Below, piece by piece: positions 1 through 64,000 of a stretch of 64,000 bases of DNA (positions within the stretch are counted from its first letter, which is position 1; each line of letters begins with the position of its first letter). The translations under genes were made by a program, and so were the position numbers. The DNA comes from Armatimonadota bacterium (lineage in GTDB: Bacteria > Armatimonadota > SYMT01). The stretch spans positions 128,001-192,000 of the forward strand of contig JAWLHY010000002.1 in NCBI GenBank assembly GCA_041690135.1. Reading direction: 5' to 3'. The notes below the pieces were generated by a model, which saw nothing but the letters and a program-made list of their open reading frames with translations, was not told the origin of the DNA and made no database searches.

Positions 1-20
1 ATCGGACCGGTGTCATCCGC

Positions 21-824
21 ATGGTACAGGCAGAGAGGGAGGCCGATTACGTGGTGAGCTTCCGGATGGGAGAACGCCGCTTCCTGCGCGGGCCGGAGCG
101 GAAAGTCCGGGAGGTGGAGATACCCGCAAGTGTGGAGTTTATTCAAAACGCTACCTTCTCAATCCGCGAGAAGAGTAGCGGGGACGTGCGGGAGGAGCCG
201 ATCCGGGTCACCATCGGTCAGGACTTCTCCAATGATCTCAAGTCCGTGCGCGACTACGATGAGAACGCTCGTAATGCCAAGAGCCCTCGGCAGCGAAAGG
301 CCTGGAAGTTCCTGGCCGATGCCGTATTCGACAGTGTGCAGGGTAAGCAGGAGACCATCCGCACTCGTGGTCCGCGAGCCGCGGAGCAGGATGTTTACGA
401 GCGAGTAGCAGACCGCCTGTACGCCGTGATCGATCTGCAAAGCCGGGTCGAGTCGATTGACTACGACAGAGCCGAACTCACCATCCCACTGGGAAAGCAG
501 CACAACATCGATCCGGGCGCCGCCTTTGATCTTTTCGTGAACGGCGAGCGCCTGACTCTCTCCACCAACACGAAGAACGACGAGGACGGCGAAACCCGCG
601 AGCGAGAGTACTACCTGGCGGAAGTGATCCGTGTTGGCGAAACTTCATCAAAGTGCAAGGTTGTGCGATTCCGCAACCGTCAGGGCCGGCGGGCCAACAA
701 GTTCGAGGACTCGTGGGATCGGTCGGATGCGGCCTTCATGACCCATCGCCTTCCCCAGCCTCGCACGGGCGTAGTTTCCGTTCGCGCGCGTGCGGCTCTC
801 CCGGTTGAGGAAGGTGCGAAATGA
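21..824 (+). CDS. Hypothetical protein, probably 5'-truncated by the window edge; C-terminus resembles the FlgT/CsgG-associated beta domain
   Basis: Frame is open to the window start; segment 'ELTIPLGKQHNIDPGAAFDLF...LAEVIRVGETSSKCKVV' resembles the FlgT C-terminal pattern (by eye). Confidence 0.55.
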   Translation: MVQAEREADYVVSFRMGERRFLRGPERKVREVEIPASVEFIQNATFSIREKSSGDVREEPIRVTIGQDFSNDLKSVRDYDENARNAKSPRQRKAWKFLADAVFDSVQGKQETIRTRGPRAAEQDVYERVADRLYAVIDLQSRVESIDYDRAELTIPLGKQHNIDPGAAFDLFVNGERLTLSTNTKNDEDGETREREYYLAEVIRVGETSSKCKVVRFRNRQGRRANKFEDSWDRSDAAFMTHRLPQPRTGVVSVRARAALPVEEGAK

Positions 825-961
825 GGTGACGGCTGGTTCCAACAGGCGGACTCGCTGACGCTCGGGGTCCCGGCCGATCCACACGATGCAGGCTTAACCT
901 GCTACCGATACTCTTGGACGAAGGCGCGGTGCTGGCCCCGGCTCCGGACCGGCAGCAGCGA

Positions 962-1005
962 CGAGCCCCATCACTCCCGGGCGTGCCCGGGAGTGATGGG
1001 GCTCG
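962..1005. terminator. Perfect GC-rich hairpin between convergent genes, likely bidirectional terminator
   Basis: CGAGCCCCATCACTCCCGGGC-GT-GCCCGGGAGTGATGGGGCTCG, 21-bp perfect inverted repeat; no U-tract. Confidence 0.65.
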
Positions 1006-1057
1006 CCGCTGACCGGAGGACGGTACGGGCCTGTCGGGGCAAGTCTTTCTCCGGGGC

Positions 1058-1543
1058 TCAGTCGACGATGAAGATGATGGTGCCCCGGTCGTTGATCGGA
1101 CCGCCCTCACCCCGGCCGCTCACATTGTAGGTGCCCATGATGACCTCGCCGGTCGCGTTGAGCTGCCCGGTGAGGTTCACTCGCAGGCGGAAACCCTGCT
1201 GATTGACCGCGCCGTTCATCGCAACGCGGCCCGAGTTGCTGACGCCGCCCCGGACCGGAATGGTTTGTACTCCCTTACCCTCTTCAACCAAGAAGTTGCC
1301 CGTAAAGCGGGTACGGCTCTTACTCGTCACCTCGAGGGCCGCATTTACCTGTTGGAACTCCGGGTCCCGGTTGCTCCAGAGAATTGCCTCGTAGAAAGGC
1401 AAGAGGTCGTTGATCGTTGCGGCGGGGCGGCTGTCGTCGGGCGTAAGCAGGTGGTGGACGCCGGCACCCACGGGCGCGAGCGTCAGGAATACGGCGAGTG
1501 ATAGGAACGTCCTGCGGCTGGGCTTTATGAGCTTAATCTGCAT
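1058..1543 (-). CDS. Secreted/membrane-anchored beta-rich hypothetical protein (161 aa)
   Basis: ATG at 1543 preceded by GAGGA; N-terminus MQIKLIKPSRRTFLSLAVFLTLAPVGAG is signal-like (possible Tat SRRTFL); the upstream part of the 372-aa track ORF looks non-coding. Confidence 0.7.
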   Translation of the reverse strand: MQIKLIKPSRRTFLSLAVFLTLAPVGAGVHHLLTPDDSRPAATINDLLPFYEAILWSNRDPEFQQVNAALEVTSKSRTRFTGNFLVEEGKGVQTIPVRGGVSNSGRVAMNGAVNQQGFRLRVNLTGQLNATGEVIMGTYNVSGRGEGGPINDRGTIIFIVD

Positions 1544-1916
1544 GGCGTGTCTTTCCTCGATCGACGTGGGAGGTTTGGCTCCCCGAATGCGCTCCCGGCG
1601 TGGCCGGGAGGACGTCCGGAGAAATGTTCGCCAGACCAACAGGGATCCCCTTGCTGTGAAGGGGTACGGACAGTGGTGCGGCGTGCAGGATCGCTGGGGG
1701 CCACCGGCGTTGCCACGGTCCCGTAGGGTCACCCGGGCATACGCCAACGTGGCCCAACGAGAATCAGGAGGCGGTTTGCTCCACGCAGTTGAAGCAGTCG
1801 AGCCAGTTCTCGTGCGGCAGCCGGGGCAGGGCCCGCGAGCCTTCGCCGCGCTGGAAGACAGGGCGATAGAGAGTCCTGGGCGCTGCGAAAGAAGCCGGTG
1901 TCGTCTTTCCCGCCGG

Positions 1917-3206
1917 TCAGGCCGAACGGCCGCGCCCAGGGTGCGTGCGGGATCTCCTCTTACGAGCCGTGCGGAGGCGCGTTTCGTGGGCCTGGAGACC
2001 GGCCGGCCACTGGATGACGATGCGCCGGTCCTCCCAATCCTCGGCCGCGGCGGCAAGGCGTGACAAATCTGCGGGGGAGTCCATGTCCGGCTCTTCCGGC
2101 GCCGCTCCGGCGAAGTCCCACCGCTCGATGATCCCCGCCGCCTCGCAGCGGTCGAGGGCTCGCTCCAGCATCTCACGCATGCGGGCGGGGTTCCGTCGTT
2201 CGGCGTGGAGCAGGCCGGTCCGCTCCAGCAGGGTGGCGGGACGCAGGCGGAGCGGTTGGTAGCCGTTCATCCGGGCCAGCGGCGCCAGGTAGCCGGCCAG
2301 GCAGAGCGCCCAGCGGTCCCGGTCCGGCCGGAGTTCCAGAAGCCGGCCAGGCACCAGGCCGACGGAGTGATTGAAGGCCCGCCAGACAGGGTCCCCCAAC
2401 GCCTCGCCGGGTGTAAGGCGGAGGGCATGCGGGTCATCATCTCCCGTGGGAAGGCGCTTCCATAGAGGTCCGGTGAGGCGGCAGGTCCGTCCGTCCGGCG
2501 CGCGGTAGTCGATTTCCAGCTCCAGCGTGGTCAGCAGGTCCAACAGGACGGCCGCCTGGCGCTTGTGCGCGGGCCGGTGCGACCCGTTCTGCAGGCGCAC
2601 GTAGCCCAGGTCTCCGCAGAGGCGGGAGAGGGTGAGGCCGAGCACCTTACCTGGATCGCCCCCAGTATCCGCGAAAAAGCGCGCCCAGAGGGCGTAATGG
2701 GCCTTCACCGCGAGCGGTTCGCTTCCGGGCAGTAACGCGCGGACCTGCTCGGGCGGAGGAAGGTGGAATCCGATCTTGCCCCCGAAGTGATCTCGACCGC
2801 TGCGGGGGGCGAGGCGGTGGGCGGCGAACCACCCCTCGGGATCGTTGCCCTCTTCCAGTGCTCCGGGAAGCAGGGCTTCCGCCACGCCCTTCTGGAGGCG
2901 GTCGGCGGGGAAGCGGAGAAACCCCTCCGGAGTGAAAAGGGGTGCCTGCCTTCCCCGTGCGACTCCGGCCCGGATCTCCAATGCCCCGGCCGCCCGGCGC
3001 GCTCTCCGGGCACACCGAAACGGTTGGCGAAGAGTGCGTGGCGGAACAGGATCGGCCTGGAGCAGCACTAGCGAGGGCGCGTCCCCGTCCGGCCATTGCA
3101 GGATCCGGAGCCCCCCGCTCCGGAGGCCCCTTCGACCGCGCGAGATGTAACCCGCGGTGGGAAGGAGAGTTCCACCGGTATTTCCCGACCGACTGTGAGC
3201 CCTCAT
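1917..3206 (-). CDS. Hypothetical protein resembling winged-helix plasmid replication initiators (RepA/TrfA-like); start uncertain
   Basis: 429-aa ORF; segments 'LTLSRLCGDLGY...HKRQAAVLLDLLTTLELEIDY' and 'TLLERTGL...NPARMREMLERALDRCEAAGIIERW' look like two wHTH units. Confidence 0.45.
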   Translation of the reverse strand: MRAHSRSGNTGGTLLPTAGYISRGRRGLRSGGLRILQWPDGDAPSLVLLQADPVPPRTLRQPFRCARRARRAAGALEIRAGVARGRQAPLFTPEGFLRFPADRLQKGVAEALLPGALEEGNDPEGWFAAHRLAPRSGRDHFGGKIGFHLPPPEQVRALLPGSEPLAVKAHYALWARFFADTGGDPGKVLGLTLSRLCGDLGYVRLQNGSHRPAHKRQAAVLLDLLTTLELEIDYRAPDGRTCRLTGPLWKRLPTGDDDPHALRLTPGEALGDPVWRAFNHSVGLVPGRLLELRPDRDRWALCLAGYLAPLARMNGYQPLRLRPATLLERTGLLHAERRNPARMREMLERALDRCEAAGIIERWDFAGAAPEEPDMDSPADLSRLAAAAEDWEDRRIVIQWPAGLQAHETRLRTARKRRSRTHPGRGRSA

Positions 3207-3348
3207 GGCGCCTCCCCAGATGGGATTCTGAATTTTACCGTTTTACGCGTCGGCGGCGGCGAGCACCCACGGCGGGTGCGCTCTCGCGCATTTCCGGCCG
3301 CCTTCTATGAGCTTTACCTGCTTGAGCGAAGCTGTCAATGACCAAGTA

Positions 3349-3510
3349 GTTCACGAAGGCTTACGCCCGGGTACTCATCGAGTGAGTGCGGGTGCGGATT
3401 TCAATCAGCCAGTCAGGGGTTTTCAACTCGTGGAGCGCAGGAGTCCGCGCAGGTTTACGCCCCGAGGGGGTGCGGACTTTGCTCGGCCAGCCCCGGATTT
3501 CAATCCGGGG
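3349..3510 (+). repeat. Two tandem REP-like palindromic units, each carrying the TTTAC micro-insert
   Basis: AGTCCGC-GCAG-[insert 3453-3471]-GCGGACT followed by CCCCGGATTTCAATCCGGGG; degenerate copy at 3349-3433 with long insert 3359-3393. Confidence 0.75.
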
Positions 3511-3520
3511 ACTTTCTCCG

Positions 3521-4972
3521 TCAGGCAGACTGCAAGATCTCCTTGACGATGCGCGCGGGGCGGCCATCGGTAATGCGATGGTCCCGGCCGTTGGAGTGGT
3601 AGATCAGCTTCTCGTGGTCGATGCCGAAGAGGTGAAGCAGGGTGGCCTGATAGTCGTTGGGCGTCACCACATTCTCCACGGCCTTGTGGCCGACTTCGTC
3701 CGTGGCGCCGAAGGTCATCCCGGGCTTGATGCCGCCGCCGGCCAGCCAGATGGAGAAACCCTGGCCGTTGTGGTCGCGACCGGAGGAAGCGTTCAGGTCG
3801 CCCTCGCACACCGGCAAGCGCCCGATCTCGCCGCCCCAGTGGACGATCGTCGTATCGAGCAGGCCCCGCTGCTTCAGGTCCTTCACCAGGGCCGCGGCGG
3901 GCTGGTCCGTGCGACGGCAGATGGCGGGTAGGCCCTTGCGAATGTCGGTGTGGTTGTCCCACGGCTGACCGCCGAGGAAGAGCTGGACGAACCGGACCCC
4001 TCGTTCCACCAGCCGGCGCGCGATCAGGCAGCGCGTGCCGTACTCCTTCGTGGGCTCCTGGTCGAGGCCGTACATTTTGCGGATGTACTCCGGCTCCTGG
4101 GAGACGTCCAGCGCTTCCTTCGCCGCGATCTGCATCCGGGCGGCGAGCTCGTAGCTGGAGATGCGGGCCTCCAGGTCGTCCTCTCCGGGATGCCGCTCCA
4201 GGTGGCGGCGGTTCAGCGCCTCCAGGAAGGCCAGGTTGTCCTCCTGGACCGCACCGCGCAGGTGGGCGGGCGGGTCCAGGTTCAGAATACGGGGCTCCTG
4301 GGGGCGGAGCACCGTGCCCTGGTAGAGCGGCGGCATGAACCCACTGGCCCAGTTGTGGGTGCCGTCCACCGGGTGACCTCCGGGGTCGGAGAGCACCATG
4401 TAGGCGGGGAGATCGCGCGAGGTGCTGCCCAGCCCGTAGACGAGCCAACTCCCCAGCGTGGGGCGGCCGGTAACCCCCGCGATGCCCCCGTGGAAGTAGC
4501 GGATGGAAACCTCGTGACCGTTGTGCCCGGTGTGCATCGAGCGGATCACACAGAGGTCGTCCACGATGCCGGCGGTGTGCGGCAGCAACTCGGAGACGTC
4601 CGTGCCGCACTGCCCGTGCTTCGCGAACTTCCAGGGGGTGCCGAACAGCTTCTTACTTGCCCGGTTCACGAAGCTGAAGTGCACGTCTCCGCCGTAGTCC
4701 TTCCCGTGGCTGGCGGTGAGCTCCGGCTTCGGATCGAGCAGGTCTACGTGCGAGGGTCCCCCGTGCATGAAGAGGGAGATCATCGCGTTGGCCCGGGGTG
4801 CAAACTGCGGCGCCCGCGCATTCAGATTGAGCGGCAGGTTTTCCGCCGGCTTGGGCGGGGCTGCCAGGAGACCCTCTTCCTGGAGGAGGTGGGCCAGGGC
4901 AAAGGTGCCGATGCCGAAGGCGGACCGCGAGAGCAGCCAGCGCCGGGTGGGAAGCGTGGGTTCAGTCGACAT
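3521..4972 (-). CDS. DUF1501 domain-containing protein
   Basis: Tat-like TRRWLL; motifs LFMHGGPSHVDLLDPKP, RRLVERGVRFVQL, WDNH, WGGEIGR, GRDHN, WLAGGGIKPG; overlaps the upstream DUF1553 gene as is typical. Confidence 0.92.
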   Translation of the reverse strand: MSTEPTLPTRRWLLSRSAFGIGTFALAHLLQEEGLLAAPPKPAENLPLNLNARAPQFAPRANAMISLFMHGGPSHVDLLDPKPELTASHGKDYGGDVHFSFVNRASKKLFGTPWKFAKHGQCGTDVSELLPHTAGIVDDLCVIRSMHTGHNGHEVSIRYFHGGIAGVTGRPTLGSWLVYGLGSTSRDLPAYMVLSDPGGHPVDGTHNWASGFMPPLYQGTVLRPQEPRILNLDPPAHLRGAVQEDNLAFLEALNRRHLERHPGEDDLEARISSYELAARMQIAAKEALDVSQEPEYIRKMYGLDQEPTKEYGTRCLIARRLVERGVRFVQLFLGGQPWDNHTDIRKGLPAICRRTDQPAAALVKDLKQRGLLDTTIVHWGGEIGRLPVCEGDLNASSGRDHNGQGFSIWLAGGGIKPGMTFGATDEVGHKAVENVVTPNDYQATLLHLFGIDHEKLIYHSNGRDHRITDGRPARIVKEILQSA

Positions 4973-7898
4973 AGAGAAACTCGTTGGAGCTGAGAAGCTG
5001 TTGACAGAGATTCGTCAGGGCCGCCGGTTCGGCCTTCTCAGCGCCGACGGCACCTCGCAGCAGATCGTGCTGCTTGCGGACAAACTGGAGCGCGGCCGCC
5101 GACTCTTCCGCCGTGACCGGCCGGTTGTAGGCGATCTCCCAGGCTAGTGCGACCTGCTTCGCCAGGTCGCCGGGGGCCTCTTTCCGCAGGCGCTCGGCGA
5201 AGTGCCCCGCCTGTTTCAGCACGAAGTCGCTGTTCATCAACGTGAGGGCCTGCGGCGCCGAGTTCGTGGTGATCCGGCGCTCGCAGTTGACCGTCATCAC
5301 GGGAGCGTCGAAGGAGACCAGGAACGAGACCGGCATGCTCCGTCGCACCTGGAGGTAGAGGCTGCGCCGCGGCGAGTCATCCTTCGCGGAGACCTGTCCG
5401 ACGGTGTCTTCCACCAGCGGCACCGGCGGCCCGAACTGCGTGCGATCCAGCCGGCCGGCGACGGCCAGCATCCGGTCGCGCAGGGCCTCCGCATCCAACC
5501 GCCGCACCGGGTACCGGCTGTAGAGCGACCCATCGGAGTCCACGGCCCGCTTCCGGGCATCCGCAACGGAAGCCTGGCGGTAGACGGTGGAGGTCATGAT
5601 GAGACGGTGGAGAGCCTTAAGGGACCAGCCCAGGCCCTCGGCGGGGCCAGCGGTTGGGGGCTGGGGGCCGCCGGACCTGAAGGATGAAGGATGAAGGATG
5701 AAGGATGAACCCTGGGAGCCAGAAGTCGCTGCGGTCGACGGGGAGCCCGTTTCCCCGGCCCCTGGCCCCTGGCCCCTGGCCCCAGTTGCGAACACAGATG
5801 CGAGATAGTCCAGCAACTCCGGATGGGTAGGCAGTGTGCCGAGCTTGCCGAACTCGCCGGGGGTGTCGACGATGCCGCGGCCGAAGTGGTTGAGCCACAC
5901 GCGGTTGACGAGCACGCGGCTCAGAAGCGGGTGCCGGCCGGAGGTGAGGTGGCGCGCCCAGGCAAGGCGGCGGCCGGTGGTCGGCAGGCTGGGATCGTCC
6001 GCCGGGATGTCGACGCGCGCGCCTTCCGGGGCGGCGATTGTCAGGTCTCCCGGAGCGATTGCCTCCTTCGGCGCGCGGTAGTCGCCGCGGTAGAAGAGGC
6101 GGGTCACCGGCACCTGTCCCGGCTCCTCCGTGAGGATGCTGATAAAGTCTTCCAGCGGCCGCTGCGCGCGCTTGGCGGCGATGGCCGCCTGGTCTGCCTT
6201 CAATTCGTCCGCCGCCTTCTGGTTGTACTGGTAGAGCACGCCCGGGGTGATCAGTAGCTTGGGATTCGTGGCGATCAACTGCTTCTGCTCGGCGTTCCGT
6301 TTGTCGGCCGGGGTCTTGAGGGCTTCCCGCAGCTTTTCGCGGAGGGTCGGCTCGAACTTCTGCAGCTCTACCTCCAGCGCCTCGGCCACGTACCGGGCCT
6401 GCTTCTCGTTGAAGGCAGCCTGGAGCTTCTGCGCTTCGGCCTCCACCACGGCGGCCTTGGCCCGCTCTTCATCCGTGTAAAGGGAGTGGAGACGTTGGGC
6501 CGGTGTGCGCCACCGGGCCGGGTTGAGTGACGGCTCGAAGATGGCCCGCAGCCGGAAGTAGTCGGACTGCGGGATCGGGTCGTAGCGGTGGTCGTGGCAC
6601 TGGGCGCAGCCGACGGAGAGGCCCAGCAGGCTGGAGCTGACGATCTTGAGCGTATCGTTGACCACCTGGTTGGTGGCGGCGGGATCGTTTCCCGTGCCAT
6701 CCACGGCGTTCCGCAGGAAGCCGGTAGCCACCAGTTTCTCAATCTGGTCCGGCTTCAGGTTGGCCCAGGGGCGCGGCACCAGCTCGTCTCCCGCAAGTTG
6801 CTCGGTAAGGAACTGGTCGAACGGCTTATCCGCGTTCAGAGAGCGGATGACATAGTCCCGGTACTTGTAGGCGTAATTGCGGGGAGTATCGTTGCTGCCG
6901 TTGCCGTCGGAGTCGGCATAGCCCGCCACATCCAGCCAGTGCCGGCCCCAGCGCTCCCCGTAATGCGGGGAAGCCAGCAGCCGATCGATCATCCGCTCGT
7001 AAGCCTTTGAAGGTTCCGGTTCGGGACAGGCGGAGCCACAGATTTCACAGATTGCCGGGCTAGCCGGAGATGCTCCGGAACTCTTACTCCTACTCCTACT
7101 CCTACTTCCCTCCCCGGCCGCGGTCGCGGCGATCCGGAGGTGTGCTTCCTTCTCCGCCTCGCAATCCTTAAGATACGTCTCCACTTCTTCCGAAGACGGG
7201 GGAAGCCCGGTGAGATCGAAGGCGGCGCGGCGGACCAACGTGAGCGGGTCCGCGTCCGGCGCGAAGGAGAGGCCTTTCTCCCGCAGCTTCTGGAGCACGA
7301 AGGCGTCGATGGGGGTCCGCACCCGGTCCGCGGCCTTGAACTTCGGCGGCTCGGGGCGGCGAAGGGGCTGGAAGAACCAGTAGGCGCGCTCTTCCGGGGT
7401 AATGTCCATTCCCGGTGGTAGTTGTTCCGGCTCGACCCGGCGCGTGGGCGCCCCGGCGGCGATCCACTTCTCGATCACGGCGATCTGCTCGGCCGGGACC
7501 TTCTTCCCCACCGGCGGCATGTCGCCCGCTTTCACCCGCAGCAGCAGTACACTCTGTGCCGGTTGATGGGGGATGAGGCCGGGGCCGCTGTCGCCGCCCT
7601 TCGCGATGAACCGGCGCAGGCGCAGGTCGAGGTTGCCTTCCACCTTCTCGCCGCCGTGGCAGTCGATGCAGTACGCCTTCAGGATGGGCCGGACGTCGTG
7701 CTCGTAGCTGAGGGTGGGCACCGCGGCCTTGACCGTCTTCGCTTCCTTTGCAGTTGCCGGTTTCTTGACCGCGGGCTTTCGCACGGTGCTTTTCCGCGCC
7801 GCTGGCCGGCGGGCCGCGGTGGCCTGGCCGGCGGTGACCCCGCCGGCCAGGGTCAGGCCGCAGAGCGAAAGGGCTACAAGTTGGGGGCGGGGACGCAT
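4962..7898 (-). CDS. Planctomycete cytochrome c / DUF1549 / DUF1553 (PSD1) protein with two repeat-derived in-frame inserts
   Basis: CIDCH and CAQCHDH heme motifs; SPHYGERWGRHWLDVAGYADS; VNRVWLNHFGRGIV; THPELLDYLA; QALTLMN; LLSSNEFLYVD. Confidence 0.93.
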   Translation of the reverse strand: MRPRPQLVALSLCGLTLAGGVTAGQATAARRPAARKSTVRKPAVKKPATAKEAKTVKAAVPTLSYEHDVRPILKAYCIDCHGGEKVEGNLDLRLRRFIAKGGDSGPGLIPHQPAQSVLLLRVKAGDMPPVGKKVPAEQIAVIEKWIAAGAPTRRVEPEQLPPGMDITPEERAYWFFQPLRRPEPPKFKAADRVRTPIDAFVLQKLREKGLSFAPDADPLTLVRRAAFDLTGLPPSSEEVETYLKDCEAEKEAHLRIAATAAGEGSRSRSRSKSSGASPASPAICEICGSACPEPEPSKAYERMIDRLLASPHYGERWGRHWLDVAGYADSDGNGSNDTPRNYAYKYRDYVIRSLNADKPFDQFLTEQLAGDELVPRPWANLKPDQIEKLVATGFLRNAVDGTGNDPAATNQVVNDTLKIVSSSLLGLSVGCAQCHDHRYDPIPQSDYFRLRAIFEPSLNPARWRTPAQRLHSLYTDEERAKAAVVEAEAQKLQAAFNEKQARYVAEALEVELQKFEPTLREKLREALKTPADKRNAEQKQLIATNPKLLITPGVLYQYNQKAADELKADQAAIAAKRAQRPLEDFISILTEEPGQVPVTRLFYRGDYRAPKEAIAPGDLTIAAPEGARVDIPADDPSLPTTGRRLAWARHLTSGRHPLLSRVLVNRVWLNHFGRGIVDTPGEFGKLGTLPTHPELLDYLASVFATGARGQGPGAGETGSPSTAATSGSQGSSFILHPSSFRSGGPQPPTAGPAEGLGWSLKALHRLIMTSTVYRQASVADARKRAVDSDGSLYSRYPVRRLDAEALRDRMLAVAGRLDRTQFGPPVPLVEDTVGQVSAKDDSPRRSLYLQVRRSMPVSFLVSFDAPVMTVNCERRITTNSAPQALTLMNSDFVLKQAGHFAERLRKEAPGDLAKQVALAWEIAYNRPVTAEESAAALQFVRKQHDLLRGAVGAEKAEPAALTNLCQQLLSSNEFLYVD

Positions 7899-8143
7899 CG
7901 CGCACTCCTACAGATCGGCCGGCAAACGATTACCGGAGGGATGAGACACCCGTCGTGGTGCTTTGTGGGTTGAGATTCTCGGGCGTTGGGCGGCCAATTA
8001 CAACGAATGGTGCAATTGTCACCTAAGGGCTAGCTAAGGACAGTACAGCAAAGGAGCGATCCTTCGTCTGATCTAACGGAATTGCTGCCCACGACGCTAA
8101 AACCATGCAGCAGCCAACCAACCTTCGTAAGAAAGGAAAGCCT

Positions 8144-8857
8144 ATGTTCGTTCGCTCACCACGCGCCAGAGGGTTCACCCTGATCGAACTCCTCGTGGTC
8201 ATAGCCATCATCGCTATCCTTGCAGCTATCCTCTTCCCCGTGTTCGCCCGTGCCCGCGAAGCCGCCCGAGCAGCAAACTGTAAGAGCAATCTCAAGCAGC
8301 TTGGGATCGGGATGAACATGTACGTCCAAGATTTTGACGAGGTCTATCCCCATTGGGCCTTTCAGTTCATGGGCACAACCCTTCCGACAGGTTCCCCTAC
8401 GGGCAACGGTGCCACCCAGAATGCTCTCTGGTTCCACATGCTGCATCCGTACATCAAGAATGTCGGGGTGTTTAACTGTCCCAGTAGTACGCCGAGTCCG
8501 GTGGGACGTTATACCGGACAGTACACCGGGACCCTCTCCTACGGGTACAACTATAACGGAGGCAGCCGGGCTACTTCGCACGGCGGTTGCGCGGCAAACT
8601 GTGGAGTCAATATCCCCCTCAGTTCCATGGCCGCCATCGAGGATGTTTCTGGGACGATCCTGATGACTGACGCCAACTACTACGTCACCAGCCCCGGAGA
8701 CGGGACTGCCGACTATGCCAACCGTGTTCGCGCGGCGCACAACGAGATGACGAACGTGGTCTACATCGACGGCCATGTCAAGGCGGTGAAATACAACACC
8801 ATCGTCGCCCCGATCACCTCGGGCGCCTACAAGGCCTGGACCACCAGTCTCGACTGA
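8144..8857 (+). CDS. DUF1559 / prepilin-type N-terminal cleavage protein with H-X9-DG C-terminal motif (paralog 1)
   Basis: G|[29 protein letters not shown]; CKSNLKQ; [15 protein letters not shown]; RBS AAAGGA before ATG 8144. Confidence 0.93.
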
Positions 8858-8906
8858 GCCCAGGCAACTGGTATTCCCGCCGTAGGGTGCCGAGGACGGA
8901 GCGGAA

Positions 8907-8941
8907 GGTAGCGGTTTCGAGGCTGATTTGAGGCCGCTACC
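8907..8941 (+). terminator. Hairpin downstream of pilin-like paralog 1
   Basis: GGTAGCGGTTTC...GAGGCCGCTACC, 12-bp stem with G-U pairs. Confidence 0.45.
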
Positions 8942-8981
8942 GCAGGGCTCTGGAGTCGGCCCCTGCGGCACTTTTGCTTAG

Positions 8982-9137
8982 TACTACAGCCGCAGTTCAC
9001 TGTGCGGAGCGGATGGGTGAGGTGATTCCAGTCGGCGAAGGTTTACACCCGGGTACCCGCTTGCGGGTGTGGGTGCCGACTTAGAGCTTTTTCAGCTTGC
9101 GACTTTGAGCCGCCTAACTAAAAGTGCGGCTGTAGTA
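8982..9137. mobile_element. 156-bp MITE, IS701-family-like
   Basis: Perfect 13-bp terminal inverted repeats TACTACAGCCGCA (8982-8994) / TGCGGCTGTAGTA (9125-9137); flanking TTAG direct repeats (8978-8981, 9138-9141); no transposase ORF. Confidence 0.7.
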
Positions 9138-9402
9138 TTAGAGCTCGCTGCCGAGTTAGAGGGGGACTCCAGACGGACCAATGATGCACACACGTCGGGC
9201 CTTGCACTAGGAAGATGTGCCTTGGAAGGAGAGGTCTGTTGTTCGGGGCATTCACCCGGTGGCTTGACTACCTTAGGTGCAGGAAACCGCAGCCTAACCC
9301 GTAGCCTTACCGTCACAATTTCGCAAAATAATGTGGCGAAACGCCAAAGCTAGCGCTACACTCTAGTCATCCCTGGCGGGTCTCTTGACGAAAGGAGATA
9401 CC

Positions 9403-10119
9403 ATGACGGCACGTTTCCCTAGAAGGCGAGCATTTACCCTTATCGAACTGCTCGTAGTGATCGCTATCATCGCTATCCTTGCAGCCATCTTGTTCCCCGT
9501 CTTCGCTCGAGCCCGCGAGGCCGCTCGTGCCACCAGTTGTAAGAGCAACCTCAAGCAGATCTCTCTGGCGTACAACATGTATATTCAGGATGCCGACGAG
9601 GTGATTCCGCTCCACGCGTTCGCTAATATGGGCACCACGTTGCCGACCGGGTTTCCCACCGGGAACGGCGCTACCCAGAACTCCCTGTGGTTCCACATCC
9701 TGCATCCTTACGTGAAGAACGTGGGTCTCTTCAACTGTCCCAGCACCGTCCCGAGCCCGATCGCTCGCTACAACGGTCAGTATACGGGTAATCTCTCCTA
9801 TGGCTTTAACTACGATGGTGGAACCGCATCCATTGATGCCGCCCGGGGAGGTTGCCCCGGCAACTGCGGGGTGAACCTTCGCAATGCCGCACTGGCCGCG
9901 GTTGAGGATGTAGCCGGAACCGTTATGGTGACGGACTCCACCTATTACGTGACGGGTCCCGGACCCGGAAACGCTCTCTACTCGGATCGGGTCCGCGCCG
10001 CACACAACGAAATGGTGAACGTGGCCTACGTGGACGGTCATGTCAAGGCGGTGAAGTACAATACCCTCGTGGGACCTCCGGGCACGGCTTACAAGCCGTG
10101 GACCACCACCCTCGACTGA
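9403..10119 (+). CDS. DUF1559 / prepilin-type protein (paralog 2)
   Basis: A|[29 protein letters not shown]; [15 protein letters not shown]; RBS AAAGGAG; colinear with paralog 1 over its full length. Confidence 0.93.
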
Positions 10120-10132
10120 GCAGGTTGTAAAT

Positions 10133-10196
10133 GGGCAGCGAGTCGAAAGACGGCGTCCCGGTTTCGGGTCATCCGCTCTCTTTCGGCTCGCTTCCC
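10133..10196 (+). terminator. Long imperfect hairpin between convergent genes
   Basis: GCGAGTCGAAAGA (10138-10150) pairs with TCTTTCGGCTCGC (10179-10191), followed by TTTGTT. Confidence 0.5.
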
Positions 10197-10287
10197 TTTG
10201 TTATGGGCCTTCCGGAAGCCACCCCCTCCCAACTTAACGGAGCTTAACGGAGACGCGCATAGAGCCCCCTTCCCGGCTGCGGCCCCT

Positions 10288-12303
10288 CTACTTCGCCTTT
10301 CCTGGCTGAAGGTGCTGCTCGAACCAGTCCAGGTTGGTGTTCATCACCTTGAGCAACATCTTGGGCTCGCTGGGGCCGTGGGCCTGGCGGGGGAGGACCA
10401 GCATGCGGACCGGAACGCCGCGTTTCTTGAGGGCCGTGTAGAGCTCGAAGCTCTGGGTGATCGGCACGCGGCGGTCCAGCTCCCCGTGCTGGATCAACGT
10501 GGGGGTCCTCACCTTCGCCGCATGAAAGAGGGGCGAGCGGTCCAGGTAGATCCGGGCGAGTTGGGGATCATCCCAGGGCCAGGCGCCGAAGTAGCCGAGG
10601 CGCTGGGTGGGGATATCGGTGGTGCCGGTCTGGCTCACCAGGTTGGAGACTCCGGCGCCCAGAGAAGCCGCCTTGAACCGGTCGGTCTGGGTAATGGTCC
10701 AGCCAGTGAGATAACCGCCGTAGCTCCAGCCCATAATCCCCAGGCGCTCGGGATCCGCGACCCCCTGCTTCACCAGGTGGTCGACGCCCGCCATCAGGTC
10801 GCGGTAGTCGGCGCCGCCCCAGTCCCGGTAGTTCTGGTCCTGGAACTTCGCGCCGTACCCGATGGAGCCGCGAGGATTGGGCTGCAGCACCGCGAAGCCG
10901 CGGGCCGCGAAGGCCGCCGTGGGGTAGAGGGTCGGCCGGGCGAGATACTGCTGGCTGAAGGCGCCGGCGGGACCGCCGTGGATTTGCAGCAGCAGCGGCA
11001 CCCGGGTTCCCGGTGTGTAGCCGGCCGGGTATGTGAGCAGTCCCTCGACCTCCCACTCGCCGTCCGATTTCCAGCGGACCACCTCCGTCTTCCCCATTGG
11101 GAGTTCCGGTAGGTGAGTGTTGGCGCGGGTAACCCGCCGCAGGCTGAAGGGTGCGGCGGGACTGAGGGCCGCTTCGGGCGCCTGGGTAGAGCCCTCCGAC
11201 ACGCAGCCGAACCATTTCCGGGAAGGGTCCAGGGTGACCCCGGAAAGATACTCGCCGCCCTCATTAACGGTCCGGATCGCCCCGGTCTCGACCGCCATCG
11301 CGTAGATGCGGACGAGGGTACCCCGGTGCTCCCAAAAGTAGAGCTCTTTTCCGTCCGCCGACCACCCGATCAGCGTGGGGCGGGAGTCGGGGGTCTCGGG
11401 TAAGGTGCGAGGCGCGCCGCCTCCGACCGGGAAGAGCTGCAGGCGGCTCCGCTGCGTGTAGCGGGGCGGCTCCCCACTGGCGACCAGCGCGATCCACTTT
11501 CCATCGGGCGAATACCGGGCTTCTGCTTCCACCACTGGGGTGGCGGCTATGTCGCGGAACACACCGGTCTCCACCTCCACCGCCACCACATCCGAGCTCC
11601 AGCCATCGTCCGGGCGGGGCGTGGGAGTGCGGGTGAAGACAATGGTCTTGCCGTCAGGCGACCAGTCGAGCTGCGGCCCCACGTTGAACTCCGCCGGGGT
11701 GAGCGGTCGAGCTTCCCTTTTGCCGTCCGCTCCCGGCGCCAACGAGAGCACGTAAAGGCGGTTCTGAGCGACCTCTTCACCCACCCAGTAGGCATCGTCC
11801 TTCTCCCGGATCGCCTTCAGCCGTTCCTCGGAAGCCGCTTCCGGCGACGTGTAGGCGATGCGTGTGCCATCGGGCGACCAGGCATAGGCGGCGACCCCGC
11901 CGGGCACCTCCGTGAGGCGCTCCGAGGGCTTGCCGTCCAAACGGGAGAGAAAGAGCTGGCGGGCGTAGATGAAGGCCAGACCCGAGCCATCCGGCGCCCA
12001 CTGCGGATCGGAAGCGGAGCGCTCCGGCCGGGTGAGCGGCCGGATCTTTTCTCCGTCGGCACCCGACAGGAAGATCCGGGTGATGTTCTCGCTGCGCTCG
12101 GGCGTCATCACCGCCTCTGTGACGGTGTAGGCGACCTGCTGCCCATCCGGCGAGGGCCGCACGCTGCCGAGGCGCCGGACCTTCATCATCAATTCCGGCG
12201 TCCACGCCGTGGGCGCCGCCGCCTGGGACTGGACACCCACCGGCGCACAGAAAGCCCCGGCGAGGGTGAAAAGCGTTATGAGAGAGCGGGAAGGATGGGT
12301 CAT
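10288..12303 (-). CDS. S9 family peptidase (dipeptidyl aminopeptidase / acylaminoacyl peptidase)
   Basis: Signal peptide; PD40-like WSPDG repeats; IHGGP; NPRGS; nucleophile GWSYGG; HGELDRRVP; His in QAHG. Confidence 0.93.
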   Translation of the reverse strand: MTHPSRSLITLFTLAGAFCAPVGVQSQAAAPTAWTPELMMKVRRLGSVRPSPDGQQVAYTVTEAVMTPERSENITRIFLSGADGEKIRPLTRPERSASDPQWAPDGSGLAFIYARQLFLSRLDGKPSERLTEVPGGVAAYAWSPDGTRIAYTSPEAASEERLKAIREKDDAYWVGEEVAQNRLYVLSLAPGADGKREARPLTPAEFNVGPQLDWSPDGKTIVFTRTPTPRPDDGWSSDVVAVEVETGVFRDIAATPVVEAEARYSPDGKWIALVASGEPPRYTQRSRLQLFPVGGGAPRTLPETPDSRPTLIGWSADGKELYFWEHRGTLVRIYAMAVETGAIRTVNEGGEYLSGVTLDPSRKWFGCVSEGSTQAPEAALSPAAPFSLRRVTRANTHLPELPMGKTEVVRWKSDGEWEVEGLLTYPAGYTPGTRVPLLLQIHGGPAGAFSQQYLARPTLYPTAAFAARGFAVLQPNPRGSIGYGAKFQDQNYRDWGGADYRDLMAGVDHLVKQGVADPERLGIMGWSYGGYLTGWTITQTDRFKAASLGAGVSNLVSQTGTTDIPTQRLGYFGAWPWDDPQLARIYLDRSPLFHAAKVRTPTLIQHGELDRRVPITQSFELYTALKKRGVPVRMLVLPRQAHGPSEPKMLLKVMNTNLDWFEQHLQPGKAK

Positions 12304-12439
12304 GGTGATTGTGAAGCGATGGGCCGGGCATTACCGCCATTACGCCGGGAGAAGGGAAAGGCTTAGTGAAAATACGGTAAGGTACTCGATGGTGTTCGAC
12401 CCTGGCTGATGAGAATCGGGTCGTCCCGAATCCGTCTTT

Positions 12440-12738
12440 GCGTGGGGCTGAACCCGCGCTCCGGAACGGCACCGTCACCGCACCCCCTCGGGGCGTACCG
12501 TGCATCCGGACTCTCGCAGGGCTGAACCCCTGCGCTTCGGAACCGCACTGTGCCCGCACCCCCTCGGGGCGTAAACCTCCGCGGGCACATCTTACGCTCA
12601 TAGTTCACAGCCAGTTCCAGATGCTCGCTGACGCATTCTAACCTGCACCTGGATTACGGCCGCCGGACGGGGTACGCGCCGGGCGCCCACGGAGGTGGGC
12701 AGCGTGCATTTCCAAAGCCCGGCCGTTCAGGGCCGGGG
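12440..12738. repeat. REP/BIME-like cluster, paralogous to 23697-24030
   Basis: Hairpins related to GCGCAGGGCTRAACCCCTGCGC, linker TCCGGAACSGCAC, micro-insert copies at 12482-12497 (partial) and 12558-12576, empty site 12685-12700, then AAAGCCCGGCCGTTCAGGGCCGGG. Confidence 0.8.
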
Positions 12739-12754
12739 ATGGTTCCTCGCCCGT

Positions 12755-14188
12755 TCAGGGGCGGGAAGGATTCCGCAGGCGGATCGCCTCGGAATACAGG
12801 TCGGCGTACAGGGCAGCCGAGCGGTCCCACGAGAAGTCGCTGCGCATGCCGTTTTGCTGGAGAGCGTGCCACTGGTCGGGGTGGCGGTACACGGCCAGGG
12901 CACGGCCGACGGCGGCGCGCAGGGCCTCTTCCCGGTACTCCCAGAACACGAACCCGGTGCGCGGGTCGCCGGGGAGGCCCTCTTCCACCGTATCCGCCAG
13001 GCCGCCGGTGGCGCGGACCACGGGAACCGTGCCGTAGCGCATCGCCATCATCTGGCTAAGACCGCAGGGCTCGAAGCGGGAGGGCATCAGGAAGAGGTCG
13101 CAGCCGGCGTAGATCCGCTGCGCCAGGGCCGCGTCGAAGGTGAGCCACGCGCGCAGGCGGTCCGGGTAGCGGTGCTGGAGCTGGTTGAGCAGGTGGTGAT
13201 ACTGCGGTTGCCCCGTGCCGAGGACGACCACCTGGAGCGGGTGCTCCTGGAGCAGGGTTTCCGCCGCTGCGGCAAAGAGGTCGAAGCCCTTCTGATCCAC
13301 CAGGCGGCCCACCATCCCGAGCAGGGGAATCTCGGGGTCCGGGGCGAAGCCGGCTTCCTGCTGGAGCGCCTCCTTGCAGAGGCGCTTTCCGCGCAGGTCC
13401 TCCGCGCTAAACCGGGCGGGCAGGTGGGGATCGGTGGTGGGGTCGTAAGTGGCCAGGTCGAGACCATTCAGCACGCCGTGAAGCCGGTCCTGCCGGGTGC
13501 GGAGCTGCGCGTCCATCCCTTCACCATACTCCGGGGTGAGGATCTCTCGGGCGTAGGTGGGGCTGACCGTGGTGATCAGGTCGGCGGTCCCGGCGCCGAG
13601 GGCGAGCAGGTTGACCCAGGGCTCGTGCACCCAGTGTGGCAGGAGACCCGCGGCGCCGTCCAGGCGGGCCCGGTCCGCCCAGCCCTGGTAGGCGAGGTTA
13701 TGGATCGTGAGCACGCTCGCGGCATCGAGGTAGAAAGAGCCGGCGCGACCTCCCTTGAGCATGGCGGGTGCCACGGCGGTGTGCCAGTCGTGGGCGTGGA
13801 CCACCTCCGCCTGCCAGCCCAGCGCCTCCATCCCGGCGAAGGCCCCGGCCGTGAAGAGCAGAAAGCGCCGCTGCTCGTCCGGCTGGTCGTACATGGTGGG
13901 GCGGTTGCCGAACAGCCAGGGAATCTCCACGAAGTAAACCGGCACCCCGTCCCGCTCCGTCCGCCGGAGGGAGGCCGCGATCACCTCGTGCCCGGCGGGG
14001 TAACGGTAGGAAGGCAGGACCGTCTCCAGACCCCACTGCTCCGGGTCGATCTGGCCATACCGGGGCATTACCACACGCACGTCATGCCCCAGCCGCCGGA
14101 GGGCCGCCGGGAGGGCGCCGGCCACGTCGGCGAGCCCCCCGGCCTTCGCAAACGGCGCCACTTCCGCCGCCAGGAAGAGCACCCTCAT
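12755..14188 (-). CDS. glgA: Glycogen synthase
   Basis: EVAPFAKAGGLADV, HAHDWHT, TIHNLAYQG, MPSRFEPCGLSQM, TGGLADTV; ATG overlaps the glgC stop (ATGA). Confidence 0.96.
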   Translation of the reverse strand: MRVLFLAAEVAPFAKAGGLADVAGALPAALRRLGHDVRVVMPRYGQIDPEQWGLETVLPSYRYPAGHEVIAASLRRTERDGVPVYFVEIPWLFGNRPTMYDQPDEQRRFLLFTAGAFAGMEALGWQAEVVHAHDWHTAVAPAMLKGGRAGSFYLDAASVLTIHNLAYQGWADRARLDGAAGLLPHWVHEPWVNLLALGAGTADLITTVSPTYAREILTPEYGEGMDAQLRTRQDRLHGVLNGLDLATYDPTTDPHLPARFSAEDLRGKRLCKEALQQEAGFAPDPEIPLLGMVGRLVDQKGFDLFAAAAETLLQEHPLQVVVLGTGQPQYHHLLNQLQHRYPDRLRAWLTFDAALAQRIYAGCDLFLMPSRFEPCGLSQMMAMRYGTVPVVRATGGLADTVEEGLPGDPRTGFVFWEYREEALRAAVGRALAVYRHPDQWHALQQNGMRSDFSWDRSAALYADLYSEAIRLRNPSRP

Positions 14189-15450
14189 GCTTCGCACCGC
14201 GGGACGCACGCTCCACTGGGAATCTCGCGGTCCCAGTAGTCATCTGCGTTAACGCGCGACTCCACCCGAACGTTGCGACCTAACCGCACTCCCTGGGGGA
14301 TCTTGGCGTCCTTGCCGGCGATTGTGATGCCGCTGTAGAGGTTCCGCGGTTCCGCCACGTTGGGCGTCTTGTCGTCGCCCCAGCCGACGACCGCCTCCCG
14401 CTGCACCTCCACGCGCTTGTCCAGGATGGAGCAGTCGACCACGGCCCCGGCACGGATCACGGAATCGTTCATGATAATGGAATCGCGCACCACAGCCCCC
14501 GGCTCCACAATCACGCCCGGCGAGAGAATGGAGTTGGTCACCTCGCCGGAGATCACGCAGCCGTTTGAAAGCATGGCCCGGGAGATCTCGGCCCCCGAGA
14601 GCACCTTCACCGGCGGCCGCTCCTCGCTCAGGGTGTGTATCCGCCAGCCCTCGTCGTTCAGGTCCAGCTCGGGCCGGTCTTCCAGCAACTCCATATTGGT
14701 CTGCCAGTAGGCCGGGATGGTGCCGACGTCCACCCAGTAGCCGCTGAACGGGTAGGCGTACACGTTCGCCTCCTGGACCATGGCGGGGATGACGTTCTTC
14801 CCGAAGTCGTGGTCCGAGTCTTCCCGGCGGGCGTCTTCCTCCAGCATCTCGATGAGATAGTCCGTGTTGAAGACGTAGATGCCCATCGAGGCGAGGGTAC
14901 CCTGGAATTCGCGAGGCTTCTCGTAGAACTCCACGATCCGGTTCTGGGAATCGGTCTTCATGATTCCGAACCGGTGGGCCTCCTCGGCCGGCACCTCGCG
15001 GACGGCGACGGTGAGGTCCGCCCCCGTGTCCCAGTGCTGCCGGAGCATGCGGCGGTAGTCCTGCTTGTAGATGTGATCGCCGGAGAGCACCAGCAACGTG
15101 TCGCACCGCTCGGAGCGGATGAAATTGCGGTTCTGGTAGAGCGCGTCCGCGGTACCCCGGTACCAGTCCTGATCGCCCCGGCCGCGGTACGGCTGCCAGA
15201 TGCGCGCGCCGCCCCGGTTGCGGTCGAGGTCCCAGGGGCGTCCGGTCCCGATATGCTCGATAAGCGAGTGCGGCCGGTACTGGGTGAGCACGGCGATGTT
15301 GAAGAGATCGGAGTTGGCGCAGTTCGACAGCACGAAGTCGATGATCCGGTACTTGCCGGCAAACGGCATCGCCGGCTTGGCGCGCTTCTCGGCCAGGATG
15401 CTGAGGCGGCTGCCCTCGCCCCCCGCCAGGATCACGGTGAAGACCTTCAT
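14185..15450 (-). CDS. glgC: Glucose-1-phosphate adenylyltransferase
   Basis: ILAGGEGSRL, RAKPAMPFAGKYRIIDF, WYRGTADA, SGDHIYK, FYEKP, ASMGIYVF, DFGKNVIP; RBS GGGAG before ATG 15450. Confidence 0.96.
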   Translation of the reverse strand: MKVFTVILAGGEGSRLSILAEKRAKPAMPFAGKYRIIDFVLSNCANSDLFNIAVLTQYRPHSLIEHIGTGRPWDLDRNRGGARIWQPYRGRGDQDWYRGTADALYQNRNFIRSERCDTLLVLSGDHIYKQDYRRMLRQHWDTGADLTVAVREVPAEEAHRFGIMKTDSQNRIVEFYEKPREFQGTLASMGIYVFNTDYLIEMLEEDARREDSDHDFGKNVIPAMVQEANVYAYPFSGYWVDVGTIPAYWQTNMELLEDRPELDLNDEGWRIHTLSEERPPVKVLSGAEISRAMLSNGCVISGEVTNSILSPGVIVEPGAVVRDSIIMNDSVIRAGAVVDCSILDKRVEVQREAVVGWGDDKTPNVAEPRNLYSGITIAGKDAKIPQGVRLGRNVRVESRVNADDYWDREIPSGACVPRCEA

Positions 15451-15893
15451 GATTTCTCCCGCCCGCTGCAATGCGGAGCCGAGATAGAGTTTCCACCCGC
15501 AGCGGCTGCTTCCTGCCGGTTGATCCGCGAATTGGGCAAATGAAACGAATGGGGGCGGAAAGGTGTTCGGGCGCTCAGGTGTTCATGCACCCGGACCCTG
15601 GTTCCTGGTCTCCCATGCGTGATACGCGGCCGAATCCGCCGCCTTCCGCGATTGGCGGGGTGAATGAGCCGGGTCCCATCGAAAGTCCCATTCTCCCTGG
15701 CTACCGGAGTAGGTGCCGGGGGTATCCCCTGCTTTCTCGCGGGGTTTCGTGACAGAGAGAAGGCGGAGTCGCGACGTGGCGAGAGTAGCCTTAAGATGCT
15801 TCTAAGGCGCTGGTAAGCGAAACTTTAGATCGTCATGGCTAATCTAATCCGGCATATTGCCGTTCTCGCTTTTAACGCACCAGGAGAACATCC

Positions 15894-16664
15894 GTGCGCA
15901 ACGAATCTACCCGACACCCTCGCCACGGCTTCACACTCATTGAACTACTCGTCGTTATTGCAATCATCGCAATATTGGCGGCTATTCTCTTTCCGGTGTT
16001 CGCCCAGGCTCGCGAGGCGGCGCGGAAGGCGAGCTGCCTCTCCAACATGAAGCAGATCTCCACCGCCCTCACCCTGTACGCGGATGACTATGATGAGACG
16101 GTCGGCCGCAAATGGTACGAGTGGCACACCGACCTGGACCCCTACGTGAAGAACGGCCAGGTGTGGACATGCCCAAGCTCTTCCGCGCCGAAGCCGGTCC
16201 AGGTCCAATTCACCAACTACCGGGCCACGGACGGCTCCCCCATGACCGGTATGTTCTGGACGAACCGCCCCACCGCCAACCAGCCGTACATCTGGGGCCA
16301 CTACAGCCGTAACGACGAGCTTCTCCATAACTACGGCTTCACGGGCGCCACCTCTCCCACCAACTCCCGGATGCCCAGTTGGGACCGTCCGGCGGACGTG
16401 ATCCTGATCGGAGAAACGCGCTCCGGCACCGAAGATGACGATACCAACGACTTCGATGAGGACAACGCCCCTTATTGCGAACCCGGCGGGACCAACTGGA
16501 ATCAGGTGTACAACCACCTGTCGCTGCGGCACGCCGGTGGCCAGAACGTGATCTTCGGTGACCTCCATGCCAAGTTCGTGAAGTGGGAGTGGTTCAAAAC
16601 ACCGCAGGGCAAATACGCCATCTGCCCGTTCCAGGCCAACAAGGCGGATGGAACCGGCTGGTAG
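15894..16664 (+). CDS. DUF1559 / prepilin-type protein (third, divergent)
   Basis: [30 protein letters not shown]; CLSNMKQ; C-terminal [16 protein letters not shown]; GTG start with AGGAG. Confidence 0.92.
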
Positions 16665-16700
16665 TCCGCAGATTCCCAACCGTATCGGTTCGGACCGGCT

Positions 16701-17885
16701 TTGCAATATCCTCACCGTGCGGACATCTCTCTCCTCCGGAAGTCATTGCGCCAGGAGGGCGGTTTCTCCGGGGAAAGCCCGGGTTCCCACCCTCCGGCCC
16801 GCTCCGGGTACGGCATCCCGCGCCCGGCAAAGGGGAGGAGGCACGAGATTCGCAGGCAGGCAGAACCCGGGCGGGGCCAATCCCGCCCGGAACGAACCCC
16901 AATCATAGACGCAGCAGCCAACCGGCTACGCTCCATCCCGGAGCACCGGGGATGGTTCCGGTGGCTGGCGGGGGCGTTCCTCGTCCTCGCCGGATGGATT
17001 GCCGCGCCCCGTCCCGTGCCGGCAATCATCCTATCCGGGTCGGGCGACCGAAGCGACGGGCTCTACGGCATCACCACCGACCGCGAGTATTCCGGCGTGG
17101 TCGGAGTGTTGCACCGAAAGCCGGACGGGCTCCTGATCCCGGAGGCGACCGGGGTGCTCATCAGCCGGCGTCACGTCCTCTCCTGCGCGCACGGCTTTTT
17201 CATGGAGAACCGGGGCCGCAACCCTGCCGACTTTCGGATCTCGGTGGAAGGCGTTGTTCATCCGGTCGCCGCCATCGCGACCCATCCCGAGTTCCGGTTG
17301 GGCAGTCATGCCGCCGACCTGGCGGTGCTCACCCTCACTGTGCCGGTGCCCAGCAGCGTCCGCACCTACCGCTGCAACGACGGGAGCCTGGACGAACTGA
17401 AGGTCGGCCGCTGCACGCTGGTGGGTCTGGGCATGAGCGGTTCGGCGGCGCGGGGGATGAACCGGGAGCTGACACCCGGCGTCAAGCGCGCGGGCACCAA
17501 CACCATCGACTTCATCAGCGACGGCACCGCCGGACTGCCGGTCCCGGATAAGCCGATGTGGATCTTACCCCCGCATATCCTCGTGACCGACCTGGACAAC
17601 CACCTTACCCCCCACGTGAACGGTTATCCGGGAGAAGCGCCGGGGTTCCCCCGCGTCCCGGGCGCCGGCACTGACGACCCCACCGAAGCGGGCCCCGCGA
17701 TTGGCGACTCCGGCGGTCCCCTGTTCCAGACCGATCCCCGCGACGGCAGCCGGATCGTGGTGGGCATCGGCTCCGGCGGCGGCGGTCCCGGCCGTGGGGG
17801 CATCGGCGACTACGGCCTTTACGCCCGGGTGAGCCCCTACTACCGGTGGATCCACGACCGGATGGAGCCCTCCGGCCAGCATTAG
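16701..17885 (+). CDS. Trypsin-like (S1) serine protease, secreted; start codon uncertain
   Basis: Catalytic triad motifs LSCAHG, ADLAVL, GDSGGP; YARVSPY; hydrophobic signal-like segment ending VPA-II begins about 85 codons into the ORF. Confidence 0.8.
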   Translation: MQYPHRADISLLRKSLRQEGGFSGESPGSHPPARSGYGIPRPAKGRRHEIRRQAEPGRGQSRPERTPIIDAAANRLRSIPEHRGWFRWLAGAFLVLAGWIAAPRPVPAIILSGSGDRSDGLYGITTDREYSGVVGVLHRKPDGLLIPEATGVLISRRHVLSCAHGFFMENRGRNPADFRISVEGVVHPVAAIATHPEFRLGSHAADLAVLTLTVPVPSSVRTYRCNDGSLDELKVGRCTLVGLGMSGSAARGMNRELTPGVKRAGTNTIDFISDGTAGLPVPDKPMWILPPHILVTDLDNHLTPHVNGYPGEAPGFPRVPGAGTDDPTEAGPAIGDSGGPLFQTDPRDGSRIVVGIGSGGGGPGRGGIGDYGLYARVSPYYRWIHDRMEPSGQH

Positions 17886-18067
17886 CCTGATGCAGCCCGG
17901 AACCGCTCGTACACCCTTTCCGGAAGCGGATGAAGCAGCCGCCAGCGCACTCGCATCGGCCGCTCGGACTCGTGACCGAGGTACTCGGCGGGACCCATGC
18001 AGAAGTAGGGCTGGGTGCGCCCATCGCGGACCTTTTGCTCGCGGCCGAAGAGCAGCACGTGGCTCCC

Positions 18068-19084
18068 TCACCCTCCAACTGACAGAAGGGCGTAGCGGCT
18101 GGCCCGCTCGCCGTCTTCGATGAGCAGCAGGTAGGTCCGGCCGTCGCACTCGACACGCGCCAGGGCTTCGGGGCTCTCCAACTTAAGGGTGTCCGGGAGG
18201 GAGACTCGCTGGGGTGGCTGCTTCTCGTCCCAGAGCCAGAGCGACCAGGGGGCGCGGACCGGGTGCGTCGGTTCCGCGGAGAGGCCGGAGAGCAGCCAGC
18301 AGGCCCGGCGCGCGGGGTCGTAGGCCATGTCGCGGATGCCGTGGCCTTGGAGGTCCAGCTTGACGGTGTCGCCCAGGTTGGCCGGCTGCGGGGCTTCCAG
18401 GAACAGCGCCTCCAGGTTGCGGACCCGCAGCACGACCGCATCTTCCTGGCCGCCGTGGGGGCGCGGGGTGCTCTCGGTGATGGTCGGTGCGCGAAGGCCC
18501 ACCAGCAGGTACTCTTCCGGATGCCAGGCGAGCCCCTCGATGTTCAGGCCGGTGCGCGCCGGAGTGCGCCGGATGGCGTCCGCCAGGAACGGCACGTCGT
18601 TCACGATCGCCTGCAGGAGACCACCGGACTGCCGGGCCTCGCGCAGTTTCCCCAGCGCGTCGAACCGCAGGCGGCCCAGGCGGTAGTGCTCCTCGGGCGC
18701 GTCACCGCGGGCCTCGCGCGCGTGGGAGCCGGCCAGGATCGCGTCCCGCGTACCGTCCCACGCCACCGCTTCCAGGTCCCCCAGCTTCACTTGGCCCCGA
18801 AGAGAATCGTCCAGGCGCTCGGCCGGCGTGACGGTCACCGATCCCGCGCGCAGCCGCGGCAGGGGGTCCTCCAGCAAGGAGATCTGCGGCTGTCGGTCGG
18901 ACACGAGCAGGAGACGGCTGCCCCGGATAAACGCCGCCCCAGAGATACCGGGTAGCGCGATCTCGCCGGTGGCTTCCACCTGAAGGCGGGGAGGGGACGC
19001 GACCGGACCCGCAATGGGAAGGGCCGGGGAGCCGAGTCCCAGGCATAGGATAACGAGTAGCGGCCGGATGGTGTGTATGCCCAT
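18068..19084 (-). CDS. DUF3616-like beta-propeller protein, secreted
   Basis: Signal peptide; DLEAVA, GSH, GLNIEGLA, VGLRAP, LDLQGHGIRDM, PEALA motifs. Confidence 0.75.
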   Translation of the reverse strand: MGIHTIRPLLVILCLGLGSPALPIAGPVASPPRLQVEATGEIALPGISGAAFIRGSRLLLVSDRQPQISLLEDPLPRLRAGSVTVTPAERLDDSLRGQVKLGDLEAVAWDGTRDAILAGSHAREARGDAPEEHYRLGRLRFDALGKLREARQSGGLLQAIVNDVPFLADAIRRTPARTGLNIEGLAWHPEEYLLVGLRAPTITESTPRPHGGQEDAVVLRVRNLEALFLEAPQPANLGDTVKLDLQGHGIRDMAYDPARRACWLLSGLSAEPTHPVRAPWSLWLWDEKQPPQRVSLPDTLKLESPEALARVECDGRTYLLLIEDGERASRYALLSVGG

Positions 19085-19228
19085 GAATCGCAGCGGAGCC
19101 TCCGGCGCGGCCGGCGGATGGATGCCGGTAGGCTCACGCTCGATTCTAGCGCATGCGCGGCGGGTTTGTTCTGGAAGCTGCGGTCACTGCCAGTCGCGAG
19201 ACCACACCTCTCCTACCTGAAGCGCCTC

Positions 19229-20368
19229 TCAAGCGGCCCGGCCGTTGGGAGACGGTGCCACGCGGGCGTGCCCCTTGCCGTTGCGCTTCACCTCGTAGAG
19301 GGCCTCATCCGCGCGCTTGATGAGAGACTCTTTGGTGTCACCCGCAACCGAGCCCGCCACCCCCACGCTGAAGGAGATGCGGACGGAGACGTGGCGGTCT
19401 TCGTGCTTGAAGTTGATGGGGCGTTGGGAGGCGATGCGGTCGAACCGTTCGGCCAGCCGGTCCGGCGGCGTGCCCGGGGCCAGCATGCAGAACTCGTCGC
19501 CGCCGTAGCGGCCCAGTACATCGCCGGGGCGGGCGATCTTGGTCAGCAGGTTCACCGCCATCTGCAGGATCTGGTCGCCCACCAGGTGGCCCAGGGTGTC
19601 GTTGATCCCCTTGAAGTTATCGAGGTCGATCATCGCCATCGCCAGGGGCGTGGGCGACTTGAGCGCCGCCTCAAGTTGCGCTTCGAAGCCGCCGCGATGA
19701 TAGATCCCGGTGAGGGCGTCGCGGGTGGCCTCGTGGCGCGCGCGCATCAGGGCCGCTTCGAGCTGCTGCACCTGCACGGCCAGGGCCATGGCGCGCTCGT
19801 CGTCCTGCTTCGACTTCTGGTCCAGCAAGGTGTTGGCCCGCTGCAGCTCCGACTCGAGGCGCTCGCGGACCTGCCGCAGGTCATCGAGGCGGACCACGGT
19901 GCCCAGGCGGTCGTGGATCCCGCGCAGGTTCTCGTGGAACTGCTGGTTGGCGGCGCCGTCTACCCGCTGGTGCTCCTGATAGAGCGACAGAAGTCGCCAG
20001 AGCTCGTCCTCTCGTTCGGACAGGTAACGGCGCTGGAGCTGCCCGAAGGCGCTCAGCGAGTCCGCGGCCCAGCGCCGGTGGCCTTCCAATTCCGTCGACT
20101 CGGATTCCGGCGAAAGGTGCGCCGCGGTTCGGCGCAACCGGTCCAGAAATCCGGGCGCGTCGAGATCCGGCGTGGAGAGCACGAAGTGCTCGATGCCGCG
20201 AAGCAGCTCTCTCGCAAGTTCGAGCGCGGCACCTGATGAGGTGTTGGACACCGCCGGAGCGGGAGCCGCGGGCGCGGGCGCGCTCACCTGGTGGGGAGCG
20301 GCGGGCGGCTCGCTGTTTGGCTCGGGCGCCGGCTTGCGGCCGAAGCCGAGAAGAAGCCGAGACGGCAT
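19229..20368 (-). CDS. Diguanylate cyclase (GGDEF) with N-terminal coiled coil
   Basis: RDALTG, DLDNFKGINDTLGHLVGD, I-site RPGD, RYGGDEF, RADEALY. Confidence 0.93.
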   Translation of the reverse strand: MPSRLLLGFGRKPAPEPNSEPPAAPHQVSAPAPAAPAPAVSNTSSGAALELARELLRGIEHFVLSTPDLDAPGFLDRLRRTAAHLSPESESTELEGHRRWAADSLSAFGQLQRRYLSEREDELWRLLSLYQEHQRVDGAANQQFHENLRGIHDRLGTVVRLDDLRQVRERLESELQRANTLLDQKSKQDDERAMALAVQVQQLEAALMRARHEATRDALTGIYHRGGFEAQLEAALKSPTPLAMAMIDLDNFKGINDTLGHLVGDQILQMAVNLLTKIARPGDVLGRYGGDEFCMLAPGTPPDRLAERFDRIASQRPINFKHEDRHVSVRISFSVGVAGSVAGDTKESLIKRADEALYEVKRNGKGHARVAPSPNGRAA

Positions 20369-20568
20369 CGAATGTGTGTCCCTGGTGCTGACCTGGCCCT
20401 ATTAATAGTTGGGCCTTATTATCTATTGTTCCGGATTTCTCCGGAAAGTGGAGAGCCCGCTGCGGATTTATCCCGGCGGCTTCGCCGGAAGGACTCGCGA
20501 CCGTCGGCCCCGCATGGTAAATCGTCGGCTGCCGGGCCGACTAAAGCCCCGCTTCGGAAAGGACTCTC

Positions 20569-21549
20569 ATGAACCGTCCTCCCATTGATTTTACCCCCGT
20601 GCCCGCGGCAACCTTGCGGCGCTTCGTGTTGACCGTGTTCGCAGCCGCCGGGATGCCGGAGAGCCACGCTTCCCTGCTTGCGGATCTCCTGACCACGAAC
20701 GATCTACGGGGCGTTTTCAGCCATGGTACCCGACAAACCGCAGCGTACGTCGATCATTTTCGGGCCGAACGCCTGACTCCCCGTCCTGAAGTGCGCGTGA
20801 TCGAGGAGACCCCCACCACGCTGGTGGTGGACGGGGGCGGCGGCCTGGGGTATTTCCCGGCGCACCTGGCCGCGACTCGCCTGGGACCTAAGGCCCGGGA
20901 GCTGGGCCTGGCGGCGGCCCTCACCCGGAACCACGGCCACATCGGGGCGGCGGGAATCTACGCCCGCATTCCGCTGGAGCATGATCTCTTCTGTTACGTT
21001 ACTTCCGGACATCAATTAGACCTCCAACCCGGGCAAACCATTCTGAGCGCGGCGGGAGGCTCGCCGCATTCCTTTGCGCTTCCGACCGGTGACGAGCCTC
21101 CTTTCGTGCTCGACTTTGGGGCTGTGCACGATATGTATCCGGGATCGCCTCACGTGGACCAGTTGATTGCGCTGGCGCCGGGAACGGTATTCCGCTCCAT
21201 CGGCCTGGGGGCGGTGTGCCAGGCGCTGGGCGGTTTCCTGGCGGGCGTGCCCGTCGACCCATCGCGCGCGCAGCGGGAGTGGAGCGGAGCCAACCAGGGG
21301 TGTTTCATGATCGCGGTGGACCTCCGGCGGTTCTGCGCTCTCGACGCTTTCAAGCGGGAGATGGACGAGTACGCGCGCCGCGTCCGCGAGCTAAAGCCGC
21401 TGGCCGGGTTCGACCAGGCGATGCTGGCCGGGGAGCTCGAATGGCGGCGGGAACGCCAGTACGCGGAAGAAGGCATCCCGGTCGGAGCGGAGCACGCCGA
21501 GTTACTGCGGAAGCTTGCCGCCGACTACGGCCTCCAGCCGCCCCTGTGA
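20569..21549 (+). CDS. Ldh_2 (malate/L-lactate dehydrogenase-like) oxidoreductase
   Basis: DLRGVFSHG, VDGGGGLGY, RNHGHIGAAGIY, FVLDF, MLAGELE. Confidence 0.85.
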   Translation: MNRPPIDFTPVPAATLRRFVLTVFAAAGMPESHASLLADLLTTNDLRGVFSHGTRQTAAYVDHFRAERLTPRPEVRVIEETPTTLVVDGGGGLGYFPAHLAATRLGPKARELGLAAALTRNHGHIGAAGIYARIPLEHDLFCYVTSGHQLDLQPGQTILSAAGGSPHSFALPTGDEPPFVLDFGAVHDMYPGSPHVDQLIALAPGTVFRSIGLGAVCQALGGFLAGVPVDPSRAQREWSGANQGCFMIAVDLRRFCALDAFKREMDEYARRVRELKPLAGFDQAMLAGELEWRRERQYAEEGIPVGAEHAELLRKLAADYGLQPPL

Positions 21550-21606
21550 TACCGATATCGGGTGCAGACGGGTACGGAGTGGACAGGTATCGAAAGGAGG
21601 ACCGGA

Positions 21607-23199
21607 GTGGCCCAGTGGCAGCGATATCAGGAGTATCTGTTCCGAGATGAAGCTCTCGGAGTCTCGGTCGACATCAGCCGGATGGGGTTCCCGGAGGGTT
21701 TCTTCCAGCAGATGGCAGCGCCGATGGCGGGTGCCTTCGAAGCGATGACTCGGCTGGAAGCGGGGGAGATCGCCAATCCGGATGAAAACCGGATGGTCGG
21801 CCACTACTGGCTCCGCGCTCCGGAACTGGCGCCGGCGGAACACCCGGAGATCCGCCGGGGAATCGAAGAGACGCAGGCCCGCATCCACACTTTCGCGGCG
21901 AAGGTCCATTCCGGCGAGATCGCCCCGCCCGGCGGCGGCCGGTTCCGGAACCTCCTCCTGGTCGGTATCGGCGGCTCGGCGCTGGGTCCGCAATTCGTGG
22001 CGGATGCACTGGGTGGGCCGGACCAGCCGCTGCGCCCCTTCTTCCTGGATAATACCGATCCGGACGGCATGGATCGGGTGTTCGCGGAAATCGGCGCCGG
22101 ACTCGGCGAGACTCTGGTTGTGGTGGCCTCCAAGTCCGGAGGGACGGAAGAGACCCGCAATGGGATGCTGGAGACCCGCGCGGCCTTTGAGCGGGCGGGG
22201 CTAGAGTTCGGACCCCATGCCGTGGCCATCACCCAGCAGGGGAGCAAGCTGGACCGGATCGCGGAGAGCGGCGGCTGGCGGGAGCGGTTCCCGATGTGGG
22301 ACTGGGTGGGTGGCCGCACCTCCGTCACTTCGGCCGTGGGTCTGCTGCCGGCGGTCCTCCTGGGCTACGACATCGATGGACTGCTGGCGGGGGCGCGTCA
22401 GATGGACGCCGCGACCCGAGTCCGCGACGCCCGCAAGAACCCGGCCGCCCTGCTGGCGCTGATGTGGTACTACGCCGGGGACGGGAAGGGCGAAAAGGAT
22501 ATGGTCGTTCTCCCGTACAAGGACCGCCTTCAGCTCTGTGCCCGCTACCTGCAGCAGTTGGTGATGGAGTCCCTCGGCAAGGAGTTCGACCTCGAGGGCC
22601 GCCGGGTGAACCAGGGCATCGTGGTCTACGGCAACAAGGGCAGCACCGATCAGCACGCCTACGTCCAGCAGCTCCGCGAAGGCGCCAACAACTTCTTCGC
22701 CACCTTCATCCAGGTATTGGAAGATCGGGAAGGCGAGCCGCTGGAACTGGAGCCGGGTGTCACCAGTGGTGACTCGCTCCTCGGGTTCCTGCTCGGCACC
22801 CGGCGGGCGCTGGCGGAGAATGACCGCGAGTCCCTCACCCTGACCCTGGACCGGGTAGACGCCGCCTCCCTCGGCAAGCTCATTGCCCTCTACGAGCGGG
22901 CGGTCGGCTTCTATGCCACCCTGATCGGGATTAATGCCTACCACCAGCCGGGCGTCGAAGCCGGCAAAAAGGCGGCCGGCCAGGTGATCGACCTGCAGAA
23001 GCGTGTCCAACCGGCGATCGCTGCCGCCGCAGAGCCTCTCACCGCGGAAGACGCGGCCGGAGCCCTGGGCGCGCCGGAAGAGGTGGAGACCGTTTACCAC
23101 ATCCTCCGCCACCTGTCCGCCAATCCCGGTCGCGGTGTGCGGCGTGTCCCGGGCACTACTCCCGCTGAGGATCGCTTCGGGCCGGAAGCCGGAGCCTAA
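21607..23199 (+). CDS. pgi: Glucose-6-phosphate isomerase
   Basis: [63 protein letters not shown]; GTG start after AGGAGG. Confidence 0.96.
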
Positions 23200-23251
23200 C
23201 GGCGCGGCACCGCCGGCGATTGCGGGCATCCTGAACACAGAGTAGACCCAA

Positions 23252-23275
23252 GGCGGAGTCTCGGAAGACTCCGCC
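23252..23275 (+). terminator. Hairpin between pgi and the cupin gene
   Basis: GGCGGAGTCT-CGGA-AGACTCCGCC, perfect 10-bp stem. Confidence 0.45.
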
Positions 23276-23293
23276 AGTTCAGGAGACACGCAA

Positions 23294-23674
23294 ATGCTCG
23301 AGCACACCCGCGAGGCAAGGGAAGTCCGCTTTCATCCCCAGTCGGTTCACCATTTCCCCCTGTCGGCCGCCATCCGGGAGCTTCGGCAGGAACCGGTGTA
23401 CGACGTGAACGGGCATACGGGCACCACCCTGGTGAAGCATTCCGATCTGCGGGTGGTCCTCCAGGCGATGCAGCCCGGCGCGGCCCTCAAGGAGCATCAC
23501 GCTCCGGGCCCGATCAGCGTGCAGGTGCTGGAAGGGGAACTGCGCTTCGAGGCGGAAGGCGAGGTCTTCTACCTTATAGCCGGGGATCTCCTGACCCTTC
23601 CCGCGGGTGTACCTCATTCGGTCGAAGCGGTGAAGGAAAGCGCCTTCCTGCTCACCATCGCTCCGTCGAACTGA
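23294..23674 (+). CDS. Cupin domain protein
   Basis: LKEHHAPGPISVQVLEG, LPAGVPHSVEA; RBS AGGAG. Confidence 0.88.
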   Translation: MLEHTREAREVRFHPQSVHHFPLSAAIRELRQEPVYDVNGHTGTTLVKHSDLRVVLQAMQPGAALKEHHAPGPISVQVLEGELRFEAEGEVFYLIAGDLLTLPAGVPHSVEAVKESAFLLTIAPSN

Positions 23675-23696
23675 AAGGAACACCGGGCGCCTCCTT

Positions 23697-24030
23697 GCGC
23701 AGGGCTAAACCCCTGCGCACCGTCCCCGCACCGTCCCGGCACCCCACACCCGCGCGCGGGTACCCGGGCGTAAACCTCCGCGGGCACGCCGTGCACCCGG
23801 TCCCGCGCAGGGCTAAACCCCTGCGCTCCGGTACCGCACCGTCCCCGCCTCCGCAGGCACGCATCACGCGCATTTGTCTTGGCGAGTTCCGGACGTTTGC
23901 TGACGCATACCCGGTTGCACAGGGATCGCGGTAGCAGTACTGGGCGAAAACCGGGCGCCCACGGAGGTTTACGCCCCGAGGGGGTGTGGGCAGCGTGCAT
24001 TTCCAAAGCCCGCCCGTTCAGGGGCGGCGC
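23697..24030. repeat. REP/BIME-like cluster with micro-inserts
   Basis: GCGCAGGGCTAAACCCCTGCGC twice (23697-23718, 23805-23826); long insert 23741-23775 on the minus strand; short insert 23967-23985; flanks match 12679-12720. Confidence 0.82.
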
Positions 24031-24072
24031 GGGGTGGCGCACCGCATACGCGGTTCATCCACCCGCGCATTG

Positions 24073-24513
24073 TTAGGCGGAGCGCCGGATCCACGCCGCG
24101 GAAGCGCTGTCGAAAATGTGGAAGCGGTTTTCCAGCCGCAGCAAGCTTAGCGTCCGCTGCACGCGGCTGTCCGGGCGGAGCACCAGCCGGAACTCCGCGC
24201 CGCCCTCGGCTTTCGCTTCCATGCTCTCCTGCAGTTGCAGCAGCGCCCGCACCCCCGTGCTATCGAGGTAATCCGTGCGGCGCAGGTCCACCACGACGCG
24301 GCTGGCCGCTTCACAGAACGGCTTCAACCGGCGGAGCACTTCGGGCGCGTGTTCCCCGTCGAACGGGCCGTCGATGCGGGCGAGGACCATCTTCCCCGAC
24401 TCCACCACGCGCATGTCGAACGGTTTGGGGTGGCCCAGGCTCGCCCCAGGATGCTCGGCGACCGTGAGGTCTCCGTCATCCGTCCATACTTCGTTCTGAA
24501 ACTGGATCGGCAC
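24073..24513 (-). CDS. STAS domain anti-sigma-factor antagonist
   Basis: VVVDLRRTDYLDSTGVRALL (phosphorylatable Ser motif), VQRTLSLLRL; GTG at 24513 with GGGAG RBS; alternative upstream ATGs exist. Confidence 0.85.
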   Translation of the reverse strand: MPIQFQNEVWTDDGDLTVAEHPGASLGHPKPFDMRVVESGKMVLARIDGPFDGEHAPEVLRRLKPFCEAASRVVVDLRRTDYLDSTGVRALLQLQESMEAKAEGGAEFRLVLRPDSRVQRTLSLLRLENRFHIFDSASAAWIRRSA

Positions 24514-24987
24514 CTGTTCTCCCTTTCCGTATGCCATTGCTTGTGGGCCGCGGCTGCCGTCTCCGGCTAACTGATCTCGACCCATTTCTCTATCCCGTTC
24601 GCGGCGGTGCTGCGCTCTACCGGGCCACTCCGCGGTCTCCGTTTCGGCGCCGCCGCTCTGGCCGCAGGCGTAGAGGCTGCCTGCCAGTGGGATGTACCGC
24701 ACTCCACGCGCGTCAAAACTCGCGGTGGACATTCTTAAGTGGCTGCAGAACTGGCTTCAGAAGCATCCCAGCCCAATTCCGCCGCGGTCCGATCACACAA
24801 TCCCGGATCATCCCTATCATCCGGATCTTAACGGACCCTTCAAAAACTGCAAGGCACCCGCCGGGGAAGCGTTTAGTCTTTCAGCCCCCGTGGGCAGCAC
24901 AAGCCGGTGCCTGGAGGCTGCCGACCCGGCGACCTCTGCCACCAATCACCCCGGCGAACCTCGTCGGCGCAGTCCCAAGGAGGTTGA

Positions 24988-26709
24988 GTGCGGCTATCCG
25001 CAGTGATTCTCGGCGTGGCGTGTGCCCTGACAACAGTGGCGCACCCTGCTTTTTCGGCGCCGCCGGCAACGGAGGCCCCCATCTTGCCTCGGTTGCCCCC
25101 ACCGGTAGAGGTGCGCACGGCCGGGCGGGTCTACCCGGTTTTCGCACACGCGCACACGCATCACGCTGGTTGGACCGACACCACGGCCTACGTCCATCAG
25201 CCTCAGGACATAAGCCTGCGCTGGCACATTGACCCGGGGGGGAGCGCCGTTCTCAAGGTGCGAGATGCCTGGGATCCGGTCGCCCCCTGGCGCGACCTGC
25301 GAAAGTGGGAGCGTTCCGATCTCGAACGGGGGGAAACGCGGCTCCGCATCGAACGGCCGAGTCTCCTCTGGCTGCGGGTGCGCGCCGCCCGCTGGCCCCG
25401 GAGCGGCGTTGCCAGTCTGCGGGCCGACTACGAGCGCCGGACCCTCGCGGTGCTTCGGGGAACTCCGGGGAAGATCCGGAAGCCGGTCATTGTGGCGGAG
25501 GGGTACGACCCTTTCAACGAACAGGACTGGAACGACCCGGCCTGGCAGGACGACGTCACCTTTGCCCGCCTTGTGAACGAAGGACGGCGACAGCACGATC
25601 TGGACCCATGGATCCTGGACTGGGGGGATGCCGCCGCACCTCTCCAGCAGCAAGCGGAAGACTTCGCCGATCTGGCGCGGCAGATCCGGACCTGGGCGGG
25701 CGGGCAGCGGCCCACGGTGGCGGTGGGAATCAGCATGGGCGCCGTGTCGCTGCGGTACGCCCTCGCCGCCGCGGCCGAAAGCAAGACGGACCTTGGGGTG
25801 CGCAAGTACATCAGCATCAACGGCCCCCACCGCGGCGCCTGGGTGAACCCGGAGCTGTACCGGTTTCTGCTGAAACGGGGCTCGGAAGGCAGTGGGCAGA
25901 AGGCAGTGGGCAGAAGGCAGTCGGCAGAAGGCAGTCGGCAGTTGGCAGAGGCCAAAGGACAGAGGGCAGTGGGCAATGGGTTGGATGCACCGGCTGAGGA
26001 CCCGGACTCTCCTAATCGTAATCCTAGTCCTAATCGGCCGCAGGCGCCGCCCAACCCCCTCCAACGTGCGCTCGGCAGTCCAGCCGCACAACAACTCATC
26101 ATCGGTGCGCCGTTGCACGCGGCGTTTTACACGAGCCTGCGCGCGCAGGGAGAGAACGGGTACGCTCCGGCCATTCCCCGGGCCGCGTTCAGCACCGGAT
26201 CGCTGGTGAAAGAAGGCACCGACCTGGCGGAACTGGTGAAGGGCAAGGCCGCGGTGATTCACCGGGTGCAGGTGCGCCCGCTCTGGCTGCCCCTTTGGAT
26301 CACGGTCCGCAAGACCCGCCGCGATTTCCGCTACGGTGCTTTCCCCGGAGAATTGCTGCCGGAGAGCATGCGCACGCCGGTCAAGGGCCACGTGCGCTTC
26401 CTCTCGATCTTTCGGTTCGACTTCCGCACGGATTGGGAGAAGATCCCGACCTTCATTCCCACGCACAGTGCGCTCGACTTCCCCGAGGAACTGGAGGGCG
26501 GACCCCGCCGGTTCCGCTACGAACACTGGCGGCAGTCCGCCTTTCCGCAAATCTACGTGAGCCAGGACCGGAACCTGCCGCACGACGCTACCCGCGTTAA
26601 CTGGATCGACCCCCGTACCGGCAAGCCAGCCCCTCGGGACGCAGACGCCATCCTGCACGAAATCGCAGTCGCTTACGGCCCGGCAGGTCGAAAGGCCGCC
26701 CGTGAATGA
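24988..26709 (+). CDS. Secreted alpha/beta-hydrolase (lipase/esterase-like) with an in-frame heptamer-repeat insert
   Basis: Signal peptide; KPVIVAEGYDP, GISMGAV nucleophile elbow, YISINGPHRGA, FIPTHSALD. Confidence 0.75.
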   Translation: MRLSAVILGVACALTTVAHPAFSAPPATEAPILPRLPPPVEVRTAGRVYPVFAHAHTHHAGWTDTTAYVHQPQDISLRWHIDPGGSAVLKVRDAWDPVAPWRDLRKWERSDLERGETRLRIERPSLLWLRVRAARWPRSGVASLRADYERRTLAVLRGTPGKIRKPVIVAEGYDPFNEQDWNDPAWQDDVTFARLVNEGRRQHDLDPWILDWGDAAAPLQQQAEDFADLARQIRTWAGGQRPTVAVGISMGAVSLRYALAAAAESKTDLGVRKYISINGPHRGAWVNPELYRFLLKRGSEGSGQKAVGRRQSAEGSRQLAEAKGQRAVGNGLDAPAEDPDSPNRNPSPNRPQAPPNPLQRALGSPAAQQLIIGAPLHAAFYTSLRAQGENGYAPAIPRAAFSTGSLVKEGTDLAELVKGKAAVIHRVQVRPLWLPLWITVRKTRRDFRYGAFPGELLPESMRTPVKGHVRFLSIFRFDFRTDWEKIPTFIPTHSALDFPEELEGGPRRFRYEHWRQSAFPQIYVSQDRNLPHDATRVNWIDPRTGKPAPRDADAILHEIAVAYGPAGRKAARE

Positions 26710-26822
26710 CTTGCCCCCCTTCCCGGGTATAAGAGCGACCAGGGCTTACTCCGCAGGTACGCGACCGGGTATCGGGAGCTTCCAAAGCGGGAAGTTCGCG
26801 GCAATGGCGTGTGAGGGGTGCG

Positions 26823-29800
26823 ATGCGGAACTGGCGACAATGGCGAAGACGGGTGTGGGTGCTGCTGCTGCTAGGGCTGCTTGGCGGAGGAATTACCGCA
26901 TATCGAGCCCAGGAATTCGCCCGGCGTGAGCTGCCCGACTACCTGGCACGTTACCTTTCGCAAGTGCTCCAGCGGCCCGTAGAGATCGGGAAGGTGAGCG
27001 CCTGGCCTCCCGGGGCTTTCTCGCTCAAAGGCCTGGAAGTGTTGCCGGGGCCGGATGAAGCGGCGTCGCCGATCACGGCCCGGCGGGCGCGGGTCTATAT
27101 CGATTGGTGGCGCCTGCTTCATGGGCACGTCCAGGTGCGGCGGATCCACCTCGACCAGGCGCACCTGCGCGCTTCCCTCGACCTAGCTGGAGCCGACGCC
27201 GCCCAGGCGAACGTGGGTGAGACGCTGCTTTCACTATCTTCGCTGGGGCTGGTCGAACTCGGGCTGCACGACTCGGCGGTGGACATCACGGCAACTCTCG
27301 CGAATGGAGTCACCCAGCCGGTGACGATCCGCGGGATAGATTTCCGCACGCGACTGCGGCACGACTCCTTCGTCTTTGTCACCGCATGGAACCGGTGGTC
27401 CGCGGGCGGGCTTTCGGCACAGGACCTGCGTTTCGCGGGCAAGGGCGATGCCCGCACGATCACGCTGACGAAGAGCCATGCCCGGTTCCAGGGGGGAAAG
27501 CTCGAAGCGGAAGGGACCTACCTCACTCAGGGCGGGGATGTGGCCATGCAGGTGGCGGTGCGGGACCTCCCCCTGGGCGACCTGACGCAGCAGTTGGGCA
27601 TCCCGGAAGAGTGGGCGGTCGAGGGGAAGCTGAATGGCACGATCGAAGTAAGCGCCATCTCGGGCGAACTCCAGCGCATCGACGGGACGGTACGGGTGGC
27701 GCAGGGTTCGATCGCCCGCTCCCGCGCCGTTTTCCCCTGGACGACGGCAACGGCCATCGTCGACTGGGATCGCGAAACGATCACCTTGAAGGAGATCGAC
27801 ATCCGCGGGGACGGGATCCGGCTGGGCGGCCAGGCGGACCTGCGGGGTGACCCCTCCGCGCCATTCCCCGAGCGCTTCTACCGGGCGGAAGGCCGGGTGG
27901 AAGCGACCAGTGCGGAGGCCGTCGCCGCGCTGGCGCGGGTGCTTGCGTTCAGTAACTCGGTTCCGAACGGCTGGAGCGTTCGCCGCGGCACCCTCGACTT
28001 CCGGGCCCACGGAAAGGTGGCCGAGATGGAAGAGTCCCACGCCCTGGGCGAGTTCGCGGCCGAGGGCCTGGCGCTGCAAGTCGCGCCCCGGCGTGGCGCT
28101 CTCGAGATAGCCGCGGTCCGCGGGAAGTTCTCGCGCCGGGACGACCGGCTGGAGGTGACGGAGGTCGTCGGAACCGCCGAGGGTCTCACGGCCCATGCCG
28201 AAGCGCTGATCACCCCCGGGGAGGGGAACCGGGGCGGGACGTTCCGCACCACCGGCCGGGTGGAGTTTACCAGCCTGGCCACCCTCCGGCAGCAGCTACC
28301 GGAAGTGCCCCTGTGGGAGTGGGTGCTGCCCGCGCGCCCTGCCTCGCGCGGTGAGATCACGTTCGCCGCGCACGGTCCGACGTCCGCCCCGGAGAACCTG
28401 ACCGGCTCGGGCAGTTTCCGGTTCCGGGAGTTCTCCGCCCGGGTCACACCGGCGCAAGGAGAGCGTCCCTGGACCTTTCCGGTGCGAGCCGTGACGGGCC
28501 GGTATGCCCTGGAAGACGGCGATCTCGCGCTGCGGGGAGTCCGGCTGCAGTCCGACCTGTTCACCGCCGACGCCCAGGGCACCCTTCGGGATGTAGCCCA
28601 GAAGGGTCCGTTCGTCGGACGCGCTCGCCTGGTCTCTTCTCGCTGGCGGGAACTGCCCCCGCTCCAGGGGCGAGTGCCGGCGGGATTAACGGGCGGTACC
28701 CTCGCGCTGGAGTTGCGTACCGCGGGTGCTACGGAAGGTCCGGCCCCGCTGGTCGGCACCGTGGACTTGCGGGGGGCCACCTACCTGGCTGCGTTCCACG
28801 GACGGCAGCGCCGTCTCCAGTTGGAGACGGCACGGGCGGATTTCCGGTTGGCCGGGGACCGGATTACTATCCCGTCTTACCACGTGGTATCCCCTCAGTT
28901 CACGACCACCGGTTCCGGCTCCGGACGGCAGCGACGCCGAGGCCGGGAGGCGGGCTGGCAGGTCCACGGTGAAGGCACGCTGGTGACCCGCAACGCGGGC
29001 GAGTTGCTCCGGTGGGTTTCCGGCCGGGAAGTGCTGCGTGGCGGCGCACTCCGCGCGCAGTATGTGGTAGACAGCCACACCTCTGCCCCCGAGCGGGCGA
29101 TCACCACCGCGAACGTGCGGATTACCGGCGGGCACCCGGTCTTACCCCCGGGCGCCCTGCCTTTCCGCCCGGAGGAGACTCGCATCGTCGCGCTGACCGG
29201 CCGATTCCATTCCCGCGGTGGAGTCGTCCGGTTTCGTGATGCCGTCTGGCAGGCGCCCCGGTTTCGTGCGGAAGGTGAGGGCATCTTCGACGGCACGAAC
29301 CTGGCGGGCGATTTCCGTCTGACCACCCGCAACTGGCAGGCCCTCGCGGGGAATCTCGTGCGCGGACTGCCGGTAGCCGGCGGCACCCTGACCCTGGCGG
29401 GCCGCCTGGAAGGACCGGTTGCCGGGCTGCGTACCCGCCCGTTCCGGGGAACCGTCACGCTGCGCGGAGCGCGCCTGGCGCAGGTTTCCGGATGGAACGT
29501 GGTCGGTGGGGAGTTGGACCTCCGGACGGGGGTGAGCGGCACGCTGGATCGGCTGGCCGCCAGTACCCTCGAAGGCACCTTTTCCGTCCGCAACCTCACC
29601 CTACCACCGCTCCGGGCCGGGTCCGAGCGCCTGCATATCACGGTGGCGCGAGGGAGTTTTGCCCGGGAGGGCGACCGGATGAATCTGCGGAACCTGGTGG
29701 CCCGGGCGGGCGGGGCCCGGCTTACCGGCCGCGGCTCCCTGCGGGGGATGGGCACACGGGCGCTCTCCCACTCGTTCGCGCTGGCGGCACGGGGCGAGTC

Positions 29801-31121
29801 CGCCGCCAGCCTCCTGCCGCTCATCGGCCCCGTACCGGGCCAGGCTTCCGGTGGTCGCTATACCGCCTCGCTGAGCCTGAGCGGCACGCCGGCCCGCCCC
29901 GTGGCGCATGCCGAGGGGAGAGCCGAGGTCACTGGCGCCCGGTGGATTCCACCAGGCAAGAAAGCCGTGTTGCCGATCGAACGGGCGGCGGCCCATTTCG
30001 TCCGCGAAGGAGACCACGTCCGGATCAACAACGCGGAGCTACGGATACCCGGCGGTCGCGCCACGCTGGCCGGCATGATCCAGGGCCTCTACGCGCCCAC
30101 CGGCACCCGGCATCACGTACGCCTCTCGTGGCGTCTGCAAAATGCCAGTGGCTGGGCAAGCCGCTTCTTACCCGTGCCGGGGTGGTTCACGGGTGGTCTG
30201 TTTACCGGCGAGGCGAAACTCAGCGGCAACCTGCGCCGGCCCGCGACCTCCGGGTCCGGCCGCTTCGAGGTCCGCAACGCCGGCTTCATGCCGCCGCAGC
30301 CGATCCTGGGTGGGCCGGTGCGCCCCATCGACGTGCGGTGGGCTCGGGGCCTGTTCCGGCGGGGGGATGGAAAGACGTATCTCACCGACCTGGATCTGAA
30401 TACGTCGGTCGGGACCGCCACGGGAACGGTGACCTCGGACGACCGGGGCAATGCCGACCTCCAGGCGAAGGCCGTCGTCACGCGCCTGGAGGCGCTGGTC
30501 GACCTCTGGCCCGGCTTCAAAGACCGCCTCCGCGGCGGGAGCGGTGAGATGCACCTGGCGCTGAAGGGTCCGCTGGGACGACCGCGGGACTTACGTGGCC
30601 CCGTTACCCTCATCGGTAGAGGAGGCAGCTTCACGGTGGAGAATGTGGACGAGCTCTACGCCAGCCACCCGTTCGAGGAGCTGAGTGCCCGCTTGTTGCT
30701 GGAGGGCGCCGGGCAGGTGCGCTTCCAGGAGATCCGGATGCGCGGCCCCAAGGCCAACCTCGACGGTCGGGGTCTCATCACCGGCAAAGGACAGGTGGAT
30801 ATCCGGGGGAAAGGCTGGTTTGCCGAAGGGTTCACGAAGAAGCTGTTCAAGCCGCGAATTCTCTGGCCGGTGGCGAAGCTGGTCGGCTTCCGCCGGCTGA
30901 AGTCGGACTTCAAGATCCGCGGCACGCTGCGGGAGGCCCGGCTGGATGCCGGCATTACGGACGGCCTGCTCTGGAAGCTGGCCATCCGCAAGCGCGTCCC
31001 GGAGCCCCTGCGCAGAATCGCGACCGGTGACGTACCCCTCTGGTCTGCCGACAACAAAAGTAGGGTGGCAGCCCGTGTCACGAGTCGAGCTCGCTCAGCG
31101 TACAGTGTCTCGACCCGGTAG
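26823..31121 (+). CDS. AsmA-like / TamB-like large beta-strand protein (about 1430 aa)
   Basis: Single N-terminal TM helix; 'LSQVLQRPVEIGKV...LKGLEV' AsmA-like start; repetitive amphipathic beta strands; C-terminal 'FKIRGTLREARL'. Confidence 0.75.
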   Translation: MRNWRQWRRRVWVLLLLGLLGGGITAYRAQEFARRELPDYLARYLSQVLQRPVEIGKVSAWPPGAFSLKGLEVLPGPDEAASPITARRARVYIDWWRLLHGHVQVRRIHLDQAHLRASLDLAGADAAQANVGETLLSLSSLGLVELGLHDSAVDITATLANGVTQPVTIRGIDFRTRLRHDSFVFVTAWNRWSAGGLSAQDLRFAGKGDARTITLTKSHARFQGGKLEAEGTYLTQGGDVAMQVAVRDLPLGDLTQQLGIPEEWAVEGKLNGTIEVSAISGELQRIDGTVRVAQGSIARSRAVFPWTTATAIVDWDRETITLKEIDIRGDGIRLGGQADLRGDPSAPFPERFYRAEGRVEATSAEAVAALARVLAFSNSVPNGWSVRRGTLDFRAHGKVAEMEESHALGEFAAEGLALQVAPRRGALEIAAVRGKFSRRDDRLEVTEVVGTAEGLTAHAEALITPGEGNRGGTFRTTGRVEFTSLATLRQQLPEVPLWEWVLPARPASRGEITFAAHGPTSAPENLTGSGSFRFREFSARVTPAQGERPWTFPVRAVTGRYALEDGDLALRGVRLQSDLFTADAQGTLRDVAQKGPFVGRARLVSSRWRELPPLQGRVPAGLTGGTLALELRTAGATEGPAPLVGTVDLRGATYLAAFHGRQRRLQLETARADFRLAGDRITIPSYHVVSPQFTTTGSGSGRQRRRGREAGWQVHGEGTLVTRNAGELLRWVSGREVLRGGALRAQYVVDSHTSAPERAITTANVRITGGHPVLPPGALPFRPEETRIVALTGRFHSRGGVVRFRDAVWQAPRFRAEGEGIFDGTNLAGDFRLTTRNWQALAGNLVRGLPVAGGTLTLAGRLEGPVAGLRTRPFRGTVTLRGARLAQVSGWNVVGGELDLRTGVSGTLDRLAASTLEGTFSVRNLTLPPLRAGSERLHITVARGSFAREGDRMNLRNLVARAGGARLTGRGSLRGMGTRALSHSFALAARGESAASLLPLIGPVPGQASGGRYTASLSLSGTPARPVAHAEGRAEVTGARWIPPGKKAVLPIERAAAHFVREGDHVRINNAELRIPGGRATLAGMIQGLYAPTGTRHHVRLSWRLQNASGWASRFLPVPGWFTGGLFTGEAKLSGNLRRPATSGSGRFEVRNAGFMPPQPILGGPVRPIDVRWARGLFRRGDGKTYLTDLDLNTSVGTATGTVTSDDRGNADLQAKAVVTRLEALVDLWPGFKDRLRGGSGEMHLALKGPLGRPRDLRGPVTLIGRGGSFTVENVDELYASHPFEELSARLLLEGAGQVRFQEIRMRGPKANLDGRGLITGKGQVDIRGKGWFAEGFTKKLFKPRILWPVAKLVGFRRLKSDFKIRGTLREARLDAGITDGLLWKLAIRKRVPEPLRRIATGDVPLWSADNKSRVAARVTSRARSAYSVSTR

Positions 31122-31139
31122 CGAGAAATGGAGTAGGCT

Positions 31140-31358
31140 GTGAACGACCCGACATACGAAATCCTGACGTTGGGCTGCGACCATCGCTGGTACAGTGGCA
31201 CCACCGAGAAGAAGGTGCTGGGCAAAGATACGGAACTGGCGCGCATCCTGAACGAATATGGCGAGTGCGGCTGGAGCGTGGTGGCGGCGTGTGGCGACGC
31301 CCGCTTCCGGCAGGTGATCCTTACCCGCAGCTTTGATGCCGACTACGCCACTCCCTGA
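31140..31358 (+). CDS. Small DUF4177-like protein
   Basis: YEILTL...LARILNEYGECGWSVVA...ILTR pattern; GTG start after GGAG. Confidence 0.6.
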   Translation: MNDPTYEILTLGCDHRWYSGTTEKKVLGKDTELARILNEYGECGWSVVAACGDARFRQVILTRSFDADYATP

Positions 31359-31854
31359 ACTGCAGATTCCCGGGGCCGGCAGCCTGGAAACGCTCTCACG
31401 CGGGAGGCCGGTCCTGCTCCTGTTCCTGCGGCACCTCGGCTGAATTTTCTGCCGCGAAGCGGTGGCGGGCCTGGCAGGCCTGCGTGAGGAGTTAGAACGG
31501 AGAAACGGCGTCGTGGTGGTAGTCCACTTCGGAGACCCCCAACGGGCGGCGGAGTTGCTGGCTTCCATTCCCGGCACCCAGGGCTTCCATCTGGTGGCCG
31601 ACCCGGAGCGCCGCCTCTACCGTTCCTTCGGCCTCGGCAGCGGCTCGCTCCGGCAGATCATGGGCCCCCGCGTTTGGCTGCGGGGCGCCCGCGCCTTCTT
31701 CAGCGGCTTCCGTCCCGGTAAACCCCAGGGCGACCTCCACCAGATGTCCGGCGCCTTCGTCGTCCGCGACGGACGGGTCACCGCCGCACACCCCTACCGC
31801 GACTCCACCGACCACCCCGACTTCCTGCGGCTGCTCGCCACCTCGCCGGAGTAG
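31336..31854 (+). CDS. Selenoprotein: peroxiredoxin-like (AhpC-TSA_2 / SelL-related) redox protein, Sec at codon 36
   Basis: ATG 31336 reads MPTTPLPELQIPGAGSLETLSRGRPVLLLFLRHLG-TGA(31441)-IFCREAVAGL and continues in frame into the track ORF 31462-31854 (ADPERRLYRSFGL, QMSGAFVV); UxxC occupies the family CxxC position. Confidence 0.88.
31465..31483 (+). promoter_or_regulatory. Candidate bacterial SECIS hairpin
   Basis: GCGGGCCT-GGC-AGGCCTGC, 8-bp stem with a G-initiated loop 29 nt after the UGA. Confidence 0.6.
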
Positions 31855-31919
31855 TCCCGCCGTTCTCCCTCCGGCACCCCCGCCCACCAACCGAGAATCC
31901 CCCTGGAATAGCCCCACCT

Positions 31920-31975
31920 CTTCCCATCCTTATCGATCCTTATCCTCCGTTTTCTTATCTTTATCCTTATCGATT
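31920..31975. repeat. Imperfect ATCCTT hexamer tandem repeat
   Basis: ATCCTTATCGATCCTTATCCTCC...TTATCTTTATCCTTATCG; same family as 57168-57452. Confidence 0.65.
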
Positions 31976-31997
31976 CCCGTCCTAACCCGCTAAGCCC

Positions 31998-32669
31998 ATG
32001 CCCCGCAACCTCCTCTGGAATCTCTTTCTCGCCGTGGTGCCCGTGGTGCTCGCCTATCTCCTGGCGTGGGGCCTGGGGAAGGGCGGGCGACGGCCGCTGC
32101 CGCTCTGGATTTGCTTGCCGATCGCCCTGGTGTGGCTGGTGTTCCTGCCGAATACCTGTTACCTGCTCACGGAGTGGCGGCACCTGCTGTTCGACCGCCG
32201 GTGGGCGGGATTGCTCGACGCGGGCCGGACCGACCGGATCGCCATGCTGCGGACGGCCAAGTGGGCGCTCTTCTTCCTCGCTTACAGCGGGGTCGGCGTG
32301 CTACTCTTCGCCCTGGCGGTGCGGCCGATGGAGCAGTGGGCGCGCGCCAATGGGCGCAACCCCGTCCCCTTCGCACCGGTCTTCTTCTTCCTCATGTCGC
32401 TCGGTGTCTACCTCGGCTTGATCGAGCGCCTCAACTCCTGGGACCTCTTCAATCGCCCTTCTTACGTCTGGCAGGAGGCGGTGGAGGGTGTCACCAACCG
32501 CATGCTCCTGCTCTCCATCGGCATCTTCGCTCTACTCCTCTGGGGCCTCTACGAGGCGGTGGACATCTGGGTGGACGGGGTCGCCGAACGCCTCCAACGC
32601 CTCGGAGGCGGCGGGGGTGGTGGGGGTGGCGGTAAGCCTCCAGTGAGAAGTAGCAAGAAAAAGAAATAG
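31998..32669 (+). CDS. DUF1361 membrane protein
   Basis: LLWNLFLAVVP, WLVFLPNTCYLLTEWRHL, GVYLGLIERLNSWD. Confidence 0.85.
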   Translation: MPRNLLWNLFLAVVPVVLAYLLAWGLGKGGRRPLPLWICLPIALVWLVFLPNTCYLLTEWRHLLFDRRWAGLLDAGRTDRIAMLRTAKWALFFLAYSGVGVLLFALAVRPMEQWARANGRNPVPFAPVFFFLMSLGVYLGLIERLNSWDLFNRPSYVWQEAVEGVTNRMLLLSIGIFALLLWGLYEAVDIWVDGVAERLQRLGGGGGGGGGGKPPVRSSKKKK

Positions 32670-32770
32670 AGAGTACGGTCGTCTCTGCGAGGAGGGGTAA
32701 AACCCAGCCGCCTTCACAGATCACTGCCGCCCCACTGTCGAAGCGCAGCCATCGTGAACCTGCACCCCGG

Positions 32771-32850
32771 TACCCAACGTGGCAGGCCCCCTGGTCAGGG
32801 AAGCTGTGCTTACCCAGACGTGGCAAGCCTCCGGGTCAGGGAAGTTGTGT
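32771..32850 (+). repeat. Two tandem 40-bp imperfect direct repeats upstream of folD
   Basis: TACCCAACGTGGCAGGCCCCCTGGTCAGGGAAGCTGTG / TACCCAGACGTGGCAAGCCTCCGGGTCAGGGAAGTTGTG. Confidence 0.75.
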
Positions 32851-32955
32851 CGCACCTGAATTCCTACGCCCAAACAGAACGGCGTGAGATAATTGCTTCC
32901 GGCGGGCATGTGGGAATAACAGGCCCGGCATGCGAACGGACAAGGGAGGGCGCGA

Positions 32956-33816
32956 ATGGCGGCGGAGATCATCGACGGTCAGCGGATTTCGAAGGAGATC
33001 CTGGAAGAAGTACGGATCGAGACCGAGGCGTTGAAGGGACAGGGAGTCCATCCGGGGCTGGCAGTTGTTATGGTGGGAGAGGACCCGGCCTCGCAGATTT
33101 ACGTGCGGAAGAAGCTGGAGATCGCCCACGGCCTGGGTATCCACAGCGAGGACCACATCCTGCCGGCCTCGATTTCGCAGGAAGAGTTGCACAGGGTCAT
33201 CGCCCAATTGAATGCCGACCCGAAGATCCACGGGATCCTCGTCCAGTCGCCGGTGCCCGCGCCGCTGAACGAGCGCGCCGCTCTGAATGCCGTCGATCCG
33301 CGCAAGGACGTAGACGGCCTGCACCCCCTGAACGCCGGCGCCCTGATGCACGGCGGAACCCCGATGCCGCCCTGCACCCCCGCCGGCTGCCTGGAGATGC
33401 TGCGCCGCACCGGCGTGGACCCCAGCGGCAAGGAAGCGGTGATCGTGGGGCGCAGCGACCTGGTCGGCAAGCCGGTGGCCATGCTGCTGCTGCACGCCAA
33501 CGCTACCGTGACTCTCTGCCACAGCCGCACGCGGGACCTGCCTGCGGTCTGCCGGCGCGCCGATATCCTGGTGGTAGCGATCGGACGCCCTCGCATGATC
33601 GACGCCAACTACGTGAAGGAAGGCGCCGTGGTCATTGACGTGGGCATCAACCGGGTGGATGGCAAGGTGGTGGGGGATGTCGACATGGCGTCGGTGAGCG
33701 AGAAGGCCGCGGCCCTGACTCCCGTGCCCCGTGGCGTCGGCCCGATGACCATCGCCATGCTGATGAAGAACACCCTCACCGCCGCGCGCCTGGCGCACGG
33801 ACTGCCGCTCCAATAA
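32956..33816 (+). CDS. folD: Bifunctional methylenetetrahydrofolate dehydrogenase/cyclohydrolase
   Basis: VGEDPASQIYVRKK, HGILVQ, KDVDG, PCTP, GRSDLVGKP, VIDVGINR, PVPRGVGPMTIAMLMKN. Confidence 0.96.
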   Translation: MAAEIIDGQRISKEILEEVRIETEALKGQGVHPGLAVVMVGEDPASQIYVRKKLEIAHGLGIHSEDHILPASISQEELHRVIAQLNADPKIHGILVQSPVPAPLNERAALNAVDPRKDVDGLHPLNAGALMHGGTPMPPCTPAGCLEMLRRTGVDPSGKEAVIVGRSDLVGKPVAMLLLHANATVTLCHSRTRDLPAVCRRADILVVAIGRPRMIDANYVKEGAVVIDVGINRVDGKVVGDVDMASVSEKAAALTPVPRGVGPMTIAMLMKNTLTAARLAHGLPLQ

Positions 33817-33858
33817 GAGGGCCAGACGGTTCGGACTTGGATGCGGGCGGGTTAGTTA

Positions 33859-33950
33859 GCCCCGGAGGGGCGTCGGAGAATAGCCGGGGGTGAGCGTAGC
33901 GCTACCCCCGGAAGATACCGTGAACGCCCATACCAAGCCCTGAAAGGGCG
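33859..33950 (+). repeat. REP-like multi-hairpin element
   Basis: GCCCC-GGA-GGGGC, CCGGGGG...CCCCCGG and GCCCT-GAA-AGGGC hairpins in series. Confidence 0.6.
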
Positions 33951-34042
33951 GCAGAGGACAGCCTTTGTAACCACCGAGCCGCCCTGCGTGTGAAAAGACC
34001 AGCAGCCGAGAATCCCGTTAAGGCATACGGGAGACTCAGGCG

Positions 34043-34528
34043 ATGCTGGAACCGATCCTGGAGCGACGCATATCGAGCCGGGCCTTTACCGGCCCTTACA
34101 TTCTGGGCGGGCTGGCGGCGGTGGGGATCGCCGTGGTCACCGGCCTTTTCGCACCGCCCTTGATTCCGCTGGCGCTTCTACCGCCCGCGGGGGTGTTCGT
34201 TTACTCCCGGCTGGCAATGGCGGGAAACCGCTACCGGCTGTTCGCGGACCGGCTGGAGGTGGAAAGCGGCCTCCTGACGCGGAGCATCGAGAACGTGGAG
34301 CTGTTCCGGGTCCGCGACGTGGGCCTGCGCCAGGGCATCCTGGGCCGGCTCGCGAACTTCGGCGACGTCTACCTGCAGAGCACCGATGCCAGCACGCCGG
34401 ACGTCCGCCTCACCAGCGTCGACGCCCCCAAGCAGGTGTATGAGGAGATCCGCCACCTGGTCTCCGAGAGCCGCGCCGGCCACCGCACCCTCATTCTGGA
34501 GCAGGGACAGGCTGTTGACGAAGGGTGA
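34043..34528 (+). CDS. Bacterial PH domain (bPH_2) membrane protein
   Basis: Two TM helices then YRLFADRLEVESGLL...VELFRVRDV...QGILGRLANFGDV...STDASTP. Confidence 0.8.
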   Translation: MLEPILERRISSRAFTGPYILGGLAAVGIAVVTGLFAPPLIPLALLPPAGVFVYSRLAMAGNRYRLFADRLEVESGLLTRSIENVELFRVRDVGLRQGILGRLANFGDVYLQSTDASTPDVRLTSVDAPKQVYEEIRHLVSESRAGHRTLILEQGQAVDEG

Positions 34529-34988
34529 ACTGTTGACGCAGCAGGTTCACCTGCCCGGCGTGGTAATGATCGTGCTCGATCACGATGCCGAGCACCTCGA
34601 GGACAGAGAGGCGCTCCCCTTCCAGTGTGACGAGGGTCTCGAGCCAGCCCTCCCGTTCGGAGTTCTCCTCCAGCAGCCGCGCCATCCGCGCGTGTCCGCT
34701 CCGCAGCCATTCCAGCATCCCGGACCAGCCGAAGTCGTGCGGCAGCACCGCCTCCGCATCCGGGAAGCCGCCCCCCTCCAGGCCGTCCGCAATCACGTGC
34801 TTCCACGCCGCGACGTGCCACACGATCCCGGCGATGGACCCGTCCAGCCCCACCCCGAACCGCTCCCGCCGCCAGTTCGCATCCACCCCCCACCACGCCT
34901 CGGCCTCGGTTACCCCCTCCAGGCTCCGCCCCAACTCCCGATGCGCGTGCCCCAGTCGATCACTCACATAAGTATGCAGAGGAGGCAT
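34491..34988 (-). CDS. DinB family protein
   Basis: SIAGIVWHVA and EHDHYHAGQVNLLR His triad; ATG 34988 with GGAG. Confidence 0.85.
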   Translation of the reverse strand: MPPLHTYVSDRLGHAHRELGRSLEGVTEAEAWWGVDANWRRERFGVGLDGSIAGIVWHVAAWKHVIADGLEGGGFPDAEAVLPHDFGWSGMLEWLRSGHARMARLLEENSEREGWLETLVTLEGERLSVLEVLGIVIEHDHYHAGQVNLLRQQFTLRQQPVPAPE

Positions 34989-35050
34989 TGACTTCTCCGC
35001 AGGCTTGAAGCCTGCCCAAAAGGTATCAGCTGCACCCAGACCTGCCAGTG

Positions 35051-35656
35051 TCAGTCCGGCGAGCATTGCGTCGCCAGGACGCCAGCAGGATCAACGGCGC
35101 CACGCACCGTCTGCCGGATCCACTCCTCTCGCAGGAGGGCGTACCAATATTCGCTGCTCCACCGCCCCTTAAACCACGTACTGGCGATTGTGTGGCCCTC
35201 GCGCCGCATTCCGACCCGCGCAAGCAGTCGCGCCGAAGAATGGTTGTCCGCATCGCAGGTAGCACGAACACGATGCAGTGCGAGATCTTCGAACAGGTAA
35301 GCAAGCAACCTGGTTACGGCTTCCGTGGCAAAGCCCTGGTGTTGAGCCGACCGACGCAACGTGAAGCCGATGTCCGCCTGGCGACTATCCTCGGCAAGAA
35401 GGCAGAAGGCACAGTCGCCCAGCAGGTCGGCGGTTTCCTTGCATTCGATGGCGATCTGGTACCAGGCGCCGGGAGTCGCGGGTCGCGCATCATAGAGCTC
35501 CGCCAGAAAAGCGGTAGCCTGGGCCTGGGTATACGGGACATCCCAAGACTGGTACCTGGCAACCTGCGGATCGGAGCGGTAAGCGGCGAACGCAGGTACA
35601 TCCGTCTTCCGGAAGGACCGAAGAAACAATCGCGGCGTTTCTAGCTCGGGGAACAT
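35051..35656 (-). CDS. RimJ/RimL-type GNAT N-acetyltransferase
   Basis: ETPRLFLR, YRSDPQVARYQSW, QHQGFATEA, DNHSSARLLARVGMRREG, YALLREEW. Confidence 0.9.
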   Translation of the reverse strand: MFPELETPRLFLRSFRKTDVPAFAAYRSDPQVARYQSWDVPYTQAQATAFLAELYDARPATPGAWYQIAIECKETADLLGDCAFCLLAEDSRQADIGFTLRRSAQHQGFATEAVTRLLAYLFEDLALHRVRATCDADNHSSARLLARVGMRREGHTIASTWFKGRWSSEYWYALLREEWIRQTVRGAVDPAGVLATQCSPD

Positions 35657-35863
35657 AAATCCATCACCTGAAGTTGTTATGGTTGCTAAGCAGATATGTT
35701 TGCTTTACGGCCCAAACTGCTCCACGCCCATCCCAAAACGAGATCGGCCCTGCAACGGCAGCTTTTTGGTTCTGGCTATATTCTACGAGCCGACTTCCGC
35801 TAGAAGGATCCCCGATCACCGGCCCGGGCTAAATACCGGAAAACCATCGTCCAAGGGATCGGC

Positions 35864-36043
35864 CGAACACCTGAACACGCGAGCACCTGAAAACCCGACG
35901 AGCCTTCCAACTTGCTAACCTGCAACTCGGATCCCGTTTCGCCAACACGTACCCGTTACCGACAACAGGGGTCCCCAACCTTTAGCCCCCGAGGGGGGCT
36001 TCAACTTTCAACCTGCCAACTTTCAACCTGCCAACCTTCAACT
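35864..36043. repeat. Mixed short tandem repeats (ACCTGAAC octamer; CCTTCAA/CTGCCAA heptamer) and a GCCCCCGAGGGGGGC hairpin
   Basis: CCGAACACCTGAACACGCGAGCACCTGAAAACCCGA; TTCAACTTTCAACCTGCCAACTTTCAACCTGCCAACCTTCAAC. Confidence 0.7.
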
Positions 36044-36084
36044 CTGGTCCGGTCCCCGCCAAACCGTTCTCCTACCGGAAACCC

Positions 36085-37062
36085 CTAGAACCAGTTCCGC
36101 TTGTCCACCACGTTCACCAGTGGCTGGTCGGCGGCGAAGCGACGGCAGTTCTCGATGAAGATCTCGGTGCGGCGCTCCTGGAGGTAGGGCCCCTCGCCGC
36201 CCATGTGCGGGGTGAGCAGCGCGTTGGGCGCCGTCCAGAGCGGGTGATCGGCCGGCAGCGGCTCGATCTGGTAGACGTCCAGGCCCGCTCCCGCGATCTC
36301 ACCGGCTTCCAGGGCGGCGACCAGGTCGTCCAGGACCACGATGGCGCCGCGGCTGATATTGATCAGGTAGGCGGAAGGCTTCATCTTCCGGAGGCGTTCC
36401 CGGTCGAAGAGGCCCTGGGTCTGCGGCGTTTCCGGCGCGGTGCTGATGACGAAGTCGGCCTGGGGGAGCAGACCGTCGAGGGCCTCCGGGCGGTGCAACT
36501 CGGCGACGCCCTCGGGGGCCGTTTCCCGGCGCGGATCGACGCCCACCACCTTCACGCCGAAGGCCGCCAACATCCGGGCGGCTTCCGCGCCGATCCCTCC
36601 CACGCCCACCAGCAAGGCGGTAGCCTCGGGCAGGTGGACCAGCGGCGCCTCGGGGTTCCACTCCCGGTGAAGCTGCCGGGGGATGTACCGGTGGAAGCCG
36701 CGGGAGAACGCCAGGACGAACGCCATGATGTGCGCGCCGAGGTGGTCGTTGAAGATCTCGCGGAAATTAGTGACCACCACCGGGTGCTCCACCAGTTCGG
36801 GATAGTAGTAACCCGCGGGCGGCCCGGCCATCGGCGCCTGGATCCAGCGCAGCCGGGTGGCGCGCTGCAGCAGGTCCGACGTCACCGTCCCGAACACCGC
36901 ATCGGCATCGACAATCGCTTCCGGCGCCGCGGCGAGGTCTTCCAGCATCACGACCTCGGCGCCGGGGACGGCTTCGCGGATGAGACCGGGCCAGTGCTCC
37001 TGGTAGGACGGCGGAAGCAGGACGATCTTGAACGGCCGCGCGGGGCCGGAGGGATGGCTCAT
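36085..37062 (-). CDS. D-2-hydroxyacid dehydrogenase
   Basis: GVGGIG, PETPQTQGLF, INISRG, GAGLDVYQIEPLP, TPHMGG. Confidence 0.92.
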   Translation of the reverse strand: MSHPSGPARPFKIVLLPPSYQEHWPGLIREAVPGAEVVMLEDLAAAPEAIVDADAVFGTVTSDLLQRATRLRWIQAPMAGPPAGYYYPELVEHPVVVTNFREIFNDHLGAHIMAFVLAFSRGFHRYIPRQLHREWNPEAPLVHLPEATALLVGVGGIGAEAARMLAAFGVKVVGVDPRRETAPEGVAELHRPEALDGLLPQADFVISTAPETPQTQGLFDRERLRKMKPSAYLINISRGAIVVLDDLVAALEAGEIAGAGLDVYQIEPLPADHPLWTAPNALLTPHMGGEGPYLQERRTEIFIENCRRFAADQPLVNVVDKRNWF

Positions 37063-37110
37063 GAAGCGGATCTCCGAGAAAGTGGTCAGGGGAAGGGGCC
37101 GGTGGGAGGC

Positions 37111-37683
37111 CTACCGGGAAGAGGGGGCCTCGCCCGCGGGATCGGTCGTCCGTGGAGAGGCATCCCGGTCCAGGATCACCCCGTCCAGCGGCGGTCCCGG
37201 CGGAGACACCACCGGCCGGGGCGGGACGGGCGGCGCGGGCGGAACCCGGTCGAAGGGATCCTGCAGCGAGGGCCGAGCCGGCACTTCAACCGGCGTGGGC
37301 GGGACGAGTTGCGGGGCCGGGCTACTGCTGGTCAGGAAGTGAAGCAGGATGGGCGTCGTGAGCAGGGAAAACCCCAGCATCACGGCCGCGATACGGTTCC
37401 GTCTTTGCTCCAGAGTAGGGGAGTGGACGTGCGCCCGGGGCTGCACCGCCGCCTCCGCCTTCGCCCGCTGCGCGCGGGTAGCCGCCACCGCCGCCAGCAG
37501 CTCCTCCGGCGTGGCCTGGAGCCCCAGCTCGTTGATGGCCTCCCCGATGGAGATGGTGCGGGAGCGCTCCAGCGTTTCCCGCTCCCGGCGCGCTTCCAGG
37601 GCGGACATCGCCTCCACCAGCTCTTCCGGCGTGACCCGGACCTGCTCCGCGCGCGGCTCCTCTGCCTGCGTAAACTGCTGCAT
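37111..37683 (-). CDS. Hypothetical single-TM protein with Pro-rich tail
   Basis: RBS GGAGGAGG; helical N-terminus, TM 'IAAVMLGFSLLTTPILLHFL'. Confidence 0.7.
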   Translation of the reverse strand: MQQFTQAEEPRAEQVRVTPEELVEAMSALEARRERETLERSRTISIGEAINELGLQATPEELLAAVAATRAQRAKAEAAVQPRAHVHSPTLEQRRNRIAAVMLGFSLLTTPILLHFLTSSSPAPQLVPPTPVEVPARPSLQDPFDRVPPAPPVPPRPVVSPPGPPLDGVILDRDASPRTTDPAGEAPSSR

Positions 37684-37714
37684 CGCTCGGCCTCCTCCCG
37701 GGTGATTCTACCAC

Positions 37715-38215
37715 TCAATCCCTTTCGGCACCCGTCCCGGAGAGGAGATACCGTACATCCTCCTCCAAATGGGGCCACCGCCGCTCCAGTGCGTTGAGGG
37801 AGAGGACTTCCTTTCCTGCAAGCGAGACCTCCTCCAGTTCCACCCGGTTGCCTCGCACGCTGTGCACGAGCACCGCGATCGAAGGGACTACGGGTTGGAG
37901 GCGCCGCAGTCCCTCGAATAGGTGGGCGACAGCCTCGCTCTGCTTAGGTGAACGCTTCAGGCTGCAAGAGCACCCACGCACCTCCTCGCTGGCCCGGGTC
38001 CACGGCAAGTCCCCGATCAAGAACGCCGACCCCGCTTTCGGACCGCCCAGGGTAGCCTTCCCGATGGATAACGTCCTGGCATTCAGTAAGTACAAGCTCT
38101 CGGCGAATGTCGTTTCCAACACGGAAGCCTCCGCGGGCGCCGACACGCAAACCAGGAAGCATCCATGCGCCGGAAGGAGTTCCGCGTATTCTAATTGCTT
38201 GCGATCCGAAGCCAT
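37715..38215 (-). CDS. Hypothetical protein with CSCS motif
   Basis: ATG 38215 after GGGGAG; 166 aa of protein-like composition. Confidence 0.55.
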   Translation of the reverse strand: MASDRKQLEYAELLPAHGCFLVCVSAPAEASVLETTFAESLYLLNARTLSIGKATLGGPKAGSAFLIGDLPWTRASEEVRGCSCSLKRSPKQSEAVAHLFEGLRRLQPVVPSIAVLVHSVRGNRVELEEVSLAGKEVLSLNALERRWPHLEEDVRYLLSGTGAERD

Positions 38216-38542
38216 GCTCTCCCCCGGGTCACTCTGCGTAAGAACAACGTTCTGACGGTAGAATACCATCTCCCAGTATGAGAACGCTCTCCAGCGTCTC
38301 GCGGGTGCCCCCGGTTCCGATGCGCCCGCCCAGGACATCGAAGAGGGAATGGAGCAACTGTAGCCCCGCCCCGACTACCGTGGGCTACCTGCACAACGGA
38401 AGCAGGCTCCCACTGATCCAGTGGAAGCCTGCACAACCGTTTTCTTTACCAGCGCCGAACGCGGCCGGCACGGTTCTCCTCTTCTCAAGTTCCCCTCTGC
38501 GCCGGCTCTGCGTTCTCCGCGTCTCCGCGGTTGAATCCGGCC

Positions 38543-39589
38543 CTACCCCCGAGGACCGGGGTGGGGCGTGGTGAGGGGCTTTTCGGCGATGTAGACCCAC
38601 GTGTGCACGTGCGGCGCGCCGCGGAAATACCACACCATGGTGGGGCCTTCGAGGCGCCAGACATCCCAGACCTTGTCGTTGCCGACATCTTCCGCCTGGT
38701 AGAACGCCATGTTCAGGCTCTGGAGACCGCCGTTGGCTTTAATGTAGCGCCGGGCCTCGTCCTGGTCCGCCTTGCGGATCGGGGCCAGCAGGTCTTCCAG
38801 CACTTTGCCCACCAGCTCCCGCTGGTCGCGGCTCATGTCGGCAACCGGCAGGCCGGGCCGCTCCTCCTTCGCCCGGGAAAGCAGGGTGCGGGGGGTCTCC
38901 TGCGGCACGCCGGTGGTTACCAGCGCCTTCTCCCGCTGCTTGCCGTCGAGGGCGGTGAACACCTCGTTGGCCCGCACCGCCTGGTACCAGTAGACGTTCC
39001 CCGGGTGGTCCGGCTTCTCGTTGAAACTCTCCGCCGCGTGGCCGTAGAAGATGGGACCGCCGAACGCCACGCCCGGCTCGCTGTTGCCGTCCACGCGCAT
39101 CGTCAGGTGGCGGCCGGTGAGCACCCACTCGAACTGGTCCGTCGCCGGCTTGCCGAAGATCGCGACGTTGTAGGCGTTGAGTCCCTCGGGACCGGCGTCG
39201 TCCCGCATCTGCTTCAGGCGCTTTTGCACCCACTCCTCGGAGGAGTGCGACTGCTTGAAGATGGCGGTAATGATCTCCTGCTGCTCCGGCTTGAAGAACT
39301 TGCCGATGGTCTGCGGCACGATGTGCCAGTTATTGGAGATCATCAGGCGCTTCGGATGATCCCAGCCGAAGCAGACCGCGCTCTTCTGCTCGTCGGAAAG
39401 GGTGCCGTAGAGCTGGGCGACCAGTGACTCCTGGCTGCCGGCCGGCGCGGCCGCAGCCGGTCGGGCGGTGGCGAAGAGCGGAAGGCTGCCCGCTGCCCCC
39501 GCGACGGCCGCGGCTCCCAGCCCCTTCAGCAATTCGCGGCGGCTGATCCCGTCGCAGTCCGGGCAGTGGTCCAACGGTTTCTCTGACAT
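38543..39589 (-). CDS. DUF3500 domain protein, Tat-exported
   Basis: ISRRELLKG Tat motif; LYGTLSDEQK, YNVAIFGKP, FEWVLTGRHLT, FGGPIFYG, WRLEGP, PHVHTW; RBS GGAGG. Confidence 0.85.
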   Translation of the reverse strand: MSEKPLDHCPDCDGISRRELLKGLGAAAVAGAAGSLPLFATARPAAAAPAGSQESLVAQLYGTLSDEQKSAVCFGWDHPKRLMISNNWHIVPQTIGKFFKPEQQEIITAIFKQSHSSEEWVQKRLKQMRDDAGPEGLNAYNVAIFGKPATDQFEWVLTGRHLTMRVDGNSEPGVAFGGPIFYGHAAESFNEKPDHPGNVYWYQAVRANEVFTALDGKQREKALVTTGVPQETPRTLLSRAKEERPGLPVADMSRDQRELVGKVLEDLLAPIRKADQDEARRYIKANGGLQSLNMAFYQAEDVGNDKVWDVWRLEGPTMVWYFRGAPHVHTWVYIAEKPLTTPHPGPRG

Positions 39590-39674
39590 GGAGTGCCTCC
39601 TCAGGCGGTGAAAAGATCCATTTCCAAGGACGTTGAATAGGGGCATTCGGTTTACCTTCCGGATGCGTACAGCA

Positions 39675-39735
39675 AAAACAGCCTCGCCGGGTGCGGGGAT
39701 CCTGAATCCCCCGGGGCACCGGGTGAGGCTGTTTT
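39675..39735 (-). terminator. Intrinsic terminator with a nested internal hairpin
   Basis: AAAACAGCCTCGCC...GGTGAGGCTGTTTT with T-tracts on both strands; the loop contains GGGGAT-CCTGA-ATCCCC flanked by GGTGC/GCACC. Confidence 0.65.
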
Positions 39736-39805
39736 CTTCGTTTGTCGCCCTTCCAGCCCAGACGTCCCCAGACTCCCGGCAAGCTCAAACCTTAAGAGAG
39801 CGCCT

Positions 39806-40279
<474 letters not shown>

Positions 40280-40293
40280 AGCCGGACCTCTCC

Positions 40294-41007
40294 CTACAGC
40301 GTGCCGCCTTCGGGCCAGTTTCGCCAATCGGTGTTGGGGTCGGCGGTCGGCCGGTAGCGGGAGGCGTCCCCGGTGACCAGTACATCCGCGATCATCCGGA
40401 ACGTCTCGGACTGGCTGGGCAGCTCGTCGCTGGCCAGGTCCGGGTGGTGCCATTCGTCCAGGCGCAGGATCTGGGGAAGGTCGGCGGGGATGCGCGCCCG
40501 CAGCTCTTCCTCGGTGGCGAGGAGGAGCTCCCGGTGCTCCGGCAGCAGGCTGCGGAGCAGGTCGGCGCCGCGAATCTCGGGCGGCGCAACCAGCTCGATG
40601 CCTTTTGCCGCCAGGGCGTCCGGAGCCAGGTGCAGAGGCACGACCTGGTCCCGAAGGGTGAGCGACCGGGCCTCGGGAAGCACCACCTCGCTGCACTCGT
40701 CCTCAAACGTGGGGCCGTCGGGCCCCTCGGAAACAGGATGGAGGAAGTCCTCGTTCGCCGTGCCGGGCGCCCGCTTCAGGCAGTTTCCGAACAGGTGGAG
40801 GGCGTTATCGAACCCGTCGAACCCTCCTGCCCGCGGGCTGTACCCGACCACCTCGATCACCAGCGCCCACCGCTCCGGATCCCGGTAAGCGGTCAACCGC
40901 ACCGTGCCCAGGTAAACGTAGCCGTTGTCCAGCATCGGGAAGGTGTATTCCCGCGCGCAGGCATCGAACTGCTGCAGGATCTCGTCGAAGTTGTAGGCGC
41001 TAGTCAT
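40294..41007 (-). CDS. Conserved hypothetical protein (DUF7003-like)
   Basis: FPMLDNGYVYL...RLTAYR...WALVIEVVGYSPR...LRLDEWHHPD...PSQSETF...PNTDWRNWPEGGTL. Confidence 0.7.
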   Translation of the reverse strand: MTSAYNFDEILQQFDACAREYTFPMLDNGYVYLGTVRLTAYRDPERWALVIEVVGYSPRAGGFDGFDNALHLFGNCLKRAPGTANEDFLHPVSEGPDGPTFEDECSEVVLPEARSLTLRDQVVPLHLAPDALAAKGIELVAPPEIRGADLLRSLLPEHRELLLATEEELRARIPADLPQILRLDEWHHPDLASDELPSQSETFRMIADVLVTGDASRYRPTADPNTDWRNWPEGGTL

Positions 41008-41207
41008 GGGGAGTAAGGGGGAGTAAGGGGGCCCTGCGTCAACTTTGCGATTGGCACTCGTCAGGCCAACCCCATTCGTAGGGGCACCGGCTCTGGTTGC
41101 CCTGTCCTGAACGAGATCAGCGCGTGCAAAACCGTAGTCACCGGTGGGCACGGAGCCGGCCAGTTGCTCGCCCACCTGCCGACCCCGCCTCACCCGTTTC
41201 CACGCTC

Positions 41208-41579
41208 CTACGTGTCGTGGACACCCGCACCCGCGCGCGCCCGACCCGCAGGGAATGCGACCACCAGGTGCCCCGCCGCGCACCCTCCCCACATGCAGAA
41301 CAGGAGAAGACCGCTCTCATCCCCCTTACTGAAGAACCGGTAAAGCCCCATCCCCGCCCACGCCAGCAGTAACCCCACCGCAACGCGCGAAGTCGCCCTC
41401 CGGCGCCGCCCGCCCAGCGTCCCCGAAAGGGTGCCGGCCAGCAACCCGGAGGCCAGACCCACTGTATTGATTACCCATGCGGACGGAATGCCGAGGGATT
41501 TGGCGAGGAACCCCAGGGTCAGTGCGAGTAGCCAGAATACCAGGGCGGCGGCCTGGAAGGGGTGCCGGCGGACCATCAC
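41208..41579 (-). CDS. Small multi-pass membrane protein
   Basis: Four hydrophobic segments; start overlaps the stop of the upstream binding-protein gene. Confidence 0.6.
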   Translation of the reverse strand: MMVRRHPFQAAALVFWLLALTLGFLAKSLGIPSAWVINTVGLASGLLAGTLSGTLGGRRRRATSRVAVGLLLAWAGMGLYRFFSKGDESGLLLFCMWGGCAAGHLVVAFPAGRARAGAGVHDT

Positions 41580-42619
41580 TTCCCTCCGCGGATGACCTCG
41601 AGCGGCACCAGGAACTCACGCCCGGCCGGGACCTTCCCTTCCAGCACGCCCACGGCCGCGCGGACCCCGTACTTGCCCATCAGGTCGGGATGCTGCTCGA
41701 TGGTGGCGTGCATCTCTCCGCTCTTCAGGTAGGGCTGCACGTCCGGGATGTTGTCGTATCCCACCACGGTGACCTGTCCCTTCTTGCCGGCTTCGCTGAT
41801 CGCCTTGAGCGCGCCGAGCGCCATCTTATCGTTCGCGCAGAAGAGGCCCCGGATCTCCGGGTGGGCCGCCAGCATGGACTGGAACTTAGCGTAGGCCTTC
41901 TGGGTATCCCACTCCGCGGCCTCGGAGGCCACCGTGTCCAGCTTACCCTGTGCTCCTTCCGCGAAGCCGCGCTTCCGGGCCTCGGCGTTGTCCACGCCCC
42001 GGATGCCCTCCAGCACCGCCACCTTGCCGCTGCCGCCGAGCGCCTCGGCCAGCGCCGTGCCGGCCAGTTTGCCGCCCTCCTGGTTGTCCGCCCCGATGTA
42101 GGCCGCCAGTTCCAGCCCCGCCGACCGCCCGGTCTCCGGATCGACGCGGTTATCCAGGTTGATTACGCGGATCCCCTTCTCCTGGGCCTGCTTCAGCGCG
42201 GGCACGATCCCCTTGCTGTCGGCCGGCGCGATAAGGATCGCCTCCGCGCCGCGGGCCGTCACGTCCTGCACCAGGGCGAACTGCCGCTCCTTATCGCTCT
42301 CCTGGGCGGGCGCCTGGACCTCCAGTTCCACGCCCAGTGCTTTCGCCTCGGCCTCCGCCGCCGCGATCATGGGGGTGAAGAACGGGTTGTTGCGGGTCTT
42401 CACGATCAGCGCGATCTTGTACGGCTTCGAGGCCTTCTCCACCCCGTCCAGCTCCGCCTGGGTCAGCTTCTCGGCCTCCGCCGGCGCGCCGGCGGCGGGG
42501 GCATTGGAGCCGGCGGCGGAGGGTGCCGCTTCGGGTGAGGTCGCGGGCTCCTCTTTCCCACAGCCGGCCGTCAGCAGGAGCGCGAGGGAGACTCCCCAGA
42601 GAGTGGTTTTCCGTTGCAT
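41576..42619 (-). CDS. Sugar ABC transporter substrate-binding lipoprotein (RbsB-like)
   Basis: Lipobox LTAGC; NNPFF, YIGADNQEGG, CANDKMALGA, VVGYD, ATIEQHP. Confidence 0.92.
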   Translation of the reverse strand: MQRKTTLWGVSLALLLTAGCGKEEPATSPEAAPSAAGSNAPAAGAPAEAEKLTQAELDGVEKASKPYKIALIVKTRNNPFFTPMIAAAEAEAKALGVELEVQAPAQESDKERQFALVQDVTARGAEAILIAPADSKGIVPALKQAQEKGIRVINLDNRVDPETGRSAGLELAAYIGADNQEGGKLAGTALAEALGGSGKVAVLEGIRGVDNAEARKRGFAEGAQGKLDTVASEAAEWDTQKAYAKFQSMLAAHPEIRGLFCANDKMALGALKAISEAGKKGQVTVVGYDNIPDVQPYLKSGEMHATIEQHPDLMGKYGVRAAVGVLEGKVPAGREFLVPLEVIRGGK

Positions 42620-42623
42620 AGCT

Positions 42624-43829
42624 TTAACTCTTTCGAAGGCGGTCCACCATGACCGCGAGCACGATGACGATACCGACGACCACCCCCTGCAGGGTGTCCT
42701 GAACCCCCACCAGTACCAGCCCGGCGTTCAGCACGGCGATGGTGAGTGCACCGACCAGGCTCCCGACGATACTGCCCCGGCCGCCGCTGAGGCTGGTCCC
42801 GCCCAGCACCACCGCGGCGATGGCGTTGAGCTCCGCGCCCATCCCGGCGCCGGTGTCGGCCACCTGGAACTTGGCGGTCAGCACCACGGCGGCGATGCCC
42901 GCTCCGAGGCCCGAGAGCAGGTAGGCGAGGGTCTTGTACCCCAGTATGTTCACGCCGCTGAGGCGCGCGGCCTCCTCGTTGGCGCCGATGGCCTGGACCA
43001 TGCGCCCCGGCCGGGTCCGCGCCTGGAGCACGGCCGCCAGCACCACCACGACCAGGGCAATCAACACCAGGGGCGCCCCCTGCCCCAGGCTGCCCAGCCG
43101 CGCCGGCAGGCCGGAGACACTGTTGCCGTCGGTCGCGTAAACGGTCAGCCCGCGCGCGGCCGTGAGCATTCCCAGGGTGACCACGAAGGAGGGGACCTTT
43201 CCGAAAGAGACGACCGCGCCGTTGATGAGCCCGCACCCCAGGCCCACGGCGAGCGCCGCCAGGATCGCCCCTTCTAGCCGGATGCCTCCACGCGTTAGCT
43301 GAAGGATGAGGAACCCACCCAGCGCCGTCGCCACAACGGCCGCCAGGGAACTGGCGGCCCCAGTGACAACCTCTGGACGCACCCACCCCCGACGGCCGGC
43401 CCGCTCACCAGCTAAGCCGCCTTCCCCTTGCGGCCCATAACCTTCAACCTTCCACCTGCAACTCGCAACCCTTCCCACCAGGGTTGCGGCGATGGCGCCG
43501 AAGGGGACCGCCATCAGCAGCGCCAGGAAAGGCGGGGGGCCCTCCGTGACCGTGAGACCGAGTGCTACGCCGCAGAGCGCCATCACCGACCCCACGGAGA
43601 GATCGATCCCCCCGGTGAGGATCACGAAGGTAAGGCCCGTCGCCAGGATCACGTTGGTGGCCGCCTGCTGGAGCAGGTTCGGCAGGTACTCCCGGGTCCA
43701 GAACGTCCGCGCAAAGTCCGGATGAAGGGAGAAGCCCCCGCAGACGAGCGCCAGCAGTAGCCACGGCCGCAGCGTGCGGGCCAGGCCTTCCGGGAGAACG
43801 GTAGTTTTTTTTGTCGGTGTGAGGGACAT
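42624..43829 (-). CDS. Sugar ABC transporter permease (RbsC-like) with an internal insertion
   Basis: VILTGGIDLSVGS, VPSFVVTLGM, AIGANEEAARLSGVN, ELNAIAAVVLGGTSLSGGRG. Confidence 0.92.
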   Translation of the reverse strand: MSLTPTKKTTVLPEGLARTLRPWLLLALVCGGFSLHPDFARTFWTREYLPNLLQQAATNVILATGLTFVILTGGIDLSVGSVMALCGVALGLTVTEGPPPFLALLMAVPFGAIAATLVGRVASCRWKVEGYGPQGEGGLAGERAGRRGWVRPEVVTGAASSLAAVVATALGGFLILQLTRGGIRLEGAILAALAVGLGCGLINGAVVSFGKVPSFVVTLGMLTAARGLTVYATDGNSVSGLPARLGSLGQGAPLVLIALVVVVLAAVLQARTRPGRMVQAIGANEEAARLSGVNILGYKTLAYLLSGLGAGIAAVVLTAKFQVADTGAGMGAELNAIAAVVLGGTSLSGGRGSIVGSLVGALTIAVLNAGLVLVGVQDTLQGVVVGIVIVLAVMVDRLRKS

Positions 43830-43998
43830 CAAATGCCGTGATTTATGTCGGGCCCGATCGCAACCGCCAATGGGACGCTGCGCGGGCCAACGCGAAATCG
43901 CGAAAGGGCGAAATCGCGAAAGTGCAAAGAACGCAGGCGGAGGCACCCGGCCTGACCTCTAAACGACACAGTTGCCCCACGTCCCAGGTCAAAGTCCA

Positions 43999-46380
43999 TC
44001 AGTCTGCATAGGCCTGGAGCTCGGCACAGGAGGCGAAGGCCTGCTTGGGATTATCGCCGTGAGCGGGCTTGCCGACGATGCGCACCGCTATTGCTCGGAC
44101 CGGTTCCCGCAGGCGCAGCGTGAAGAGTTGCTCCTCCTTGAGGCCGCGGGAATCGGTGGATGTGGTGGCGGGATACTCGTCCAGGGTGCCGACCGGGAAC
44201 CAGGGGCCGCCCCTCTCGTGCTGTACCTCCACCCGGGGCTTGCCGGCGGAAGCGTCGAACCAGCCGCCGTCGTGGAAGGTTTTGCCGTGGGCATACACCA
44301 CCCGCCGGATCTCGATCGGCTCCGTTCGCTCCACGGCGAACCAGTCTTCCTCGCGCGGCTGGTTGTCGAACGTGACCACGAACGTCGCGGGGTCGCCGTC
44401 CGAGATCTCGCCGACCACGTTCCCAACGCGGGACCGGGTCTCCTCCGCGAAGGCGAAAGGAGAGGTTGCCTTGGGTAGCGGCGCGTCGGGCGCCCGCAGC
44501 CAGACGGCATAGCGACCACCGGTGCTGCCCGCCTCCGCGAACGGCACCAGGCGCGCCGGCGCCACGCGGCCCTGGGCGTCCGCCACGGGAGCGGAGAAGG
44601 AGACGGGGGAGTCGGCCGCGACCTGCTGCGAGATCTCGGCGGCGGACTGGTCGGTCAGGCCGAGGGCGCGCGGCGAGGGAAGGCGCGGGTTTCGGGCTCC
44701 GTCCACGGCCAGGACCATCGGCCCGTAGGTGAGCGCGGCCCGTCCGGCGTTCCCGTGGCTGCCCGGTATCAGGCGCACCGGCACGGAGAAGGAGACGCGG
44801 AGACGGTCGCCGTCCCGCCACTGGCGGACCGGCAGCACCAGCCAGCCGTCGTAGGGGGCAGGCCGGGAGACCCGGTCCCCGATCTGCACGGAAAGCGGCT
44901 GCGCCCAGGCCGGGGCCCGGAAGCGGAGGCCGAAGCGAACCGGGCGTGGGGTGCGGATCGTCAGCTCCGACTGGCCGGAGAACTTCCCCTCCGTCCCCAC
45001 CGCCTGCGGGAAGAGGGTCTGCTGCTCCAGGGTGATTTGAGCCTCTCCCATGGGCAGGGTGGCGGTGGAGGCCTCAAAGAGGTTCACCACTACGGTATCC
45101 GGTCCGGCTCCGGGCTTCCGCTGCCGGAGATAGGCCAGTTGAGGCGCCATCGCCATGCCGCGCGGACCGCTGGAGACGCAGCAGTTGATGCCGGGGCCGT
45201 AGGGCTTGGTCCCCTCCAGGGAGGTGTAGTAGCACCAGTGGGCGCCGTCCGGCCGTTGGGCCGCGGCGAGGTGGTTGTAGTAGGAGCGCTCCAGCTCGTC
45301 CGCGTACCGGGCCTCCCCGGTGAGACGCAAAAGCTGGGTGTTGAGCTGGATCCAGGTAACGGTGACGCAGGTCTCTCCCACGTTCGCCCCCATGGCGTTC
45401 GGCAGCTCGTGCGGCTCGTGGAAGTGCTCGAAGTGGCTGGCGCTGCCGGTGAGGTAGAGGTGGTTGGCGACCACGTCTTCCCAGGCGATCACCGCGGGCT
45501 GCAGGTACTGTCGGTCTCCCGTCACTCGCGCCAGCTCGCAGAGGCCCACCAGGTTCGAGAGCATCTCGTAGGCCTTGGCGTTGGCCGTTTTGCGGACCGC
45601 TTTCTCCGCGAGGAGCGCGCTCATCAACCGCGGCCCGCTCGGCTCATCCCACGCGCGGACCAGGTACTTCGCAAACTCCCGGTAGCGCCCGTCTCCGGTG
45701 GTGCGGTAGAGGATGACCATCGGTTCCAGCACGCTGGTGGAGGCCATCCCCACGTGGGTCCCGGCCGCCAGGATGCTCTTCTTATCGGGGCCGAAGGTCT
45801 TGAGGAGGAGGTCCCCGATCTTGCGGGAGGCCTCCAGCGCCTCGGCGCGGCCCGTGTAGTGATAGTAGGTGAGCAGACCGATCAGGTTGTACTTGTGGAC
45901 CCACACGTCCCAGTCCGCGCCCGGGTACTTCCCGAACCGCTGCGTGGGCACGTAGGTGCCCAGGTAGCCGTCCGGCTCCTGGGTCTTCAGCAGTTCCGTT
46001 ACCACCCGGTCGAGTTTCCGGCGCAGCCCGGAGTCGCCGGTGTTCACCCAGGCCAGCGTGGCGGCGTGCAGCCACTTGCCCACATGCTCGCCGACCCAGG
46101 CCTGTTCCCCCGGCCGATTGCGGAACCCGGCGAGCAGGGCGTCTTCATTCACGCGCAGGAGGCGGTTCTTCTCGTTGTTCTCGACGCGCTTGCCCAGGTA
46201 GCCGGTCAGCTTCACCGCGTCCGGCGGCAGGAACTCCAGCACGTCCGGCAGCTTCGCCTCTACGCGGTACGGCACTGGAGTGGCCGGCGGCGCGGGCGCC
46301 TGGGCATTGCCCACCGCCGCTACGGCGCCCAGCAACACAGATCCAAACATCGCCGGATATCGCATCGAACCCTCTCCCAT
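43999..46380 (-). CDS. GH127-family beta-L-arabinofuranosidase-like glycoside hydrolase
   Basis: Signal peptide; GEHVGKWL, QEPDGYLG, ETCVTVTW, NCCVSSGPRG, YGPMVLA. Confidence 0.88.
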   Translation of the reverse strand: MGEGSMRYPAMFGSVLLGAVAAVGNAQAPAPPATPVPYRVEAKLPDVLEFLPPDAVKLTGYLGKRVENNEKNRLLRVNEDALLAGFRNRPGEQAWVGEHVGKWLHAATLAWVNTGDSGLRRKLDRVVTELLKTQEPDGYLGTYVPTQRFGKYPGADWDVWVHKYNLIGLLTYYHYTGRAEALEASRKIGDLLLKTFGPDKKSILAAGTHVGMASTSVLEPMVILYRTTGDGRYREFAKYLVRAWDEPSGPRLMSALLAEKAVRKTANAKAYEMLSNLVGLCELARVTGDRQYLQPAVIAWEDVVANHLYLTGSASHFEHFHEPHELPNAMGANVGETCVTVTWIQLNTQLLRLTGEARYADELERSYYNHLAAAQRPDGAHWCYYTSLEGTKPYGPGINCCVSSGPRGMAMAPQLAYLRQRKPGAGPDTVVVNLFEASTATLPMGEAQITLEQQTLFPQAVGTEGKFSGQSELTIRTPRPVRFGLRFRAPAWAQPLSVQIGDRVSRPAPYDGWLVLPVRQWRDGDRLRVSFSVPVRLIPGSHGNAGRAALTYGPMVLAVDGARNPRLPSPRALGLTDQSAAEISQQVAADSPVSFSAPVADAQGRVAPARLVPFAEAGSTGGRYAVWLRAPDAPLPKATSPFAFAEETRSRVGNVVGEISDGDPATFVVTFDNQPREEDWFAVERTEPIEIRRVVYAHGKTFHDGGWFDASAGKPRVEVQHERGGPWFPVGTLDEYPATTSTDSRGLKEEQLFTLRLREPVRAIAVRIVGKPAHGDNPKQAFASCAELQAYAD

Positions 46381-46457
46381 AAACCGTCAACCGCAGGTGA
46401 AGCCCTTAACCAGGTGGTACGAGCCAGTAACCGAAGCCGGCCAGAACCTGTTCTGTA

Positions 46458-47282
46458 TCACGCCATTCTATCGTTCAATATTAACTCGGCCGCACGGCGC
46501 ACGATCGGCGCAGGGTCGCAGGCGTAAAGCCCCGCGCAACTGAAGCCGTTCAACTCCAGGAGATAGTATCGACCGTCTGACTCGCAGACGTCGGCAACAA
46601 AGATCGGATCGGGCCGCCAGCGCACGGTAGCGAGTACTTCTCCAATGAAGTCCGCGACTTCCGGAGGGCAGCCGGTCACGACATCGATGGCTTCGACCGT
46701 GCGGTAGCGGCTTGCCGCCAGCACTTCTTCTCCGGAGACCACCAGTCTCCATTCTGCTCCAATCCGGCGCGGAGCCGCGACCACTACCAGGGGTTCCGGG
46801 TCGTAGCGCGCCGGCGCCAGGGCGTCGCCAAACGCCTCCCGATCCACCAGGCGGCCGGTGAAGCGCTTGTCTCCCGTGTCCGGCCGCAGAAACACCTGCC
46901 CGTCACGGCCAAATAGCTCGAACAACCAGTTCCCAAGGCGCAGCGCCTCGTAGCTCGGCAGTAGCGCGTACCGGGAGTTCAACAGGTACTCGCCCAGGTG
47001 CGCCGCATAGACGGACCACCGCAGCCGCTCAGCCGTACACCATCCCAGCGGTTTCCACTCAGACCGCTGCTCCCGCAGGTATGCCAGCAGGGCATACGAG
47101 CTTTGCACCAGCACCGGGACCCGCTGTTCCGTGATTTCCCGCAGGAGCGTATCGTGGGGGTTGTTGACCAGGCTCTGGAATCGAACGACGTGATAGGTCA
47201 TCCCTTGCCGACGGATTTCCGCCTTCAGGGGTTCGAGAGAGGTGCCGAAGGCATCCGCTTCGATCAACCAGGTCAGCACCAT
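46458..47282 (-). CDS. ATP-grasp domain protein (R2K / DUF4343-like)
   Basis: FLRPDTGDKRFTG, EWRLVV, ASRY, FVADVC, LLELNGFSCAGLYACD. Confidence 0.75.
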   Translation of the reverse strand: MVLTWLIEADAFGTSLEPLKAEIRRQGMTYHVVRFQSLVNNPHDTLLREITEQRVPVLVQSSYALLAYLREQRSEWKPLGWCTAERLRWSVYAAHLGEYLLNSRYALLPSYEALRLGNWLFELFGRDGQVFLRPDTGDKRFTGRLVDREAFGDALAPARYDPEPLVVVAAPRRIGAEWRLVVSGEEVLAASRYRTVEAIDVVTGCPPEVADFIGEVLATVRWRPDPIFVADVCESDGRYYLLELNGFSCAGLYACDPAPIVRRAAELILNDRMA

Positions 47283-47297
47283 GGGAAACACTCCCGG

Positions 47298-48413
47298 CTA
47301 CCGTCGTCCGATGCCGAACTGGTCGCCGGCACGAACCGGTTTGCCGTCCCGGAAGTGGATCTCCAGCACTTTCTCGCTGTGCACCGGGCGCCCCGTTTCG
47401 TCCGTGAGGGTCGCGACGATGCGGCGGGTCTTTGTATCGATGATCTCGCCGGTCGAGGGGTAGGCGTGCTTGCCGTCCAGGCTGAAGGTCACCCAGCCGG
47501 GTTGGTCGCGGAGCTTGAGGCTGGCTACTTGGCGGGGCGGCAGCTTCTGATTGTCGAAGATGTGGACCCGCTCGTTGGAGGCATCCACGACCCAGACTTC
47601 CTTCTCATCCGGTGTGAGCCCCACCCCGTGGCTGGGGCAGCCGTGCCGCTTGATCGGGCCCTGTTGGTAACCCTGGACCTCCACCCGGTGGATCATCTTT
47701 CCCGACTTCAGATCCCCGATCTCGAAGCCGAGCAGCCCGTTGACACAGACGAAGGCGAGGCTCTGGTCGCGATTGATCGTGAAGGGACGGATGGAGCCGC
47801 TGAACGGGCCGACCTGCGCTGTTACCTGGTGGGAGCGCGTATCGGCGACGAACAGCATCGGCGACTTGAGGCCGCCCATGTAGACCCGCTTGCCGTCGGC
47901 CCCGTAAACGGTGTTGTGCGCTCCAGAGTGGGTGACCACCTTCGCCAGCAGGTTGCCGGTTTCGGCATCCACGGCGTTCCAGTGCGGGCCTTCGAAAGAG
48001 GGCAGGTACATCACCTTCCCATCCGGGGAGAGCGACATCCGGTCGCATCCGCCCTCGTAAACCTTCTCCCACACCGGCTTCTCGGTCAGCAAGTCGAGGC
48101 AGAGCAGGCGCTGGGGCGTGCTGACGTACAGCTTGCCGGTCTTCGCGCTGGCGCAGACGCCCTTCACGTTCTCGGCCGGCTTCTCCTCAACCACGGGGAA
48201 CGTGGGGATGCGCTTCACGAAGCGGTAGTTGTCGTCCCGGTCGAAGACCAGCACGCCCACGCCGCCGTACTCCACGTAGTTGCGGATGCCCGGCGAGGCC
48301 ACATACAGGTAGCGCTGCGTCTTCCCGGCGGCGTGGGGCGGCGGCGAGGACGCTAACAAGAGGGTGCCGGTCAGCAGGGCGGTGGCGGAAACGAGGATCT
48401 TCGGAAGTTTCAT
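47298..48413 (-). CDS. YncE-like beta-propeller protein, secreted
   Basis: Signal peptide; LSPDGK, HNT, HGVGLTPDEKEVWV, WVTFSLDGKHAY repeats. Confidence 0.8.
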   Translation of the reverse strand: MKLPKILVSATALLTGTLLLASSPPPHAAGKTQRYLYVASPGIRNYVEYGGVGVLVFDRDDNYRFVKRIPTFPVVEEKPAENVKGVCASAKTGKLYVSTPQRLLCLDLLTEKPVWEKVYEGGCDRMSLSPDGKVMYLPSFEGPHWNAVDAETGNLLAKVVTHSGAHNTVYGADGKRVYMGGLKSPMLFVADTRSHQVTAQVGPFSGSIRPFTINRDQSLAFVCVNGLLGFEIGDLKSGKMIHRVEVQGYQQGPIKRHGCPSHGVGLTPDEKEVWVVDASNERVHIFDNQKLPPRQVASLKLRDQPGWVTFSLDGKHAYPSTGEIIDTKTRRIVATLTDETGRPVHSEKVLEIHFRDGKPVRAGDQFGIGRR

Positions 48414-48616
48414 GGCCCGGACTCCGGTGTCGGCAGGATGATAGTTATTCTTCCCGCAGGGATGCCGGAAACTCCTCCGGATGCATCGTCCCGGTGTTTC
48501 CCCGGTCGCTGGAGGGCACGTGGGCCCCTGCCCCGGATCATGGCATCCCTCGTCACTCGGGTCTCTACCAGAGCCTGCCGGAATACCGTTAGGGCCTCCG
48601 TAGGGAAGGAAAGCCC

Positions 48617-49900
48617 ATGTTCAATGGTGACGGCAAAGTAGATGTCGCGGTTAGCGTGCATGAGGGTAACCGACTGGTGGTGCTGCTCGGCAACGGCGCA
48701 GGCGGCTTCAGCATGTCGGCGAACCTGCTGGACCGGAGCCTACCGGCTCGGGTAGTCAGCGCCGATTTCAACGAAGACGGCCGCATGGACCTGGCGACGT
48801 CCCACTACAACTCGAGCGATGTCCGTGTGTTTTTGGGCAACGGAAACGGCACCTTCGTCCTCCAGCGCACCCGCTATTTCGTCGGATTCAGCGCTCCCAT
48901 TGCGACGTATTCCGCACAGATCGTGACGGAGGACTTCAACCTGGATGGTCACGCCGACCTGGCCACGTCGAACTACTTCGATGGATCCATCTCCCTCCTC
49001 TACGGGAAGGGAGACGGCACTTTCCACGACGGGACGGGAGCTGTGCGGGCCAAGAACTACCCGGTGGGCTACCTGCCCCATCTCATGGGCAGCGGTGATC
49101 TCGATGGAGACGGTGACGCGGACCTGGCGATCCCGCTGGCCGGCTCCCGGCAGTTCGCCACCTATGAGAACCGGGGGACCAGTTTCGTGCAGGGGCCGAC
49201 GATCCTCTCGGATGGTCAGGACCTCGCCAGCCTCGCGATGGGAGATCTGAATGGTGACGGGCGCGCGGATGTCGTCGCGGCGCATAACGGAGGCACCTTC
49301 GCCTCGGTGTTCCTTTCCGTGGGTCCCCTGACGGTGCAGTCCGTCACCGTCCAGCCGGGCAGCTTCATCGGCGGCTACCAGAGTGCCTCGGGGGTGGTGA
49401 CGCTCAGTCGTCCGGCCACCGCCGGGGGCGTCGAGGTGCAACTCGCGACCACCAATACCGCCGTCACCGTGCCGGCGAGCGTCGTTATCGCCGAGGGGGA
49501 GACCCAGGCCACGTTCCCCGTGACCGCCCCCTACGTGACGCAGACCTTCACGGGTGTGGTGACCGCAACCCTGAATGGCAGCAAGAACGCGCCCGTAACG
49601 GTGCGGCCGATCAGCGTCGATGCCTTGTCACTGTCGCCGAACCCCGCGAGTGATGGGAAGAAGGTCATCGGCACGCTGACCCTGGATGCGCCGGCGGCGC
49701 CTGGGGCCCTGACCGTGGCCCTTTCGAGCGACAGTCCGGACGCGGCGGAGGTGCGGGTCGATACTGTCACCGTAGCGCAGGGCCAGACCCAGGTGAGCTT
49801 CAAAATCAAGACGCGTCAGGTGCCGATGCCCACCGAGGTCACGATCTCGGCCACCCTGCACGGAATCACCACGAGCACGGTGCTCACGGTGCTGCCGTAG
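48617..49900 (+). CDS. FG-GAP/VCBS repeat protein with two C-terminal Ig-like domains, apparently N-truncated
   Basis: Repeats FNGDGKVD, DFNEDGRMD, DFNLDGHAD, DLDGDGDAD, DLNGDGRAD; no signal peptide. Confidence 0.8.
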   Translation: MFNGDGKVDVAVSVHEGNRLVVLLGNGAGGFSMSANLLDRSLPARVVSADFNEDGRMDLATSHYNSSDVRVFLGNGNGTFVLQRTRYFVGFSAPIATYSAQIVTEDFNLDGHADLATSNYFDGSISLLYGKGDGTFHDGTGAVRAKNYPVGYLPHLMGSGDLDGDGDADLAIPLAGSRQFATYENRGTSFVQGPTILSDGQDLASLAMGDLNGDGRADVVAAHNGGTFASVFLSVGPLTVQSVTVQPGSFIGGYQSASGVVTLSRPATAGGVEVQLATTNTAVTVPASVVIAEGETQATFPVTAPYVTQTFTGVVTATLNGSKNAPVTVRPISVDALSLSPNPASDGKKVIGTLTLDAPAAPGALTVALSSDSPDAAEVRVDTVTVAQGQTQVSFKIKTRQVPMPTEVTISATLHGITTSTVLTVLP

Positions 49901-49923
49901 TCTTCAGCGGGAGACGGGTAACA

Positions 49924-49965
49924 CAACAACCGGGCCGGGAGGACAACCTCCCGGCCCGGTTGTTG
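49924..49965. terminator. Bidirectional terminator hairpin between convergent genes
   Basis: CAACAACCGGGCCGGGAGG-ACAA-CCTCCCGGCCCGGTTGTTG, 19-bp perfect stem. Confidence 0.75.
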
Positions 49966-50047
49966 CCGGCCAGGAAACCGGTAGACCTCGAAGCGCCACG
50001 GCACACCAGCCCGGTAAATGCGGATCAGAGCGGTACCGCTCCCAGGA

Positions 50048-51145
50048 TTACAGGCGGACCGGCTGACCCGTCCGGGCGGACTCGTAGACCGCCAGGATGA
50101 TCTCCACCGCCGGACGGCCGTCCTCGCCGGTGACCATCGGGTCCCGGTCCTCGCGGATGGCGTCGATGAAGTCCTGAAGCTGGATGATATGCCCCTGCTG
50201 GCTGATGGCGCGGGGATCGGAGGCAGCGCTGCCGGCGCCGTCACTGCTGAAGTCCGGCTCCGGAACACCCGGCACAGCCCACTTCACGATTCGCTCTCCG
50301 TCCACCATGATCGTGCCGCGGTCGCCGTGGAATTCGAGGCGGTGGTCCAACCCGCCCCACTTCTTCACTTCCACATTGCCGCTCTCGTCCTTCTCCCACT
50401 CCACGCTGCCGATGACGGAGGTGGTCCCCTCCAGGGTCCCGAAGGCCCCGTTCTTGAACCGGATGGCGGAGACGGTGGTGTCTTCCACCTCGATGTCGCG
50501 CGCCAGGTGGTCGGCGAAGCTGAAGATGGTATCGACCGGTCCCATCACCCACTGCAGGATGTCGACGAGGTGGACGCCCTGGTTCATCAGCGCGCCGCCG
50601 CCGTCGAGGGCCCAGGTGCCCCGCCAGGCTCCGCTGTTGTAGTACTCCTGCGAGCGGTAGTACTTGAGGTAGGCATCCCCCAGTACCATCTTGCCGAGCG
50701 CCCCGGACTGGACGGTCTCCCGCACTACCTGCCACAGCGGCGAGGTGCGGCGCTGGAAGATCACGCCCAGTTTCGTGCCGTTGCGCCGGACCGTGGAGAT
50801 CATCGCGTCGATCTTCTCCAGGGTGATGTCCATCGGCTTCTCGGTCATGGCGTGCTTCCCGGCGTTGGAAGCCTGGATCACCATGTCTGCGTGCATGCCG
50901 CTGGGCGTGCAGATGCTGACCGCGTCGATCTCGGGGTCGGCGAGGAGGTCCTCGATATGCGTGTAGGTCTTCGGGATGCCGAACTTCTCGGCAAAGGCCT
51001 GGGCCTTCTCCGGCACCTCGTCGCAGCATGCCACGAGGCGCGCGCCCCGCACGTGGTCTTTGAGGGAGCCCGCGTGCCAGGGTGCGATGACGCCGCACCC
51101 GACAACGCCGTACCCTACCGTATCGTTCGGACCGATTCTACGCAT
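50048..51145 (-). CDS. Gfo/Idh/MocA family oxidoreductase
   Basis: GCGVIA, CTPSGMH, EKPM, WRGTWALDGGGALMNQGVHLVD. Confidence 0.93.
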   Translation of the reverse strand: MRRIGPNDTVGYGVVGCGVIAPWHAGSLKDHVRGARLVACCDEVPEKAQAFAEKFGIPKTYTHIEDLLADPEIDAVSICTPSGMHADMVIQASNAGKHAMTEKPMDITLEKIDAMISTVRRNGTKLGVIFQRRTSPLWQVVRETVQSGALGKMVLGDAYLKYYRSQEYYNSGAWRGTWALDGGGALMNQGVHLVDILQWVMGPVDTIFSFADHLARDIEVEDTTVSAIRFKNGAFGTLEGTTSVIGSVEWEKDESGNVEVKKWGGLDHRLEFHGDRGTIMVDGERIVKWAVPGVPEPDFSSDGAGSAASDPRAISQQGHIIQLQDFIDAIREDRDPMVTGEDGRPAVEIILAVYESARTGQPVRL

Positions 51146-51163
51146 GGTCAGTTCTTCTGGGGG

Positions 51164-52387
51164 TTAGCTCCGGACGGCGGATTGGATCTTGCGGATGGCG
51201 GCGACGATGTCGTCCATGTCGCCGCGCTCGGCAAGCAGCATGCTCTGGGTGAGCCACACCGCTTCCTCGCACGCCTTCTCCACCTGCGGCAGGTGCAGCG
51301 CGCCGTAGTCGATCCGGGCCGGGAACGGGTGGGTGCCGGTATCGATTTTGAAGGCAGGGCTGCGGTAGAGAGGCGAGTAGCCGGGGCTGCAGGGGATCCC
51401 TTCGGCACGGAGAGCCGCGAGGAACTCATCGCGGGTGAGGGTGCCGCCGAACGCCTCCTGGTTGTAGCGGAAGATGAAGAGGTGATAGGCGTGCTGCGTG
51501 ATGCGCGGGTCTCGCGCCAGCGGCTGGACTCCCTCGATCTCGGAAAGCTGCTGCGCCAGATAGAGCGCGTTCTCGTTGCGGCGGCGCGTCTGCTCTTCCA
51601 GCCGGCGGGCCTGGGAGAGGAGAATCGCCGCGTTCCACTCCGGCATGCGGTAGTTGCCGGAGAGCATCCGGTGCTCGTACCAGCCGCCGTTCCGGACGCG
51701 GCCGCAGTTGACGAGCGACCAGGCGCGATCGAACACCTCGTCGCTGTTGGTCACCACGATACCGCCTTCCCCGGCATTCAGGTTTTTGCTGGCCTGGAAG
51801 CTGAAGGTGCCCGCATCGCCGATGGCGCCAACGCGGCGGCCGTTCCACTCCGCCAGGTGCGCCTGGGCCGCGTCTTCGATGAGGATCAGGTTCTTGCGGC
51901 GGGCCAGGTCGGTGAGGGCGTCCATGTCGGCCGGGCAGCCCGCGACGTGCACCGCAATGATGGCGCGGGTTCGCTCGGTGATGGCGGCCTCGGCGGCGGC
52001 GGGGTCCAGGTTGAAGTTGCTTGGGTCGACGTCCGCGAAGATCGGGACCGCATTCACGTTGACCGTGGACGAGACGGTGGCAATGAAGGTGTAGGGGGTG
52101 GTGACGACCTCATCGCCCGCCTTGACGCCGGCGGCCCGCAGCGCGATCTCGATCGCCTGGGTGCCGTTGCAGCACGGCACCGCGTGCTTCGCCTGCTGCA
52201 GCCCGGAAAAGTATTCGCCGAACTCCCGGTTCTGGGTGCCGCTACCCGCGAACCACTTGCCGCTGCGGACCACGTCGGTCAGCGCTTCGATCTCGCTTTC
52301 GTCCCAGATGGGCCACTTCGGCCACGGTCGGTTCCGCAACGGCTCTCCGCCATTCAGGGCGAGCTTCTCGGGGGTGACGGCAGGCAT
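51164..52387 (-). CDS. DegT/DnrJ/EryC1/StrS PLP aminotransferase
   Basis: NGTQA, YTFIAT, IEDAAQAH, FSFQASKNLNAGEGG (PLP lysine), NYRM. Confidence 0.93.
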   Translation of the reverse strand: MPAVTPEKLALNGGEPLRNRPWPKWPIWDESEIEALTDVVRSGKWFAGSGTQNREFGEYFSGLQQAKHAVPCCNGTQAIEIALRAAGVKAGDEVVTTPYTFIATVSSTVNVNAVPIFADVDPSNFNLDPAAAEAAITERTRAIIAVHVAGCPADMDALTDLARRKNLILIEDAAQAHLAEWNGRRVGAIGDAGTFSFQASKNLNAGEGGIVVTNSDEVFDRAWSLVNCGRVRNGGWYEHRMLSGNYRMPEWNAAILLSQARRLEEQTRRRNENALYLAQQLSEIEGVQPLARDPRITQHAYHLFIFRYNQEAFGGTLTRDEFLAALRAEGIPCSPGYSPLYRSPAFKIDTGTHPFPARIDYGALHLPQVEKACEEAVWLTQSMLLAERGDMDDIVAAIRKIQSAVRS

Positions 52388-52633
52388 AAAACTTCCTCTT
52401 CTTCCTAAGCAACGGCGCCGTCGAAACGGCGTACCCGGCGGCGGTCACGAAGGGTGCACTCCGGGGTACGCGCGGGCCAATCCAGTTTACACCGGTACGG
52501 GAGGCTTTACCTGCCTTTGCACCTTGCGCGCGTACTGCGCGTGCGGCACGAGACAGGCGGCGGGGCTTGCGGCGGCGACGCAAGCCGGGCCCGCAGTAGG
52601 TAGTGTGCCACTGCGAGCCCGAAATCTGCAGGG

Positions 52634-52775
52634 TCAGGTGTTCAGGTGCTCAGGTAGTCAGGTGCTCGGGTGTTCAGGCGGTCAGGGGTGGGAATACCGA
52701 AGTGCGGGAGTAAGGAGATTTAGAGGTGATCCAGGCTCCTTCCAACCCCCATACTCCCACACCTCCATACTCCCG
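52634..52775. repeat. Octamer tandem repeats (TCAGGTGY about 7 copies; CCCATACT-type)
   Basis: TCAGGTGT TCAGGTGC TCAGGTAG TCAGGTGC TCGGGTGT TCAGGCGG; CCCATACTCCCACACCTCCATACTCCC. Confidence 0.75.
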
Positions 52776-52785
52776 GAGAGGGCGA

Positions 52786-54054
52786 CTACGCCAGGCGGCC
52801 TGCGGAGTGGACGCCGCCATGTTGGGCGCGTGCCTGGAGTTCTTTCCACTCGCGACTGCCGTCATCCGGGACGACTTCGAGGCGTGTGCCGGGCATGAAG
52901 ACCGGGAGATGCCCCTCCTGGAAGTCCTTCCAGTACTGCTGGCAGTGGGTGTAGTAGCTGACGGCGCCGCTGCCGAACCGGATGGCGATGAGCAGGCCGG
53001 GGTGCGGGTACGGTTTGGCGGGCATCTCCGGCAGGCGGAACCGCGCGATCGCCTCCTCATCCAGCTCAAGCCCGAGACCAGGCTGGTTCGGCACGTCGGC
53101 CATGCCGTTGGAGACCTGGATGCGGGGCAGGACCATGTGATGCGTGAAGAGCTGGTGGCAGTTGACGCTGGGCCACCGGGCGTGGGAGAGCACCGCCCCG
53201 AAGTGGAGGGAGAAGGTGGCGGTGATGCCGGTGCCCACCAGTTGGAGGAAGAACGGCTTGTTGAAGGCGGCGGAGATCTGGCCGCTCTTCATCACCTGGC
53301 TCGCACCGCCGCCGATCACGAAACCGTCGCACACGTCTTCTTTCAGCGCGGTCATCACCGGCGGGCTGCCGAAGTGGTGGGCGATCGCGACGCGCGTCTG
53401 GCTGCGCAGGAACCGGTTTCCTTCCACGTCACCCTGGGGGATGGGGGACTCGTAGATCCCGACATTCTGGTACTGCTCGATCTGCTTCAGTAGCCGGGTG
53501 GCGTGGCCCGTCTCGTTGAGCATGGCGTTGAAGTCCATGTCCAGGTCGAACCACTCCGGCAGCGTCGCGCAGAGGGTGCGGCACTGCTCGTTGAGATCGA
53601 ACCACGGCCGGGCCTTCGTCTTGAACGCCGTGTATCCTTCCGCCATGGCCTGCCGGCACTCGAGCACCCAGTCCTCTCCCGGCATGTCGATGTCCCACCA
53701 GGAGATGTGCGGGCGCTCGCGGACCTTGTGCCCCAGCAGCGCCCAGACCGGCGTGTCGGTGGCGCGGCCGACCGCGTCGAACAGGGCCATCTGGAGCCCC
53801 GCGCCGAGGGAGTCGTCCCACATCTGCTCGGCGGCGTTCCGCTCCATCACCCGCGCCACTGCGTCCTCGCTCACGGTGCCCCAGGTGTAGTACTGCATCG
53901 TCTCGCCGAAACCGGTCACCCCACAGGCGAGCGTTACCTTGCAGATTTCGAACAGGGTCCAGTGCGGTAGCTCCCGCACCATGTTCCGAGCCGGCACCTC
54001 CCGGAACGGTACGCTCACCGGGATGCGCTCGATGTTCTTAACGGTCAGGTCCAT
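52786..54054 (-). CDS. Mandelate racemase / muconate lactonizing enzyme (enolase superfamily) protein
   Basis: GVTGFGE, MALFDAVGR...PVWALLG, KTK motif, DFN, ESP, PGLGLELDE. Confidence 0.85.
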   Translation of the reverse strand: MDLTVKNIERIPVSVPFREVPARNMVRELPHWTLFEICKVTLACGVTGFGETMQYYTWGTVSEDAVARVMERNAAEQMWDDSLGAGLQMALFDAVGRATDTPVWALLGHKVRERPHISWWDIDMPGEDWVLECRQAMAEGYTAFKTKARPWFDLNEQCRTLCATLPEWFDLDMDFNAMLNETGHATRLLKQIEQYQNVGIYESPIPQGDVEGNRFLRSQTRVAIAHHFGSPPVMTALKEDVCDGFVIGGGASQVMKSGQISAAFNKPFFLQLVGTGITATFSLHFGAVLSHARWPSVNCHQLFTHHMVLPRIQVSNGMADVPNQPGLGLELDEEAIARFRLPEMPAKPYPHPGLLIAIRFGSGAVSYYTHCQQYWKDFQEGHLPVFMPGTRLEVVPDDGSREWKELQARAQHGGVHSAGRLA

Positions 54055-54201
54055 AGGAGATTCTCAGGTGTCCACGCGGTCGAGAACCTTCCGGGCGAAG
54101 GCCTCTTCACTCCAGTGCGGAGGGTGAGTGCGATTTCCCTGCGCGAATAGCGGTGCAGCCCCGCATGACCGGCGGCGGAAATGCCCGAGATCTCATGCGG
54201 T

Positions 54202-55215
54202 CTACCCAGCCCGCCATCCTGCCGGCCGGTCATCCACGGTCCAGAGGATTCGGGAGTGAAGGAGGTATTCCGCTACGGGAGCACTCTGGCCCGGGCTCGG
54301 GCTCTCCCCCTCCGCCAGGAAGAGGAACAGCATCCGAACCCGCAAGACCATCCCCGCATCCACATCGCGCCGCAGCAACCGGAAGCGCCGGAAACGGACC
54401 AGGAAATGCGCGCCCGCGAGGCCCACCAGCAGGGAGGCAATTTGCAGCTCACTCCCATTGCGCGGCCCGGGGACCCTGGACAGGGTGCTCGCCAGCATCA
54501 GGGTCAACACCACGCCTGCCAGGAACAGGAATAATCCTGGCAAAAGCAGCAATCTGAGTCCCGCCCGCACCACCTCGGCCACCTCCGCAGGGGTCAGTTC
54601 CCGGCGATCGATTTCGGGGGAGTGCGGGTCTCCCCGGTAGAGGGGCTCGGCCCACTCTGCGGCGATGGCAGCAGACCCGGGACCCTTCGTCGGGGTGGTC
54701 GGAGGCGCATAGCAGTAGCCTTTCGGCAATCGCCCGTCGCTGGCAAGGAGCAGTCCGGAGCCGTGCACGCTCTCAAACCAGGAGAGAGGGCCGGACACGC
54801 CACGGTCGAACCGCAGCTTGACGAATCGGGTGCGAGGCGTTACTTCCTCACCTTCCGGTCGGCCGAAACGATCCACCTGTCCCTGGACCAGGGCTACGCG
54901 GAGCTCGCGCGCGCGACGTAGATAGACCCAACCTCCGGGGCTCAGCAGCAGGCCGAGAATGAGCAATCCACCCAAGACGCCCATTTGCAGTACCGCCCAG
55001 GAGCTGTCTGCCCTCGGATCCCGCAGCCAATAGAGCAGCGAAGCGATAAACAACCCGGGACCGCTACCGAGCAGGAGCCATCCCTCGGCCCAGAGGCGAA
55101 AGGCCGTACGTTCCGCCCACTGCCGCTCGCGAGGGGTGAGGGGGCGGTCACGACAAAGCGGCAGCCCACCGGACCAACTGCTGCACGGAGGATCCAGGTC
55201 TGTGGGTACTTGCAT
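54202..55215 (-). CDS. Hypothetical membrane protein with an internal two-fold repeat
   Basis: ATG 55215 after GGGAGG; 'DRPLTPRE' + 2 TM and 'RRELTPAE' + 2 TM. Confidence 0.6.
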   Translation of the reverse strand: MQVPTDLDPPCSSWSGGLPLCRDRPLTPRERQWAERTAFRLWAEGWLLLGSGPGLFIASLLYWLRDPRADSSWAVLQMGVLGGLLILGLLLSPGGWVYLRRARELRVALVQGQVDRFGRPEGEEVTPRTRFVKLRFDRGVSGPLSWFESVHGSGLLLASDGRLPKGYCYAPPTTPTKGPGSAAIAAEWAEPLYRGDPHSPEIDRRELTPAEVAEVVRAGLRLLLLPGLFLFLAGVVLTLMLASTLSRVPGPRNGSELQIASLLVGLAGAHFLVRFRRFRLLRRDVDAGMVLRVRMLFLFLAEGESPSPGQSAPVAEYLLHSRILWTVDDRPAGWRAG

Positions 55216-55543
55216 GGGCCTCCCTAATTCTTCTGGAGACAGGGCGCGCGAGGGATGAAGCTCACTCCGAGAACGTGTCGCTTTAGCGCACCAACCGGTC
55301 AGACGGGGTTTCAGTACGGGAAGCCTGAAGCAGGAAGGGCGTTGCACACCCTTTGGCAGGCCCAGGCTAGCCCGGGGAGAGGAAAAGTGGCGAGTCGACG
55401 CCGATTGAACCCATGAGACTCCCTGGCCTGCTTCAGTATGGGGGACGCCAGCCGCACCCGCAAGGAAACTCCTGCAATTGAAATACCCTGAGTCGCGAAC
55501 GCATGCCGAACGTTCCTGTACCGAGCGCAAGGACACCCACCCG

Positions 55544-56683
55544 ATGATGAACGACCCTCTCGACCGCCGCCGTTTCCTCACCCTGGCCGCCGGAGCTGCC
55601 GGCGTTGCCGCCACGGCCCGTCACGTATCCGCGCAGGTCTCCTCCGGTCCCGTCTCCGCGAAGTCGGAGAAGGGGATCGACTGGTACGACGTCCGCCAGT
55701 GGGGCGTGGAAGGACGGGGCTGGAACGATACGGCCCGCTACTTCGACCGCCTCCCTGCCCGCGCGGAAGGGAAGGTCCGCGACGCCGTGTGGAACCTCAG
55801 CCGTCATTCCGCAGGGATGCTGGTGCGCTTTGAGACGGACGCCCCCGCCATCCATGGCCGCTACGCCCTGCTCTCACCTAACCTGGCGATGCCCCACATG
55901 CCGGCCACGGGGGTGAGCGGGCTGGACCTGTACGCCCGGGACTTGAAGGGGCGGGACCGCTGGCTGAACGTCACGCGGCCCAATGCCCAGCAGATGAACG
56001 TGCAGATCGTGAATGGGCTCGACCCGGCTCCCGGTGGGCGGCTCTACACCGTTTACCTGCCCCTCTATAACGGAGTCGAGGCACTGGAGATCGGCGTGCC
56101 GTCGGGGCGGCTGTTCCGGCCGGTGGCGCCACGGACAGAGAAGCCGATACTGTTCTACGGCACCTCGATCATGCACGGCGCGTGTGCTTCCCGGCCGGGG
56201 ATGTCGATTTCCGCGCTTGTCGGCCGCCGTTTCGACCGCCCCACGATCAACCTCGGATTCTCGGGCAACGGGCGGATGGAGAAGGAGGTCGGCGACTTCC
56301 TGGTGGAGCTCGACCCGTGCGTCTACGCCGTCGATTGCCTGCCGAACATGGACGGCAAAGCCGTTGCGGAGCACGCCGAGCCGCTGGTTCGCCAGCTACG
56401 ACAGGCCCGGCCGGATACCCCGATCCTGCTGGTGGAGGACCGCAGCTTCACCAACTCCCCCTTCCTCAAGAGCCACCGGGATAGGCACGCCGGCAATCGC
56501 GCCGCGCTTCGCAAGGCCTACGAAAACCTGCAGCGCGACGGGGTGAAGAGGCTTTACTATCTCCGCGGGGAAGACCTGCTCGGCGACGACGGCGAAGGCG
56601 CGACCGACGGCTCGCATCCGAACGACCTGGGGTTCGTACGCTACGCCGAGGCCTATTCAAAGGTGCTGAAGAAGATCCTTTAG
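55544..56683 (+). CDS. SGNH/GDSL hydrolase (GxDLY family), Tat-exported
   Basis: DRRRFL Tat motif; GLDLY; YGTSIMHG; NLGFSGNG; DGSHPNDLG. Confidence 0.9.
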
Positions 56684-57150
56684 ATGTGGCAGGAAGCCAT
56701 GCCCCGCTTCGCCAGGTACTGCTGATGGTACTCCTCGGCACGCCAGAAGTTAGCAGCGGGGACGATCTGCGTGACGATGGGGCGGCGGAACCGGCCGGAA
56801 GCGTCCTGCGATTGCTTTGAGGCCTCCGCCGCTGCCTGCTGCTCCGGTGTATGGTAGAAGATCGCCGAGCGGTACTGGGAACCGAAGTCCGGCCCCTGGC
56901 GATTGAGCTGCGTCGGGTCGTGCGAGGACCAGAACACCTCCAGGAGCTGATCGTAGCTCACCTTCTCCGGGTCGTACTCCACTTGGACCACCTCCGCGTG
57001 CCCCGTGCGGTCGGTGCATACGTCCTGATAGGTGGGGTTATCCAGGTGCCCGCCCATGTAGCCGACCGCCGTGTCCGTTACGCCTTCAACCCGGCGGAAC
57101 GCTTCCTCCACGCCCCAGAAGCACCCCGCGCCAAATGTTGCCGTTGCCAT
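56680..57150 (-). CDS. msrA: Peptide-methionine (S)-S-oxide reductase
   Basis: [36 protein letters not shown]. Confidence 0.96.
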
Positions 57151-57167
57151 ATATTGCCCCCGTTACG

Positions 57168-57452
57168 GATGAGGATAAGGATAAAGATAAGGATAAGGAA
57201 CTGCCGCTACTGGTAGGTTGATGGGGATACGCTGGCCGATCCCGTTTCCGATCCAACCGCTACGGTGCCGGCCGGCATGGTCGGCCCACCCCCATACCCT
57301 TACCCAAAATCTCCACCCCAGCCCTGCTCCCCCTCCCTCTTTATCTTTATCTTCCCCCGTCCTTATCTCTCCTGTCCTTATCCTCTCGCCCCGTCTCTCT
57401 TTATCTTTATCCTTATCTTTCCGATCCTTATCTTCCCGGTCCTTATCTTTTC
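57168..57452. repeat. GGATAA / TTATCC hexamer tracts in inverted arrangement
   Basis: GGATGAGGATAAGGATAAAGATAAGGATAAGG (57168-57198) facing TTTATCTTTATC...CCTTATC tracts (57340-57450). Confidence 0.8.
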
Positions 57453-58261
57453 CAGGCCACGGGGAAGATGTCGCTGTCCAGGGGGCTGCCGGGGGGCGGG
57501 GCGCCGGACCAACCGGGGTGGGTGCCGTCCGGTGGGGGCGGGGACATGAAACCAGGGCGGAGCACGTACACCGCGTCGTCGCCGGTCCAGCGGGAGGCGA
57601 TGGCGCGCCGGCGGTGGTGGAGGCGGTTGCCGGGAGCGCCGTGGAGGGTGAGGGCGTGGAAGACGACGCAGTCGCCCGGCTCCAGGTCCCACGAAACGAG
57701 GTCGTATTTCTCCCGCTCGGCATCCACGTCCGGCACGGGGACGAAGCTGGCATCTTCGGAGGGATGGTCCTGGTTGTCCACGAACCGGCGTGGGGTGTAC
57801 CATACGGCCCAGCGATGGGAGCCGCGGACGAACTCCGGGCACGACTCCTGGGGCACGGGATCGAGGCACATCCAGAGGCTGCAGACCTGGGTCCCATCCA
57901 CCGTCCAGTACGGCTGGTCGTGGTGCCAGGGGGTCCGCTCCAGGGTGCCCGGTTCCTTCACCAGCACGTGCTCGTGGAACAGGTTGACCTTGCCGGAGCG
58001 CATCAGCCGCCCCGCGATCTCCGCTGCAGGGGAGTGGAGCAGGAACTCGCGGTACTCGGGAATCCGCGGCCAGTTGCAATAGTCCCCGAAGAAGAGCCCC
58101 GGCGCCCCCTGCGGCGTGTACCACTTCGCGAAGGGTCCCGGCTCCCGGAGGTTCCGCTCCACTCCCTGCGCCAGCAGCTCCAGCCACCGGGGCTCGAACA
58201 CGCCCCGCAGGCAGGTCGCCCCGTCCCGTTCATATTCTTCGATCCGGTCGTCGTTCACCAT
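57443..58261 (-). CDS. Phytanoyl-CoA dioxygenase (PhyH) family Fe(II)/2OG oxygenase
   Basis: TPWHHDQPY (HxD), VRGSH, EPGDCVVFH, LHGAP, RRA. Confidence 0.9.
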   Translation of the reverse strand: MVNDDRIEEYERDGATCLRGVFEPRWLELLAQGVERNLREPGPFAKWYTPQGAPGLFFGDYCNWPRIPEYREFLLHSPAAEIAGRLMRSGKVNLFHEHVLVKEPGTLERTPWHHDQPYWTVDGTQVCSLWMCLDPVPQESCPEFVRGSHRWAVWYTPRRFVDNQDHPSEDASFVPVPDVDAEREKYDLVSWDLEPGDCVVFHALTLHGAPGNRLHHRRRAIASRWTGDDAVYVLRPGFMSPPPPDGTHPGWSGAPPPGSPLDSDIFPVAWKR

Positions 58262-58297
58262 GAGCGTTGTCGAGGGGCCAGTCACAGAGGACGGGAT

Positions 58298-61123
58298 TTA
58301 GAAGCCCGCGGTCGATTTCGCGAGCGGCAGTAGCCGCACCGGTCCCAGGAGACCCGAGGGAAGCGGCTGCCAGGTGGAGGCATCGAACTTCTTGTAGTCG
58401 ATGTTGACGAAGAAGAACTTCTGCCACGGCTGCTTCTGCCGGTCCATCTCCGCGATCCGGTTCGCCATTAAGTTGGTGACCTCTACCTCCAGGAGATTCT
58501 CCCCGGAGCGGAGCGCCTCCCCGAGCGACACCCGGTAGGGCGGCGCCACGAGCGTGCCGAGGTCCCGGCCGTTGAGACGCACCCGCGCGCTGTTCCGCAC
58601 GTCGCCCAGGTCGAGCTGCCAGTCGTCGGCCTTTGCGTCCGGTTTCCGGAAGCGAAGACGGTAGCGGGCGGTACCGGAGAAGGACCGCAGGGCCGCGGTC
58701 TCGCCCGGCAGTTCGATCCAGCTTTTCAGGTCCGTCAGGGTGAGCGGCTGCGGGCGGACGGGCCCCCCTTCGAGGAACTCCACCTGCCACTCGCCCCGCA
58801 GCAGTTCCGATTCTCCGCCGGGTCGCGCCTCGGACCACGCGGGGCCCTTTGCGCTGCGTTCGAGGAGCCGAACCATCCGGGACTCGCCGGGCTCCATCCG
58901 GAGGTAGACCTCGCTGGAGCCGGCCGGTCCCCGGCGCAGCGGCGTGAGACCCCGCCGGCCGGACATCGGGTCGAAGAGGACCGCGGTTTCGCCAGGCGTT
59001 GCCAGCGGGACCCAACTCTCGATGGCTTTCGCGGACCGGTTGACCAGAAAATAGTCCCGGTGTTCCTCATCGATGCGCCGGATGAACCGCAGGCCGCGGT
59101 CGGTCATCCGCTCGCGGGGGACGCGGGCGCGCTCGAGGAGACGCTCCAGGTCGTTACCGACGAGCACCAGGCCGGAGCCGACGCGCGTCTCCGCGATGCT
59201 CCAGTCACGTGCCCGTGGCTTGTCCAGGGGCAGGGTCGCGGCCCGCAGGCGGGCGATCCGCGCGTCGGCTTCGTGGAGGCCGGGCACGTCGCGGGGAAGC
59301 TCGCCCACCACCACGACGGTCGCACCCTCGCGGGCGAGGCGCACGATCCGTTCAAAGGTGTCCGGAGGCATCGTCCGGCAACCCGCCACCACGAGGACGC
59401 GGTACGTGCCGCTGCGGCCGACCAGCCGGCCGTCCGAGGTCATGACGGATCCTTCCACCAGCCCGTCGGAGACGTAGTCGAAGCCGTAGCCTCGCTCCCA
59501 GAGGCGGTGGGCGACCCGGTTGAACTCGGGCAGGTTCTTCCCGCGCCAGTCCTCCGCGTTGTGGACCGTAAGCGGCTGTAGCAGGTCCCGCGAGCCCTCG
59601 TCCTTCGACCAGAGGTCCCAGATCGGGAAGTAGAGGAGCACATCGTTATCCGGTCGCCCGGCCTGGAGGAACGACTGGCAGCGGGTGAAGTAGGCGTTCA
59701 GGGCGGGGAAATCGCGCCACCAGGTGTTGGTGGGGGCGAAGTGGGTGGAAGCGTAGAAGAGCCAGCCAGGCCACTCCGCGTCCGCCGGGGAGAACGGGGT
59801 GCCGTGGTAGAAGAGGTGATTGACCCCGGAGAGGAAGAGCTGGTCGGCCTGGTCCTTCACGTCGGCCAGGGGCACTCGGAAGTGCTCGCCGAGCCAGGTC
59901 ATCGACTCGCTGCTGGTGTACGGCTTGCCCGCCACGTGCGCCGCGGAGGAGGCCATCTTGCAGGTGAGAAGATCGTCCACGCGCTCATCGACGGCTGGGG
60001 CCGGCGTTCCGGGAGCGACCGGGCGGCGGCCTTCCCCGAACATTTCTGTCTCGGGGATATCGGCGGCGGCGTACAGGTCCAGCACATTGCCCGGCGACCC
60101 GTGCGCCTGGTTCCGGGTGACGCACCCCTGGCCCCTTGCCCAGCCGGCCCAGCGCCGGGTGAACCCTTCTAGCAGCAGGTCGGAGACGGTATGGCGATAG
60201 TCCGAGCGCACCCGCGCGACCCGCTCTGGGGTATCGTGGCCGCCGAGCGCGGGCAGGACCTTCAGCAGGTCGTACCCGCGGCGGCGCTGGAACTCGGCCG
60301 GCAGGCTCGACGTCCAGTTGGAGCCGAACGCCTCGAAGGAGTCGTTGAACAGCGCGCGCGGTCGCTCCGCGGAGGGCATGCCGGAGAGCACCGGGGTGAA
60401 GTTCCCCAGCCACCGCTGCAGCGCCGGGCCGGAGTAGTGGTCCAGCACGTTCCCCTCGCCGCCCGGTCCGGCGCGCTTTACCTGCTGTCCCGTCGGCTTG
60501 ACCTGGAGTGCGTAGAGGCTCCAGCCCTCTCCGGGTGCTTTCCAGGTGAGGCGACCGCGGGAGTCGACCTGCCGGGTGAGGTCTTCCGTCCGTCCCTCCG
60601 GACCGTAAGCGACAAGCGCCTGCAGCCGGGCATTCCGAATGGCGGGCACGGTGGCGGTTCCGCCGGGCTCCACCTGCAGCCGTTGGACCACCGCCTGCGC
60701 GGCGGCATCGTCGCGCGAAACGGTGGGGCCGCCGTAAGGCCAGCCGGTCCCGAGGATCATGTCCACGCCCATTCCTAATCGGGCGCCCTCGCGGGTGGTG
60801 TGACGGAGCATCTCCACCCAGCGGGGGCTGAGGTACGGGATGGCGCGGCTCTCCGCTCCCTGGGCGCCGTAGATCGGGCTGATTTCCACCCCGCCGATCC
60901 CGGCCTGCCGGAACTGTTCCAGGTGACGAGTGATCTCTGCCTCGTTGACGGCGCTCCCCAGCCACCACCAGCGGGTCCATGGCCGGGCCTCCCGCCGGAC
61001 CTCGGGCCAGTCCAGGGCGGGATCTTGCCGGGTGCTCGTGGACGGCGCACTGAACGCCGCCGAAGCCGCTCCCATAGCCGCCAGACCGGCACAAACCATT
61101 ACTGCTCTTCTGCCGTAGCCCAT
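58298..61123 (-). CDS. GH106 alpha-L-rhamnosidase-like glycoside hydrolase
   Basis: RPWTRWWWLG, GIGGVEI, GTGWPYGGP, FNDSFE, SSAAHVAG, SGVNHLFYHG, VTNLMANR, SGLLGPV. Confidence 0.88.
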   Translation of the reverse strand: MGYGRRAVMVCAGLAAMGAASAAFSAPSTSTRQDPALDWPEVRREARPWTRWWWLGSAVNEAEITRHLEQFRQAGIGGVEISPIYGAQGAESRAIPYLSPRWVEMLRHTTREGARLGMGVDMILGTGWPYGGPTVSRDDAAAQAVVQRLQVEPGGTATVPAIRNARLQALVAYGPEGRTEDLTRQVDSRGRLTWKAPGEGWSLYALQVKPTGQQVKRAGPGGEGNVLDHYSGPALQRWLGNFTPVLSGMPSAERPRALFNDSFEAFGSNWTSSLPAEFQRRRGYDLLKVLPALGGHDTPERVARVRSDYRHTVSDLLLEGFTRRWAGWARGQGCVTRNQAHGSPGNVLDLYAAADIPETEMFGEGRRPVAPGTPAPAVDERVDDLLTCKMASSAAHVAGKPYTSSESMTWLGEHFRVPLADVKDQADQLFLSGVNHLFYHGTPFSPADAEWPGWLFYASTHFAPTNTWWRDFPALNAYFTRCQSFLQAGRPDNDVLLYFPIWDLWSKDEGSRDLLQPLTVHNAEDWRGKNLPEFNRVAHRLWERGYGFDYVSDGLVEGSVMTSDGRLVGRSGTYRVLVVAGCRTMPPDTFERIVRLAREGATVVVVGELPRDVPGLHEADARIARLRAATLPLDKPRARDWSIAETRVGSGLVLVGNDLERLLERARVPRERMTDRGLRFIRRIDEEHRDYFLVNRSAKAIESWVPLATPGETAVLFDPMSGRRGLTPLRRGPAGSSEVYLRMEPGESRMVRLLERSAKGPAWSEARPGGESELLRGEWQVEFLEGGPVRPQPLTLTDLKSWIELPGETAALRSFSGTARYRLRFRKPDAKADDWQLDLGDVRNSARVRLNGRDLGTLVAPPYRVSLGEALRSGENLLEVEVTNLMANRIAEMDRQKQPWQKFFFVNIDYKKFDASTWQPLPSGLLGPVRLLPLAKSTAGF

Positions 61124-61283
61124 TTCCAATTCCTTGACTGGAGTGTTTGCCGATGCCGGCTGCGAGGCGTTAGAAACGCCTCGCTGGAGGGCGTCCTCCG
61201 GACGGCTAAATCCTGTGTAACTGCGATGAACCCGGGTAGACCGGGTGCCCGCGTCCGGAGGACGCCCGATCAGCGAGGGACTT

Positions 61284-62849
61284 CTACTCCCTCGCCGGCT
61301 TCTGACCTTTCCGGATATCCACCGGGGTGTCGTTCTTCTGGGCGGATCCGGGGGTGCTGCGGCCGCGGTCGGCATAGGCCTGCAGCAGCTTCGTGAGGCG
61401 CTCGACCACCTCGGGATGCTCGGCCTGCAGGTTCTTTCGCTCGCCGATATCCCGGCTCAGGTCGTAGAGCTGTACCTTCGGAAGCTGGGAGGTATCGTCC
61501 TTGCCCGGGCGGGGCGCGCTCCAGCCGCCGGAGCCGGGGCAGAGGGCGAGCTTCCATTTCCCCTGCCGGATGGCGAAGGAGCCGTTGATGGAGTGATGCA
61601 CCGTCGCTTCCCGGACCGGCGCCTTCGCGGTTCCGGTGAGCGCAGGGAGAATACTGACGCTGTCTTCCCCCGCGTGGTCCGGCAGCTTCGCCCCCACGAG
61701 GTCGGCGCAGGTCGCCATCAGGTCCGTCAGGCAGATTGTCTCCTCGCTCTGCGCGCCGGCCTTCACCTGGCCTGGCCAGCGCACGATGAACGGCACCCGG
61801 TGCCCACCCTCAAAGATATCCGCCTTATGGCCGCGGAAAACGTGGCTGGGGTTGTGGCCTTTCCCCAGCAACTCGGGATAGTTCGCCTGCGGAGAGCAGC
61901 CGTTGTCGCTGGTAAAGACGACCAGGGTGTTCTTCGCGGCGCCCGTCCGCTCCAGGGCCTCCATCACCTGGCCCACAACCTGGTCGGTCTGGATGGTGAA
62001 GTCGGCGTAGGAGTTCAGGCCGCTCTTCCCCGCGAACTCCGGGGTGGGCGCGATGGGGGTATGGGGCGAGTTGAGCGGCAGGTAGAGGAAGAACGGCTTC
62101 CCTGTCCGGCTGCGGCGCTCGATGTATTCCACGGACTTTCGGCCCAGGGTCGGCAGCACGTCCACCGCTTCGAAGTCGGCATGCGCGGGGCCTTTGCGCA
62201 GGAAGGTCTTCTCGGTGGTCGGGACCCCCTCTGTCCGGTCGTTCCGGATCCAGAGGTACGGGGGCATGTCAAGCGAGGCGCTGATGCCGTAGAACTCGTC
62301 GAACCCGGCGGTGACCGGCGCGTGGCGGATGGGGCGAGTGTAGTCCACCTGCTCCGGAGGGGCTTCTTCCCGCCCGGTCGCGGGCGTCTCCTCGCCCTTG
62401 AGCGACCAGTCCATCCCCAGGTGCCACTTACCGACCGCCGCGGTGTGGTAACCGTGGCGCTTCAGCAGCGCGGGGACGGTGAGACGATCCGGCGCGATCA
62501 GGTGACCCGAGTAGCCGAAGAGAACCCCACTCTTCAGGCGGGTGCGCCAGGCGTAGCGGCCCGTGAGCACCCCGTAGCGCGTGGGCGTGCAAACCGCCGA
62601 GCCGGAGTGGGCGTCGGTGAAGGTCATCCCCTGTGCGGCCAGGCGGTCGACGTGGGGCGTCTTGATCTTCGACTGCGGCTTCAGGCAGGAGACATCGCCG
62701 TAGCCGAGATCATCGGCCAGGATGTACACGATATTCGGCCGCTCCGCTTTGCCGCGAGACGGCTTCCCGCCTTCCGCGGCGGCCACCGACCCCACCACGC
62801 AGAGCGCTATCGCTCCGACCCAGGTTCGCACCATCGTTCGTCTCCCCAC
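61284..62849 (-). CDS. Arylsulfatase (formylglycine-dependent S1)
   Basis: RPNIVYILADDLGYGD, CTPTR, GKWHLG, FTSDNG, EGGHRVP, LYDL. Confidence 0.93.
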   Translation of the reverse strand: MGRRTMVRTWVGAIALCVVGSVAAAEGGKPSRGKAERPNIVYILADDLGYGDVSCLKPQSKIKTPHVDRLAAQGMTFTDAHSGSAVCTPTRYGVLTGRYAWRTRLKSGVLFGYSGHLIAPDRLTVPALLKRHGYHTAAVGKWHLGMDWSLKGEETPATGREEAPPEQVDYTRPIRHAPVTAGFDEFYGISASLDMPPYLWIRNDRTEGVPTTEKTFLRKGPAHADFEAVDVLPTLGRKSVEYIERRSRTGKPFFLYLPLNSPHTPIAPTPEFAGKSGLNSYADFTIQTDQVVGQVMEALERTGAAKNTLVVFTSDNGCSPQANYPELLGKGHNPSHVFRGHKADIFEGGHRVPFIVRWPGQVKAGAQSEETICLTDLMATCADLVGAKLPDHAGEDSVSILPALTGTAKAPVREATVHHSINGSFAIRQGKWKLALCPGSGGWSAPRPGKDDTSQLPKVQLYDLSRDIGERKNLQAEHPEVVERLTKLLQAYADRGRSTPGSAQKNDTPVDIRKGQKPARE

Positions 62850-62995
62850 CGTTTCACGCCCCTTCAGGCACTGCCAAAGACGAGAGACGGTTCACCTGTG
62901 TTGCAACGGAATCCTGTTGCCGCACGGGGAAGCCGTCTCTCGCAGCGGACTTCACGATTCGAACCGGGGCTGTGAACCCTTCCGGTAGAGAGGCC

Positions 62996-63754
62996 TCAGA
63001 GCGACATCCCGCCGTCGATCATGGTGTGGGTGCCGGTGACGTAGCCGCTCTCGTCGGAAGCGAGGTAGAGGGCCAGGGCGGCGATCTCTTCGGCCTTGCC
63101 GATGCGCCCCATCGGCTGGCGGGCAATGAATTGGGAAAGGGCGGTCTCGTAGTCGCCGGTCGCCCGGAGCCGCGCCTGGAGGGAGGGGGTGTCGACGGTG
63201 CCGGGGCAGATGGCGTTGATCCGGATCCCGTCGGCGATGAAGTCGATGGCCACGCTCTTCACCAGGCCCACCACGGCCGCTTTGCTGGCGGAGTAGGCGG
63301 CGCGGTTCTTTACGCCGATGATCCCCGCCACGCTGGCGGTGCAGACGATGGAGCCGCCGCCGTTCGCCTTCATCACCGGGACGGCGTGGCGACAGGCCTG
63401 GAAGACGCTGTTGACGTTGATCCGCATGCAGCGGTCCCACTCCTCCTCGGAGATCTCCAGGACGGTGCCGCCCGGCACAACGCCGGCGTTGGCGTAGAAG
63501 ACATCCAGCTTGCCGTACCGCTCGACGGTCAGGCGCACCAGGTTCTCCACGGAGGCGCTGTCGGCCGCGTCGCACCGGACGAAGAACGCCTCGCCCCCGG
63601 CTTCGCGCACGAGGCGGACGGTCTCCTCGGTCGTGGTCTCGTCCAGGTCGGCGCAGACGATCCGGGCTCCTTCGCGGGCGAACAGGAGGGACGAAGCGCG
63701 CCCGATGCCGGCGCCGGCTCCGGTGATGATAGCTACCTTATTCTCGAGTCTCAT
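62996..63754 (-). CDS. SDR oxidoreductase, resembling 2-keto-3-deoxy-L-fuconate dehydrogenase / BDH2
   Basis: TGAGAGIG, NAG, YSASK, NAICPGTVDTPSL, RQPMGRIG. Confidence 0.9.
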   Translation of the reverse strand: MRLENKVAIITGAGAGIGRASSLLFAREGARIVCADLDETTTEETVRLVREAGGEAFFVRCDAADSASVENLVRLTVERYGKLDVFYANAGVVPGGTVLEISEEEWDRCMRINVNSVFQACRHAVPVMKANGGGSIVCTASVAGIIGVKNRAAYSASKAAVVGLVKSVAIDFIADGIRINAICPGTVDTPSLQARLRATGDYETALSQFIARQPMGRIGKAEEIAALALYLASDESGYVTGTHTMIDGGMSL

Positions 63755-63780
63755 TTGGCGGTGTCCTGGTGCAGCGTTTG

Positions 63781-63820
63781 CAGGTTGGAAGGTTGAAAGT
63801 GGAAGGTTGAAGGTTGGAAG
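63781..63820. repeat. AAGGTTG heptamer tandem repeat
   Basis: CAGGTTGGAAGGTTGAAAGTGGAAGGTTGAAGGTTGGAAG; reverse complement of the family at 36000-36043. Confidence 0.7.
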
Positions 63821-64000
63821 CGCCCCTCGGGGGCCAGGGGGTGAAAGCTGGAAAGCAACATGGCTCTTGCCAATGTGCTTTCTTCTGTGAACGAGCCGGT
63901 GTAGGGCGGGATGCTCTGTCACCGCCTGGCCATGTCTCCGCAGACGTCCTGCCGTGTGGGCGTGCCCTTGTTTACGGGAAGACGAGCCCTGTTATGGATG

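Follow-up and report, generated by a model that had tools for sequence, protein, structure and literature searches.

The window analysed here, a 64-kb stretch of DNA from a 9.1-Mb draft genome in 25 contigs, contains members of a 19-nt repeat family that is best explained as a lineage-specific non-autonomous micro-element, the enzyme that moves it probably being a Y1 (HUH) transposase from the IS200/IS605-RAYT superfamily. This combined reading was given a probability of roughly 0.5. That the family is a true inserted, mobile element is very probable when taken by itself; that a Y1 enzyme moves it in trans is close to an even bet, if slightly short of one. The case for movement is built entirely on comparisons among paralogues of a single assembly. 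The unit is among the smallest mobile-looking DNA elements seen.

Structure and boundaries of the 19-nt unit

The basic unit is 19 nt long and consists of TTTA and, 3′ of it, a hairpin with a stem of 6 bp and a loop of 3 nt, the 5′ tetranucleotide being CTTG in place of TTTA in one subfamily. Within the best boundary its sequence is TTTACGCCCCGAGGGGGTG, and the true unit is shifted one base to the right of the 19-mer GTTTACGCCCCGAGGGGGT described in an earlier note on the window. That note had proposed insertion without target duplication, with a 1-nt ambiguity at a G; the lack of duplication was borne out, and the ambiguity was settled by two insertions in RHS-repeat DNA, according to which the element runs TTTA...G and the G preceding TTTA belongs to the host. 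These two copies sit in orphan RHS-repeat gene fragments. In an intact 1296-codon RHS paralogue and in other paralogues the 19 nt are cleanly missing from a YDxxGN context that is in frame; identity is 88–90% over 466–715 nt around the gap, and there is no target duplication.

Pairing was kept in five stem variants across the subfamilies (CGCCCC/GGGGTG, CCCCCC/GGGGGG, CCACCC/GGGTGG, GCCCCC/GGGGGC and CCCTCC/GGAGGG), giving at 19 nt a hairpin with compensatory changes of the type that characterises small dispersed repeats (SDRs, about 20–27 nt). In the RHS copies the stem is closed by a T-A pair, and the most abundant subfamilies retain a G-T (G-U) pair in the stem, which pairs on the TTTAC strand only. 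A TTTA-hairpin scan with a flank filter gave 162 copies, 130 of which were exactly 19 nt long. The pattern GTTTACRCCC-N-GGGT, a search proposed in the earlier note, recovered longer relatives of 33–35 and 49 nt that have their termini in common with the 19-nt unit. The apex is the only part that varies between the size classes, all of which retain the tetranucleotide and the stem foot (C-R-CCC ... GGGTG); the longer forms fold as extended hairpins and not as two separate ends. The family resembles REP-type repeats in that its unit is a short palindrome, imperfect and preceded by a conserved tetranucleotide, and in that its copies are numerous (119–162) and intergenic.

A search of the window for GTTTACGCCCCGAGGGGGT returned four matches against 0.03 expected, a number reached in none of 100 shuffles. 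The three exact copies reported previously were recovered and their flanks read as claimed, restoring the host hairpins GTCCGC-GCAG-(19)-GCGGAC, GTGCCCGC-GGAG-(19)-GCGGGCAC and GCCCAC-GGAG-(19)-GTGGGC. The partial copy was also present, although its extent was revised from 12482–12497 to 12482–12500, with three mismatches. The earlier list of four copies was correct as far as it went, but had missed the three long forms and the TTTAG-subfamily copy given in Table 1.

Table 1. Copies of the element and host repeats located in the 64-kb window
Feature	Position	Strand	Context
Diverged 35-nt long form CTTACGCCCGGG...GCGGGTG	3360..3394	+	After ...CGAAGG
HE-type REP-like host	3441..3511	+	Hairpin GTCCGC/GCGGAC, then second hairpin GCCCCGGATTTCAATCCGGGG
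19-nt element TTTACGCCCCGAGGGGGTG	3454..3472 (earlier note: 3453-3471)	+	After GCAG loop of HE-type REP hairpin
34-nt long form TTTACACCCGGGTACCCGCTTGCGGGTGTGGGTG	9042..9075	+	After GAAG loop of HD-type hairpin AGTCGGC/GCCGACT
Degenerate copy CGGTACGCCCCGAGGGGGT, 3 mismatches	12482..12500	-	In HB copy without 5′ arm
19-nt element	12557..12575 (earlier note: 12558-12576)	-	After GGAG loop of HB-type REP hairpin GTGCCCGC/GCGGGCAC
Empty HA-type REP	12679..12745	+	Junction 12694/12695 (earlier note's boundary) or 12695/12696 (revised boundary)
35-nt long form TTTACGCCCGGGTACCCGCGCGCGGGTGTGGGGTG	23740..23774	-	After GGAG loop of HB-type hairpin
Empty HB-type REP, GTGCCTGC-GGAG-GCGGGGAC...	23800..23862	-	From BLAST of insert-deleted genome
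19-nt element	23968..23986 (earlier note: 23967-23985)	+	After GGAG loop of HA-type REP hairpin
TTTAG-subfamily copy TTTAGCCCCCGAGGGGGGC	35981..35999	+	After CCAACC; left edge of tandem array 36002-36042

The host stem at 3454..3472 was kept in the predicted fold, and per-site BLAST gave three filled and 15 empty paralogues for this host family and six filled and nine empty for the site at 12557..12575. The site at 23968..23986 had 14 filled and 16 empty paralogues, while per-site BLAST gave no junction-spanning paralogue for the degenerate copy. The long form at 9042..9075 was predicted to fold as TTTA plus an extended bulged hairpin. An empty site had been claimed on the grounds that positions 12679–12720 equal 23951–24011 without the 19-mer; BLAST of the insert-deleted genome confirmed this, the empty HA-type REP (12679..12745) matching the filled copy at 23951–24030 with 98.1% identity over 54 nt.

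Copy number, insertion sites and hosts

The genome contains 39 exact copies and 110 copies within three mismatches. A degenerate family pattern gave 119 matches, compared to none for the reversed pattern in the same genome. Generic TTTA-hairpin scans had a high background in the reversed genome (248 versus 126, and 268 versus 182), and reliance was therefore placed on the flank-filtered count (162 versus 25) and on the family pattern. Strict patterns assigned the 198 TTTACRCCC heads in the genome to the 19-nt type (88), to long forms (ten) and to the 49-nt form (two); the remaining 98 comprised about ten further long forms, some degenerate short copies and otherwise unrelated sequence. GC skew was approximately ±0.03 and noisy over 50-kb bins of the draft assembly. 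A second abundant hairpin repeat, with 61 exact copies, was identified as the CRISPR repeats of contig C3 and is unrelated to the 19-nt element.

Bulk occurrence was found in this genome only, and from the sequence searches the family appears to be lineage-specific. Among 400 further genomes from the phylum, the family pattern matched once in each of three, and the family was absent from the six same-family genomes searched. Scans of genome and metagenome collections for GTTTACGCCCCGNGGGGGT gave 33 genome-contig loci and eight metagenome loci, each with one match and none of them multi-copy; most of these matches looked like tRNA-like flanks in Bacillaceae and some appeared 16S-like. Contigs of four soil-metagenome runs over window positions 4100–24099 were short low-depth pieces, none of which bridged a filled or empty site, and a search of sequence runs returned five DNA runs with a small share of the query words and no RNA run.

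The earlier note had taken a GNAG tetraloop to be the common feature of the insertion sites, which was not supported once the whole genome was considered. Rule-based host assignment placed 56 of the 110 copies in five hairpin families that carry the element after the loop (HA–HE), 16 at or in the hairpin 3′ arm (HF, HG) and seven between GTAG and the hairpin (HH), with the remainder in octamer arrays, RHS coding-derived DNA and single sites. The shared feature is instead a flank motif of approximately C-G-N-A-S-R directly before TTTA; A is found at −3 in 114 of 119 copies, with G at −5 in 87 and C at −6 in 86. Insertion is duplication-free and 3′ of a short sequence, as in the IS200/IS605 type, though the motif is degenerate. 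The loops and arms of the REP-like hairpins often contain this motif, as do the octamer arrays next to a different REP family and the coding sequence of YD repeats. The suggestion that REP hairpins act as hosts was correct for HA/HB and HE, which are REP-like and flank IS200-type Y1 genes, but the hosts are not REPs alone. Copies outside crude ORF calls numbered 123 of 135.

Both filled and empty copies were found in at least eight families of host repeats that are unrelated to one another. Together with the lack of target duplication, this is the behaviour of a minimal non-autonomous inserted element, as proposed in the earlier note. Counted as junction-spanning BLAST matches in the insert-deleted genome, which miss diverged copies, filled and empty members numbered 14/16 in HA, 8/9 in HB, 6/25 in HC, 5/8 in HD, 4/23 in HE, 4/10 in HF and 4/3 in HG, and the anchor pairs listed for HH included three with the 19-mer, three with long forms and 23 empty. 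Empty copies outnumber filled ones in HC (25/31), HE (23/27) and, among the anchor pairs listed, HH (23/31). The identical master variant is present in all eight host families; a two-substitution GCTTGY variant occurs in HA (9), HB (2), HF (2) and HH (2), and a GCG-loop variant in HG (5), HH (4), HA (1) and HD (1). State changes on the host trees, which were built from 85-nt alignments and are weakly resolved, numbered 9 in HA (10.2 when shuffled), 6 in HB (6.0), 5 in HC (5.7), 4 in HE (3.8), 4 in HD (4.2) and 4 in HF (3.7), and the scatter of the filled state over these trees is weak evidence of mobility.

Three tandem doubles were found, and in all three the TTTAC copy lies 5′ of the CTTGC copy. 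A search for self-nesting gave only three tandem or partial arrangements and no copy within the loop of another, and the copy listings contained single units or direct tandems with no inverted doublets of the REPIN type. The element is also embedded in short-period tandem arrays and other small repeats, a context of the SDR type. Array-borne copies no more than 120 nt from the repeat REP-K all lie on the REP-K strand (18/18), 15 of the 18 being upstream.

Possible mode of movement and alternative explanations

Nine PF01797 matches correspond to Y1 transposase-like genes or fragments in the genome, located at C11:209599–210033, C1:627745–628215, C2:54539–54973, C1:749149–749709, C9:13911–14459, C23:415–906, C14:177808–178347 and C1:1172409–1172969 and, as a fragment, on C19. 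Three of these scored above the IS200/IS605 cut-off; of four that were scanned for REP-associated Tyr transposases, one was above that cut-off. The gene on contig C11 is flanked by HA/HB repeats, that at C2:54539–54973 by HE and the C14 gene by inverted REP-K copies; in a hairpin scan of seven Y1 loci, REP-K at the C14 gene was the only flanking repeat detected. The 19-nt element was not found to flank a Y1 gene by itself: TTTACRCCC was within 1.5 kb of one of the nine loci, that of the C11 gene, and this copy lies inside an HB REP. None of the 198 TTTACRCCC heads was the start of a full-length element carrying a transposase gene, which leaves the excision scar suggested as an alternative origin without support. 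The element has a single hairpin, and two-ended subterminal hairpins akin to those of an autonomous element were absent.

In the proposed mechanism the unit would be a minimal substrate of a Y1 (HUH) single-strand DNA transposase, consisting of a guide tetranucleotide plus an imperfect hairpin. The enzyme would cut the unit from single-stranded DNA and join it into single-stranded DNA in trans, placing it in one strand directly 3′ of approximately C-G-N-A-S-R without target duplication. Insertion would favour REP hairpins and arrays, since these contain the motif, are frequently in single-stranded form and are also targets for binding by enzymes of this kind. The findings that no copy flanks a Y1 gene alone and that no autonomous element with the same 5′ end was detected in the genome count against the Y1 step. 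IS200/IS605 elements have one hairpin at each end and their transposase acts as a dimer on two hairpins, so the one hairpin of the element also argues against this step, as does a degenerate flank motif unlike the strict 4–5 nt targets of IS608 and ISDra2. Indirect evidence in favour of the Y1 step comes from the nine Y1 matches, from the REPs that flank Y1 genes and from the strand and position of the copies near REP-K. The parts conserved in all size classes, the tetranucleotide and the stem foot, also favour it indirectly: they match the contacts of E. coli TnpA-REP, which according to PMC3479197 touches GTAG and, at the bottom of the stem, its 3′ side, and requires the stem to be imperfect.

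A stronger form of this mechanism, which is doubtful, would have the 19-nt unit as a minimal complete Y1 HUH substrate that travels as a very small circle of single-stranded DNA, in which GAG and TTTA loops cap the two ends of a 6-bp dumbbell, with REP diversity as a by-product. If this were true, the unit would be the smallest transposable DNA known and its landings in hairpin loops, stems and arrays would continually remodel REP apexes. Y/Z-type indels, BIME-like mosaics and flanking short-period arrays would then be by-products of micro-transposition.

Spread by way of RNA, with the unit passing through an RNA intermediate before its return to DNA, is improbable on the evidence available. 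Such spread has reportedly been proposed for cyanobacterial small dispersed repeats. It would be consistent with the abundant subfamilies keeping a G-T (G-U) pair on the TTTAC strand only, and with contexts strikingly parallel to those reported for SDRs, nested in small transposon-like repeats and in short-period tandem arrays. However, a G-T pair is tolerated in single-stranded DNA hairpins too, and copies in tandem intergenic spacers had no orientation bias relative to the neighbouring crude gene calls (37 same, 26 opposite). Convergent, divergent and tandem spacers are occupied at roughly background proportions, and the window gave no Rfam match at the gathering threshold.

A similarly low probability was assigned to an origin with no dedicated enzyme, by template switching or short-patch conversion at hairpins via microhomology (AGG at the left; G or GTG at the right). 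Most of the sites are hairpins or arrays, where slippage or template switching would be expected, 1–2 nt are common to the junctions and the element ends, and the apex modules of the host hairpins appear interchangeable. This is difficult to reconcile with insertions in RHS coding-derived DNA and in unrelated hosts without flanking similarity, or with exact boundaries and a uniform length (19 nt in 130/162 copies), and the A at −3 in 114/119 copies points to site recognition rather than homology.

The probability is lower still that the unit is a footprint or internally deleted remnant of a larger, lost insertion sequence targeting the same sites. The 19, 33–35 and 49 nt classes share both termini, as deletion derivatives would, but none of the 198 heads listed starts a longer element with TTTACRCCC and the long forms fold as extended hairpins in place of two separate ends. 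The presence of 39 identical copies and the exact 19-nt length suggest copying of the short unit itself.

An immobile ancestral repeat module, lost many times by precise deletion, was already disfavoured and is scarcely credible: deletion by slippage might be helped by the short direct repeats (G, GT) found at each end, and in HG with its larger repeat units four of four close paralogues are filled with inserts that have diverged in place, but mutually unalignable hosts carry the identical 19-mer and its variants, empty copies are in the majority in HC, HE and HH, and the empty state of the RHS site is the in-frame coding state of an intact gene. Equally remote is the reading that selection has maintained the unit at many places as a functional binding site or an RNA motif, and not as selfish DNA. 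This would be compatible with mobility and with copies that are strongly intergenic (123/135) and have compensatory stem changes, indicating selection for the hairpin, but it leaves unexplained how an identical sequence reached repeats of unrelated families, arrays and the fragment of a broken gene; no preferred position or orientation relative to genes was seen and the family is absent from the six same-family genomes searched.

Comparison with known systems

For the preferred reading of an inserted micro-element moved by a Y1 enzyme, the closest described relatives appear, by description only, to be the small dispersed repeats SDR1–8 of heterocyst-forming cyanobacteria. As reported by Elhai and colleagues, these are said to be 21–27 nt long and hairpin-forming with compensatory changes, and to have no known enzyme. 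They reportedly lie inside other small mobile repeats and tandem short-period arrays, are tandem or nested and have a narrow lineage. The likeness is that of tiny hairpin repeats with compensatory changes, found inside repeats and arrays in a narrow lineage. The 19-nt element differs in being shorter and in belonging to Armatimonadota and not to cyanobacteria, in having a clear flank motif and size classes with common termini, and in having hosts that include REP-like repeats flanking Y1 genes. The SDR paper (Elhai et al. 2008, Genome Res 18:1484) is cited in PMC3116915 and PMC2884548.

The REP, BIME and REPIN sequences associated with RAYTs, as presented in PMC3116915 and PMC3479197, resemble the element in having a conserved tetranucleotide 5′ of an imperfect hairpin, a high copy number and an intergenic location. 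The hosts HA/HB, HE and REP-K behave as REPs flanking single Y1 genes, whereas the 19-mer itself flanks no Y1 gene, is approximately half the length of a REP, occurs both inside REPs of several families and outside REPs, and has TTTA or CTTG and not GTAG as its tetranucleotide. IS200/IS605 elements such as IS608 and ISDra2, the mechanism of which is summarised in PMC3479197, resemble it in duplication-free, one-strand insertion 3′ of a short flank motif and in a hairpin with a 5′ guide-like tetranucleotide. Because their left-flank target is retained, one site can be entered repeatedly, in keeping with the tandem doubles of the 19-nt element. The differences are the one hairpin compared to two subterminal hairpins, a length of 19 nt compared to hundreds, the degenerate target motif and the lack of a related autonomous copy in the genome. 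IS1397, ISKpn1 and members of the IS621/IS110 family are gene-bearing insertion sequences that target REP palindromes with their own transposases. They likewise have REP hairpins as preferred landing sites for another mobile element, but the insert described here is 19–49 nt and carries no gene.

If a tetranucleotide plus hairpin of 19 nt is movable, it would define the minimal DNA for single-strand transposition, and RAYT and IS200-like enzymes could be tested on a clearly delimited substrate of oligonucleotide length. The element offers a concrete explanation for REP families whose forms differ by short central insertions, and is of consequence for annotation, where micro-inserts can break genes, as in the RHS fragments here, and confuse the annotation of repeats. 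Literature searches returned no account of an element of this type from Armatimonadetes or from within the loops of REPs. As far as literature searches show, very small mobile repeats had been described from cyanobacteria only, and they are now extended to another phylum.

Sequence, hairpin and ends of the micro-element

Within the window the 19-nt micro-element (GTTTACGCCCCGAGGGGGT) is present as three exact copies and one copy with three mismatches, in the places read from the sequence in the earlier note; at up to three mismatches this gives four matches against an expected 0.03. Two further observations of that note held: GNAG lies directly 5' of each exact copy and removal of the 19-mer restores a perfect hairpin, and the stretch 12679-12720 equals 23951-24011 minus the 19-mer, constituting an empty site. 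A further match, TTTACGCCCGGG at 17818-17829, stands in coding-like sequence without the remainder of the element and was taken as a chance match. An Rfam search of the window gave no match.

The source genome (9,098,857 bases, 25 contigs, 65% G+C), in which the window corresponds to C2:128001-192000, contained 39 exact copies of the 19-mer, 110 at up to three mismatches and 201 at up to four. A structural scan for TTTA plus a hairpin whose first base is C or G, with a stem of 5-7, a loop of 3-4 and no more than one G-T pair, filtered for A-[GCT]-N directly 5' of TTTA, revealed 162 sites compared to 25 in the reversed genome, and 130 of the 162 were exactly 19 nt (TTTA, 6-bp stem, 3-nt loop). 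The stems were CGCCCC/GGGGTG (GAG loop in 35 exact copies, ACA loop in 18), CCCCCC/GGGGGG (18 copies), CCACCC/GGGTGG (11 plus 5), GCCCCC/GGGGGC (8) and CCCTCC/GGAGGG (2). These subfamily stems are set apart by paired changes, which shows that the hairpin is under selection; a selected binding site is one alternative reading of the unit. The commonest stems contain a G-T pair, and this pair is possible only on the TTTAC strand.

Longer forms of 33–35 nt (TTTAC-R-CCC GGGTACCCAC GGAG TGGGTGT GGGTG) and 49 nt have the same ends and occur at the same kind of site as the 19-mer. Approximately 24 of the shorter and 4 of the longer were recognised by eye among 134 regex matches, the majority of which were due to chance. 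The fold of these forms is TTTA followed by a hairpin that is extended and bulged. The unit is a tetranucleotide followed by an imperfect hairpin, and over the size classes conservation is restricted to the tetranucleotide and the stem foot, the apex being variable. Several host hairpins, for example in copies of host family HE on contigs C9 and C17, have another apex module, CCGGG-Y-ACCC-NNNN-GGGTGG, in place of the GNAG apex or joined to it; this second module also adjoins two 19-mers and is contained within the 49-nt form. The hairpin apexes of this genome look modular.

The ends were defined by two insertion sites in YD-repeat (RHS-type) sequence close to contig ends on C11 and C12. A long open frame of 1296 codons and two further paralogues are empty at both sites, with AAYG joined directly to GCAAC, and at both the intact frame reads in-frame YDxxGN repeats. 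The fragmented copies, downstream on C12 and also on C11, contain 19 extra bases that shift the reading frame. Alignment gave clean 19-nt gaps at 88–90% identity over 466–715 nt with no duplication, bearing out the proposal of insertion without target duplication. The inserts read YTTRT-GCCCC-NNN-GGGGT-A, with a T-A instead of a C-G closing pair as a further paired change, and the right flank thereafter is identical to the empty sites. The 1-nt G ambiguity at the boundary is settled by these sites: the element runs from TTTA to the base pairing with position 5, whereas the G directly before TTTA is host sequence. It is the RHS-type sites that speak most strongly for insertion of the 19-mer into an ancestral empty state; one alternative is an ancestral module that was recurrently deleted. 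In the RHS locus as a whole, paralogous fragments come after a single long open frame, and two of the frame breaks in these fragments coincide with 19-nt inserts.

Coordinates of features in the window and on contigs of the source genome
Feature	Position	Remark
19-mer	window 3453-3471 (+)	exact
19-mer	window 12558-12576 (-)	exact
19-mer	window 23967-23985 (+)	exact
19-mer	window 12482-12500 (-)	3 mismatches
HA/HB clusters	window 12420-12780, 23690-24060	spacing ~75-230 nt
HA/HB composite	C3 ~530 kb, C14 ~167 kb, C11 ~196 and ~210 kb, C2 ~367 kb	~67-78% identity
Tandem arrays	window 5678-5783, 25885-25980, 36002-36042, 52633-52686, 57167-57450, 63778-63820	
Second apex module	C2 1274487	in host hairpin
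Second apex module	C2:352708, C3:634999	adjoins 19-mer
RHS/YD-repeat locus	C12:278321-285427, C11:1-9000	
Long open frame	C12:278321-282208	empty at both sites
RHS-type inserts	C12 283423, 283691; C11 1638, 6478	
Y1 gene	C11:209599-210033	NCBIfam IS200/IS605, 77 bits (cut-off 55), passes
Y1 gene	C1:627745-628215	NCBIfam IS200/IS605, 74.5 bits (cut-off 55), passes
Y1 gene	C2:54539-54973	NCBIfam IS200/IS605, 57.8 bits (cut-off 55), passes
Y1 gene	C1:749149-749709	REP-associated tyrosine transposase, 104 bits (cut-off 80), passes
Y1-like gene	C14:177808-178347	between inverted REP-K copies (C14:177579-178504)

Target motif and host repeats

Insertion is precise, strand-specific and duplication-free, and falls 3' of a short motif. 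The flanks of 119 family matches, picked regardless of flanks and including kin copies that are not independent, had A at position -3 in 114 (genome A frequency 0.175), G, C or T at -2 in 114, G at -5 in 87, C at -6 in 86, and G or A at -1 in 87 and 29 respectively. The motif recurs in five kinds of unrelated context: hairpin loops (CGNAGG), at or in the 3' arm of the HF and HG host hairpins (GGGAGAGG or CGGAGAAG), between GTAG and the hairpin in family HH (GTAGG), octamer arrays (CGAACA, TGAACG, CCAACC, CGCAAAGG) and RHS repeats (AAYG). The GNAG tetraloop had been put forward as the shared feature, and 35 of the 39 exact copies do lie directly 3' of NAG. Rule-based assignment placed 56 of 110 copies in HA to HE, the families in which the element follows the hairpin loop, so that the tetraloop is a frequent carrier of the motif rather than the feature recognised. 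The motif does not suffice by itself: HA and HB each have a second hairpin, and none of the copies listed follows the CAG-G junction of its GTTCAG loop. Direct tandem doubles without spacer were found at three loci, the TTTAC variant always 5' of the CTTGC variant, an arrangement predicted by a target that is confined to the left flank and outlasts insertion. When folded as single-stranded DNA, filled sites retain the host stem, with the element hairpin stacked on the host 3' arm, while on the 5' side 8 nt (GNAG+GTTT) bulge out; the folding energies are modest, in some contexts no better than shuffles, and no weight was placed on them.

The genome contains nine matches to Y1_Tnp (PF01797), the HUH transposase domain. 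The Y1 gene on C11 has HB(-)/HA(+) pairs on both sides, that on C2 has HE copies on either side in inverted orientation, and a Y1-like gene on C14 lies between inverted copies of REP-K, a separate hairpin repeat (CGGCGGACGGGACGTCCGCGCTCC) with 50 dispersed copies (up to 3 mismatches). As these repeats flank Y1 genes, the hosts are REP/BIME-like repeats of Y1 transposases. The micro-element stands beside none of these Y1 genes on its own. Clusters in which HA alternates with HB occur in other places as well, among them 12.4–12.8 kb and 23.7–24.0 kb of the window, where the inverted arrangement is BIME-cluster-like.

Many of the REP-K copies listed lie between octamer arrays, of ACCYGAAC type upstream and GCCCAAYG type downstream, a composite recalling cyanobacterial short tandem repeats. 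A TTTA-hairpin occurs within 120 nt of 13 of the 50 REP-K copies; all 18 such hairpins are on the REP-K strand and 15 are upstream. Short tandem arrays of period 6–8 (and multiples) are numerous in the intergenic DNA of the window; of these, the one at 36002-36042 alone is bordered by a micro-element. A hairpin repeat on C3 that at first resembled a micro-repeat was rejected as CRISPR arrays, in three blocks within ~17 kb, with repeats of ~29 nt (CTTGTCCCCACGCACGTGGGGGTGAACCG, variant GTTTTCCCC) and spacers of ~32 nt.

Distribution of filled and empty sites

At up to one mismatch the 19-mer gave 61 matches in the source genome. The 40 other genomes searched, of which six belong to other genera of the same family, gave none. 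The degenerate pattern for the whole family, TTTACSMCCCNNNGGGKKG, gave 119 matches compared to none in the reversed control, and one match in each of three genomes among 400 others of the phylum. Scanning a species-level genome collection and a metagenome collection gave 33 and 8 loci, a single match apiece; from their flanks, we take most to be in tRNA-like context in Bacillaceae and some to be 16S-like. Within the reach of these collections, the family is specific to the source organism. None of the metagenome contigs compared with the window sites spanned them. Outside crude ORF calls lay 123 of 135 copies; orientation to neighbouring genes (37 vs 26) was without clear bias, and these calls revealed no preference for convergent spacers. 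The GC skew of the genome, the basis for a replication-strand comparison, is weak.

All 110 copies were deleted from the genome and junction-spanning hits to eight insert-free host queries were counted. The host families are mutually non-alignable, and all eight carry the identical master 19-mer. GCTTGY, a variant that differs from the master by two substitutions, occurs in HA (9), HB (2), HF (2), HH (2) and three other sites, and the GCG-loop variant in HG (5), HH (4), HA (1) and HD (1). All copies listed keep one fixed orientation to their host. On maximum likelihood host trees calculated with the insert removed, which are weak (85 columns), the filled state changes about as often as shuffled labels, compatible with many separate events without proving them. 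The four close paralogues of HG are all filled with inserts that diverged in place, so some copies spread together with their hosts.

Filled and empty copies of the host repeats and changes of the filled state on host trees
Family	Filled	Empty	Count	Tree changes	Shuffled labels
HA	14	16	insert-deleted genome search	9	10.2 (mean)
HB	8	9	insert-deleted genome search	6	6.0
HC	6	25	insert-deleted genome search	5	5.7
HD	5	8	insert-deleted genome search	4	4.2
HE	4	23	insert-deleted genome search	4	3.8
HF	4	10	insert-deleted genome search	4	3.7
HG	4	3	insert-deleted genome search		
HH	3 with 19-mer, 3 with long forms	23	anchor-distance count		

Candidate mechanism and comparison with known repeats

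Within the source genome the phenomenon is real and well documented. In the account of Messing et al. (2012; PMC3479197), E. coli TnpA-REP contacts REP at GTAG on the 5' side and at the lower 3' portion of the imperfect stem, requires the stem mismatch and is capable of strand transfer; two GTAG bases select the CT at which it cleaves, and this CT can be 5' or 3' of the hairpin and some way from it. The same paper describes how guide bases 5' of the hairpin foot of IS200/IS605 elements pick the 4–5 nt after which the cut falls. The anatomy of the micro-element fits this logic and its landing sites would be substrates of such enzymes, which favours mobilisation in trans by a Y1 HUH enzyme acting on single-stranded DNA as the best explanation. 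The single hairpin, the degenerate target and the absence of a cognate gene beside the element were counted against such a step. Further alternatives are spread via an RNA intermediate, reportedly proposed for cyanobacterial elements, template switching without an enzyme, and the remnant of a lost insertion sequence.

Full-text searches on cyanobacterial small dispersed repeats, Armatimonadetes REPs and REPIN/RAYT, covering the main texts of openly available papers, revealed no report of such an element. The small dispersed repeats known from Nostoc and related cyanobacteria are reportedly small hairpins with compensatory changes that lie inside arrays and small repeats, and the micro-element would resemble them in size range, in its compensatory-change hairpin and in its residence in arrays and small repeats. 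Unlike those repeats, as they are reported to be, it belongs to another phylum and is 19 nt long; its flank motif is explicit, its size classes have common termini, and it is tied to the REP-like hosts of Y1 genes. With these differences, the cyanobacterial repeats are the nearest described system (Elhai et al., 2008).
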